A stretch of 64,000 bases of DNA from Azolla caroliniana (lineage: Eukaryota; Plantae; Polypodiophyta). A program made the position numbers and the translations under genes. Location: assembly GCA_043228905.1 (NCBI GenBank), contig JBHGNT010000010.1:9114001-9178000 (forward strand), read 5' to 3'. Positions 1 to 64,000 of the stretch are shown here, piece after piece. Below the pieces are notes generated by a model. It searched no databases. It saw only the letters and a list, made by a program, of their open reading frames with translations, and was not told where the DNA came from. Numbering within the stretch: position 1 is the stretch's first letter; each line of letters begins with the position of its first letter.

Positions 1-1101
1 GTCTTGATGGGGGAGAGACATCATCTTACAACACTGTCTTCTTGGAACCTACAAAACCAGAAAGATTTTTTCTCTTCTGTCGGATATAATCACATTGCTA
101 ACACAACAATTCTTGTCTTGCGTCAATACAAACATATCGTACTAAATTCAGAAAAACAAATGAGCAGCTTCTACAAGTGCAATACAGATATTGTTTTCCT
201 GGATGATTTGTATTCACTTTGTGTTTTGATTTGCATTGCAGTAAGCATCCTGTCAGCAAATATGAGGATCGCTCAAAAAGAATATGGAAACAAGCATCAT
301 TAAAAATGTTTCATTAAGTCTTTCAAGGGGACACATTTTGTAGACTGTGAAGTGGAGGTTGGCTGGTATTCCACTAGGATGTAGTGCTATGTAGGACTTG
401 GACCCTGGGCACATCCAATCGGTAGGCATTACTCACAAGGCTATCCAACGTTTGCGAAATATCCGAATTGTCTTGCTTTAATTTTGTTTCTGTTGAATAT
501 GAACTGCCACTCAGGTTACATTAATAGCTGCCTTAACAGTTTCTAAAAGAGAACTGTGTTTGAATAGCGAGGATTTTTATTGGTTCCATGAATCATACTG
601 AGGGGAGAAGGTTCAGGGGATGAAGTGTAGCCAAAATAAAAAGAAGGCTGATAGAAGTTGACTATGTGCAATGTACGTTCCTTCCATCATTCGAATAAAA
701 AGTGGCACCCAATCTCAGGTTTGGTGACTGAACGGAAATATGTCGGTCTCACATGCTATCTCGGTTTATTCACTGAAATTTTTGGAATGTATAAATGAGT
801 AATAGATCTCAAAAATTTGAGAGCTACAATACTCAAACATTTTAATGCTAGAATGTTTCATTATGTGCTTGGGACAGAGATAGGCTATATTTTGGCCCTA
901 TGGACAGATTAATACGAAGTTATAGACAACAGCCAATAGCAGGATGACCACATATGCACACCATAGAAAGCGCATATGAGCATGCATTCATTGGGATTAG
1001 ATACATGATAAACTTTTATGTTCAAATGAGAAAAACAAGAGCAAAATGCAGCATCTCATAAAAATAAATGAAATGTAAAATGACATCTTAGGCTTGCTTA
1101 C

Positions 1102-1644
1102 CTTGAACCAGTGCTCATTCATGGGTTTACTTGTGACTCGAATAATATCCATACTAGGTGTATAAGAAAAGCAGAGAGACCACCTCCTCCTGCTATCACT
1201 GCTAGTATCACGCTTGTAAATACTCACCACATCTGATCCATCTTGGTACATATTGTCCAGAAAGAAGAGTGCCGGTTTATTGCAGACGGATCTAATGGCA
1301 GCACGAGTATCAAAATCAAACTCTCCTCCCCCAGATTTCTTGTTCCAAGCTTTAAAAGTAATTTCGGGCCTTTCCAATTCTCTGGGCAGCAGAACGTAAG
1401 AGTACACCTGCACCACATATCCTAACGAGATAGAGAATGTCAATTTCTTCTCACGATCATAACAAATGCATCTCTGTAAGAAGCTGCTAGGTTCCGTCTT
1501 CATAGCGTTTGTCAAATGATGCAATCCTTCAATTGCATTGTATTGCGGAAAGAATGGATCCACCTCTTCTAAATGATGCATAGATATGAAGGGTGTGATT
1601 GGGTGGCCTGCGAGCAGACCAAAGGCATTTCCATGGAGATCAAA
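1102..1644 (-). CDS. DUF604/fringe-like glycosyltransferase, coding exon 2 (final exon not located in the window)
   Basis: 87-bp GT..AG intron 1645-1731 with pyrimidine tract; continues in frame FDLHGNAFGLLAGHP...SMHHL...LQRCICYD...SISLGYVVQV; ends at AAG|GTAAGC donor. Confidence 0.88.
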
Positions 1645-1731
1645 CTGCAGACAAAAGAGAAAAAGAAAGAGCCACATTTAGCACATACTGAAAGAAAGGG
1701 TGATGTATACTCTTAACAGATGCTTGTTTAC

Positions 1732-2691
1732 CTGATGAAAGCCAGGCTCCTTTGTAAGAGGTACCCCGAGCTCAGAAATACAGGCATGTAGACGGTCATC
1801 ACTTCCAAACAGAAAGGGGTAGCGTTCCAAGCAGTCATCCAACATGGCTGAGAGGGCCTGAGCAAGTGGATAACTAATCGCAATTCCACCCCCTCCAAAT
1901 GCCATTCCATGACTGAAGTAGGTATTGGACGAATGGCTCTCTGATGGATTTCCTATGTAGTACAATTCCCTCCAATCATACTTCTTCAAAACGCGGAGAA
2001 GATTGTCAGCCGCAAACACAGTATCATCATCGCCCATCACAAACCAACGCACACCTGGCACATTCAATTTGAAGGCTTCTTGAACAATCCTAGCAATTCG
2101 GATACCCGAGGGATGTCCTGTTGGATTGGTATAAGTGAAATTGCTAATATCTTCCGACACCCTCACAGCAGGTAGATATTCTTCATCTGATGGTTCCCCC
2201 ACGACATTCTGTTCTAACCACACAAACCCTCTCATTTCTCTTGGCCTCCACCAAAGCTTCACATACTCTTTGCGATGAGGCCAGAGTTGGGCGGCACCTG
2301 CAATTCCAAACAAAATGTGCTCCATCTTTAGATCTCCTGTGGAGTTTGCACCCATGTTGCGCAGCCATTGATAGCTCCCTGAAGAACTGCTGCTGTTGTA
2401 GAGGTCACGTGGTTCCCATGGGAAGATGGAGAAGCTGCCCTGCCGATCTGTCACGCATTGGATGGAGCGTGATGAGAATACCAATGAGATCCAAGCGCAA
2501 GTAGTCAAGGCCAGTACTATTGCTATGAGTACGACCGTGCTCGTCTTCACATGCCTCCACCGCCGGCTTCTGCTCCTGATCAAGGTGTGCTCTGAATGGA
2601 CGTGGTGTGACATAGTTTTGCTTCTCTCACCTCTCTCATGGCCCTGGGATGCTGAAGCTGGAGGAGATCTCGACCACCTGAAAGCCGGCAT
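1732..2691 (-). CDS. DUF604/fringe-like (GT31-related) glycosyltransferase, coding exon 1
   Basis: N-terminal transmembrane anchor; motifs HILFGIAG, WWRP..MRGFVWLE, RWFVMGDDDT, YYIGNPSESH, MAFGGGGIAISYPLA, GSDDRLHACISELGVPLTKEPGFHQ; ends at donor CAG|GTAAAC (1732/1731). Confidence 0.9.
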
Positions 2692-3414
2692 TGGTCAAAC
2701 AGCAATTAGATCTGAAATTCTACCCTATTGCCTTGCTAAAAGAAGAAGGTTCTGCAATGCTACATCTATATAACGGCTACATTCACTGGTGCAAATCACA
2801 GTATGACTCATACTGCATGGTGAGATGTGGGTTACAATAAGTGGCCTGAATCGGAGATTTCGCTCATATTCATGATTGAAATGCGTCAGGCAAGACAATG
2901 TAGCAAAGAATCAAGTAGTCTTTTCGTCCAAAATTAGAGAAAGGATCTATTAACTGATCGGGTGCATGAGGGAACAAGAAGACAATAGGATGGATTGCAA
3001 AACAGAAAATCAGGAATCACAGGGGTGTAACAAATGATTCTATATCAAGATCACCCAAATCTCCATAGAAAGGAACAGATTGCCCAGAAGAGCAAAAAGA
3101 AAAAAAAACGGTTGTTTGGAAGCACGTCAATACTTAGATCGCATCTAAACGGATTTGAGGGCACTGACTCAAATTGCAGGGGAAGGGAGCGGCTAACAAC
3201 AAACCTGAAGGAAACGATCGGATCGATGTGATTCGTTATGATGGGCAGGATCGCAGGCTCTCAGAAGGAAAAGGCAGCGAGACGAAGGAGAAGAAGAACG
3301 GATGGCTACGGATCTCTGGCTCACCCCCACCCCACCCCACCTTCAAGAAAAGAAAAGAAAAGAAAAGAAAGGCTGCCCGCAACAAGAAGAAGAAGGGGGA
3401 TGGTACGGCCAATT

Positions 3415-3514
3415 TAGAAAGAAGGGAAGGGAAGGGAAGGGAAGAGATGATGGGTGCAAGGTGCAGAAAGAGAGAGATAGATAGATCTAATCTGTCTGTC
3501 TGTCTGTCTCTGTG

Positions 3515-3570
<56 letters not shown>

Positions 3571-3970
3571 GTCTGTCTATGTGAGCTGTTCTGACCTGTT
3601 GTAGCTATTTGACCTTCGACGAAATAAAAAGAAAAGCAGAGTAGCGGGCCAGGATGCCGGTGATGGCGATGGCGGAGGCCCCATCTACATCTACATCTAC
3701 ATCTATATCTATGTCTGCATCTGCATCTGCACCTGCACCTGCATAAACACATATTCACATGCATCTGTGTATGTATGTATGTGTCTGTCTGTCTGTCTGT
3801 GTGTATGTATGCATCCATACATGTATGTATGTATGTATGCATGTATGGATGTATGGATGTATGTATGGATGGATGGATGGATGGATGCATGCATGTATGT
3901 GTGTGGTGTGTGTTTATGAGTGAGTTCGTTTTTACCCATCTTGATATGTATATATATATATATATACATA
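3415..3970. repeat. Compound microsatellite block: (GAAGG)n, (CT)n, (CATCTA/CATCTG)n, (TATG)n, (GGAT)n, (AT)n
   Basis: Directly visible simple repeats upstream of the DUF604 gene. Confidence 0.95.
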
Positions 3971-4875
3971 TAGGCATTCAAAATCAATCTATGGTTTTCT
4001 CTTTTTCCACATTTTCTTTTTCCTCTCCTGTATTAACGCTTGTGCTACCCATACTTAGCTATAGCTAATCCAAGCTGGAGGAGGAGGAATTGCACCACCC
4101 CCCCCCACCACCACCACCTCTGCCTCAAATATTACCCCACCCAGCACGCGTGACTCGTCCTCATCGTATACGTATATCTTAGTGAGTTGCAACGGTTTTT
4201 GTTAGACTACCACCAAGTAATCTTTGTCATGTCCTTTTGCTGACATATTATGAGGAGTCATTGGGGGATTCTTATTTGAATATCAACAACCTATAGTGCG
4301 TTGTCCTTGTCATATGCGTACATACGAGTCGTTGTGGCTTCCATTTTCAATATTAGCAAACAAGATCATGTCATTTTCATGAGCATACAATTATATATCT
4401 ACTTAAGCATTAACAAGGTAGATGTGGACAAATGTGGACATGCGGTCGTGCAAGTGGCCAATATGTTTTTGTCATGCTCAAATATTACTTTCTCCACGAC
4501 ATTCATTAGCTATTTAAATAAAAGAAATCAAAGTGTCGCAACATTAGTAATTACCTCCCATGTTCTTACCTATTCATTGGCATGCCCACGTTCATGATCT
4601 CAATGCATGTATTTTTTAATAAGATATCCATTGATTGGTGTAAAGGAATATACATAGAGATGTGATTCTCAAGTGACAAACATAGGGAACAACCATCTTG
4701 GTGGTTGAAGTTGTTAAAAGGGGTTGCCATCTTTGAAGGGCAGAAGTTGAGTATCTTGCTAGAGAGTAATAAATTAGAGGTGTTGAGTGATTTTAGCATT
4801 TGTCTGTCTAAACAAAGGTTGCTTACCATACACCCACAATTCCCAATGTGACTTTAAGTCCTCTAGTAAGGGGTC

Positions 4876-5218
4876 TGTAAATAAACGAGAGTGATTATGT
4901 GTAGCGGAAGTGAGATGTGTGTGTGTGAGAAGGAGAGAAATAGAGAGAGCTCGACGTATATAGAAAATGCAAGTAGAACTGTATTAACAATGAGTAGAAT
5001 ACAGGAATAACCAACCACTTTACAAGGGAGGTGAGAGAGCACTTATATAGTCACCTTCCCATTATTTTCTTTCGACAACCACCACGTAACTAAAGAGAGG
5101 TGGAGTCTTAACTACACTGAAAATGTGTCATAGAACTATAAGATTCTATGACACACTAGTTACTATAGTAGGTGGTGGGATGTTCACACACTAGGGAAGT
5201 TGAGTTTGAGTCTCAACA
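4876..5218 (-). repeat. 3' LTR of host Copia
   Basis: TG..CA termini; polypurine tract (PPT) GAAGGGGCG on the minus strand at about 5219-5228; homologous to 36337-36463. Confidence 0.85.
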
Positions 5219-7925
5219 CGCCCCTTCAGACGCAACTTCCAGACGCCGAAAAGTTGGTTTGATTCAGTTGAATCAGCTTCGACTAGACGGTCGGTTGTTC
5301 TACTACCCCTCAAGTGTGGCTCATGGCTTGTGGCTCGTATGTACTTGAGAGACCGAGGTTCATCGCGAACTGCCGCGGGTTGTTGATTCCCAAGGCTTTT
5401 GTGAATATGTCAGTTGTCTGCAGATTCGTGCTAATGTACTGCAAATCGATATTGCCATCCAATACACGTTCTTGGATGAAGTGGTAGTGCACCTCAATGT
5501 GCTTTGTCCGAGCGTGGAAGATTGGGTTGCGGACCAGGTGGATGCTCCTCATGTTATCGCAATACAGGAGAATCAGACCCTCAATGGGAATGCCCAGATC
5601 CTTCAGGATTCTTTTGAGCCAAACGGCTTCGCGTGCGGCGACAGCTGCGCCCCTGTATTCGGCCTCTGTGCTCGACAGTGCGATTGTCAACTGCTTGTTA
5701 CTACTCCACGAAATGGCTCTAATGTCGAGGGAGAAGACGAATCCCGATGTTGATCGTCTGTCGGCTATAAAGCCGGCCCAATCAACATCGGTATATCCTT
5801 TGAGTCAAATCGAATTCCCCGATTTGTAGAGAATGCCAAAATCCATCGTCCCACTCACATAGCGTAATACTCGTTTAGCGCAATCCAGGTGGATGTTTCA
5901 TGGTGTCTGCATGAACTGGCTAAGGAGATTGGCTGAATAAATTAGATCAGGTTGAGTGATAGTGAGGTAAATTAAACTGCCGACCAGTTGACGGTATTGG
6001 GTCTTCTCGCATCCTGTAGTTCTAGAGTTAGCATCGATCTTAGATCGTACTCTTTTGCCACAAGTTGATCCTTATATCAATTGATGGTGTCGTCGGCATT
6101 GTGCTTCACCTTAAATATCCATCGGCAATAGATTGCCTTTTGGTGGGGTGAAGAGGGAACCAAATCCCAGGTCTCGTTTTTGGAGAGCGCTTGCATCTCC
6201 ACATTCATCCCTTTGACCCATCGCGGGTCCTTGGCAACTTCGGAAAACATTTCCGACTCTCAGACTATCGCCACCTTCATATGCCATGTAGTCATTGTAG
6301 CTGAATTGGCTAACTACATTCTTTTCTCGGGTGGAGCAACACAATGTTTCATTAGTCTTTGTGTGCACTTGCTCGACTCCTGGTATGACCGACAAATCTA
6401 AACCACTAAACTCACTGTCGAGTGAGTGTTCTGATTCGATTCCTACTGAGTCTTCATACTCAGGCATTTCGACCTTCCATTTGTCCATCTTCGGACTTGG
6501 TCGCGACGTGCTTTGGTCACTCGAGCTCTTGTGGTCCACTCAACCTGGTTGAGATTGGACTCTCTCCGATATGAGCCTTAGGCGGTTGTCCTCATTTGAT
6601 TCCATATCGAAATAGTTTTCGATTGGATGATCGGATGGAGCTGAGTCGGCCGAGTACGAGGATGTCGATTGGTCGAATACAACATGATTCCCTACTCACT
6701 TGTACCTTTTTGGTAGATGGGTTGAAGCATTTGTACCCCTTTTGTTCGAGTGAGTACCCCACAAGGATATGCTTCTCCGATTTCGGATTGAGCTTTTGCC
6801 GCTTTTCATCGGGAATATGTACAAATGCGATCGAGCTGAATATCCTGACGTGGGATATCATGCACTCCGGATGTTGTGCACTGGTTCATTAGATAGACAT
6901 CTATGTTCACCGCTTTAGCCCAATATGATTTCGGTAGGTTCTTTTTGTTCATCATTGATATGGCCACCTTCAATATATGCCGATTTTTACGTTCAGCAAC
7001 TCCATTTTGTTGAGGTGTGTGTCGGTAACTAAATTCCTTTTTATCGAAGGTATGTTGTGAAGGCATTAGAGAGGTACTCCTTGCTGTTGTCCGATCGAAA
7101 GCATCGGACATGCTGATCAGTTGCCTTTTCGACTTCATTCTTAAACTTTTGGAAGTGTTTGAACACTTCGCTCTTTTGTCGCATAGGATAAATCCAGGTA
7201 TGCCTGGAGAAGTCGTCGATGGACATGACATAATATCAACAACCACCGAGTGTTGTTGTCCGGGCCGGTCCCCATACATCTGAATGTACTACATCTAGGG
7301 TCCCTTTGCTCACGTTCCTCTTTTTCGGGAACAATTGTCAATGTTGTTTGCTAAATTGGCAGGCTTCACATACACCTACCATCTCCTTTTTCAGTAAAAG
7401 GCGGGAGTCCAATGACGACTCCTTTTGATTGCATCCCTTTGAGCTTTTGGAGATTGATGTGGTCGATTTGTTTATGCCACAACTCTATGTCGGTGTCGGC
7501 TTTACGGCCCTTGGCATACATTGCCAATTTCATCATGTGAGAGTCGAGGATGAACATTCAGCCTTCTCTTTGACCGCGAGCAATAATTCGACCTTCCTTT
7601 TCGATTAAACATCCTACGTCGTTGACCTGAACTTGTATGCCTTGTTCCATGATCTGGCCGACCAAGACTAGATTCTTCATTATTGTTGGAACATACAAGA
7701 ATGTTTTGATTTAGGTCTGATTGCCCTCTTCGCCGAATGGGAAATTGTCAACATGCTGAACGGGGTGTATTGTCATCCCAGTTTCAACATAGCTGGGTCG
7801 ATCGGGTTTTCGGAGTTCTCAAAACCAATCTGCATGAGACGTCATGTGATTTGACGCACCCGAATCGACAAACCATACATCTTTGGAACTGGCGTTGCTA
7901 GTCGAACATGATTCCATCGTTGAAT
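5219..7925 (-). pseudogene. pol: Degenerate Copia pol (protease, GAG-pre-integrase, integrase, largely deleted RT, RNase H)
   Basis: WFVDSGASNHMT near 7860, LWHKQIDHIN, TPQQNGVAERKNR, LVGYSLEQKGYKCF, ALSSTEAEY..CDN..HARTKHIEVHYHF; stops, frameshifts and an RT deletion near 6050. Confidence 0.9.
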
Positions 7926-7948
7926 TCTATGCCAAGGGGTGCAAGTAA

Positions 7949-8001
7949 GGTTTGAACCTTGCACCTCCAAGATAGGACACAATTGACTTACCATTAGGCT
8001 A
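7949..8001 (-). promoter_or_regulatory. tRNA-like A-box/B-box cassette in LTR D (copy 23780-23831)
   Basis: TAGCCTAATGG, 32 nt, GGTTCAAACC on the minus strand. Confidence 0.7.
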
Positions 8002-8731
8002 AGTTGTTTCTTTAAGTTATACTTTCATCATTGTGTTCTTCACATGTAAATATTCATACATGAGAGCTTGAATGAGTGACATGGTCATCATGCATCACAT
8101 GTAATGCATGAGTGCCAAATGGCAATCATGCATCGCATGCGTTCCATGCATTGTATGCATGTCTTGTACCCTCACATGCATCATATGCATGGGGGCATCT
8201 ATAAAAGAAAGGAAGAAAAAGAATTGGGGGGGGGGAATCAAGCTATGTGGTGAATCAAGATCTTAATAAGAAAAAACCTAGTTATTTTATTGGTGATGTG
8301 TCTTGTTTCTCAACATTGAAGTCAAGGGTTCAAACCCAGAATTGGAATTTACGTCACTCTCTCTCTCTCTCAGCCACATTAGTATATCACTTCGGCTACT
8401 ACAATTTCATTTTGTGTGGTCATTCACTCTATCTCTAGAATTCTCGTAAAGAAGGAAATAGCACCGGCAAAGATCGTTTCGCCATTGTCACCGCTCACTA
8501 AAACGTTGCGCACCACCACATTACCGCCACCTACACATCAATCCACCGCACCGATGAGTCTAGTTCGGGTGCATCTTCAACAACAAAGAACAACCCAACA
8601 ATAAAGCTAAACGGCCAATTCATCTGGACCTCCATAACCACTAGTGGATAGATGCCCGATGCTTGTCTGCGCCTGTGTGACGCACACATCACGACATTTG
8701 GCACGTGTGTCACACGCCACGCGACATCTTC

Positions 8732-8747
8732 TGGTGAACCCGACATG
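8732..8747 (+). promoter_or_regulatory. Primer-binding site complementary to the tRNA-Trp 3' end
   Basis: TGGTGAACCCGAC(A/G)TG follows the LTR end GCGACA; same PBS at 55745-55760. Confidence 0.75.
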
Positions 8748-8899
8748 AACAACACAAGGTGGTAATGGAGGCATCACGAATGATGGATGTGGTCTTGCTT
8801 GCTTACGACTTAGCGGAGTCAATTAGAATAGAAGGTGGTCCAAAGCTCCTAATGCTTCTGTTTGTAAGGAAGGCCATGGAAATGTTGTTGCATTATGAT

Positions 8900-9730
8900 A
8901 AGGAAGATCGAGATATTTGAGGATGCGGTCATGAAGAGGAACGAACGTGGGCTTGACAAGAGAGATCAATATGTTCTCGGTTGCAATCTTTGAAGAGGCA
9001 TGTGACAAAGATCATGGTCTTAAAGGGAGAGATCGAGATCAACATGCCTATGGTCGTTACGAGGATCGTTCCAAACTTGACAAAAGAGAAACATGTGACG
9101 AAGAACACGATCTTGAAGGGAAGGATTGTGATCAACATACCTATGGTCATCATGAAGATCATTGCAAACTCAAGAGAAGAGAGAGATGCAACGAAGAAGG
9201 ATGCAATCGTGAAGAGACATGCGATGAAGAATGTGGGCTCAAGAGGGAAGACCGAGAAGGATGCGATCATGAAGAGACATGCGATGAAGAACATGCGCTC
9301 AAAACGGAAGAATGAGATATTTAAGGATGCGGTCGTAATGAAGAAAGTGGGCTTGACAAGAGAGATCAACATGCCTATGGTCATTACGAGGATTGTTGCA
9401 AACTCGACAAAAGAGAAACATGTGACGAAGAACACGATCTTGAAGGGAGAGATTGTGATTGTCATCATGAAGATCATTGCAAACTCAAGACAAGAGAGAG
9501 ATGCACCAAAGAAGGATACAATAATGAAGAGAGATGTGATGAAGAATGTGGGCTCAAGAGGTAAGATCGAGAAGGATGTGATCATGAAGAGACATGCGGT
9601 GAAGAAAGTGGGCTAGAGGGGAAAGACCAAGATACTCAAGGATACAGTCGTGAAGAGACATGAGACAAAGAACGTGGGTGTGAGGAGAAAGATTAAGATC
9701 TACATGGTTATGATAACAAAGATCATTGCA
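8900..9730 (+). repeat. Degenerate tandem repeat array (about 57-60-bp subunits, about 400-bp higher-order unit) inside element D
   Basis: Recurring GAAGAGACATGYGAYGAAGAA and GTGGGCTYRA motifs; 8920-9250 repeats at about 9323-9620. Confidence 0.8.
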
Positions 9731-11249
9731 AACTCATAAAGAGTGCTCGAGATCTACAAGGTTATGATTGTGGCAAAGATTACTATAAACACAAGAGGAG
9801 AAATCAAGGTCGAGCTCTTCATGGTTGTGCTACACTCGAAATTCGTGATGGTGAGAGAAATTGGGATCAAGACTCTCATGGTTTAAATTGTGATGACAAG
9901 CATGATAGGTTTAATGAGAGCCGCGAACGAGAGAAGAAGTTAGGAAGAGATGAAAAGTTTATAGATGATGACGATGATGATAATAACGATACACACGATT
10001 TAGGGCTTGATGATAGTAAGGGAGAGTGTATTATTGATGGTGAGAGTGAGTGCCATGAGAAGAATGAGGGTTATGATGATAAAAAGTTGTGCACTTTCTG
10101 TGGATATGGTTATGATAAGGGTAATGATGAGGGTGAGAGTGACGAAGAGGAATTGTGTGTTTTAGGTTGCCTTGGGTTTCTTCGTGATAGATTTTATAAG
10201 GGTTTCACTAAATCAAATGGTGACATTCATGAGGATATCCATTATGAAAATAGAATAGGGATTTGTGATGATGAGGACGTTCTACAAAAATATGTCCATG
10301 ATGATGTAGGGTTACTTAATCATCACAAGGGTATAAGTAAGGAAAATCTAGAAAATGTTATTTGGGATGTGTATAATGATGTTGTTGATGGGATGGGATT
10401 AAGGTTAATAAGATTGAGGATAATCTAGAAAATGTTATGATGGTTTGGGATGTGTATGATGATTATGTTGGTGTTGTGAGTGTGTGCGGGAAGGATGAGT
10501 TTAGGGTAGATGATATTGAAAATGATGATTATCTTGTAATAAATGATTTGGTGATTAAATATGTTGTTAATGATGATGTAAATATAATTAACATTGAGGT
10601 TGTTATCGAAGAAAATGATGTTGTGGTAAAATGGATGGTTTTAATTATAAAGAAGACAAGAAAGAAGTAATTATGAGGACTACCCATGGGAATTGTCATG
10701 ATAATACTCAGATCATGCATCAAAAGGATCATGACACTCACATTATGACTCGGATTTGAACCCACGAACTTGTTGTACACATGTCAAATCCTTACCCATT
10801 GTATTAATATTCTTATATGTATATTTTTTAGAATATGAAATGTAATATCATAGGAATATTCTATATTACTTTATATTCTAGAATGACCTAGAAAATTCTA
10901 GAGTGTTCTATACCACTAGAACCTTCTAGAATACTCTAGAGATATTCTAGATTACTCTACATTCTAGGATAACCTAGAATATTCTAGAGTGTTCTCTATT
11001 ACTTATAAAAAAGGGATCTACCACCCATCCCAAACCTAAATTGGTTTAACGCCATTTTGTAGCCTACTCTTTGTAATCCATTTTACTCTTCAATATAATA
11101 ATTCTCTTTCAATTATCTCTCTACCTCTCTTTCTCTCTCTTTCTCTCTCTCAGTCTTGACAGTTTGAACCAATTTTCTTCCTTTCATCTCTTCGTCTTCC
11201 ACAAACCCTAATAAGTTCTCTTCTTCCTTCTCCTCTCCCCTCGTAAGCT

Positions 11250-12335
11250 ATGGAGTTCGTGAGCAAACAAGAATACATGTGTGTTCTTTCTGAGCTCGAC
11301 ATGCTCACGAATAAATTTGTGGCATTAGAGCATGAGAATCAAAGGCTACTTGGAGATCTACAACACGTGAGCGCCGAAAAAGCTCAACAATATGAAGAGT
11401 TATCACAACGGGTTCATCAACTCGAGGCGACTATATTGTCATTACAAGAGCAAGCGTCGGGGGCTCAGAACTCCCCTAGAGAGCCAAAGATTAGCCTCCC
11501 CGCCAAGTTTGATGGTACGAGGCCTTTATTTTGAGGCTTTTTGAATCAAGTTCGTCTGGTTATTTATCTACATCCCAATCGATATCCAATTGATGCTGCT
11601 CATGTGGGACTAGTGGGAACTTTGCTATGCGGTACAACGTTGCTGGAGGATTTCAAGGCATTTGTTAAAGAGTTTCAAGCTAGTTTCGGAGACACCAACA
11701 ACACTAGGATAGCGATAAACAAGTTTCGAAGGCTCTAACAAGGAGATCGTCCCGCGTCGGCTTATGCAACCGATTTCCGTCTCTTGGCATGCGATATCCC
11801 TTGGTATGAGGCGGCCTTAATGGATCAATTCCGTCAAGGTTTGAGAAATGATGTCAAAGATCTTCTTCTTACTTTCCTTGAAGATCCGAAGTCGCTTACA
11901 GAAGCCATTAGTCAAGCTGTGCGATGTGATAATCGCCTATTTGAGCGACATTCTGAGTGCCAACAAATGTTACACCACCAACCTGAGCAGACTTACGCTT
12001 CCGAAGTCGCAACGCCTCCACAAGTTTCTAGAACCATTACAAGGGATGGACCAACTCCGATGGAAATAGAGTCAACACAACATCGTGGGCCGTTATCAGA
12101 TGCTGAGAAGCAACGATGTCGAGCACATCACCTCTGCTTGTATTGTGGCGGTCCAAGACATATAGCTGTAAATTGTCCACATAAACCTAGGCGTCAAGTA
12201 TACCAAGTAAGTGCCCATGAAAACCCTACATCGAGTTCTATTGTTACTTCTAATAACATAAATAAGCCTCATAGTCCATGCCATGAGAATAGATTCGATG
12301 TCTTGAGTCAATTAGAGGATGTGTTAAACGAGTAA
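11250..12335 (+). pseudogene. gag: gag of chromovirus B (with stops and frameshift)
   Basis: Coiled-coil N-terminus, PKISLPAKFDG, PTPMEIE, zinc knuckle CLYCGGPRHIAVNC; paralogous to 17384-18535. Confidence 0.88.
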
Positions 12336-12943
12336 GTTCGGCCAAAATAGGAGCCATTTGGCTGGACCATCCTAGCTATGTAGAGTTAGTTCCTAGTCGT
12401 GGTTCCATTTCATCAAATCAAGTGAGTCGAGTTTTTTCAGCACAAGTCGAGCTTACCACATTTATATGTCATCGAGTCTTAGCCTCTGCCCTCCTAGATT
12501 CTGGAGCCAACTCTTGTTTCATGGATCGTGAATTTGCCTTGTCACAAAACATCCTCTTGAATAAGCTTCCCAGCCCAGCAACCATAGGAGTCATTGATAG
12601 ATGTCCCATAGCATCAGGAGATATAGTCGAGGAGTCCGAGCCAATTAGGATAGTTCTTGGTGATTTGGCAAGCATAATCTCTTTCAACATTATTCGTAGT
12701 CCGGAACACCCAATAGTTCTAGGTCTCCCTTGGTTTGAACTCCATAACCCGAAGATTGATTGGATGAAAAGAACAATTGAGGAGACCCGGGAAAAAAGCA
12801 CAAACCCCACATCCCTCTCTCCTACATGTGATAATAGATCCCTGGAGTTATCGCCCATCTCTTTACGACAATTGCGGGAGGAAGGGGGGAACGAGGCCAT
12901 GTTCGTCTTCGCAATAATAGCAACTCCATCATCCACTTCATGT
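12323..12943 (+). pseudogene. pol: Protease part of chromovirus B pol
   Basis: ALLDSGANSCF and IVLGLPWF motifs; lies in the -1 frame relative to gag. Confidence 0.88.
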
Positions 12944-13477
12944 TGTCATGCCTTTCGGCTCCGGATCGTTGCGTGAGTTGAGTGGGAACCACTGGGGTTT
13001 TGGACTAGGAGGAAAGAAAATTCTAGGGCAATTAAGAATATGAAATATATTGTAAGAAAGAAAGATATGAAAAACTCTTGAATCCCATGAGTATAGTGTG
13101 TTAGTGAGTACTCAGATTAAGAGAGAAAAAAATAGTTAGAAATTCGTGAATCCCATGATTATATTATTAATCCCCCTTGTAAAATAAGCAACAACCTCTA
13201 TACATCTTTCTCTCTTCCTTATATAGTGTTGGAAGAGTCTAAGTTTATCACATGCAAGCATCATGCTTTTCCTATTTTTAGTTTTCATGCACACCGCATG
13301 TGCATGATTAGCTTTCTATCTAATCTTTTCTTTTAACTCAAGTGTCTATGCATGAATAACTTTTTGTACCATGTGTCATGAACAGTACTGAGACAGAGAA
13401 GGAATTAGTACTAAACGAAGGATTAGTACTATGAGAGGTGTGGAACTTCTTCGAGAGAAGGAAGAAGTGAGCAAGAC

Positions 13478-13509
<32 letters not shown>

Positions 13510-13642
13510 TGATGATAAGAAAGATATTTATTATATGAAGAGAATATACAACGGTGGCTAAAAGGCTTAAGACTGGCGTTGAACCAATTTGATTCAACAT
13601 AATGCCTAGTGCCCTCTTTTATAGTGTTTTCAGGAGTAGTCC

Positions 13643-13662
13643 TGAAGCTTCTAGAATGTTCC
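13643..13662. promoter_or_regulatory. Perfect 4-unit heat-shock element in U3 of LTR A (second copy 18878-18897)
   Basis: tGAAgcTTCtaGAAtgTTCc about 20 bp upstream of the TATAAAA box in element orientation. Confidence 0.65.
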
Positions 13663-13737
13663 AGAGAAATCTGGAATATACACTAATTTCCTATAATAAA
13701 ATGTAAATGAAAATAATATCCTACGTATTACAATAGA

Positions 13738-13791
13738 TGTTCTAATGGTCAAGAGCTCGACCCATATAACCTAAGGTCATGGGTTCGAGTC
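13738..13791 (+). promoter_or_regulatory. tRNA-like Pol III A-box/B-box cassette in LTR A (copy 18973-19026)
   Basis: TGTTCTAATGG, 33 nt, GGTTCGAGTC; not a complete cloverleaf. Confidence 0.65.
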
Positions 13792-13799
13792 TTGCCATA

Positions 13800-16700
13800 T
13801 CATGACACTATCCCCCCTTTAAAACGACGAGTGTCACGAGTCGTCTTGGATTGAGAACTCGGTTTGTGTGGATATTGACGATGGAAGTCTTCAAGAAGAG
13901 CACGAGCATTGGTTACATTCTCGATCGGTTCCCAAGTACGTTCGCTGGGACTATAGCCTAGCCAATCGACTAGATAGTAGAGCTTGTTGCGAACAATCTT
14001 GGAATCAAGAATGGCGGCAACCTCGTACTCCGGCCCATCTTCAAGCTCGATTGGGGGTGGAGGTTGGATAAGACGTTCTGGGATGGTGCTCTCGTGGTAG
14101 GGTTCAAAGAGAGAACTATGAAACACCGGATGTATCCGAAGTTGAGGAGGTAGATCGAGACGAAAAGCAACATCATTAATCTTTCCAATAATACGGAAAG
14201 GACCTAATCGCCGATAATCCAACTTCTCACATGGGCGAGTAGTCTTGATGTGTCGTCGTAGCAACCACACCCGATCTCCAATATTAAAACTAGATGGAAG
14301 TCGATGACGATCCGCGTAAACCTTGTGTGTTTGTTGAGCTTGCTGGAGATGAGTAGATAAATCCGCTTGTATCTTGCGTAACCGCTCCAAACGATCCTCC
14401 ACGCACGGATTTGTGGACACCTTTGGGGTTTCAAGTACACTCCACCGGGGGTGACATCCCGTATAAGCATAAAATGGCGTAACTTTAGTGGATGCGTGGA
14501 TAGAGTTGTTATAGGCAAATTCGGCGAAGTGGAGAATATCTGTCCAGTCGTCCTGATGATAGCTGAGAAAACACCGCAGATACTGCTCCAACGTTTGATT
14601 TGTTCGTTCAGCTTGGCCGTCAGTTTTTGGGTGGTAGCCGGAAGAGAGGTTACAAGTGACCTTGAGCATGTTAAAAAGGTGCTTCCAGAATTTTGACACG
14701 AACTGGGGTCCACGGTCGCTGATGATACTATCGGGGAGTCCATGATGCCGACATACTTCACGCATGACAATTTCGGCAGTGTCTTCACTGGAGATCTCCT
14801 TAGTACATGGCAAGAAATGAGCCATCTTCGTATATCGATCGACCACCGTTAGAATCGCATTGAACCCCTTAGAGACTGGAAGATCTGTGATGAAGTCTAG
14901 AGCAATGGATTGCCACGGCTTGCTTGGAATTGATAATGGTTCTAATAAACCATATGGATGATGCCTTGGCATTTTCGCTCTGCAACATGTATCACAAGTC
15001 CGAACAAAATCCTCGACAAATTGTCGCATACAGGGCCACCAGAATGATCGTTGTACTAAATGTAATGTTTTAGTACTACCAAAATGCCCAGCTGTATATG
15101 TGTCATGACAGTTTTGTACTACTCGAAGGCGGCAAGAACCATTAGGAACATACAAAAGTTCTTTAAAGAAGAGTAATCCATCATGGTATTTGAATTGCCG
15201 ATAGTCCGTACCTGGTGGTTGCGACTGTGAACACGACGCTCGAGAGGGATCAATTTGTGCTAGTATAGCTTGGGCGAACGCATCTGTCTTCAAGTCTTCA
15301 CGTATGGTATCGATAACGCGGGAATCCATAGGCATGTCAAAGATTTGTGTTGCTTGTAATCGTGCCGGTCCCAAGATGACTTGTTTTTGGTTATCGAAAG
15401 CTGGCTCGCCGGGACGGGGTGCTAGATACGAACGCCGTGATAATGCATCTGCCTTCCCTTGGTGCCTCCCCGGACGATATGTAATTTTGAAGTCGAAACG
15501 CGTGAGGAAGTGGGCCCACCGAGCTTGACGTCGATTCAACACACGAGCATCCTGAAAGTAGGCAAGATTCTTGTGGTCACTAAATACGGTGACTGGATGA
15601 GAGGATCCCTCCAGAAAATGCCTCCATTACATAAAAGAATCCACTATTGCCAATAGCTCCTTATCATGGATTTCGTAGTTGATTTCGGCGGCATCAAACT
15701 TGCGTGAGTGAAAAGCCACAGGATGTAGCTTTTCATCATTCCCCTGTTGTGACAGAATGCTCCCCAATGCAAAATCCGATGCGTCAGCTTCGATAATGAA
15801 TGGTTTCTCCGGATCGACATGAGCTAGAATTGGAGCCGATGTAAATGCTTTTTTAAGACTCTCGAAAGCCATGTCCGTTTCTTCAGACCAGGTGAACGGT
15901 TGTCCCTTCCTGGTAAGTTGTGTGAGAGGTAGAACGATCTTTGAGTAATCCTGTATGAACTTCCGGTAAAAATTGGCAAAGCCTAAGAAGCATTGCACAT
16001 CCCGTACCGAACGCGGAGTCTGCCATTCTACCACCGTTCTGACCTTAGCTGGGTCCATGGAGATGCCTTCTGACGAAATGATGTAGCCGAGAAATTCCAC
16101 TTGGTTGCACCCGAAACTACATTTTTCTAGCTTTGCATACAGACCATGTTCTCGAAGTCGTTTTAGTACTAATAGTACATGAGAATCATGTTCTTCTTGG
16201 GTCTTTGAATAAACCAGTAGATCATCCAAATAGATGATCAAACAATCATCCAATAGATCTCGGAATATATCATTAGCCATGTGCTGGAAGACTGCCGACG
16301 CATTAGTGAGGCCAAACGGCATGACAGTATACTCGAAGTGCCCATATCTGGTGCGAAACGCGGTCTTCCATTCGTCTCCTGGTCGGATCCGTACGAGGTT
16401 ATATGCTCCCCGTAAGTCGATCTTCGTGAAGAACCTGGCACCATTGATCCGTTCTAAAAGACTTGAGATAAGGGGAAGAGCATACCTATTCCTGATTGTA
16501 ACCTTATTCAAGCCACGGTAATCTACAACGAGACGAAGCGATCCATCTTTTTTCTTGACGAAGAAAATGGGCGCACCGACTGGAGATTTCGAATGCCGAA
16601 TGAAACCATTTTCCAAATTCTCCTCTATATAGGCCCGAAGGACTTCTAGCTCGGTTGGTGACAAATTGTAGATCGGTCCCCATGGCGGCTCTTTTCCCGG

Positions 16701-17390
16701 TTGTAAATCGATGGGGCAATCGTACGGTCGATGATGAGGAAGTGTGTTGGCTTGTACTTTATCGAACACATCGGTGTAATGGCGATACTTCTCGGGAAGT
16801 TGAACGGTGGATTCTTCTTTAGTGGTGTTGGAGGGGTTTACTGATATTGCAAAGAGGAACATTTCCTCCTTGTGCCCTTCTTTACGCAACTGACGTAGCG
16901 AAATGGTTGCCATCTTCTGAGTTGACCCTTGGGTTTGTCGACACCGGATTTCTCTTGTTCTCCAATCTATGTCAGGGTTATGTAACTCGAACCACGGTAG
17001 TCCTAAAACTATAGGATGTTCTGGGATACTAATAATATTAAATGATATTACACATACTAAGTTATCTAGGACAATATTAATGGGCTCTGACTCTTCTAGG
17101 ATATTTCCGGAAGCAATGGGACGTCCATCAATGACTACTACAGAGGCTGGACACTGGAGTTTTCTTAGGGATATCTTATGAGCTTGAGCAAATTTCTTAT
17201 CCATAAAGCAAGAGTTAGCTCCGGAATCTAGGAGTGCTAGGACATGTACTGGAGGGGTACTTTTAGTACTAACTATTACTTGGGCTACGAACACATCACT
17301 AACTTGCTTAGAGGGAATGGAACCACTAATGGGCTGCACAGATCTAGGGCTGTCCAACCAAACGGCTCCTATTTTGGCTGGACTTAGTCG
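13800..17390 (-). pseudogene. pol: Pol of chromovirus A (PR-RT-RNaseH-IN-chromodomain) with a single in-frame TAA at 15627-15629
   Basis: ALLDSGA, YLDD, EADASDF, HHCC zinc finger, SDRGPQF, GQAERTNQ, GPF, chromodomain YEVAAILD..YYLVDWLGY..TWEP; ORFs 15627-17357 and 13800-15542 share one frame. Confidence 0.93.
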
Positions 17391-18535
17391 TTTAACTCTT
17401 CTTCTAACTGACTAAGGACATCAAATTTGTTTGCTAGATCTGGGATATTAGTACTATTAGGACTATCAGATATCCCTACTGAAATAGGTTCGGATTTAGT
17501 ACAATTAGAACTAGCGACTATTTGGTTTACCTGTCTTCTTGGCCTATGGGGGCAATTTATTGCGATATGTCCTGGTCCACCGCAGTAAAGACATAGTCGA
17601 TTTGTACGGCGTCGCTGCTTTTCTTCTTCGGATAATGGCCCTCGACGACGTGTAGTGTCAATCTCCATCGGAGTCGGAGTATTCGCTGGAGACGCATTAT
17701 ATGACTCCCTCGGAAAAGGTCTTGCTACCACTGAGGCGTAGGTGGGCTCTGATCTTGCCCTCAGCATCTGTAGCTGTCGTTCCGAACGTCGCTCAAAGAG
17801 GCGGTTGTCACATCTCACCGCGCGACTGATTGCTTCTGTTAAGGACTTTGGCTCTTCGGGGAAGGTCAAGAGTAAATCCTTGACGTCGTTGCGTAAACCA
17901 TAACGGAATTGCTCCATCAACGCTTGATCATCCCAAGGGATATCGGCGGCGAGTAGGCGAAAATCTACAGCGTATGCGGAGGCTGGACGGTCACCTTGGC
18001 GTAATCGCCGGATTTTGTTGATTGCGGTCCTAATGCTGTCAGTATCTCCGAAACATGCTTTAAACTCACCTAGAAACTCTTCAAAATTGTTGAGTAATGG
18101 AGATTCCTTTTCTAATAGTGGAGCGAACCATGACAACGCTGAGCCACTTAACAAAGTGCCTACTAAACCCACTCGTGATGCATCGGTGGGATATCGGGAA
18201 GGATGCATTTGAATAACTAATCGTACCTGGTTAAGGAACCCTCTAAACTGCGATCGCGTTCCATCGAACTTCGTGGGAAGGCCAATCTTAGGTTCTTTAT
18301 GAATCCCTTGTGTTCCGGGCCCATGTTGTTGCATCGCTACGATGGTGGCTTCGAGTTGTTGCACGCGTAACGCAAGTTCCCCATGTTGTTGTTGCGTTTG
18401 CTGCTTTTCTAAGGAGATTTGCTGAAGATCCCCCAGCAACCGTTGGTTTTCTTGTTCCAAAGCATGGAACTTCTCCTTCAAGCATTGGAATTCCGAGAAA
18501 ACAGAGTGATATTCTTCAGCGCTAACAGTGGCCAT
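17384..18535 (-). CDS. gag: Gag of chromovirus A (383 aa, intact)
   Basis: Open ORF with retrotransposon gag domain, QG motif, PTPMEID, CLYCGGPGHIAINC zinc knuckle. Confidence 0.93.
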   Translation of the reverse strand: MATVSAEEYHSVFSEFQCLKEKFHALEQENQRLLGDLQQISLEKQQTQQQHGELALRVQQLEATIVAMQQHGPGTQGIHKEPKIGLPTKFDGTRSQFRGFLNQVRLVIQMHPSRYPTDASRVGLVGTLLSGSALSWFAPLLEKESPLLNNFEEFLGEFKACFGDTDSIRTAINKIRRLRQGDRPASAYAVDFRLLAADIPWDDQALMEQFRYGLRNDVKDLLLTFPEEPKSLTEAISRAVRCDNRLFERRSERQLQMLRARSEPTYASVVARPFPRESYNASPANTPTPMEIDTTRRRGPLSEEEKQRRRTNRLCLYCGGPGHIAINCPHRPRRQVNQIVASSNCTKSEPISVGISDSPNSTNIPDLANKFDVLSQLEEELND

Positions 18536-18712
18536 GGGATGAAAGAAAAGAGGAATAAAAGATTAGTAGGAAATGAGAGAGACAGAAGGGTGAAAAATTG
18601 GTTCAAACTGTCATGAACAGTACTGAGACAGAGAAGGAATTAGTACTAAACGAAGGATTAGTACTATGAGAGGTGTGGAACTTCTTCGAGAGAAGGAAGA
18701 AGTGAGCGAGAC

Positions 18713-18744
<32 letters not shown>

Positions 18745-19106
18745 TGATGATAAGAAAGATATTTATTATATGAAGAGAATATACAACGGTGGCTAAAAGG
18801 CTTAAGACTGGCGTTGAACCAATTTGATTCAACATAATGCCTAGTGCCCTCTTTTATAGTGTTTTCAGGAGTAGTCCTGAAGCTTCTAGAATGTTCCAGA
18901 GAAATCTGGAATATACACTAATTTCCTATAATAAAATGTAAATGAAAATAATATCCTACGTATTACAATAGATGTTCTAATGGTCAAGAGCTCGACCCAT
19001 ATAACCTAAGGTCATGGGTTTGAGTCTTGCCATATCATGACACCATGCATGTCTAGAAATTTTACATGGGATAAAGTTTAGTATAACTTTAAAATTCATA
19101 ATACAC

Positions 19107-19159
19107 TAGTATAATGATAAGGCTTAACATTATTAACATGGAGGTGCAAGGTTCGATTC
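19107..19159 (+). promoter_or_regulatory. tRNA-like A-box/B-box cassette in LTR C (copy 25052-25103)
   Basis: TAGTATAATGA, 32 nt, GGTTCGATTC. Confidence 0.65.
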
Positions 19160-19684
19160 TTGCCCTATGCATGTAATATATAATTTTATACTTTCTTCTA
19201 TTTACAAATATGTCTCTTCATCTGGTGAGAGACTCTCACCGGCCTTCTTCATCCGGCTCTTGCCGGTTCTGCTTCATCCGGTTCTCGCCGGTTTTCTTTA
19301 TCCTGTTCTTACCGGATCCTTCTTACCGGTCCTCTTCGTCCATTTCTCACCGACTCTCACCGGCCTTCTTCATCCGGCTCTTGTCGGTCTCCTTACCGGT
19401 TTCAGTCCTCACCGGTTCTTCCTTCCGGTTCTCACTGGGTACTCCATATCCTATTCGGAGAAACCAAAAATGTAATTTTTCACGTAGTGTGCGAATTACA
19501 CTACGACACTCGCCCCCTCCGAACCCGCACATCCTCCGGTATGTGCCAAAGTCCCCAATGCTTGCTATTCACCTTCATCCGAAGCTTCCTCCAATTCTCC
19601 CCTTAAGTTGACTATGAGTTGTAATCCACTTTCCTCGCTTCCCGCATCACCGCGATCTTCGTCCGATTGCTCCTTCTTCGTCCG

Positions 19685-22647
19685 TGAAGTGGACATTAAA
19701 CTACCAGAGAAATACAAGAAGTTTTCAGATGTCTTTGATAAGGTGAAGGCCAATACATTGCCGGAGCATTGGTCATACGACTACCCTATTGACTTACAAC
19801 TAGGGAAAGAACCTCCATGGGGCACAATTTATAATCTCTCCCGTGTAGAGCTAGAGACTTTGCGGGAATATATTGATGAGAATCTGGCAAACGGATTCAT
19901 TCGGCATTCTAGATCCCCTGCTGGTGCACCTATCTTCTTCGTTAAGAAGAAGAATGGGACTCTGCGGTTGGTCGTGGATTATCGAGGGCTAAACAAAGTG
20001 ACTATCTGGAATAGATATGCTCTACCATTAATCCCGAATCTTTTGGAACGTCTCAGTGGTGCAAAATATTTCATGAATTTGGACCTTCGCGGAGCATATA
20101 ATCTAGTTTGGATTCGCTCGGGGGATGAATGGAAGACAGCTTTCCGCACTCGCTATGCACATTTTGAGTATACAGTGATGCCATTCGGTCTCACGAATGC
20201 ACCTGCTGTTTTCCAAGATATGGCGAACGATATTTTTCGAGATTTTCTTGATATCTTCACTATAGTTTACCTAGATGATATTTTAATCTACTCAAAGACC
20301 CAAGAGGAGCATGACGAACATGTTCGTCAGGTATTGCGTCGACTCCGCGAATATGGTCTCTACACAAAATTAGAAAAGTGTAGTTTTGGCTAGAATCAAG
20401 TGGAATTTTTGGGGTATGTTGTATCGTCAAATGGTATTGCTATGGACCCCATGAAGGTACAAGCAATTTTAGAGTGGCAAACGCCCCTTTCAGTGCGTGA
20501 TGTGCAATGTTTTCTCGGGTTTGCAAATTTTTATCGAAAATTTATTAAAGATTATTCCAAGGTTGTGCTTCCGCTACTCAGCTCACACATAAAGATCAAC
20601 CATTTATATGGAGTTCAGATGTAGCCAAGGCATTCGAAAGCTTAAAACGAGCATTTACAACAACACCTATCTTAGCACATGTCGACCCAACAAAACGCTT
20701 CATCCTCGAAGCTGATGCATCCGATTTTGCACTAGGGAGTGTCCTCTCGTAGATTGGAGATGATGGACGGCTACATCATGTCGCCTTTCATTCACAAAAG
20801 TTTGAACCTGCAGAGATCAACTACGAGATCCATGACAAAGAGCTTCTTGCAATCGTGGATTCATTTCAACAATGGTGACATTTTCTAGAAGGTTCTTCTC
20901 AGCAGATCATTTTCTACAATGATCATAAGAACCTGACTTATTTCCAAAATGCTCGAGTCTTGAGTAGGCGACAAGCCCGGTGGGCGCAATTTTTGACTCA
21001 CTTCGACTTTATCATCATATATCGCCCTGGGATGCAGCAAGGCAAATCATATGCTCTTTCTCGGCATTCTTATATGGAACTTCGTCCAGGGAACTTGCAT
21101 TTGAGCATAAAAAACAAATCCTTTTGGGTCCTAATCGATTACGATTAATGGTAGTTAACGCCATAACAACTCTTGAAAATTCCACTCTTCTTGATTCCAT
21201 TCGAGATCATATGGCCACTGATGATTTCGCCAAGGATGTTTTGGATCATATCGTCCCGGATCGTGCTTCTTGCTCACGGTCGAAAAATCCTCGTAATGAC
21301 TATTGTCAGTTCTATTGGCATGGTGGTCTTCTATTTCGACAAAATCTATTGTATGTTCCTGATGGTCCCCCACGGCTACAAGTTTTACAACATTGCCATG
21401 ACTCACCAATGGCTGGTCATTTTGGAGTTCAAAAGACTCTAGAATTAATTTCTCGACGCTATTGGTGGCCTCGCCTTCGTCATTTTGTTGAGGAGTATCT
21501 TCGGAGTTGTGATATATGTTGTCGATCAAAGAGTCCTCGTCACCGATCCTATGGCTTACTACAACCACTTCCCATTCCGGAAACTCCTTGAAAGTCTATA
21601 TCCTTGGACTTCATTACTGGTCTCCCAGTTTCAAAAGGTTTTGATGCAATTCTCACAGTGGATGATCGATTTACCAAAATGGAACATTTCTTGCCATGTA
21701 CAAAGTCGATTACTAGTCAAGAGGCGGCTGATCTCGTTATGCGGGAGGTATTTAAGCATCATGGTCTGCCGGATGATATTATTAGTGATCGTGGTCCACA
21801 ATTCATCTCAAAGTTTTGGAAGCACATGTTCAAACTTCTCCACATTTCGGTTAAGCTTTCTTCGGGCTATCATCCCGAAACAAATGGCCAAACTGAGCGT
21901 ACCAACCAGACATTGGAACAATATCTTCGTTGTTTCATCAACTATCAACAAGATGATTGGGTTGATTTTTTGCACTTGGCGGAATTCGCTTACAACAACT
22001 CAACCCATTCTTCTACAGGATATTCCCCATTTTTCGCAAATACGGGCTGTCATCCTCAATGGACGATGAATGTGCATCCAGACGTTCCTACCAACCCTGC
22101 TGTCGAGGATCGTCTTAGTCGCCTCCAAGAAATTCAAGCTAACATTGTCCACAATTTGCACGATGCTCAATTTACACACAGGAGGCTTGCCGATCGTCAT
22201 CGTCTAGACTCCTCAAAAAAGTTCTGCATTGGGGATCATGTATGGCTTCTCCAACACAACATCAAGACCACTCGACCTTGCAGTAAATTGGATTACCAAC
22301 GTTTTGGCTCTTACATGATCATTGGTAAGATAAGTGATGTTGCATTTCGTCTTGACCTCCCTCCGCACATGCATCTTCATCCGGTGTTTCACGTATCCCT
22401 TTTGGAACCTTATACTACAAGTTCAATTCCGGGCCGTCTTATGACACCCCCACCACCTATCAAGTTCTTGGACGGGCTTGAATTTGAAGTTGCTGCCGTT
22501 CTCGATTCTAAAATCGTGCGCAACAAGCTGTATTACTTAGTTGATTGGCTAGGCTATACCCCCAATGATCGAACTTGGGAACCTGCCGCAAATCTTTCCA
22601 ATGTTGCAGAACTCGTCAATGCATTTCGAAGGGGGATAGTGTCATGA
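19685..22647 (+). pseudogene. pol: RT-RNaseH-integrase-chromodomain of chromovirus B
   Basis: YLDD, LEADASDF, SDRGPQF, FEVAAVLD..YYLVDWLGY..TWEP; several stops and frameshifts. Confidence 0.92.
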
Positions 22648-22701
22648 TAACACTCAGATCATGCATCAAAAGGATCATGACACTCACATTATGACTCGAA
22701 A

Positions 22702-22756
22702 GGATTTGAACCCACAACCTTGTTGTACATATGTCAAATCCTTAACCATTGTATTA
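22702..22756 (-). promoter_or_regulatory. tRNA-like A-box/B-box cassette in LTR B (copy 10752-10806)
   Basis: TAATACAATGG, 33 nt, GGTTCAAATCC on the minus strand. Confidence 0.6.
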
Positions 22757-24400
22757 ATATTCTTATATGTATAGTTTTTAGAATATGAAATCTAATATCA
22801 TAGGAATATTCTATATTACTCTACATTCTAAAATGACCTAGAATATTATAGAGTGTTCTATACCACTAGAACCTTCTAGAATACTCTAGAGATCTTCTAG
22901 ATTACTCTACATTCTAGGATAACCTAGAATATTCTAGAGTGTTCTCTATTACTTATAAATAGGGATCTACCACCCATCCTAAACCTAAATTGGTTCAACG
23001 CCATTTTGTATCCTACTCTTTGTAATCCATTTTACTCTTCAATATAATAATTCTCTTTCAATTATCTATCTACCTCTCTTTCTCTCTCTCAGTCTTGATA
23101 GGAATGAAGGGAAAGAAGATGCATCAAGATGGTGGGATGTTCAACTAAACAGAGAAGATTGTATTGCCAACATTTCCATCTCCCATCTCAAGGAAAAGGA
23201 TTGGCTAATAAGAAGACGCACCCGGTTTTTGGATTCGGTTCGACAAGACACATCGACTACATCCCAAGAAGATCAAAGAAGGAGATTGGGTATTGTTCTA
23301 CAACAACAACCTTGACAACCAAAACAGGACAGCAAGAAAGTTCGCAAGAAGGTGGTTTGGACGGTAAGTGGTGACAAGTGCTAATGACAACGCCACTTAC
23401 CACCTCATGGAGCATGACAGATCAAGGCTGGCCATACCCATTGCGGGGAAAGATCTTCAAGAAAAGAAAAGAAGGATCCTGACCTCGATGATTGGTCAAT
23501 GAGGACGTGGAGGAAATTGATTAATCACCGTAGCTGAAATCTCACTCTTTCTTCTTGGCACGTACCAGAGGATGTGTGGTTTGGTGGGGGTGGATGTCGT
23601 GAAGATTTTCGGCAACTGTGTGAAAATTGCGTGGAATGGAGAAAATCGAGAAGGTGCAATGTGCACACGAATGAAAGGGGTGATGGTTACACTCGTACGT
23701 TAGTATATTTTATATATGAATGAAATGAGAACCCCTAAGGCCTAGTAACATTTTTGTGCATACCAAGGGGTGTAACTAAGGTTTGAACTTGCACCTCCAA
23801 GATAGGACACAATTGACTTGCCATTAGACTAAATTGTTTCTTTAAGTTATACTTTCATCATTGTATTATTCATGTGTAAATGCTCATATATGAGAGCTTG
23901 AATGAGTGACATGGTCATCATGCATCACATGTAATGCATGAGCGCCAAATGGCAATCATGCATCGCATGCGTTCCATGCATTGTATGCATGTCTTGTACC
24001 CTCACATGCATCATATGCATGGGGGCATCTATAAAAGAAAGCAAGCAAAAGAATTTAGGGGGGGGGGGGGGGGGGAGGATCAAGCTATGCATTGAATCAA
24101 GATCTTAATAAGAAAAAACCTAGTTATGTTATTGGTGATGTGTCTTGTTTCTCAACATTGAAGTCAAGGGTTCAAACCCAGAATTGGAATTTCCGTCACT
24201 CTCTCTCACTCTCTCTCAGCCACATTAGTGTGTCACTTTGGCTACCCCAATTTCATTTTGTGTGGTCATTCACTCTATCTCTAGAATTCTCGTAAAGAAG
24301 TAGCTAGCACCGGAAAAGATCCTTTCATCGTCGTCGTCGCCCACTAAAATGTTGCGCACCACCGCATTACTGCCTCCTACACATCAATCCACCATACCGC

Positions 24401-25216
24401 TGTCGTGCCTTTCGGCGCCGGATCGTTGTGTGAGTCGGGTGGGAACCGCCGGGGTTTTGGACTAGGAGGAGGAGAGTTTTTTAAGGCTAATAAGAATATA
24501 AATAGATTATAAGGAAGAGAGATAGAAAACTTGTGAATCCCACAAGTATAATGTATTTTAATAATCAATATTTAGATAATAATATGAAATTAGAATGAAA
24601 GAGATAGATATAGAAACCTTGTGAATCCCACGAGTATAGTTTATTTCGTGAATCCCACGAATATAATTTATTAATTGGTGTTATTAGAAGTATATTCAAT
24701 TTCCAAAGTTTTCACACATAATTTATTTATTTATTTTTCTCCCTTATTACATTGTGCTCCCATCCTTATATAGTGATAAGAGAGTCTTATCAATCCATGC
24801 TTTTTCTCTAACTTAACAACTTCATGCTTTTTCTATTAATAAATAGATTATATGCTTTCTCTAACGTGCTTTTCCTAAAAGTGATCATGCGTTATTTATG
24901 AACTATAGTGTCCATGCACGCTAGATGTGCATGTATAGCCTTTTCATTTATCATGCATTTTCTTCTAACTAAAGCTTTTTTTATCTAGAAAATATACGTG
25001 GAAAAAACCTTTCTATGTGGGATATTTGTTTTTCTAACACTTATGATGTGTTAGTGTAATGATACGGTGTCAAATTATTAACATGGAGGTACAAGGTTCC
25101 AATAGACTTGCCCTATGCATGTAATATATATTTTAATATTTTCTTTTATTTCTTCATATTTATTGAATCTAGTACTCTATATGTTTTTCACGTAGTGTAC
25201 GAAATACAGTACGACA
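24401..25216 (-). mobile_element. Solo LTR of family C inserted in the 3' LTR of D; 4-bp TSD CCGC
   Basis: TGTCGTG...TACGACA; CCGC on both sides; the uninterrupted site is visible in the 5' LTR of D near 8550. Confidence 0.85.
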
Positions 25217-27168
25217 CCGCTGAGTCTAGTTCGGGTGTGTCTTCGACAACAAAGAACAACCCGACAATAAAGCTAAATGGCCAATTCATCTCCTCCATAA
25301 CCACTAGCAGATAGAGGCCCGGTCCTTGTCCGCACTTGTGTGACGCGCACATCACGACATTTGGCATGTGTGTCACGCGCCACGCGACAACGTGTTCGTG
25401 ACATCTTGTCGATAGTAGAAGTTTTGCTCATGGGACTGTGCTTGGTTGTGTCGGTCTTGCTTGAATCGACTTCTTTTGCCACGACCTTGTCCTTTTCCTC
25501 CATCAACACGTTTGCATTCACAAGTGGAAGGATCGCGCACAAGTGGAAGGATAAGGAATATTCCGTTTGATTTTGGGATTTTTTTTGCCATTTCACAAAA
25601 CATCTTGATACTAGTATCACATGTTCTCCAAAACTTGATGAAAAAGTTGAAAATTTCACCATTTGGTAAAATTGAAAAATGCCAAATTTGGGTAAAATAT
25701 GAAAAGTAACTTTGTGGATTTTTAAAGAAAAATGACAACTAATAAGTTTTTAGATCTTAAAGAAATCAAAGTAGAATATTTCAAAACAATGAACGTTTTT
25801 ATTCCATTCGATAAAATGTTCTCTAAATTTGTTACATATAGTTGTACAACAAATACATTTGGGAGTTATTTGCATGACTATCATCATTCTTTTCATGAGA
25901 ATCACTACTATAGATAATATACAATTGTGACTCTTCCTCCTCATCTTCCAATGTACCAATCAAATCATTGTCTTCACCAAATGGTATCTCCTAATTTTGT
26001 GCAATAAATTTTCTTCGCCTTCAATCTGAGATATCTTCTAGACTTGCTAATATCTCTTTTATTATGTATATCGTTGTTGTCCTTAAACATCCAACTTTTG
26101 TCTGTGTAAAGTCATACATAATGATATCCACCTCATTAATGTCAATGATAGATGTATTACAAAGGTTTAATACATCATCACGTCCAAAACTTTACCAATG
26201 CAGAATTGGTACCCTAGGTCATGGCCATCTACACGTGTAGCTATTAATATCCCCATCTTGAGTTCTTGCAAGTTTCCTTGTCATCTGAGTTATGCTTGTG
26301 TTGTCATCCTTCGTTCCAACTATAAAGATTAACATTAAGTAGTGATTGAGAACCACACGAACACTTTATGGACCATGTAAATGGCATTTGCAAGGTTCAA
26401 TTACCATCAACACAATTATTAATAGTTTTTTGTTAATCAATGATGCACATGTTCACCATAAAGTATCTTGTTGTACAACATACTTGTTTGCACTATCGAT
26501 ATGCATCTTTTTCTCTTGTTAAAACAAACATTTTAGTACGATTCAAGTTCATGTTTAAAAAACCTCTTTTATTTGAAAAACAACAAGATTTTAAACATTA
26601 ACTCGATATATTGTATCGAGTTGATGTAAAAATTGAGTTTTCATAATAATTCCATACAATGTATTGAATTCTTGCTCAAAGTTTTTTTTACTGGATTTAA
26701 AAAAAAATAAAAAAATAAATTGTGCTTGAGTTCATCTAGAAAACCATAATTTTCATCACAATTCGATATAATGTATTGAGTTCATGCTTAAAGCAATTTT
26801 TTCTAATTTTTTTCAATTTTGTTTCAATTTTTTCAATTTTTTCTAATTTTTTATTGATTTTGTTTTATTTTTTAAACATCAATTTGATACATTGTATCGA
26901 CTTGTGATAAAAACTCTGGTTTTTTCATCACTTATTCAAGCTCAATTTTTTTTTAGAAAAAAAAAACAAAATACCAAAATAAAATAGGAAAAAATGTAAT
27001 TATTTTAAAAAAAAAATCCAAAATAAAACTTTAAAAAGTTAGCTTTTCGACATGAACTTGATACGGCGTATCGAGTTCATGTAAAAAAGTTAGCTTAGCT
27101 CATGTCATGATATGGTAAGACTCGAACCCCTGTGTATCGAGTTCATGTAAAAAAGTTAGCTTAGCTCA

Positions 27169-29595
27169 TGTCATGATATGGTAGGACTCAAACCCATGAC
27201 CTTATGCTACATGGGTCGAGCTCTTGACCATTAGACCATACATTATAATATATAAAATATTATTTTCATTTTTCCTATATCGAGTGTTACTTGTATATTC
27301 TTCTCACACAGTATATCGCTGTCATCATCATTCCCTCTCAGTCCCTCTCTCTCCACTATTGATCATATCTTCACACTTAGATGCCTAATTGACCAAACTA
27401 AGGCTCGCAAGAAGAAATTGTATTGTTGTTTTGTGGACTTCCGCAAAGCCTTTGACACAGTCCCTAAAGAGCGGTTGTTTGATAGACTTAAAAGCTTGAG
27501 GATACCAGATGATATGGTATGGGCCATCTACGCACTATATGAACAAGTGTCCGGGTGTGTCCGATGCCCAGGTGGCCTATCTAATCGTTTCACTAGCACT
27601 ATTGGTGTAAAACTAGGTTGCCCGCTATCACCGACGCTTTTTGGGATCTACATTGATGAGATCACAGATTTTATTGCTCGTGAGGGAGGCATTGGAGTGG
27701 TCCTTGGGGATACGCAGGTTCGTATCTTGCTCTATGCGGATAACATAGTTTTGCTCTCTGAATCCAAACACGACCTACAAATGCACCTTAATGCCTTAGA
27801 GGACTTTTGTGTACAACGAGGATTGGTAGTGAATCTAGGGAAAACGAAAGTCCTTATCTTCCACACATCGGCCCAAGTTAGAGCTAAGTGTCACCTAACT
27901 ATCTCCCATAGCCCAGTCGAGGTGGTTGGATCATACGTCTATCTTGGAGTCACTTTTAGTGCCCGCTCAGGTAAATTTTCGATGACACAGGCAGCGAAGG
28001 ATAGACTCACGAGAGGACATGCATCCCTCTCACTCCTAGAGAGACAATGCCACCAAGCACACTTTCAAGAGCCACGGACTAAAGGGTGGCTCTTTGACTC
28101 ATTAGTGAACCCCTCCCTCATGTATGCATCAGCGGTTTGGGCTCCAGGATTACCATCTTTCATGTGGACGAAATTAGAGAGACCATTGGTGATGATGCTA
28201 TCACGCCAACTCCGAAGCAAATCGACTGTACCACATGACATTATTAGGGCTGAGTTCACGTTACCCCCAATGTTAGTAGAGGCACTTTTTCAACTTGTCG
28301 TCTTCATTCATAGGATACATAGCCAACCACATGATAGAATATCTCATCAAGCCTTTAAGGCCTCTCGATCATTGTATGAGTCCGGCTATACTAGCTCATG
28401 GTATGGCATGATGGTGAGTTGGCTTCTTGCGAATGGTCTAGACATTAATAACCTACCTCCCCTTAGGTACAACCACACGAGTGATAACACTTTAATCTCT
28501 CATGAGGACCGCAATAAAGTAATACGCCAAGAAATATGGAAAATTTACACTCGGTGTAAATGGATCACCCCACTAGAGCCACTCCCATCTAAAATGTTGT
28601 ACTATAAGAAACACTTCTTGCACTTCTTTGAGTTAGGTTTTATTACGTGACCAAAATATCTAGATGTATTCTTACCACATGCACTAAGGGTTGCCATTGG
28701 ACAACTTAGAATATCATCTCACCAACTTGAGATTGAGAATGGCCGTACTAGTGGAGTCCCTAGGGAGGGAAGGATATGTAGGTTATGTCACATAGAGATA
28801 GAGGATGAGTACCAATTTACATGCAAGTGTCCAACCTATGCCAAGATAAGGGCAAAATACCAAGACATACTTGGTTCGTCTCCCACCCTCCCCAAACTAT
28901 TAGATACTCTAGATATAAAGAAATTAGGCAAATACATTCTAGAGCTAAAACAACACAGAGAGAATAAGTTACAAAATGTTGACAATAATGTTGCTAATGA
29001 TCACGAACATGTAACAAATGAAGTTTTTCAGGAACAGGGGGAGACAACGAATGTCGACACACTTGCACCACTCAACCTTTCCATTGATGAGGCAGAAAAC
29101 CAGAGAAGAACCAGACGTCCTCGGGTGCCGGGTTTCAAAGCAACTCGACGTGATGTGGAAGCAATATTGAAAATAAGGGAACGTGAGCTACACCACCTAG
29201 AAGCCATGGCTAGGGTACTCTCTACATTGGAATTACGGGTCACACCAACATCAAGACCCTTTGACCCCCCACTTCTTTTCGAGAGGCTTGGGTGGAAATA
29301 AAATTAGGTTTAGTGTATGTATAGTCACTTTCGAGTATACTACGTATTGTACACTACTAGAACTCTTTTAGTTTAAGTTCTATTTTTTACTTAATTTTAT
29401 TTTAGTTATGATGACTGGATAAATACTCTTTTGTTGTAAACCAATTGTCTCATGGGCCAAATTTGGCCTTAGAAGACGTTAATATATCTTTCTTTCTTCT
29501 TTCTTTCTCTCTTCTTTTCTCAAGTGTTCTACACCTTAAATTCTTCTTAGTACTAATATTTCTCTCTTAGTACTAATTTCGTCTCTGTCTTAGAA
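27169..29595 (+). mobile_element. Chromovirus-type LTR (A-like, 3' end lost) interrupted by an RTE LINE
   Basis: TGTCATGATATGGTAGGACTCAAACCCATGACC matches the start of LTR A; TAGTACTAAT repeats after the LINE match U5 of LTR A. Confidence 0.78.
27350..29506 (+). mobile_element. 5'-truncated RTE-clade LINE (copy 1), inactive
   Basis: FVDFRKAFD, GCPLSP, YADN (catalytic D lost), YLG, C-terminal CxxC..H..C; (TTTC)n tail; near-identical to 60058-62400. Confidence 0.9.
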
Positions 29596-30753
29596 TTTTT
29601 CTTTTGAGCTTTAATAAGTGATGAAAAAACCAGACTTTTTATCAAAAGTCGACACAATATATCGAGTTCATGTTTAAAATTATTATTATTTCCATAAAAA
29701 ATAAAAATAAATCAAAAAATTGAAATAAATAAATAAAATTGAAACAAATTGAAAATGTTTTTTAAAAAATTAGAAAAAATTACTTTAAACATGAACTCGA
29801 TACATTGTATTGAATTGTGATGAAAAATCTAGTTTTTCTATGAACTCAAGCTTAATTTATTATTATTATTATTATTTAAATCCGGTAGAAAAACTTTGAA
29901 CATGAATTCAATATATTGTATAGAGTTATGATGAAAACTCTATTTTTTACATCAATTCAATACAACATATCGTGTTCATGTTTAAAACTCTTGTTGTTTT
30001 TCATATAAAAGAGATTTTTTAAAGATGTATGTTGCACAACAAGATACCTTATGGTAAACATGTGCTTCATTTATTAGAAGAAAACCATTAATAATTGTGT
30101 TGATGGTAATTGAACTTTGCAAATGCCATTTACTTCACAAATTTTGAAGGGGAATTCTTATAAGGAAGAAGATTATAACATTGTAGATACCTTGATAACT
30201 ATGTGTTATGTTCAAATTGATATGTTAATGTTCACATCTAAAGTTTGACAGTTTATGAATATCGTCTACATTTTAGGAGTTGTGGATTTATCAAAATTGT
30301 TTATGAATATTGTCTACATTTCTTGAGTTGTGAATTTATGGATGTTAATGAGCACTAATTTATAGATGATGACATTAAGGATTGCAATATTAGCTTTTAT
30401 ACTTAAAACATTTTCAAGTCTAACAATAGATGTAATCTTAATCTCCTCAAGATGGTGAAACCATTAATCTTAACTTGTGCCTTGATGTGACCATAATTGT
30501 GTTTTTCTTTAAGTTAACTACATTTCATGTCTGCAAACCATCAAAATTTAAACATTTATCCCTAAACTATTCAATTTTAGAAATTATCATTTTGAAATTT
30601 GTTAAATCTCAAAAAATCAGCAAAATTTACATGTTATTTAAAACATGTGATACTGGTGTATCAAGTTTTTGGAAATTGTCTAAAATCGCAAGATTATAAA
30701 AGGAATCTATAAGTGGAATGCACAATCCTTCCACTTGTGAATGCAAAGGTGTT

Positions 30754-31362
30754 CATCTGAGTTTGAATAGAGCATGTATCCCTCTTGCACATTGATCCTC
30801 GTTCAGACGTGGTTTTCTTCAACCAATAACATTGACTGGAGATCGAAGGAGGGAGGATTCTCTCTTGCGAGAACGACCGACCTTACTGTGCCAAACCGAG
30901 GTGTCAAGCCTCCGAGGCATATCTGCACCATTTCATCATCGTCAATGCTGACATTGATCGACCTGAGGGTGTCGCACAACTCCTTGATCTTCAAGGTGTA
31001 GCTACCGATTGACATGTCCTTCTGTTGAATACTGTTCAACTCGTGACGAAGTTGAAGGTTGCGAGCAACTGTATTGGCCATGAAGATTTTCTTGAGGTTC
31101 CTCCACGCCTCCTTCGACGGTTTTCACTCTTGAATGTAACCGAGCATGTGATCATGTATGCATGATGCAAGGTAGTATAACACACGGCTCGCAACTTGCT
31201 CCCAGGCTAGGTAGTCGGCGTGTGTCGACTTGGGTTGCGTTTCTTGTGCGCCTTCAATATAGCCCCAATAGCCTTGGTCGACAAGGTATTGGTGCATCTT
31301 GTTTTCCAGAGATGCAAAATTGTTTTTGTCGAGTTTCTTGGTAGGAAGAGCGCTTCCCCCCA
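30754..31362 (-). pseudogene. gag: gag 5' part of host Copia (continues at 25504-25390)
   Basis: MGGSALPTKKLDKNNF...MHQYL..QGYW; LQLRHELNSIQQ; LQSMLLVEENH; homologous to 53406-54000. Confidence 0.85.
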
Positions 31363-34300
31363 TACAATGCATAAGTATAAATACACTTAGGGCAATATGA
31401 GCGTGTGTGTAGAATAGAAGTAGCGTAGGAGTGTGAGGAGTGTGTAGAGAGACAGAGAGAGAGTGTGGCGCCATAGATGTGTGCGTAACAGTAGACGCCA
31501 AGAGCCCTGCGTGGCTGATACACTCGAAAGAGTGCTGTAACATACCCTCTATTGTATTTCCACCATATAGTGAAGTTTTTTTCTCCGTGGTTTTCTCTTG
31601 TTTAGGGGTTTCCACGTAAATCTCTGTGTACTATTGTTTATCTTGTCTCTCTCTGGCATATTGGTGTGATTTGTATTTCAGCACAGTTCGTTTATTGTGA
31701 TTTGACTGAACGATTTCTCAACAATCTGGTATCAGAGCTTGAGGTGCAAGCATGGAAGGAGGTGTGAGCGGTTTCCCAAGTATGATAGTTCTCAACTCAC
31801 ATAACTATGCAGACTAGAAGATCAAGATGGAAGACCTTCTCATAGTTAAAGACCTGTACGAGCCAGTCGACAAAGCAGAAATACCCAGGGGGGTATTGGA
31901 GTCAGACTGGAAGCTTCTAAATAGAAAGGTGGTGGCCACTATCCGACAATGCGTCGATGTAAGTGTCCTTCAACATGTGGCGAACGACACAAATGCCTAC
32001 GAAATGTGCCAGAAGCTGTCGGGCCTGTATGAGAGGAAGAACACGCTCAATAAAACCTCACTGATGAGAAAAATCATACGGTTGAAATACAGAGACGGTG
32101 AGAGCATCGTCGAACACATCAACACATTCATGGGGTATGTAAATCAACTTGCTACGACCAAGTTTCCCTTGGATGATGCAATGCAAGCCATCCTGCTGAT
32201 GTGCACACTATCGGACAGCTAGGAGAACCTGGTGGTTACTCTCAGCACGTCCTGTCAAGAAGAGAACTTGTCTTTGCAGACGGTGAAGACAAGCATCCTA
32301 AACGAGGAGGAAAGGAGGAAAGACAAAGGAGTCCTGTCCCAATCGTAGTCGAATCTGACTCAACATATGGATAGAGGAAGAGACCGGCAAAGAAGAAGTC
32401 CGCAATGAACGGAAAAATCCCACGCCAGATCGAAGTCCAGAGGTAAGCCCGTGTGCTTTTATTGTGGAAAGCCTGGACACTTCCAAAAGGATTGTCGACA
32501 CTTAAAGAAAGATAAGAGTGTCGGAAATAATGTCGAACCCAGGAAGATTCCTGATGAGAAGAACACTTCGGCCATTGCTACGAGCAATGAAGAACTCATG
32601 TTCATTTGTGAATAGACGAGTGCAAATCTTGCGAGTGAAGATTGCACGTGGGTGATTGATTCGGAGACATCGTTCCACATAACTCCGTCGAGAGAGTATT
32701 TCTCAACTTACATAGTCGGGGATCATGGCTATGTAAAGATGGGTGACAGTGGAGAGTGCAGGGTAACCGGAGTCGGAAGTGTTTGCTTAACGACGTCAAT
32801 AGGGTGTCGACTGACATTGAAGGATGTTCGACATGTCCCCGATATCAGATTGAATCAGATATCGACCGGAAGGTTAGATGACAAGGGGCAAGTGGAAGTT
32901 TTGTCGAGGGAATCTTATAGTGGCCCGAGCACAGAAAGAAGGCACATTATATATGATGCATGCCCGACTGTGCAAATAAGAAGTAAATGTGGTAGCCGAC
33001 TCGGTAGGTGAGATATGGCATAAGAGGCTAGGCCACATGAGTGAGAAGGGAATGCACCTGTTAGCTGACCAAAAACTTCTACCAGAAGTCAAGGGAGTGC
33101 ACCTAGAGAAGTGTATCGACTGCTTTGCCGGAAAGCAGAATAGGGCGGCATTCCACACAAGACCACCGAGAAGAAGAGAGGTTGCACTGGAACTAGTACA
33201 CATAGACGTGTGCTATGTTGATGCTCCATCGCATCGAGGTGGATAGTACTTTGTGACATTCATTGACGACCATAGTCGGAAGACATGGGCCTTTGTACTG
33301 AAGGCGAAGGATCAAGTACTGTCGGTTTTCAAGGAATTCCAGGCAAGAGCCGAAAGAGAGTTGGGTCGGAAGTTGAAGGTTGTTTGAACTGACAACGGTG
33401 GCGAGTATAGAGGCCAATTTGAGGAATACTGCAAATGCCAAGGTATTCAAATCGAATACACAGTGCCAAAGACCCTAGAGTTGAATGGGCTTGTAGAGAG
33501 GATGAATCAGATGATCATGGAGAGAGTAAGGAGCATGCTCTCTCATGCGAAACTGTCGAAATCTTATTGGGCTTAGGTTATGTACAAAGTTGTTTATCTG
33601 ATCAACAGGTCTCCCTCAGTACCATTGAAGGGTGATGTCCCACAGAGGGTGTGGACAAGGAAGGATGTCTCCTACTAGCATCTGAGGGTGTTCGGATGTT
33701 TGGCGTACATGCATGTACCAAAAGATCAAAGGTCAAAACTCGACAGCAAGTCGAAAGCATGCACATTCATGGGATACTCGGAAGATGATTTCGGCTACGG
33801 GCTATGGGACCTAGTCGACAAGAAGGTAGTGAGAAGTCAGGATGTAGTCTTTCTAGAAGACAAGACAATTGAAGACTGGAAGCAATAGAAGTCGGAATCG
33901 ACTCCCCAGTCAACCCCGACTACCATTGTCTTACAACTGTAAGGAGACAGCTGGCCGATAGAGTCGAATCCGAGTCAGTCGACTCGGAGAGACTGACTGA
34001 CTATGAGTCAGAATCAGGAGAGCTACAAAGGTCAATTGATGAATATGAGTTGGAATTACCCAACCTGGAGAGGCCGATTGACGAGCAGAGAGAAGAGTTG
34101 GCAGAGAAATCCGAAAGTAAGCCAACAACGAGTGGAAGAAGATACCCACTCAGAGAAAGGAAAGCACCGACTACATACGCTAGTCAATACATCGTCTTGA
34201 CTGATGAAGGTGAACCGAAGTGCTACGAAGAAGCCATTGCCGATGAGCACAGAGAGAAATGGCTGAGTGCGATGCAAGATGAGATGGAATCCTTGCACGA

Positions 34301-36336
34301 GAACTACACCTACGACCTAGTAGAGTTGTCGAAAGGTAAAGAATAAGTGGGTCCACAAGGTGAAGACTGGAGAAGCCGATAGTGAGCCTAGGTATAAAGC
34401 CCGCATAGTGGTGAAAGGTTTCCAACAGAATAAGGGTGTCGACTTTGACGAAATATTCGCACCAGTCGTTAAGATGACATCCATCCGAACTATTTTGAGC
34501 ATAGCGGCCATCATGGACCTAGAGATCGAACAGTTGGATGTTAAAACCACATTTTTGCACGGGGCACTTGAAGAAGAAATCTATATGCAGCAACCCAAAG
34601 GCTTTGAGGAGAAAGGGAAAGAGAATCTGGTGTGTCGACTGAAGAAAAGCTTGTACGGTCTGAAACAAGCTCCATGCCAATGGTACAAGAAGTTCGAGTC
34701 CTTCATGATGGAACACCGGTTCCAGAAAACACAGGCCAATCACTGTGTGTTCGTCAAAAGGTATGAAGAAGGAGACTTCTTGATTCTCTTGATATATGTC
34801 GACGACATGTTGATAGTCGGTCAAGATACAAGGAAGATTGGAAGCTTGAAGAAAGCTCTCGGCAAATCATTTGCCATGAAAGACCTTGAACCGACTAAAC
34901 AGATCCTGGGAATGCACATAGTTCGAGAAAGAACTCAAAAGGTGCTATGGTTGTCACAACAAAAGTATGTGACGAAGATCCTAGAGAGATTTAACATGTC
35001 AAATGCAAAGCCAATCGGCTCAGCGTTGTCGACAAATTGCAGATTGAATGCGAAGTAGTGCCCGAAAGGGGAGAAGGAAAAGGCCGAGATGAGGAAGGTA
35101 CCATATGCCTCGGCCGTAGGCAGTCTAATGTATGCTATGGTCTGTATGAGATCAGACATAGCATTTGTTGTAGGAGCAGTAAGCCGATATATGAGTAATC
35201 CTGGGAGAGAACACTGGGTAGCGGTGAAGTGGATACTCAGGAACTTAAAGGGCACTTCAGGGTTGTGCCTAAGGTATGGTGTTAGAAAACCTGTGCTAGA
35301 AGGTTTTACTGATTCAGACATGTCGGGAGATGTCGACTCCAGCCGATCCACGTCAGGGTACATGATGACCTATGCAGGGGGAGCGGTGTCATGGCAGTCA
35401 CGACTACAGAAGTTTGTAGCCTTGTCCACTACAGAGGCAGAGTATATGGTAGCGGTAGAGGCCGACATAGAGCTAATTTGGAGGAGAAATTTACTCAACG
35501 AATTAGGGATGAAGCAAAAGGAGTTCTTGCTTCACTGTGATAGCCAAAGCACCATACACCTTGCCAAGAATGCTGCATACCACTCCCAGACCAAGCACAT
35601 ACAGAGAAGGTATCACTAGTTGCGGGAGAGAGTCGAAGCAGAAGAGTTTTCTCTTGTGAAGATCCATACTGACGACAATGGATCCCACATGCTGACGAAG
35701 AACCTACCTATGGATAGACTCAGAGTCCGTCGACAGAAGACAGGATTGACTGACTTCCTCCGACAGGAGTGAAGGGGGAGTTTGTTGGGAATATGTCCTT
35801 CCAGTGGGAGGAACCGACTATCCAGAAGTTGTTGATAGTCGATGACTACGAGGAGACGACTAATTGGACCAAGGAGAGCCGACAGTCGAAGAGTCGAAAA
35901 ATAGTGAGTCGACTATTATTATTATAGCAATAATAATAATGATACGTAGTAGAGGCTACATTTGTAAATAGCCCATACACTGTATAAGTATAAATACACT
36001 TAGGGCAATATGAGCGTGTGTGTAGAACAGAAGTAGCGTTAGAGCGTGAGGAGTGTGTAGAGAGACAGAGAAAGAGTGCAACGCCATAGCTGTGTGCGTA
36101 ATAGTAGACGCCAAGAGCCCTACGTGGCTGATACACTCGAAAGAGTGCTGTAACATACCCTCTGTTGTATTTCCACCGTATAGTGAAGTTCTGTTCTCCG
36201 TGGTTTTCTCCCGTTTTAGGGTTTCCACGTAAATCTATGTGTACTATTGTTTGTCTTGTCTCTCTCTAGCATATTGGTGTGATTTGTATTTCAGCACAAT
36301 TCGTTTATTGTGATTCAACTGAACGATTTCTCAACA
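31357..36336 (+). mobile_element. Tnt1/Tork-like Ty1/Copia 'K'; 5' LTR truncated (31357-31723), PBS tRNA-iMet 31727-31738, 3' LTR 35783-36336
   Basis: TGGTATCAGAGC PBS; PPT GAAGGGGGAG; decayed gag (CFYCGKPGHFQKDC), protease, integrase, RT (YVDDML), RNase H. Confidence 0.92.
31752..35772 (+). pseudogene. gag-pol: Copia K gag-pol polyprotein with multiple stops
   Basis: WHKRLGHMSEKG, TDNGGEY, FGCLAY, KARIVVKGF, QLDVKT.FLHG, LYGLKQAP, ALSTTEAEY. Confidence 0.9.
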
Positions 36337-36463
36337 TTAACTACACTGAACATGTGTCATAAAACTATAATTCTATGACACACTAGTTACTATAGTAGGT
36401 GGTGGGGTGTTCACACACTAGGGCGTGTTTCCACACTAGGGAAGTTGAGTTTGATTCTCAATA
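36337..36463 (-). repeat. 5' LTR remnant of host Copia
   Basis: Matches 5108-5218 and is followed by TSD GGGTC. Confidence 0.85.
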
Positions 36464-36469
36464 GGGTCA

Positions 36470-38280
36470 TTAAACCATCTGCGATTAGAATATCCTATTA
36501 CTGTTATTTTGTGCTCTAAAGCACAAGGATAATCGATTGTTGCTTCCATAGGGAGATAACTTATTTGCATTATCCACATCAAAAGACCAAAAGGTCCTAT
36601 CTTGGAAGTAACCCTTTATTATCATGATTACTTCCAATCTTGAAAACACACCTATTCATCTGAGGTGAGAGCTAGTAGGTGGTATAGTGTCTATAGGTAT
36701 ATACCAAGTCCTAACTAAGTTACTATGACCTTTTGCCATTTCCCTCCACCCCTTTGGATCAATAATACCTAGTCCCCCTTTGGATCAAAGTACGGTAATT
36801 ACATCCCATTTAACCTTGGACTGAGCATGACTTAGGGTATTTTCTAAGGTTCACTTAACCTTGTATTTTCTAGACCACAAGAAGTTTCGTATTAACCTTC
36901 ATATTTCCAAAATACATGATTTGGAAAAGATGCAACTAGAGAACACATACCATGTTGTTGCTAGCAAAACTTGGTTTGCAACTATACCCCGACTTGTGAA
37001 AGAAAGCGTGGTTTAACTTCTAACCCTTCCTAGCATCATAACTAGGGGTGCGACTTGATTCTCAAATGATAAATCAATGTCTATTGTACAACCTAAATAG
37101 AAAATTGGGATACCTCCTAGAATCCATCAAAATTGAGGACATGGTTTTCATAACGGAGGGTACTCATCCCAACCCAAAGTGCCATCAATTTATTCTAGTT
37201 AACAAGTGTGCCAAAATCCTCACAAAATGAGAGATATCCAATTTAGCTTTATTTAGATTATCCAGATCATCAGCAAGTTCAACTTCTTTTAACTTTGCAC
37301 TAGAAAATAGGATACTCAATCCGCGTAGACCAATCTCATCAACATTCAAAAAGACAATCATTGCCTTAGCAAGGAAAATGATTGTGATATGGTGAAGAAA
37401 GAACCATAGTCCCCTTCCAATAAAACACAACTTTTTGTTATACAATGTAAGGAGGCAATGTTTGTAATCCACTCTAAAGAGAAACCAAACTTAGCCAATG
37501 TACATTGTAAGATTTCTCAAAATCGAGCATAATAATTTCCAACTTCTATTTGGTTTTGGCAACTATAGAAGTCGATTCCAAAAATCTAATGACATGATTA
37601 TCTAGGATAGTTCATCGTAAGAACAAATGTTGATGTTAGACTGTCCATGCCTAGGCAATTAGTTTGGGGCAAGGCTTGAAGCGCTTCTCTCACTTCATCA
37701 TAAGGGAAGTCTTCTTGTAGTTGAGCACTCATGTCCAATGTTATTTTTGGTTGTAAAGTATTCCATACTCAAGAATCTACACATTAATTCCTTTGATTTT
37801 CTAGAATAATAATGTGTTGGAATCTCTCGCATCTCATGTGGCTCTGATATGATGAACCCATTTTCATGTTGAATTTGTCTTACAAAATGGCATTATGTTG
37901 TGGTCTCATAATGTGAAAAAATTATGTTTCTCTTTTGGCTCCCATTTAAGTACACAGGTGTCATGCAATGATAATGGAATTCACCTCTGTCTTGAAGAAC
38001 AAAGGTTCTTGTTTTGTTGTTCCAAGTTGCGCAATTATCCAAGCACAACATGGATAGTGTTCTTGTAGCCATTGTAAAGACCTTACAGAAGCATGCCATT
38101 GCTTTTCCTATTGATGAAGCTTAACCTTTCATTAGATTTAAGTTTTTAAAAGTCAAATATTTCTTGTACACCATTAACCACCTTTGTTGCGATTGAGTCC
38201 CCTAATACTTTTTTCTGATACCATAATTTGGTTACTTGCAACCAAAAGCTATCATCTTAAGAACACACACTCTAGACTAT
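36470..38280 (-). mobile_element. Old, degenerate L1-type LINE RT remnant (possibly continuing at about 4300-4870)
   Basis: Minus-strand fragments LADD (near 37275), SRGIVANQVLL..TWY, NFLWS, KVKWD, KGGLGII; boundaries approximate. Confidence 0.55.
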
Positions 38281-38679
38281 TCAAATTAGAGAGGCCATTG
38301 GCTCATTGCTCAAATGTACAAAGGATAACTAGAGCATGATTAAAGAAGGTAGTAGTCAACATTATATGTATTATACCAATAGTTGTGGCAAATTTTCTGA
38401 ATATGTAAAATCTATCTAATTTTGATAGATTGGTACCATTATTTTTTTATTAAAAATTTACTACTTCCATTAGTTAAGTCAATGTACATAGGATAAAATA
38501 CAAGAACTCATATCTTACAGGCCAACTTGCATGGCTACAAAGAGGCCACATGTACAAAGGAATCAACAAAAAAATAAGCTAATAATCACCATTGTTAGGA
38601 ATAGTACTTAGACCAAGAGGGGATTAGTACTAAAAGATGAGGATTAGTACTAAGAGGGGTGTAGAACTCTCGGGGGAGA

Positions 38680-41600
38680 GATAGATAGATAGATAGATTA
38701 TATTATCATCTTCGGAGGTCAAATATGACCTATGAGACCAAATATATTACATTTCACATGATACGTGTGAAAGTGAGTAGTGACTCTCGATGTTCAAGAA
38801 CTTTACCAATGAATGTTGCAATCGAGAGTGCACATTGTGGTTGTGAGAGGAATTCATGCAAAGATTGGGCTCGATCGAAGAGATATGGAAAGCATGGTCG
38901 AATATGATCAAAGGCAGAGCATTGTATCAAAGTGTGATACTCAGACTCGCGAATTTGTTTAGGGCAAAGTGTGCATAGCCGACCACTCTCATCACTTGTA
39001 CCCCAACGCCCTGTTTCACATCGCAATGCATGTGAGCTAAGTCGCATGGAAGCAATGGTTCGAATGGAAGATAACGGTATGGGCTCTAACCATGTCATGA
39101 TACATTGGTGTTGCAAAAATGGCTCATTTACAGAGGAATCTAATGATGCATCATGAAGCAAGTGTCTTGCATCCCATCTACCAAACCATTTTTCTATATC
39201 TTGCATCCAACCGGAACACAAAATTTTGCTTTTATGTGTCTTTTGGATCTTTTTGCTTGCTTCCCACGCAATTCTAGGAAGTCGATGTGAGGGACTTTTT
39301 TGAACCTTAAGCATGTATTCAACAAGCCTTTCCATGGCCATGATCTCAATGGGAAGTGATCCCGTCTCAAGGAGGAGGAGGGTGTAGGGCGTTTGTTTCT
39401 TAACTTGTAGAAACTTGGTAAGAAAATGCTTTTGGACATTTTCAAACTCTTTCCACATAGATTTAGGGATGCTACCGCCCCATAGAGAAGAACCGGTGTC
39501 ACCAAAGTGTCGAAAAGATATTTCTTGAGGACCCAACACTTAATATCTCCAAGATTGCATGTGTTCTCAAATGCATAGTATGCTCATTTGCCCGCCTCTA
39601 AGCGGCGTGTAGCACATTCATTCCATCTATGATTTGAAGGAACTTCAAGGCCAAGATATTTGAAGCTTTCCACACATTCAAGTGGCTGATTTTTGTACAT
39701 AATGCATGGTTTATCTCTTTTTTGGCTCTTCACAAGCATAATCTTTGTTTTAGAGCTATTGACACTTAATTTAGTATGCATGCAAATTTTTTCCAATGCC
39801 TTCATAAGCTTTTGTGCATCTCCTAAAGTATTTGCAAAAAGCACTACATCATCTGCATAGCAAAAGCATAATCACAACATTCCCAATGGCAACTTCTTCA
39901 ACACATTCTTCCTTTGCAAACTTGGTAACCATTTCTTCCAATTCATCAATGCATAGACCAAATAGTGTTGGTGAGAGTGGGCATCCTTGCTTAACACCAA
40001 TAGTGCTTTTGAAAAAATCTGAAAGTTTATCTCTCATGCGCACACAACATATAACCTTCTCATAAATTCGGGAAATTGCAAGCATATATTCACTTGGCAC
40101 CTCAAGTTCTTCCATTCGCCTCCAAAGATGCTCACGAGGTACCATATCAAAAGCTTTCTTGAAGTCTACAAAGCAACAATATAAACCTTTACCTCTAAGC
40201 GACTTTCCTCCATTAATACTCGAAGGGTGATAAGGTGATCAATGGTGCTATGGTATTTCCGAAAGCCAGCTTGTCCATAAGCTCTCTTACCACTTTTTTT
40301 AGCCCATACACTTATCTTTGATTCCATTATACATCCAAATAGTTTTGCCATTAATGAGCCAACCATGATGGTTCGATAGTTGTTTACATTATTTATATCT
40401 CCACCTTTATGTAAATGTTTGAACCAATTTGTAGTCCAATCGTACGGCATACCATGTTGCAATGCATCATTAAACATATCGCTTATGCATATATGTGCTT
40501 CCTTTCCCGTCCATTTGAGCATTTCAGCCTTTATACATTGAAGATCGCTTGCCTTTCTAGTGGCCAATTTCTTAAGTCCTATGCATATATCTTCAATTGT
40601 AAAGAAGGGAGGCATATGTGAAAGAGAACCATAACACATTATCTTTCCGGCAAGAGATAACTCATATAAATTCTTACAATGCATAGACAAGTCGTGAAGA
40701 GTTAAATCACCATAACTCTCAACACGTTTTCCCTTTAGATTTCCCCAAAATTTAGCACATGCATGTGCTTTCTCTTGCATTTGGATAAATTGTTGAGTAA
40801 CTTCCCATATTCTTCTCTTTCTTTGAATAAGCCTTTTATACTCATGCAAATGCTTTTGGTAATTCTCTTTATCCTTAACTACATCCAAAACCATAAGGCA
40901 CTTTCGAGCTTCACGACATTCTTTATCAAACCATTTTTTCCTAAGTTTCTTGGTGCATTTCCAAGATGTGCGGTTGGTCGTAAAACATTTGTTTGTACAT
41001 GAGAGAATGACTTTCTTGAAAGCTTCCCATTTGCATTCTAGTGTGGCACCATGTTGTATCTTTGTCATTTGTAACATATCCTCAACCATCTTGGAGTACA
41101 TGGGTGCTCGCTTAAAGTTCATGCTCAAGTGTGGTTATTTATTATCTTCAATAGCTTTCTCACAATCAAACCTATGCATACATTTGAGATCAATACATAA
41201 AGGCCTATGATCGGATTCCGGTGTCCATTCACCAAGTGAGAATTTATGTATACGATCCAAAATACCTTCGGAAAGTAGCACATAGTCAATCACACTATTT
41301 CCGTTGTGTTTTCTACATGTAAAACCATTAGTGTTGGGCCATAAGGAAATACCATTTGCAATAAGCAATCCGGTACTATTGCACATTTGTAGGAGTAACT
41401 TCCCAAATTGGTTCGGATCTTTTTCATCGCTAGAAGAGCGGTTATACATTTGCATATCCTCTTGCATCCTTGAGATATGTGGCATGAAAGATTCTTGTGA
41501 ATCAAGTTGGAAACTTCTTGTACGAGCATTCATGTCACCAAAGACAATAACTTCCCCTTTGGATTTGAAATAAGCAATATCATCTTCTAGATTGGCAAAC

Positions 41601-42029
41601 GGTTGAACTTTATCCAAACAAGCATAAAAGTTAGAATCTTGATGAGGAATGTAACATCCAACTACAAAAGTGGGCAAATCATTAGGTGTTTCTATTTTGA
41701 GCCATATGTAGCATTTATTTTCATCATTTTTTATGATTGACACATATTTCTCTATTTCCTTCTTAATCAAACATGCCACCCCTCCTTGTCCTCTTCTTTG
41801 TCTTGGATTTTTCTTCCATATCAAAGAGTGTACATTATAGTTTCCTAAACCTTGAATCCTTTGAGTATCATGCTCCCATGTTTCAACAAGAAGTGTGATA
41901 TCCGAGTCATCGGTGAACTCCTCTATGCCAAATCCCGTATTCCATGGGTATCCATTGCAATTCCAAAAGCATAGTCGTAAAAGGCGCGGGTTAGTCTCAT
42001 AGATCACGTGTCCCTATTTGTCTACATTT

Positions 42030-42030
<1 letters not shown>
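38680..42030 (-). mobile_element. RTE-clade LINE with APE endonuclease, RT and C-terminal zinc finger (frameshifted); (ATCT)n tail
   Basis: FWNCNG, LLVETW, GDMNAR, IDYVL, SDHRP; QAGFRK; QGCPLSP; YLG; CTLC..EYH..C; (GATA)n at about 38680-38698. Confidence 0.9.
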
Positions 42031-42082
<52 letters not shown>

Positions 42083-42107
42083 TGATAACAAAAGATATAT
42101 ATTATAT

Positions 42108-42376
42108 TGTCGTGTCCCTTGGATGCAAGTGCATGCCTTCATGTTGGGTGTGCATGTGTTCCTTTGTGCCCCTTTTAGCATACCCTTGTTTATCATGCAT
42201 GCCTTCATGCTATGGTGCACATGTGTTCCGTTGAGCCACCCTTTTAGCATACCCTTGTTAGGACGCATGTAGCTATGTAAAGCCAACCCAAATGGGTACC
42301 TTTGTACGACTATAAATTGAATAGGAAGTAAGAAGCTAAACAAGTTGGTTTGGATTCCATTTATGTGCATTTCACA
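42108..42376. mobile_element. Solo LTR (269 bp) with 4-bp TSD ATAT and an internal tandem duplication of about 67 bp
   Basis: TGTCGTG...TTTCACA; removing it restores the A-like LTR sequence ATTATATGAAGAGAAT. Confidence 0.75.
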
Positions 42377-42604
42377 ATATGAAGAGAATATACAAGAATA
42401 GGTAGGAGGCTTAAAACTGGCGTTGAACCGATTTGGTTCTCAATAATGCCATGTGCCTCTTTTTATAGTGTCTTAGGAATACTCTAGAAATGTGGCTTAG
42501 GAATACTCTTGACATTTCTAGGATGTTCCAAAGAAATCTAGAATATACATGGATTTTCTAAGTGAAATAATAAATGGAAATAATATTTTTTATATTACAA
42601 TGTT

Positions 42605-42658
42605 TAGTTTAATGGTAAGGTTTCAACCCATGTGACACAAGGTCATGGGTTCAACTCC
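42605..42658 (+). promoter_or_regulatory. tRNA-like A-box/B-box cassette in the LTR of chromovirus I
   Basis: TAGTTTAATGG, 32 nt, GGTTCAACTCC. Confidence 0.65.
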
Positions 42659-45600
42659 TTTTGAAGCCATACCATGCTATATCATGACACTACCCCCCCT
42701 TAAGATGACGAGTGTTACGAGGCATCTTAGATGGAGGACCCGGCTTGTCAGGATATTGCCAATGAAAGTCCTCAACAAGAGCTCGAGCATTTACCACATT
42801 CTCAAGTGGTTCCCAAGTACGCTCGCTTGGACCATAACATAGCTAATCGACCAAATAGTAGAGCTTGTTGTGAACAATCTTGGAATCGAGGATGGCAGCT
42901 ACATCGCACTTCGGTCCTGCTTCAAGCTCGATCGGGGGTGGAGGTGGTGTAATACGATTCGGAATAGTGTTGTCTTGATACGGTTCGAGAAGAGAACTAT
43001 GAAAAAATGGATGTATCTGTGGTTGCGGAGGTAGATCGAGACGAAAAGCGAAATCATTAATTTTTCCGATAATACGGAAAGGACCTAATCGTCGATAGTC
43101 CAATTTATCACATGGGCGAGTAGTCTTTATGTGTCGTTGTAATAGCCATACCCGATCTCCAATGTTAAAACTGAATGGAAGCCGATGACGATCCTCATAA
43201 TCCTTCTATGTTTATTGAGTTTGTTGTAAATGAGTAGATAAGTCTGCCTGTATCTTGTGTAACCGCTCTAAACGGTCCTCTACACAAGGATTTGTAGGTA
43301 ACTCCGGAGTTTCGAATACACACCACTGAGGATGGTGTAACCCTAGTCGATGAGTGGATAGAGTTATTATACGCAAAATCGCCAAAGTAGAGAATATCCA
43401 CCAAGGTAGAAAATGCGACATCTTCGTATATTGATTTACTACTATTAAGATCGCATCGAATCCCTTTGAAACTGGAAGATCTGTGATGCAATCTAGAGAA
43501 ATGGATTGTCATGGCTTGCTTGGAATTGGTAATGGTTCCAATAAACCATATGGATGATGTCTTGGCATCTTTGCTCTGCAACATGTATCACATGTCCGAA
43601 CATAGTCTTCGACAAATCGTCGCATATGAGGCCACTAGAATGATCGTTGTACTAAATCCAACGTTTTAGTACTACCTAAATGCCCTGTTGTGTGTGTATC
43701 ATGACAATTTTGGACTACTCGAAGGCGACAAGAACCATTAGGAACATACAAGAGTTTCTTAACGAATAGTAATCCATCATGACATTCAAATTGTCCATAA
43801 TCCGTACCTGGTTGTTGCGACTGTGAACAAGATGCCTGAGAGGGATCAATTTGTGCTAGAATGACTTGAGCAATAGAGTCCGTTGTGAAGTCTTCACGTA
43901 TGGTATCGATAATGTGGGAATCCAATGGCGTATTGAAAACCCACATTGCTTGCAGTCATGCCAGTCCCATGATTACTCGCTTTTGATTATCGAATGTTGG
44001 CTCACCGGGACGCGGTGCTAGATATGAGCGTCGTGATAATGCATCTGCCTTCCCTTGCTGCTTCCCAAGATGATATGTATTTTTGAAGTTGAAACGAGTG
44101 AGGAATTGGGCCCACCAAGCTTGACGTCGATTTAATACACGAGCATTCTAGAAGTAGGCAAGATTTTTGTGATCACTGAATATGGTGACTTGATGAGAAG
44201 ATCCCTCTAAAAAATGCTTCCATTGTAGAAAAGGGTCCACTATTGCCAATAGCTCCTTGTCATGTATTTCATAGTTGATTTCGATGGCGTCAAACTTGCG
44301 TGAGTGGAAAGTCACAGGATGTAGCTTTTCATCATCGCCTTGTTTTGACAAAATGCTACCCAGGGCGAAATCTGACGCATCTGCCTCAATGATGAATGGT
44401 TTTTTCGGATCTACATGAGCTAGAATAGGAGCTGATGTAAATGCTTTCTTAGGACACACAAAATCTGTGTTTTCTTCTTTAGACCAAACAAATGACTGCC
44501 CCTTCTTGGTAAGCTATGTGAGAGGCAGAATAAGCTTTGAGTAATCCTGTATAAACTTGCGGTAGAAATTGGTGAAGCCTAAAAATCATTGCACATCTCG
44601 CAACAAACGTGGAGTCTGCCATTCTACCACCGTTTTGATCTTAGTTGAATCCATAGAGATGGCTTCTGAGGAAATGACATAGCCTAGAAATTCCACCTAG
44701 TTGCACTCGAAATTACATTTTTCTAGTTTGCATAAAGACCATGTTCTCGAAGTTGTTTTAGTACTAATAATACATGAGAATGATGTTCTTCTTAAGTCTT
44801 CGAATAAACCAGTAGATCATCCAAATAGATGATCAAACAAATATCCAAGAGATCACGGAATATATCATTTGCCATGTGTTGGAAGAGTGTTGGCGCATTA
44901 GTGAGACCGAATGGCATAACTGTATACTCGAAGTGCCCATATCTGGTGCGAAACATGGTCTTTCATTCATCTCCTGGTCGGATCCGTACGAGGTTATATG
45001 CTCCTCGTAAGTCGATTTTTGTGAGGAACTTTGCACCATTGATCCGTTCTAAAAGACTCGAGATAAGGGGAAGTGCATACCTATTCCTATCCTAATAAAG
45101 GCATTAAGTTAATAGCTCTTAATGATTTGATATTGCACTTAATCAGTTGATCAAAACGACAAAGAAGAAAAGCAATGAAATCACAAAGAGGGTGTTATCA
45201 ACATAATACACCTTATTCCTCTATTTCTAACCGATATCAAGGTTTTATACAAAGTTTAGGGCTCAAGTTAGGTGGCATACAAATTAAGAATTAAAATTCT
45301 CTTAGTTTCAATGTTACACTTCATTTACAAAAGGTTTAAATTTATATTATAGCCCTACCATTTGTCCTAGGTTCTTAAAGGTTTCAAGGCCTTTTCTTCC
45401 TTTCCCTTTGTGTCTTTGCCCATGAATTTAGCTTGGGGGGATGCGTGTAGTATGTACATCACAACTTTAACAACAGCCCATTCCAACTTGGTGGGTTGAG
45501 TTTTTTTAAGGACCAGTTTGGAATTTCGGAAGCGGTAAAAATTACAATAAGGCATTGAAAAGTATCGTTGGTATTTTTTGTATATGTGTATGGACAGGCC

Positions 45601-45876
45601 TAGCGATATTGAAGGACAAAGAATGATTTTTATATGTGGCATTACTAAATGCAAGAAATATCAATGTTATAATGTCAAAATTTTAATCATTAATATTGTG
45701 AAATGCTCTCAAGAATAGCTCCCTTTCCATTATGTTCCAAGTTACATTTTATAGACTACTCTTAGCGTGGAGGGTGTTCTCCCGCTTCAATTAGCTCTTC
45801 TAATTATGGGGGCTTGGTAGGGGCCTAATTTGGGTGTGGTCCATGTGACCGCCACAATTCCCCCTTGTAAAACAAG

Positions 45877-48800
45877 TTATTGTGCAGTCGGATCACGACG
45901 GGGCGTGGACGACGGTTCTAGGTGGGGGGATGACACGGGCGTGGGCGTGGGCGTGGGCGTGGGCGTGGGCGTGGGCGGGGGCGATGGTAGTTGATGGAAG
46001 GGCTTCATGCGAGACTGGTGGGCAAAGGTAGAGCGGTTGTTGGAGGCGCGGCGGAGCAGATATGTAGTGTTGCGTATTTGCTTTTGAACTTCGAAGGGAC
46101 CGATCCATCGGTGCATGAGCGACTCGCTGAGGCCGCGGCGACAGATGGGGAAATAGACGAGGACTTTGTCGTCGACATGGTATTGATGGTCGGTGCGGCC
46201 TGCATCGTGTTGTCGTTTTTGGCGTAGCTGTGCTTGGTGCAGGTTGCTCGTGATGGCTTTGCGGAGGAGGGGCTGGAGTTGTCGCAGGTGGGACCACCAG
46301 GACACTGCGTCAAAGTGGAGTCGTGTGATTGGTTGTGGGATTACCACTTCTGGGGGTAAGCACGGGTCCCTTCCGTAAAGGGCCCGAAATGGGCTAATGC
46401 GAGTGGAGGCTTGCATAGTTGTGTTGTAGGCATGCGTAACGAAGGGCAAGATCCGGTCCCAGATCGAGTGTAGCGGATCGATGTAGGCCGAGATTTGTTG
46501 TTTTAAGGTTCGATTGAGGTGCTTCGTCAATCCATTAGTCTGCGGATGGTAGGGTGATGTGAATAATTGTTGGATTCCTAATTGTGTAGAAACTAGGTGT
46601 AGGAGCTCGCTGTTGAACTGGGGTCCTCGTTCGGACAAGATTTGGAGTGGGCAACCGTGGGGGAAGATGATTTTCTCCAATAGTTTGGAGGCGATGGTCA
46701 TAGCCTTGGCATCTGGGATAGCGGCCGTCTCAGCCCAACACGTCAAGTACTCGGTTATGACTAGGATGAATTTGTTCCCTTCTTGTGACTCAGGAAAGGG
46801 GCCCATAATGTCCCATATGACGATTTCAAATGGAGCTTGAACTTGTATTGGATGTAAGAGGCCTTGAGGTGATTTGATGGCCTGACATAAGTTGCATGCT
46901 TTGATGTAGGAGGTGACCTCGTGGCGTAGCCCCGGCCAATAGAATTTGCAACAGAGTTTGTCTAGCACCTTATGAAAACCCAAGTGGCCGGACAACGGGT
47001 GATCGTGGAAGAAACGAAGGTAAGACAGGCGCAGTTGCTCTGGCAAAAATGCGGGACATTATCCTAGATCATGAATTGCTTGGTGAGGGATGATGTGGGC
47101 TCGGCTCGTAGGTGATGGTAGATGTCTTGGATTTTTTTGTCGTGTTGTTGCATGTTGGCCATTTGGGACGAGGATATGGGGAAATCGATTGTGTCAAAGG
47201 CGATCTGGTTCGCCTGAAAGGATATGCAGGATAATCCATCGACGACAATGTTCTGGGGACCACGGCGATAGGGTAGAGTGAATGTGTAATCCTGTAGCGC
47301 CAAAGCCCAACGGAGTAAGTGACCGGGTGGATGAGCCTTCTTTATGAGGGAGAGCAATGGCTGATGGTCGGTTTCGACTGGTGTATTTGATCCGTGTAGG
47401 TATGGGTGGAAACGATGAAATGCCCAGACGATGGAGAGCAACTCTTTTTCGGTTGTCGAGTAATTTTGTTCAGCTTTGGTAAGTGACCGACTTATGTAGG
47501 CAATCGGACGGAGTTGGTCGTTGTCGTCGGATTGGAGCAGGACCGCACCAAGGCCGACATTGGAGGCATCCGTCTGCAGATGGAAAGGCTTTGTGAAATC
47601 AAGGTGGGCCAGGAGGTCAGAGGCTTGGAGTGTTCGCCTAAGCTACAGGAAGCTGGATTCGCAGGCTTTGGTCCATAGGAAGGGTGCGTCTTTTTGTAGG
47701 AGCGCGCGTAGTGGGGCGGACAGGTCTGTTAGCCGTGGGATGAAGCGGACAGAGAACGTGAGGAGGCCGAGGAAGCGTTGAAGCGGCTTGACTGTGGTGG
47801 GGCGTGGGAATTTTTGGACTGCTTCCATCTTCTTTAGGTCCATCTATACTCCGTCGGAGGAGATGATGTACCTGAGGAAGCGGAGGCGCGTACTACCCCA
47901 TCGACACTTCTTCCATTGCAGTTGCAATCGATAGCGTTGAACACAAGTGAGGAACTCCCAAAGGACTTGAAGGTGTTCCGCCCAAGTGCTCGTATGTATC
48001 AGAATATCGTCTAGATCGACGATGACGACGCGGCGGGTGATGAGATCATCGAAGATGGCGTTAGCCATTCACTGGAATGTGCTCCCAACATCCGATAGGT
48101 CGAAGGGCATCCGTGTGAACTGAAAAATGCCTTTCCTAGTGCGGAATGCAGTTTTGTGGGCATCTTTAGGATTCATAGGGATCTGCCAATATCCTGAGGC
48201 CAGATTGAGGGAAGTGAAGTACTTTGATTTGCCGAGCTGGTCGAGGAGGTCGTCATTACGAGGGAGAGGATATCAGCCATGGGTGGTGACATGGTTTAGT
48301 TGTCGGAAGTCGACACAAAAACGATAAGAGCCATCCCCTTTCTTTACCATGTGTGGCTTCAAGATCCACTTGCTCTTGGAAGGTGTGATAATCCCTTGTT
48401 GTAGCATAGTTTTGATGGCGTTGTCGATGCGCTCGTGGTCGAGAGGCGAGTGACGTTGGGCAGCTGTGTTGATGGGGCGGGTGTTTCCTGTAGGAATCGT
48501 GTGGTGGATCGGAAAACGAACCGAGGGAGGTTTTGCAGGTGGTGTAGACAGCGAGGAAAAGGTGGCTAGGAGCCGTCAGATGTCGTGGATGCGCTCTGTC
48601 AGTGATACCAAGTACTGTGTGTTGCTGATGTGGGTGGTATCTCGCGGAGTAGGTAAGAGCGCGATCGGAAGGTGATTGGGGAGGATGAGCTGTTGTGAGG
48701 AGAAATCGAGACAGGCTCGACTATGGAGGAACCAATCACAACCCAGGGTGATTGGGAACAACTAGTGCGGGAGGACGTAGAAACAATGTTGGATCTGGGC

Positions 48801-49200
48801 GGAATTGATGGTGAGCATGCACATGACTTGCGTATGTGAGTGGTACAACCATTGTTGGTCGTGGAAGAGGATTTTAATGGGCGGTGTGTGGCTCGTGGGA
48901 AGTCGTAATTGGGTGACTACATCTGCGTTGATGGAAGAGATGTTGCTGCTGGAGTCGAAGAGAACTTCTTGGGTCGTGTGCTGGAGGCGGGCAATTGTGG
49001 TACAAACGGGCGAAGTTGATGACGTGGAGGCGTGGACATACAGGGTCGGCTCGATCGTGGTATAAACGGGAGAAGTTGATGACGTGGAGGCGTGGACGTG
49101 CGGGGGCGGCTCGATCGTGGGAGAAACGGGAGAAGTTGATGACGAAGAGGCGTGGACGTGCGGGGGCGGCTCTCCCTACGGAACCCCGCGCATTAGTTTT
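45877..49200 (-). pseudogene. pol: Pol of Gypsy J (PR-RT-RH-IN), frameshifted
   Basis: LFDSSSN protease remnant, RFCVDFR, RT, RNase H, H..H..C..C, WDIMGP, HPQTNG, WIGPF. Confidence 0.88.
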
Positions 49201-50074
49201 CCGGGAGCTCAGAGAGGGAGGCAACGTCGGCTAATTGGACGTTCTGCTTCTGTTGGTGATTTTGCCATTTTCGGCAGTGACGCCGAATGTGGCCATAGTT
49301 GTAGTAGAAACATTTGGGGCGTCCCTGGCTGTCTCGTTCGGGCAATGCACGCTTGGCGCGTAATTGCGCATTCTGGACGTCAATGTCCATGGGAGTGGCA
49401 GCTGGCATAGTGTTTGTATGATCGTGACTGAGATTACCTGGTGTGTGCATGTCATGCGTGTCTGCAGCTTCGATGTGTTGGGCGGTGAGGATGGCTTCGT
49501 GTAGTGTTGTCGGGCCTTGATCGCGTACATGGTGGCGGAGGTCAGGGCGGATACGCGGCCAGAAGAAAAACAACTTTATGTCTTCCGACATGTTGGCGTC
49601 AGCCCGGCGAAGGATCTGCACAAACCGAACCACGAATTGGGCGATGGGTTCGCGTGGCTGTTTGGCAATTGACTTGAGTTGTTGTAGGGCCGTCATGGTT
49701 GCCCGTAACAGATTCCAATCGTTGCGTGTCTCTTCGGGTTGTTGTACGAGCCATGTGGTTGCGATATTCTCGAGGAGTGTCTTCATTTCCAGTGCCTTCT
49801 GGGGGTGTGGCCACTGGTGGTAACTAGCCACCATTTCGAAATGATCCAACCAAGAGAGGACGTCTTCCGATGGTAGGCCAGAGAATGGTTTTGGGCGAAC
49901 TTGAGGGTCTGGGAGATTTTGTTGTGGCTCGAATCGTGCTGAAAGAAATGACAACATGGCTTGGTTAGTATGGTTAACTTGTAAAATAATGTTGGACAAG
50001 GCTTGAACCAGTTGGTCGATTGGCGATGTGGGCTGATGGTCTTGAATTTGTTGTTGTAGGAATTCCGGATTCAT
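49193..50074 (-). pseudogene. gag: Gag of Gypsy J
   Basis: PKPFSG..EDVLSWLDHFE, TPMDID, degenerate knuckle CFYYNYGHIRRHC. Confidence 0.8.
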
Positions 50075-52229
50075 TGAGTTTGCGTTGCCGCCGTTGTTGT
50101 CGTGTTACATCGTGGCATGTGTTGTTGGGGTCGTGAGTTGGGGTTGCTTTGCCCATCTTCTCCACCAAGATGTGAAATGCTCAAGAAGTGAAATGCTCTC
50201 AAGAATAGCTCCCTTTCCATTACGTTCCAAGTTACATTTTATAGACTACTCTTAGCGTGGAGGGTGTTCTCCCGCTCCATTAGCTCTTCTAATTATGGGG
50301 GCTTGGTAGGGGCCTAATTTGGGTGTGGTCCATGTGACCGCCACAATATCATTAGGAATATTTGTTGTACCAATTGTCGCAATTTCTAGGAGTTTGTTAA
50401 AATTGGAATTTCTTATATTAAAAGTGCCAATTACAAGTGTTCAAGTTTGTTTCGGCCTTGTTTTTATTGAGTTTTGACATTTTTTTACCAAAGTAGGTTT
50501 TTCACAAATTTTAAATTGCAAATAAAAAATGCCGATATAATTGCTAAAAGGAGCCCATTCCATATAATTTGTGCATCCTTTTGTTTTTTGCAAAATCTAA
50601 TATAACATGTGTAAATTTATTGCTTAAGTGAATCAATGAGAGCAAAAGAGAGCTTGCATGTTAATTGGAATGAAGTCAACAGGATCATAGCTATTGATAA
50701 CTACCATCCATGAAGGTCATCTAAAGACAATAATTATGGAGCATAGTACATATTAATTAGAAAGTCACAATGATCCTACATTATCACCTAAAACAACTTA
50801 AAACCCATGTCTCCTATTTCTTCTATTGCAATAAAAAAGTAACCAACAATCTAATCTATCTTTAGATTAAAAATATGTGCTTGTGATATTTCAATAGGTT
50901 AGAACCCTTTTCCAAAATCAATACTCAAAAGCTATTAGAGAAGTTTCTAGAAAGGCTCGAACTTCTGTTGCTCTTTGCTAGGTTGGATGGTATGCATATA
51001 GACAAAGGATGCCTGCATTTCACTCTGGTTTGAACTTTTGACTTACCCAGTTTAGGGCTTTTAACCAATCAAAAGCGAGTCGGATGATACAAGATGGCAC
51101 ACAACATCTTAACATTTAGAGAATATGGTTTAACTCCCCATGGGGTGACAATGACAAATTATCATATCCACTTTCGCTTCCCGATATAGATGGCTATGGT
51201 AATTTGTCTTTATTAACCCAAGCAAGTTAACCCATGTCTTTTCAATGTTTAGCGTCAATATGTTATTTTCCATCAAGCTATTCACTTTCAATTGGCTAAG
51301 CCATAAATTGCACCAATACAAACCGTAGTTAAAAGGGGCTTATCATCCACTCTAGATATAAGGGTTTCATCATCTGCCCTAAATACACGGATTCAAATAG
51401 TAAACATGGCCTATATGGAAACTGTGGATAGAAACTTCACATCAATGAAACAACAATAGCTTAAAAGTAGGTTATGCCAGATATGTGAGAGGGTTTTGGG
51501 TTGTGGGTTTTGGATGAGATGGGGGCCCAAATACTTATGGTCCTCAATTTGCATGGCATTGAAAGATAATGCACTCACCATCAACCTTAATTTGTTTCAT
51601 ACACATAACACATGCCCAAAATCTCAGTTTAGTCTAAATAAAGCACACAAGGCAAATGAGCTCATCTTAAAGCATCACCATTGGATTCCTCAAGCACAAT
51701 AGTAGATTTGAAATGAGGATGTTTTTTGACATTTTCTTTGTCAATACTGTTTTTCTCTGCTAGGAAATTGCCTGACATTAGGAAACATCATGAAATTCAG
51801 CTTCCGAATCACAGTTCAAGCTCTGGACCCAAAATCTGAACAGGGAACTTCAAACATTCAGCTTGGCACCTTATTCTCCGAACACCATAATATGTGGTTG
51901 AGACGCCGAGAAATTAAGAGAAATGCAATTCAACCATTGTGCCATTGAGAGTAAACCAGAAAACGGCATTCAAATTCAAACATGCATAAGCAATTAAAGG
52001 CATTCCTCTCTTCTGTTATTCATAAACAAAGAGACACAAGATCAGTTGTGTGAAGACCCTGCAGAGTCCATAGGGAGAAATCCTAAGCTTACCGAAATCA
52101 CATACATCAACATTCATTATTTACATAAAGCCTTCCCTGCAGGCAGATTACAACCCTGGTAAGAAACCAAATTTGCCAGCATCAAAAATATGGCCCCAGA
52201 GCTAGGGTTTCTCTTTATCCTTTCCTTTG

Positions 52230-52646
52230 TCAAAGAGTGGACCTAAAGGTGAGACCAGTCTTTGCCGAGAAGTCGGACAGAATCCGAGAAACTAGCCCAT
52301 CCGAGGAGGAGGATGAGGCTTGAGGAGGTTTCCAAGCCTTCCAGTGAGGAAGGAGAGAGGAGAGGAGGAGCAGGAAGCGTTTCTTTGCCTCGGATTTACT
52401 CATGTCTCCCAAGCTTCGCCATGCCGCCTGTCTCCGAGACATGGCAGGATCGATGGGAGTGGTGGACATCTGCTGCTGATCTTCTTGCTGATCTGGAGCG
52501 GGACCATCCATAGCCTGGGCGTCCAGGGCGTAGAGGATGGCTTTCACATCGTCGTGAGCGAACTGCAGGGTTGCAGAGGGGCCTTTGGCCACGAACAGCT
52601 TGGCTGCCTTCCATTCCTCCTCCTCATCATCATCACCATGATCCAT
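52230..52646 (-). CDS. Intronless acyl-CoA-binding (ACB) domain protein, divergent
   Basis: W..A..FV, LYAL..QA..GP, AW..LGDMS..EA...F...L..L.P.W pattern typical of ACB domains; CT-rich upstream leader. Confidence 0.75.
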   Translation of the reverse strand: MDHGDDDEEEEWKAAKLFVAKGPSATLQFAHDDVKAILYALDAQAMDGPAPDQQEDQQQMSTTPIDPAMSRRQAAWRSLGDMSKSEAKKRFLLLLSSLLPHWKAWKPPQASSSSSDGLVSRILSDFSAKTGLTFRSTL

Positions 52647-53405
52647 TCTTGTCTCTGTGTCTCTGTGTCTCTCTTGCTCTCATGTATATATGTAGATCAT
52701 ATTTCACCTCTAAAGACCATTATAAAATCTATTATCTAAATCTCTCTCTCTTAGGACACACTTAAGGCAAGAACCTCCTCCACATAAGGAGACAAAGCAA
52801 TCAACCCAGGAATCAAAGCCATCGATGCCATACCACTAGGAATCGGCAACGGTTTTGGCTTTAACGGGTTTGGCCTTAGTCCAAACCAAACGGGTTAAGC
52901 CTTAATTGGTTTGGGAGTTTTGTTGAGAGACAAGCTCAACATTCGGTGCAAAGTACACAGCGTAACCCAGTGTGTAGACTAGGTGCGTGAAAAAGTACGC
53001 ACAACAGGGCCGCATCGGTGTGAAAACCGAAGAGGCCGTTAGAGTGTTATTCCTTGTAAAGGAATAATTTTGGAAGTTTGTGTAGTCGGCTCATTTATGA
53101 GCATTTAAGTATTGTAAGTACTTGTGTCAGCCCGATTGTCGGGGCTTGTATATAAGGTGCTCATTGAGCACGAAGTATGTATAGAACAAAGAATTATTTT
53201 GAATTTTGATCTATTGTCTCTCTCTCGCTCTTGCTCTCTCTCTCTCTCTCCATCTCCATCTCCATCTCTGTGTTTTCTGTGTTTACTAAACTACTTTGTG
53301 TTTACGCACACACTTCCGCACAACTTTTACATGGTATCAGAGCACGAGGGTTGAAGTCCTCTGCAGCCGACAAGAAAAGCTTGCGAAAAAACAGAGTTGA
53401 ACAAT

Positions 53406-54575
53406 ATGGACAGAGGTATGGGAAGCTCGTTACCGACTGAAAAGCTCAACAGGAGCAACTACGCATCTTGGTCGTACAAGATGCACCAGTACTTGCTTGG
53501 TCATGACTACTGGAGTTATGTCGAAGGAGCCAACGATGTAGCACCCGATTCGACACACAGAGATTTTTCAGCTTGGGAACAAGCGGCAAGCAGAGTTCTC
53601 TACTCCTTTGCATCCTGTGTGAGCGACCAACTATTGAGCTATATTCGGGATGCTAAGACGCCAAAGGACACGTGGGTGAATCTCAAAAAGCTCTTCGCCA
53701 CAAGCACTACAGCCAAGAAGCTTCAACTCAGGCAAGAGTTGAACAATGTACGACAACGAGATATGTCAGTGGCTGACTACACCACCAAGATCAAAGAAAT
53801 TTGGGACTCACTCGCCTCTATCAACGTGAACATCGAGGAGGACGAGATGGTGCAGGTTTGTCTTGGCGGGTTAGCGTCTAAGTTCGGAGCTTTCCGAACG
53901 GCGGTCTGCACGAGGGAGAATACGCCTTCATTTTTTGAGCTTCAGTCAATGTTGCTCGTAGAAGAAAACCACGCGGGTGCATTGATGAGTGCGCACACCA
54001 ATGGCAAGATGCAAGCCCCATGATCGTGGTGAACGAGGCGGATCGGCGCACAATGGAGGCGGCCGAAAAGAGAAGAATGGACAACATAATCGAGATGCCG
54101 GAAGCAATTCCGAACCCTCCAGAAGCAAGGGGAGTCAGGGTAGCGCCGGAAGACGGCAAGAGAAGGCCGCGTCGGAATGCTGGTACTGTGGCAAGAAAGG
54201 CCACAAGGAGAGCGAGTGCTGGAAGAAACAAGCTGATTCAGACAAAGCTGGATCGAGTGGAAGAGACACAGGAAGGCGTAAGCAGTCGCACTACGCAGAA
54301 GGCTTTGAACGAGCCGAAAACAAATTGGGCCCTGCCTTTGTAATGAAGCATAAGGCCAATTCTATGGCCGTGAACACCTCAAAATCGAGCGAGGTGTGGT
54401 ATGTTGATTCCGGAGCGTCAAATCATATGACGAGTCACGAGGAATGGTTCTTGTACTTGGACAAACTGGAATCGCAAGGACTGGTTTAAACGAGAGACGA
54501 CACTACGCATACCATCGAACATGTCAGAGAAGTTCCCCTCACCCACGTCGGGCAGAAAGGGAAACTCATGAACGA
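53406..54575 (+). pseudogene. gag: Copia G gag-protease (frameshift near 54010, stop at 54487)
   Basis: ORFs 53397-54023 and 53989-54489. Confidence 0.85.
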
Positions 54576-57500
54576 TGTCGTGAAGTTTCCGGCACATAGT
54601 GAGAAACCGGGAGATATTGGAGGGATCGGTGAGGTGCAACGTGTGCACCCATCCTTGTAAATTTGTATAGGGAATAGGGGCGCCTTTATCGCGCCGAATG
54701 CCAATAATTACGGGACAGAGAATCCCATGTATCGTGGGTTTATCCCACATTCCACGCGACCCTCACCTTGTTCTATAAAAGGGAGGGCGCGCCCTTTGTA
54801 TAGGGGTTCCCAGTTTTCCTTTGTTTGGGTTCCATTTTTGTTCTCTGTAATATAACATAACGTTTTCTGTTTCTACCTCTGTGTCGTCTTGCTCTCTCTT
54901 CTTTGTCTCGTGTACTCTCGTTGAGGGTCTTCTGTGTCTATTCAGTTTCGTCTTGGTCTCACTCTGTTTCTGTTAGGGTTCCGTCAAGGCACTTTCTTTG
55001 TGCTCTCCGATTTCTGTTAGGTCTCGCTTGTGTGCGTGAGAGGGCATGCGCGCTCAAGTGCGGCAGACAGAGCGTGGGCTGCCTTCGCCGCTTCGTGGCC
55101 TCTGTCGTTCCTGATGCGCCATGCGCTAAGCGGATCGACCAAAGGTTCCCTCCTTGGTGCCCAAGTCCCAACTGAGGCTGGCGCGCCATTGCGCTCCCGA
55201 CGGGCGGCTTGGCGACAGGAGGCGGTTGTTCAAGGAAGGGGCGTGTCTTGCACGAGCATCCCGTCGCGCGACAGAGCTCGAGCGCTCCCCGACTGGTCGT
55301 GGGATGCAGGCTCCCTCTTCCTCTCTGTGCGGAACCGGTGTCGTGTGCGTAGGCGTAGGTGTGTTTCTAGGTAGTTTAGGGTTGTGACCTGTGGGTAGGC
55401 GTAGGTGTGTTTCTAGGCATAGGTGTGCATGAGGCTAAGTTCTAACCGGTGCTGAAGAGCCGGTCAAAACCGGGTGTATATGTGTGCGTGCGTGCGCGCG
55501 GGCGCGGTTAACCGGGTCATGACCTGTGCTTGTTTTGGGCCCTTGTACATACGAACCGAAGGGCAGTGAAGATGAGCGCGCGTCTTCTCACTCCGTGGAC
55601 GGTTATCGGTCGAAGTCGAGAAGAAATTGGTAGTGCGGCAAGATCCCAAGGACTCGAGCCTCTGAGAGTCTCCTCTCTCCTGGTTCGTGACCCCGGTGGT
55701 CCCGCCTGGATCCGACATGCAAGCGCGGATTAGCAGGACATCTTTGGTGAACCCGACATGAAAGGCGGTGACGGAGAGTGGAGTTGGAGGCCGAAGACTT
55801 CGAGGGGAGGAGTCGAGGAGCGGCGCATTGTCATGAGCGAGGTCGAACGAGTCGACCGTTACAGCGACAAGGAGGGTGCGAAACGAATCGCCCTCTTTGA
55901 CATGGTGAGAAAGACCGACTGGGCGAAGGTCGAGAATCAAGAAGAAGATGATCGAGGGTGCAGAACGAGTCCAGCAGGATCGGCATTGGAGCCGAAACTC
56001 CGGACATTGGAGAATCAAGCCCAGACAGGGATTGATCGATCATAGAGCGGATGCTTTCCACCGACACCACTAAAAGGGTCGGTGGCCAAATGAGTCGTTG
56101 GGATAGTTACAAAATCGGTGTACCCACAACTTGACCGGAGACTTCGGCAGTTTGGCCGGCGTGGCAATGTGAGACCGAAAGAGAAGGGAAATGGAGGCGG
56201 GAGCATAGCAAGGAGAGCGACGACAAGTTCAGGAGAAGTACAAGGGATGAAGCGGAAGGCAGGGAAGACCCGGTCCTATGGGTCACCTCACATCGGGCTA
56301 GAGACTTCGGCGATCGGCATCGGATCCGACGTAAGACCAAGATACTGACGATGGCGGCAGGAGAACGGAACCCGGCAATGCGGAGTGACGGAAGGGCCCG
56401 GACGAGCGGCCTTCCGGATAACCGATCCGGAAGGGAGGAAAAGAAGTCGGTACGATGGTACCATGGGAGAGGGTGCGGAGCAAGCCGCCCTCTCAACATG
56501 CAGAGAAGGACGACCCATGATAGGGTCATGATGACAAATCGAGGGCCGGAGAAGGATCCTCCACATCGGCTCTAGAGACTTTGGCTGTGCAAGCCGGCGA
56601 GGCGACGTAAGACCAAGGAGAAGGACAGTGGCGGCGAGGTGACGAAGGGAAGAATGACAAAGAAGGTATCCGGCCGGCGAGGCGGCCATGAACCGAATCG
56701 GACCTTCTGGTAAGGTCGAATGAGGATAAGGAAGACCCGGTCCTATGGGGTCCTCACACCGCTCCGGAGACCTTGGTAGTGCAAGCCGGTGAGGCGATGT
56801 AAGACCAAGGAGGACGGTGGCGACAGGAATCGGGACCTACCAACGCGGAAGATACGAGGAGAGTCGGGAGTGACTCAAACAAAAGACACCCGAATTTCAG
56901 CAAGCAACGAAACGAAGACCGGTCCTATGGGATCTTCACACCAATCTAGAGACTCTGGTTGTTCAGCCAACGTGGCAACGTAAGACCGAGAGAGAAGGAT
57001 GGTGGTGGCAAGGAACAGGACCCGACATCGACAATAGCCGGCAAGACGGAAGTTGTCTAAGTGCAAAACCCCTACCGGCCGGTTAGGGTTTCCGAAGGAG
57101 CCGGTAAGGGCAAGTACGGGCGGTGTGCCAAGCCAGGAAGGGCACACCCAGAGTTGAAGAAGGATTGTGCAAGTGCCCATTGAGGGCCGAATCGGAGCAC
57201 AACTAAAGGATGGCACGCACACGATGGTGTCGGGAACGCGGAAAGGGGTGCGCGACGAACTGCACGGGTCAGAGACCGGGAAAGATATATAGGCCGGAGA
57301 AGGATCCTCCACGCCCGCTTTGGAGATCTCGACGGCTTAGTCAGAGTGGCAACGATTGGTGTGGCAAGCCAAACCCGACATGACAAGCTGGTGGGGGCGA
57401 GGGGACGATGGCGAGCGAAAGGCTTCAACCCGGCGGTAGCGGCGCAAGACGAAAGAGGGCCAAGCAGGCTACTACGGGTATTCCTCGGACACAAAGGACA

Positions 57501-59045
57501 CCCACAGGCGAAAGGGAAGTGGTGGTGCCGGGACTTTGCACGCACTAACTCTGGAGACTTCGGCATCCGGCCCGAGAGCTCGTAGGAGACCGAGAGTGAC
57601 AAACGATAGCGGCGGCAAAGACGGCAACCAAGACAACGCGGCGACGAACTGAGGCCAAGCGGGCCGTTATAGGCGCTCCTCGAGCGGAGAACCCCAGGCT
57701 TACGGCGGATAGCGGAGCGTGCATTTGGCCAAGTGAAGGGTCAGGAGCGAAGCACGCGTACTACGGGACCGCGGCGGACGACCTGTCGACGGGTCGAATG
57801 AGCCTACGAGGAGGCAAGCGCGAGGAAGACCCGGAGCCGACAGATCAAACCCGACAACGATCGATGTGGCAAGCCGGGATGCGAACGCGAAAGACCGGTT
57901 TCTCACCGGCCGGAATCCTTCTCCCTTCTCCGGAATTGGCACGTACTAGTGGACATGTGGTTTGGTGGGTGTGGATGTCATGAAGTTTCCGGCACATAGT
58001 GAGAAACCGGAAGACATTGGAGGGATCGGCAAGGTGCAATATGTGCACCCATCCTTGTAAATTTGTATAGGGAATAGGGGCGCCTTTATCGCGCCGAATG
58101 CCAATAATTACGGGACAGAGAATCCCATGTATCATGGGTTTATCCCATATTCCACGCGACCCTCACCTTGTTCTATAAAAGGGAGGGCGTGCCCTTTGTA
58201 TAGGGGTTCCCAGTTTTCCTTTGTTTGGGTTCCATTTTTGTCCTCTGTAATATAACATAACGTTTTCTGTTTCTACCTCTGTGTCGTCTTGCTCTCTCTT
58301 CTTTGTCTCGTGTACTCTCGTTGAGGGTCTTTTGTGTCTATTCAGTTTCGTCTTGGTCTCACTCTGTTTCTGTTAGCTTTCCATCAAGGCACTTTCTTTG
58401 TGCTCTCCGATTTCTGTTAGGTCTCGCTTGTGTGCGTGAGAAAAGAGCGTGGGCTGCCTTCGTCGCTTCTTGGCCTCTGTCGTTCCTGATGTGCCATGCG
58501 CTAAGTGGATCGACCGAAGGTTCCCTCCTTGGCGCCCAAGTCCCAACTGAGGCTGGCGAGCCCGTGCACTCCCGGCGGGCGACTTGGCGACAGGAAGCGG
58601 TTGTTCAAGGAAGGGGCGTGTCCTGCACGAGTATCCCGCCGCGCGACAGAGCCCGAGTGCTCCCCGACCGGTCGTGGGATGTAGGCTCCCTCTTCCTCTC
58701 GGTGTGTAACCGGTATCGTGTGCGTAAGTGTGCGTTTCGCTGAGTTCGAACCGGTGCCAAAGAGCCGGTCAAAACCGGGTGTATATGTGTGTGTGCATGC
58801 GCGTAGGCGCGGTTAACCGGGCCGTGATCCGTGCCTGTTTTGGGCCCTTGTACATATGAACCGAAGGGCAGTGAAGATGAGCGCGCGTCTTCTCACTCCA
58901 CAGACGGTTATCGGTCACAGCCGAGAAGAAATCAGTAGTGCGGCAAGATCCCAAGGACTCGAGCCTCCGACAATCTCCTCTCTCCTGGTCCATGACCTGG
59001 GTGGTCCCGCTTGGATCCGACATGCGAGCGCGGATTAACGCGACA
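54576..59045 (+). mobile_element. Non-autonomous (LARD-like) Gypsy 'E'; LTRs 54576-55740 and 57976-59045; PBS tRNA-Trp; TSD ACG(A/T)
   Basis: Long direct repeats TGTCRTGAAG...GACA; PBS 55745-55760; non-coding GC-rich internal region with tandem repeats; excision restores Copia MNVLH.PTITKNLVSVG. Confidence 0.88.
56260..57620 (+). repeat. Degenerate tandem repeats (about 180-380-bp spacing) in the internal region of E
   Basis: Recurring GGTCCTATGGG/GGATCCTCCAC...GAGACT...GTAAGACC motifs near 56263, 56548, 56731, 56914, 57296 and 57550. Confidence 0.75.
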
Positions 59046-59161
59046 ACGTATTGCACGGCCCGACAATAACCAAGAACCTTGTGTCGGTTGGATAGATTGT
59101 TGACCAAGGTATGCAAGTTCGATTCACGCATCTCGACTGCTTCATAGAAGAGGAAGGCAAA

Positions 59162-59616
59162 TATTATAGATCATAGTACTAATGTAAGCTTAAGATAAGG
59201 ATAATGAAAAGATAGATAGAAAGGAGAAAGAGAAAGAAGGGTGCCGATCCACCCGACCACCCCCGAGCGAAGGGATCGAGACGGACTCGAGCCTCGATCG
59301 GCGTCCCATACCACCGCCGTGGCGTCGAGTCGTACCTGGTGCTGGCGCGCTCGCTACAAGAGTTGACCCACCACACGAGCAGAGTCTCGATGTAGTCAAA
59401 AGATGATCAAATGAGGGTAGCTAGGCCTCTTATTTATAGCGATACCCAAGGCCCCCAGGCAAGTTCACACTTGACCTAATGGGTTGTCTCAATCCCGAGG
59501 ATTAAAAGTAATCCTCCCCTTCTTTACACTCTCATTTAACCCTCACACTTATCCACGTGTATAGAATACTACGGTAAATTCTTACCACGGGATATTATAT
59601 GGTCATGCCCGTAACA
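59162..59616 (-). mobile_element. Solo LTR (455 bp), 5-bp TSD GCAAA
   Basis: GCAAA at 59157-59161 and 59617-59621; T(A/G)TTA...TAACA termini; excision restores Copia IEEEGKVIAQGRREGRMFIL. Confidence 0.82.
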
Positions 59617-59859
59617 GCAAAGTAATCGCACAAGGGCGCCGTGAAGGGAGGATGTTTATCCTCGACACTAATCAAGCCGGCACCGCGTTGTACGCGAAAG
59701 GAGAAAAGGTCGAATCGGATATCGATTTGTGGCACAAGCAGTTTGGCCACGTAAATTTCCCACAACTTCATGAAATGCAGACGAAGAACATCGTATTCGG
59801 ATTGCCGAAATTTTGGGGCTGTAATGCCCAAGTCTGTGAAGCCTGTCAGATGGGAAAAC

Positions 59860-62366
59860 TATCGAATTCAAGTGTATAATGGCCGTATTCACACTGTCAC
59901 TTTGGACAGCCCAAGTTTGGGCTATTTTTGTAAATAGCATAAAGGGCAATTGCCCTAGGATAGTCACTATATAAATTGACTTTGTAACCTTTAGTAAAGG
60001 TCGGTTGTCATTCTTTGTAACTATTGCTATTAGAATATAATGTTTTTGTTTTGTGCCTATCTCTCATACAGTGACCCCCATACATAAAGGGGGGGACCCC
60101 ATGGACCCAAATACATATAGGACCATTATGATAGGCCATACCCTTGCTAAGTTATATGGTGCAGTAATGGAAGCAGAGCTTAGCGACTACATGGAGACCC
60201 TAAACCTTCGTGCACCTGAACAAGCTGGCTTTAGACGAGCCTTCTCCACTATTGATCACATCTTCACACTTAGATGCCTAATTGACCAAACTAGGGCTCG
60301 CAAGAAGAGATTATATTGTTGTTTTGTGGACTTCCGCAAAGCCTTTGACACAGTCCCTAGAGATCGGTTGTCTGATAGACTTAAAAGCTTGAGGATACCA
60401 GATGATATGGTATGGGCCATCTATGCACTATATGAACAAGTGTCCGGGTGTGTCCGATGCCCAGGTGGCCTATCCAATCGTTTCACTAGCACTATTGGTG
60501 TAAAACAAGGTTGCCCCCTATCACCGACGCTTTTTGGGATCTACATTGATGAGATCACAGATTTTATTGCTCGTGAGGGAGGCACCGGAGTGGTCCTTGG
60601 GGATACGCAGGTTCGTATCTTGCTCTATGCGGATGACATAGTTTTGCTCTCTGAATCCGAACACGACCTACAGAGGCACCTCAATGCCTTAGATGACTTT
60701 TGTGTACAACGAGGATTGGTAGTGAATCTAGGGAAAACGAAAGTCCTTATCTTCCACACATCGGCCCAAGTTAGAGCTACGTGTCGCCTAACTATCTCCC
60801 ATAGCCCAATCGAGGTGGTTGGATCGTACGTATATCTCGGAGTCACTTTTAGTGCCCGCTCAGGTAAATTTTCGATGACACAGGCAGCGAAGGATAGACT
60901 CACGAGAGGACATGCATCCCTCTCACTCCTAGAGAGACAATGCCACCAAGCACACTTTCAAGAGCCACGTACTAAAGGGTGGCTCTTTGACTCATTAGTG
61001 ACCCCCTCCCTCATGTATGCATCAGCGGTTTGGGCTCCAGGATTACCATCCTTCATGTGGACGCAAGTAGAGAGACCATTGGTGATGATGCTATCACGCC
61101 AACTCCGAAGCAAATCGACTGTACCACATGACATTATTAGGGCCGAGTTCACGTTACCCCCAATGCTAGTAGAGGCACTTTTTCAACTTGTAGTCTTTAT
61201 TGATAGGATACATAGCCAACCACATGATAGAATATCTCATCAAGCCTTTAAGGCCTCTCGATCATTGTATGAGTCCGGCTATACTAGCTCATGGTATGGC
61301 ATGATGGTGACTTGGCTTCTTGCGAATGGTCTAGACATTAATAACCTACCTCCCCTTAGGTACAACCACACGAGTGATAACACCTTAATCTCTCATGAGA
61401 ACCGCAATAAAGTAATACGACAAGAAATATGGCAAATTTACACTCGTTGTAAATGGATCACCCCACTAGAGCCACTCCCATCTAAAATGTCGTACTATAA
61501 GAAACACTTCATGCACTTCTCTGAGTTAGGTTTTATCACACGGCCAAAATATCTAGATGTATTCTTACCACATGCACTAAGGGTTGCCATTGGACAACTT
61601 AGAATATCGTCTCACCAACTTGAGATTGAAAATGGCCGTACTAGTGGAGTCCCTAGGGAGGAAAGGATATGTAGGTTATGTCACATAGAGATAGAGGATG
61701 AGTACCACTTTACATGCAAGTGTCCAACCTATGCCGAGATAAGGGCAAAATACCAAGACATACTTGGTCCGTCTCCCACCCTCCCCAAACTATTAGATAC
61801 TCTAGATATAAAGAAATTAGGCAAATACATTCTAGAGCTAAAACAACACAGAGAGAATAAATTACAAAATGTTGACAATAATGTTGCTAATGATCACGAA
61901 CATGTAACAAATGCAGTTTTTCAGGAACCTGAGGAGACAACGAATGCCGACACACTTGCACCACTCGGCCTTTCCATTGATGAGGCAGAAAACCAGAGAA
62001 GAACCAGACGTCCTCGGGTGCCGGGTTTCAAAACAACTCAACGTGATGTGGAAGCAATATTGAAAATAAGGGAACGTGAGCTACACCGCCTAGAAGCCAT
62101 GGCTAGGGCACTCTCTACATTGGAACCCACATCAAGACCCTTTGACCCCCCACTTCTTTTCGAGAGGCTTGGGTGGAAATAAAATTAGGCTTAGTGTATA
62201 GTCACTTTCGAGTATACTACATATTGTACACTACTAGAACTCTTTTAGTTTAAGTTCTATTTTTTTTTACTTAATTTTATTTTTAGTTATGATGACTGGA
62301 TAAATACTCTATTGTTGTAAACCAATTGTCTCATGGGCCAAATTTGGCCTTAGAAGACGTTAATAC

Positions 62367-62402
<36 letters not shown>

Positions 62403-64000
62403 CTCTCTCTGTGTGTCTATCTTGCTTATGCACATAGACAGGTTCTTCTTCATCACGAATGTTGCTTGCACTTCCGGATTGACGACCTTGTCCCCAACAT
62501 TTGGTATCAGAGCGTTGGAGGTTCTTAAACCCGCTGCCGTCCGTCATCGTACACCACAACATTCTGTTTTTTGTAACTTCTTGAAGAACAGAGAAGAGAG
62601 AAGACAAACAAAAAGCTCGCATCTCACTGTGTTAAATCACAAATTGGAGTAAGCTAGTCGACTGTACTCTATTCCTTTGATTGTAACTGCTTGAGGGGAG
62701 CTCCTTGAGCAACAACCGACCCAATCGTGCTTCATTCGGTTAAACAACATCCGAATAGGTCACCGGATGCTATTCACCCGCTTGCTGTAACCACCCGTTG
62801 CAGATTGGTCTTCAGGCAACAACCAAATTCATGCTTCACTCGGCTGATCGACATTCGAGAGGATCAGTTGGATCCGTCCCTCTCATCGCTGCAGTCATCC
62901 GAAGCAGAATCGGCCCAAACAATCGGTTCCGTGTAATCAGTATTCAGCATACAATCGGAAGCTAACCGGGCTCACTCCGACTCAACAACATTTGGGAAGA
63001 CCAGCTGGTTCTGTCTCTCAAGTTACCGGAGTCACTCCGAGCAAGTTCAGCAACAAGTATCCGAAACCAAATCGACTCGGGTTCAAAACCAACTAGAACG
63101 ATATCGGGTGAGTTGACCGGCTGCACCCCACTAAGGTTCGTAGTCAACTCCGAACCGGGTCTTCCCAACCGAAACCGAATCAGATGGCATCAACATCCAG
63201 CTCATCGGAAATGATTGTAAGGAGGTTCGACGGTTCGAACTTCAACTTCTGGAAGGAACAAATGCATGACTATCTCATAGTCAAGGGTCAGATAGACCCG
63301 ATTAAGAATGAAAATCCTCCAGAAGCATACTAGGCAAATGAGTGGCTAAAGCTGGACAGAATTGTCCGTACCACGATTCAGATGCACCTATCGGAGTCAA
63401 TGTACTTCATAGTGCAATCATGCACGACAACCTTTGAACCATGGAGAACACTATCGGAAACATATGAAAAGAAGGTCGCGGCAACGAAGATGTATCTGAT
63501 CCGGCGCCTCTACAACTTGTGGATGAAAGAATCCAATTTGGTTCAGGCACACCTCAACGACTATGAAAGCATAAACTCCCAAATCTCGTCTCATGGGACG
63601 GCAATCGAGGATGAACTCAAAGCAATGATACTCATGAGTAGTCTCCCCTCTTCATGGGAAACTTTCGTTACAACCGTGTGCAATGCTTCAACAACTGCCA
63701 TTAAGTACTCCGAAGTCACGAGCGCAATCCTGACTGAAGCAGCTCGGAGAAAGACTTTCACCAAAGACTCGGCAGATGAAGCTTACATAGTACAAGGTTC
63801 GACCGACCAATCGAACAACCAGGGAAGAAGTTCTTCCGGACCGCCGAACAATCAGCGAATCCGGAGCAAGTCCTAGGACAACCGAATTTTGAACTACTGC
63901 AAGAAACCAGGACACATCAAAGCCGACTGTTGGGCACTCAAAGCAAAAACCAACAAAGCTTAGAGAGCAGATCAAAAGAGTAGCCGGCATGAGGAGGTCA
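59860..64000 (+). mobile_element. Tnt1/Tork-like Copia 'H': 5' LTR about 59860-62499 (interrupted by a LINE), PBS iMet 62502-62513, gag from 63184; runs off the window
   Basis: CCCCAACA-TT-TGGTATCAGAGC; FDGSNFNFWK, LMSSLPSSWE, NYCKKPGHIKADC; LTR start approximate. Confidence 0.82.
60058..62400 (+). mobile_element. 5'-truncated RTE LINE (copy 2) with an uninterrupted RT-zinc-finger frame to 62182 and a (TTTC)n tail
   Basis: PIHKGGD, YRTI, QAGFRR, FVDFRKAFD, QGCPLSP, YADD, YLG, CRLC..EYH..C; no endonuclease domain. Confidence 0.92.

What the first reader, a model, noticed from the sequence alone, without database searches (positions are those of the whole stretch)
7949..42658. Antisense tRNA-like Pol III cassette built into U3 of many Gypsy LTR families
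Seen: ten LTR copies carry an A-box-like TRGYnnAATGR followed by a B-box GGTTCRAnnC. They are at 7949-8001 and 23780-23831 (D), 10752-10806 and 22702-22756 (B), 13738-13791 and 18973-19026 (A), 19107-19159 and 25052-25103 (C), 27186-27239 (solo; A-box TGGTCTAATGG) and 42605-42658 (I). The boxes start 43-44 nt apart in the copies I counted, which is tRNA-gene spacing. Every copy is in U3, upstream of the TATA box and antisense to the element. The sequence between the boxes differs across families, while boxes and spacing are kept. The cassette occurs in both chromoviruses (A, B, I) and the PBS-Trp lineage (C, D). Known: tDNAs and TFIIIC-bound B-boxes act as heterochromatin barriers in yeasts, and Cassandra TRIMs carry 5S-derived Pol III promoters in their LTRs. 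Inference: these elements carry their own TFIIIC/Pol III module, either as an insulator for the LTR promoter in TE-dense chromatin or as a source of antisense RNA. I know of no description of this arrangement but cannot search the literature.
Basis: partly seen in the sequence, partly recalled or inferred. Interest (0 to 1): 0.85.

Follow-up and report, generated by a model that had tools for sequence, protein, structure and literature searches.

The report
Backward tRNA promoter inside moss retrotransposons
One whole branch of protein-coding jumping genes, likely from mosses, and some members of a second branch carry a conserved, backward-facing tRNA-type promoter at the outer edge of their terminal repeats, which likely recruits RNA polymerase III factors and may keep the element's own promoter open in silenced chromatin.

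Summary
Observation confirmed: all ten sites exist within about 1 nt of the stated coordinates, A-B spacing 43-44 (one 42), against 0-2 look-alikes per shuffled window. They reduce to two lineages: self-priming Tcn1-like chromoviruses (A, B, I, a fragment) and Phygy-like elements (C, D); Gypsy families K and J lack it. Relatives fetched by integrase alone carry it in 9 of 30 readable LTRs; carriers form one supported clade (99/97) with integrases only 51-83% identical. Boxes, the unscanned variable-loop motif (0.86 vs null 0.28), spacing and an AT-rich upstream pad are kept while the cloverleaf and flanks are lost: the pattern of a selected Pol III promoter, not a tRNA or neutral relic. No conserved terminator; no RNA or chromatin data, so the insulator role is inferred (0.45). 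Closest known: Helenus TRIMs (sense tRNA promoter, non-autonomous); ten literature searches found no antisense version in autonomous elements. The scan earlier noted looser fungal parallels (other genomes), not this one. New variant of a known kind.

The parts
13374..19042 (-). Element A: near-intact Tcn1-like chromovirus, TSD CCATG, LTRs 13374-13807 and 18609-19042 (2 differences in 434 nt), gag-pol with chromodomain, self-priming PBS
13738..13791 (+). A 3' LTR cassette (A box to B box, spacing 44), B box ends 17 nt from LTR 5' end
18973..19026 (+). A 5' LTR cassette; B-box CpG decayed to TpG
10694..23100 (+). Element B: Tcn1-like chromovirus, TSD GGAAT, interrupted by C1 and A
10753..10806 (-). 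B 5' LTR cassette, spacing 44
22703..22756 (-). B 3' LTR cassette, spacing 44
42605..42657 (+). Element I 3' LTR cassette (LTR 5' end at 42689, PPT 42690-42706), spacing 43, no mismatch to the boxes
27185..27238 (-). Cassette in a ~110-nt A-type LTR 5'-end fragment (starts 27169) lying inside a TIR element; not a solo LTR
7949..8001 (-). D 5' LTR cassette (LTR 5'-truncated at 7929, ends 8726, PBS for tRNA-Trp type follows), spacing 43
23780..23831 (-). D 3' LTR cassette (LTR 23595-25389, split by C2), spacing 42
19107..19159 (+). C1 cassette (solo LTR 12944-19508 on - strand, split by A), spacing 43
25052..25104 (+). C2 cassette (solo LTR 24401-25216 on - strand, 4-bp TSD CCGC), spacing 43
13688..13737 (+). 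AT-rich pad directly upstream of the A box (example: A 3' LTR); predicted TFIIIB landing site, present in every carrier examined
8283..8336 (+). Weaker sense-strand A/B look-alike in D's R region (also 24125-24178), spacing 44; may be chance
54576..59045 (+). Element K: PBS-Trp, 4-bp TSD relative of D whose LTRs lack the cassette (negative control)

Best explanation
The cassette is a tRNA-gene-derived sequence with A box, B box and an AT-rich upstream pad, kept back to front at the outer edge of U3 across a deep clade of autonomous Tcn1-like elements and in some Phygy-like LTRs, where it likely works as a Pol III promoter whose bound TFIIIC/TFIIIB would keep the LTR's Pol II promoter open against silencing spreading in from the flank. 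Shown: position, orientation, clade-wide conservation of promoter positions and spacing, loss of the cloverleaf. Inferred: one capture in the ancestor of the Tcn1 subclade and a second capture (or LTR exchange) in Phygy; TFIIIC binding; TFIIIB loading on the AT pad between cassette and TATA box, giving a nucleosome-poor barrier 110-280 nt upstream of the Pol II TATA; benefit to newly inserted copies that land in TE islands; any Pol III RNA is a by-product of variable length. That it is a working Pol III promoter at all: about 0.8; that its job is this cis chromatin role: about 0.45.
For: Loci picked by integrase only: 9 of 30 readable U3s carry it and the carriers form one clade, 99/97, 11 of 12 rows with LTR in view and the 12th cut off; integrase identity among carriers 51-83% apart from the near-identical pair L002/L003. 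Over 8 lineages pairwise identity is 0.82 (B box), 0.85 (positions 44-48), 0.65 (A box) against 0.40/0.39 expected upstream and 0.29/0.27 downstream; unscanned positions 20, 22, 44-48 give 0.857 vs null mean 0.279, max 0.388 in 200 shuffles. Spacing 43-44 in 8 of 8 lineages while B box-to-LTR-end varies 17-59 nt and A box-to-TATA 114-279 nt. The 60 nt upstream of the A box are 0.63-0.90 AT in 9 of 9 LTRs examined, a local peak in most, as at plant tRNA genes (PMC13578239, PMC3082873, passages). Phygy side: C1/C2 homology in U3 is a block ending at the A box; a D-family contig differs at 2 listed places over the 44 nt of the cassette it covers and 19 over the next 59 nt. tRNA genes sit in nucleosome-poor DNA and have insulator activity in yeasts (PMC11346459, passages); the moss chromovirus RLG1 lies in heterochromatic islands and only its youngest copies are transcribed (PMC7466625, passages).
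Against: No transcript, ChIP or methylation data (no RNA holder listed). One of only two differences between A's LTRs is a CpG decay in the B box, also seen in the fragment and L008, so boxes are methylated in genomic copies; Arabidopsis tDNA clusters in heterochromatin are methylated and silent (PMC7544208, passages), and TFIIIC is excluded by CpG methylation (PMC11346459). K, J and 21 of 30 related U3s transpose without it. Barrier function needs neither a fixed orientation nor strict 43-44 spacing. All nine carrier loci come from one series of assemblies, so host breadth is unknown. Position 10 of the A box is poorly kept (G in 4 of 8), and L011 has 4 mismatches.
Confidence: 0.45

Rival explanations
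1. The promoter is kept for its RNA: Pol III transcribes outward from the 3' LTR across the PPT into the integrase end, giving an antisense RNA (or Pol II/Pol III interference) that limits or times the element's own expression.
For: Full A box, B box and AT pad are what transcription, not mere TFIIIC binding, needs; orientation is antisense in both lineages; no T5 run within 450 nt in any of 12 3'-LTR read-throughs; Ty1 and Tf2 have antisense regulation (PMC7175516, passages).
Against: No conserved terminator or product length: first T4 at 59-116 in 7 of 12, 194 in one, beyond 500 or absent in 4. Sense A4 runs in the integrase end are as depleted in non-carriers (13 vs 20.1, p 0.022) as in carriers (7 vs 11.5, p 0.049). 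No RNA data.
Confidence: 0.22
2. It acts in the genomic RNA as a tRNA-annealing site, like the U3 half of Ty3's bipartite primer-binding site that pairs with the D and T arms of the primer tRNA.
For: Explains antisense orientation and U3 position directly; Ty3 does this (PMC5371799, passages); R/Y degeneracy at 9, 11, 15, 57 fits G-U tolerant pairing.
Against: Carriers A, B, L003, L007, L011 are self-priming and need no tRNA; in D the T-stem 3' side does not match the tRNA end implied by its own PBS; conservation is at universal promoter positions rather than along a contiguous stretch, and the AT pad is unexplained. The B box does not co-vary with the self-primer (L003).
Confidence: 0.1
3. 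It is a passive relic of an old SINE or tRNA-gene capture, or a set of independent SINE insertions.
For: Kojima proposes SINE insertion as the origin of Helenus and notes that 'not a few' Repbase LTRs hold partial tRNA similarity (PMC10886601); individual copies decay in the boxes; K and most relatives lack it; an earlier scan note judged a fungal case a passenger (e1-9852194, untested here).
Against: Flanks and spacer are near saturation while boxes, variable loop and spacing persist; no tail, TSD or free-standing copy in 523 kb searched; single-clade distribution fits one capture, then retention.
Confidence: 0.1
4. The module serves integration or nesting: TFIIIB on the pad attracts or positions incoming elements, as at tRNA genes for Ty3 or Tj1.
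For: A inserted 59 nt upstream of C1's A box; Tf1-group Tj1 and Ty3 target upstream of tRNA genes (PMC7175516, passages).
Against: One case; B, C2 and the other insertions in view are not placed so; being a target would disrupt the carrier's promoter.
Confidence: 0.05

Closest known systems
Helenus (TRIMp3; Kojima 2024, PMC10886601; parts 1-5 of 6 of the text read, supplement searched)
   Same: tRNA-derived sequence in both LTRs, conservation concentrated at boxes A and B, cloverleaf mostly non-functional, many families per genome, Pol III function inferred from conservation only.
   Different: Helenus is non-autonomous, 311-1263 bp, with the tRNA part in sense (in the consensus LTRs I saw in the supplement) to make the template RNA; only plant case is Selaginella. 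Here it is antisense, in U3 upstream of an intact Pol II TATA, in 5.7-kb gag-pol elements; the paper argues autonomous partners must use Pol II and are unlikely to share LTR sequence with TRIMp3.
Cassandra and Ajax TRIMs (5S-derived; PMC10886601, PMC12786077 passages)
   Same: Pol III internal promoter inside an LTR.
   Different: 5S type, sense, non-autonomous; Cassandra is named as the exception to Pol II transcription of plant LTR elements.
Ty3 of S. cerevisiae (PMC5371799, PMC7175516 passages)
   Same: U3 holds sequence complementary to tRNA D and T arms; inserted LTRs sit next to Pol III promoters.
   Different: Ty3's sites pair with its primer tRNA and the neighbouring tRNA gene belongs to the host; here the carriers self-prime and carry the boxes at tRNA-gene spacing with an AT pad inside their own LTR.
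tDNA / TFIIIC insulators (PMC11346459 passages; detail recalled)
   Same: A/B boxes bound by TFIIIC in nucleosome-poor DNA; proposed working principle.
   Different: Host loci in yeasts and animals; not shown in plants here, and not described as a mobile, element-borne part in the papers seen.
Tcn1 and Phygy clades (Neumann 2019, PMC6317226 passages)
   Same: Chromodomain plus self-priming (A, B, I); 4-bp NCGN target sites (C2, D, K).
   Different: The passages seen do not mention any tRNA-like LTR segment.

Membership tests
Helenus/TRIMp3 | Non-autonomous TRIM, about 1 kb or less, no proteins | tested here: not met
   A is 5.7 kb with gag, protease, RT, RNase H, integrase, chromodomain
Helenus/TRIMp3 | tRNA-derived sequence in both LTRs with conserved boxes A and B | tested here: met
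Helenus/TRIMp3 | Pol III promoter placed to transcribe the element's template RNA (sense) | tested here: not met
   antisense and outward in all 10 window copies and 9 loci; sense in Helenus consensus excerpts
Functional tRNA gene | Cloverleaf stems; detection by ARAGORN or Rfam | tested here: not met
   acceptor 12/70 WC pairs vs 19.4 expected, anticodon 14/50 vs 12.6, D 18/40 vs 12.6, T 21/50 vs 14.2; no hit
Type 2 Pol III promoter | A box and B box at tRNA-gene spacing | tested here: met
   43-44 nt is the best spacing in a 25-75 scan for 13 of 16 copies; L008 46, D3 42, L011 tie
Type 2 Pol III promoter | AT-rich/TATA-like upstream region of plant tRNA genes | tested here: met
   87% AT over 33 upstream columns in 8 lineages; local peak; no fixed TATA or CAA position
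Type 2 Pol III promoter | Oligo-T terminator close downstream | tested here: not met
   T4 at 59-116 in 7 of 12, otherwise far or absent; no T5 within 450 nt
Type 2 Pol III promoter | TFIIIC binding and Pol III transcription | not testable with these tools
   no RNA holder listed; contigs only
tRNA-derived SINE insertion | Body/tail, own TSD, free-standing copies | tested here: inconclusive
   none in the window or 93 loci, but no whole genome was available
Tcn1 chromovirus (A, B, I) | Chromodomain integrase and self-priming PBS, 5-bp TSD | tested here: met
   I has lost its 5' end so PBS not seen
Tcn1 chromovirus (A, B, I) | Placement with REXdb Tcn1 references in an RT/INT tree | not tested
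   no reference sequences held; tree has fetched loci only
Phygy (C, D, K) | 4-bp NCGN target site, tRNA PBS, no chromodomain | tested here: inconclusive
   CCGC TSD (C2), ACGT right flank (D, K), PBS in D and K; C1 shows no TSD, C has no internal part, pol phylogeny not tested
Ty3-type bipartite PBS | U3 sites complementary to the element's own primer tRNA | tested here: not met
   Tcn1 carriers self-prime; D cassette differs from the tRNA end implied by its PBS

The most novel reading that the evidence does not exclude
Autonomous LTR retrotransposons of two unrelated moss Gypsy lineages have converged on carrying their own tRNA-gene-type TFIIIC/TFIIIB barrier at the LTR edge: a mobile, selfish insulator that lets heterochromatin-targeting elements stay transcribed after insertion, and that seeds the host genome with thousands of Pol III factor sites.
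Probability: 0.35. Interest if true: 0.88.

Novelty: new variant of a known kind. Interest (0 to 1): 0.66.

Why it matters
How chromoviruses that insert into heterochromatin still get transcribed is an open question; a built-in Pol III module gives a specific, mutable answer. It would extend small-RNA-gene promoters in LTRs from tiny non-autonomous TRIMs, where they make the genome RNA, to autonomous Pol II elements, where they must do something else. It would also give a first handle on tDNA-type insulation in plants, and, if the dominant moss families carry it, a large pool of TFIIIC sites that could affect genome organisation and tRNA annotation.

Tried and rejected
No whole genome held, so no genome-wide census. 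ARAGORN on the window and 60 of 93 loci and Rfam on the window and two short cassette regions found no tRNA. Cloverleaf as the conserved thing: rejected. B box as a second binding site for the self-primer: rejected, no co-variation. Selection against antisense terminators in the integrase end: raw counts looked suggestive (A4 runs 2.6 vs 4.9 per kb in carriers) but the codon-shuffle control showed the same depletion in non-carriers. Sequencing runs: no RNA holder listed; contigs cannot show strand or ends; one search showed no listed variant in the B box but 53 rows were hidden, so it is inconclusive. Direct homology of Tcn1 and Phygy cassettes: cross-profile hits are only E 0.4-1.8, so one versus two origins is open. 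Viral and prokaryote collections gave 14 distant loci, none a carrier. Earlier scan notes on this genome concern a different feature (tRNA end replacing the PPT).
Full report
Setting. The window is a nest of retrotransposons next to a plant DUF604 gene. No genome is held. A (13374-19042, minus strand) is a near-intact chromovirus with a 5-bp TSD and LTRs differing at 2 of 434 positions; B (10694-23100) and I are relatives. Their PBS is complementary to their own 5' end rather than to a tRNA, which with the chromodomain fits the Tcn1 clade of mosses and club-mosses (PMC6317226, passages). D and K have a tRNA PBS and NCGN 4-bp flanks and C2 a CCGC TSD, the mark of moss Phygy elements in the same paper. 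The host is therefore likely a moss (inference); clade names rest on these features, not on a tree with references.

Observation. A two-box scan with at most 2 mismatches finds 10 sites in the window and 0-2 in each of ten shuffles. They represent five or six insertions in two lineages. The 27185 copy is a short LTR-end fragment; C is known only from solo LTRs. K, a close structural relative of D, and J and the copia LTRs have none. D has a second, weaker, sense-strand look-alike in R (8283-8336) that is within what chance gives per window.

Unbiased relatives. An integrase alignment fetched 79 metagenome, 4 viral and 10 genome-collection loci. I read U3 in 30 of the 93, those among the closest 40 plus L084/L085 with a recognisable PPT and LTR start; 9 carry the antisense cassette (L001, 2, 3, 5, 6, 7, 8, 11, 37) and 21 do not. 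Shuffle probabilities for the carriers' scores were 0 of 300 for most, 0.007 for L005 and C2, 0.013 for L011; one non-carrier, L021, reached 0.043 at 4 mismatches. A profile from the Tcn1 copies, run over all 523 kb, hit only these nine loci and the six Tcn1 window sites below E 1e-7 (partly by construction), one partial at E 0.05, then C1 and D at E 0.5 and 1.8. In a 46-row integrase tree (L020, L037, L058 left out as too short; L040-L083 mostly not included) the carriers form one clade, 99/97, of 12 rows: 11 carriers and L004, whose LTR is cut off; integrase identities inside it run from 51 to 83%, apart from the near-identical L002/L003. All carrier loci come from one series of assemblies, as does the non-carrier L009, so the number of host species is unknown.

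What is conserved. Over 8 lineages pairwise identity is 0.82 in the B box, 0.85 at tRNA positions 44-48, 0.65 in the A box, 0.39 in the anticodon arm (0.27 expected), and at background upstream and downstream. Boxes were the anchors, so I tested positions the scan never used (20, 22, 44-48): 0.857 against a null mean of 0.279 and maximum 0.388. Spacing is 43-44 in 8 of 8 lineages, also in a 25-75 nt scan except for a tie in L011; exceptions among copies are L008 (46) and D 3' (42). The distances to the LTR end and to the TATA box vary widely. Acceptor and anticodon stems pair at chance, D and T stems only modestly above; ARAGORN and Rfam find nothing. The 60 nt upstream of the A box are AT-rich in all 9 LTRs profiled, least clearly peaked in L002 and C2, as described for plant tRNA genes, though weaker in non-flowering plants (PMC13578239, PMC3082873, passages). 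On the Phygy side the best U3 block shared by C1 and C2 ends at the A box, and a D-family contig in run X2 shows 2 listed differences over 44 nt of cassette and 19 over the next 59 nt, with 30 rows hidden. This is the pattern of a DNA promoter kept by selection on active elements (inference), not a tRNA and not a neutral relic.

How it likely works. TFIIIC would bind the boxes and load TFIIIB on the AT pad, which lies between cassette and Pol II TATA; Pol III would fire outward, into host DNA from the 5' LTR and across the PPT from the 3' LTR. No terminator or product length is conserved and antisense T-run depletion is not carrier-specific, so I favour occupancy over RNA as the selected thing: a nucleosome-poor barrier at the LTR edge. 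tRNA genes are nucleosome-poor and insulate in yeasts (PMC11346459, passages), and the moss chromovirus RLG1 sits in heterochromatic islands with only young copies transcribed (PMC7466625, passages; whether RLG1 carries the cassette I could not check). Against: B-box CpG decay in A's 5' LTR, the fragment and L008, silencing of heterochromatic tDNA clusters in Arabidopsis (PMC7544208, passages), and many relatives thriving without it. A Ty3-type tRNA-annealing site in U3 (PMC5371799, passages) explains the orientation but not self-priming carriers or D's mismatch with its own primer. No expression data exist here.

Comparison and novelty. Helenus (PMC10886601; parts 1-5 of 6 read; supplement searched) is the nearest: tRNA-like boxes in LTRs, but sense and in non-autonomous TRIMs; the paper kept only elements under about 1 kb and notes that other Repbase LTRs have partial tRNA similarity, so some autonomous cases may sit undescribed in Repbase. 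Reviews seen in passages name only Cassandra or 5S cases (PMC12786077, PMC10946416). Ten searches found no antisense Pol III cassette in autonomous LTR elements; subscription papers such as the original moss chromovirus and P. patens v3 genome papers, and their supplements, were not searchable. tRNA position numbering and box consensus are from established knowledge. Earlier scan notes from other, fungal-looking genomes describe a half-tRNA LTR relic and an internal tRNA capture; I did not test them. Verdict: real, conserved, new variant of a known kind; function inferred.

Noticed in passing
window 19043-19107: Element A inserted 59 nt upstream of C1's A box, the position a Pol III-targeting element would choose; single case.
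   Followed up: partly
window 8283-8336 and 24125-24178: Second, sense-strand A/B look-alike at spacing 44 with an AAGTC variable-loop-like motif in D's R region; weak profile scores, may be chance.
   Followed up: partly
window 13576-13585, 18811-18820, 22992-23001, 42420-42429: The self-primer at the Pol II start of A, B and I itself reads as a perfect B-box consensus in sense; it is changed in L002/L003 together with the PBS, so probably coincidence.
   Followed up: partly
window 26377-30133: TIR-bounded DNA element with long subterminal repeats that holds the A-type LTR-end fragment (with a partial tandem duplicate at 27104-27130) and a LINE RT piece 96% identical to 60243-62403.
   Followed up: no
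window 54576-59045: Element K: PBS-Trp, 4-bp TSD, GC-rich internal part without recognisable pol in the ORFs scanned, inserted in a copia protease region; likely non-autonomous Phygy relative.
   Followed up: partly
window 45698-50347: Gypsy element J with very short 161-bp LTRs and a duplicated LTR end at 50171-50187; no cassette.
   Followed up: no
window 12944 and 19508: Solo LTR C1 has no matching TSD and contains a ~260-bp C/T-rich repeat block (19225-19480) absent from C2; possibly a recombinant.
   Followed up: no
window 13733-13793 (run X1): One low-depth contig skips almost exactly the cassette, suggesting rare cassette-less A-type copies.
   Followed up: no
L084-L093: Eukaryotic chromovirus sequences lie in contigs labelled as bacterial or archaeal genomes; likely binning contamination.
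   Followed up: no
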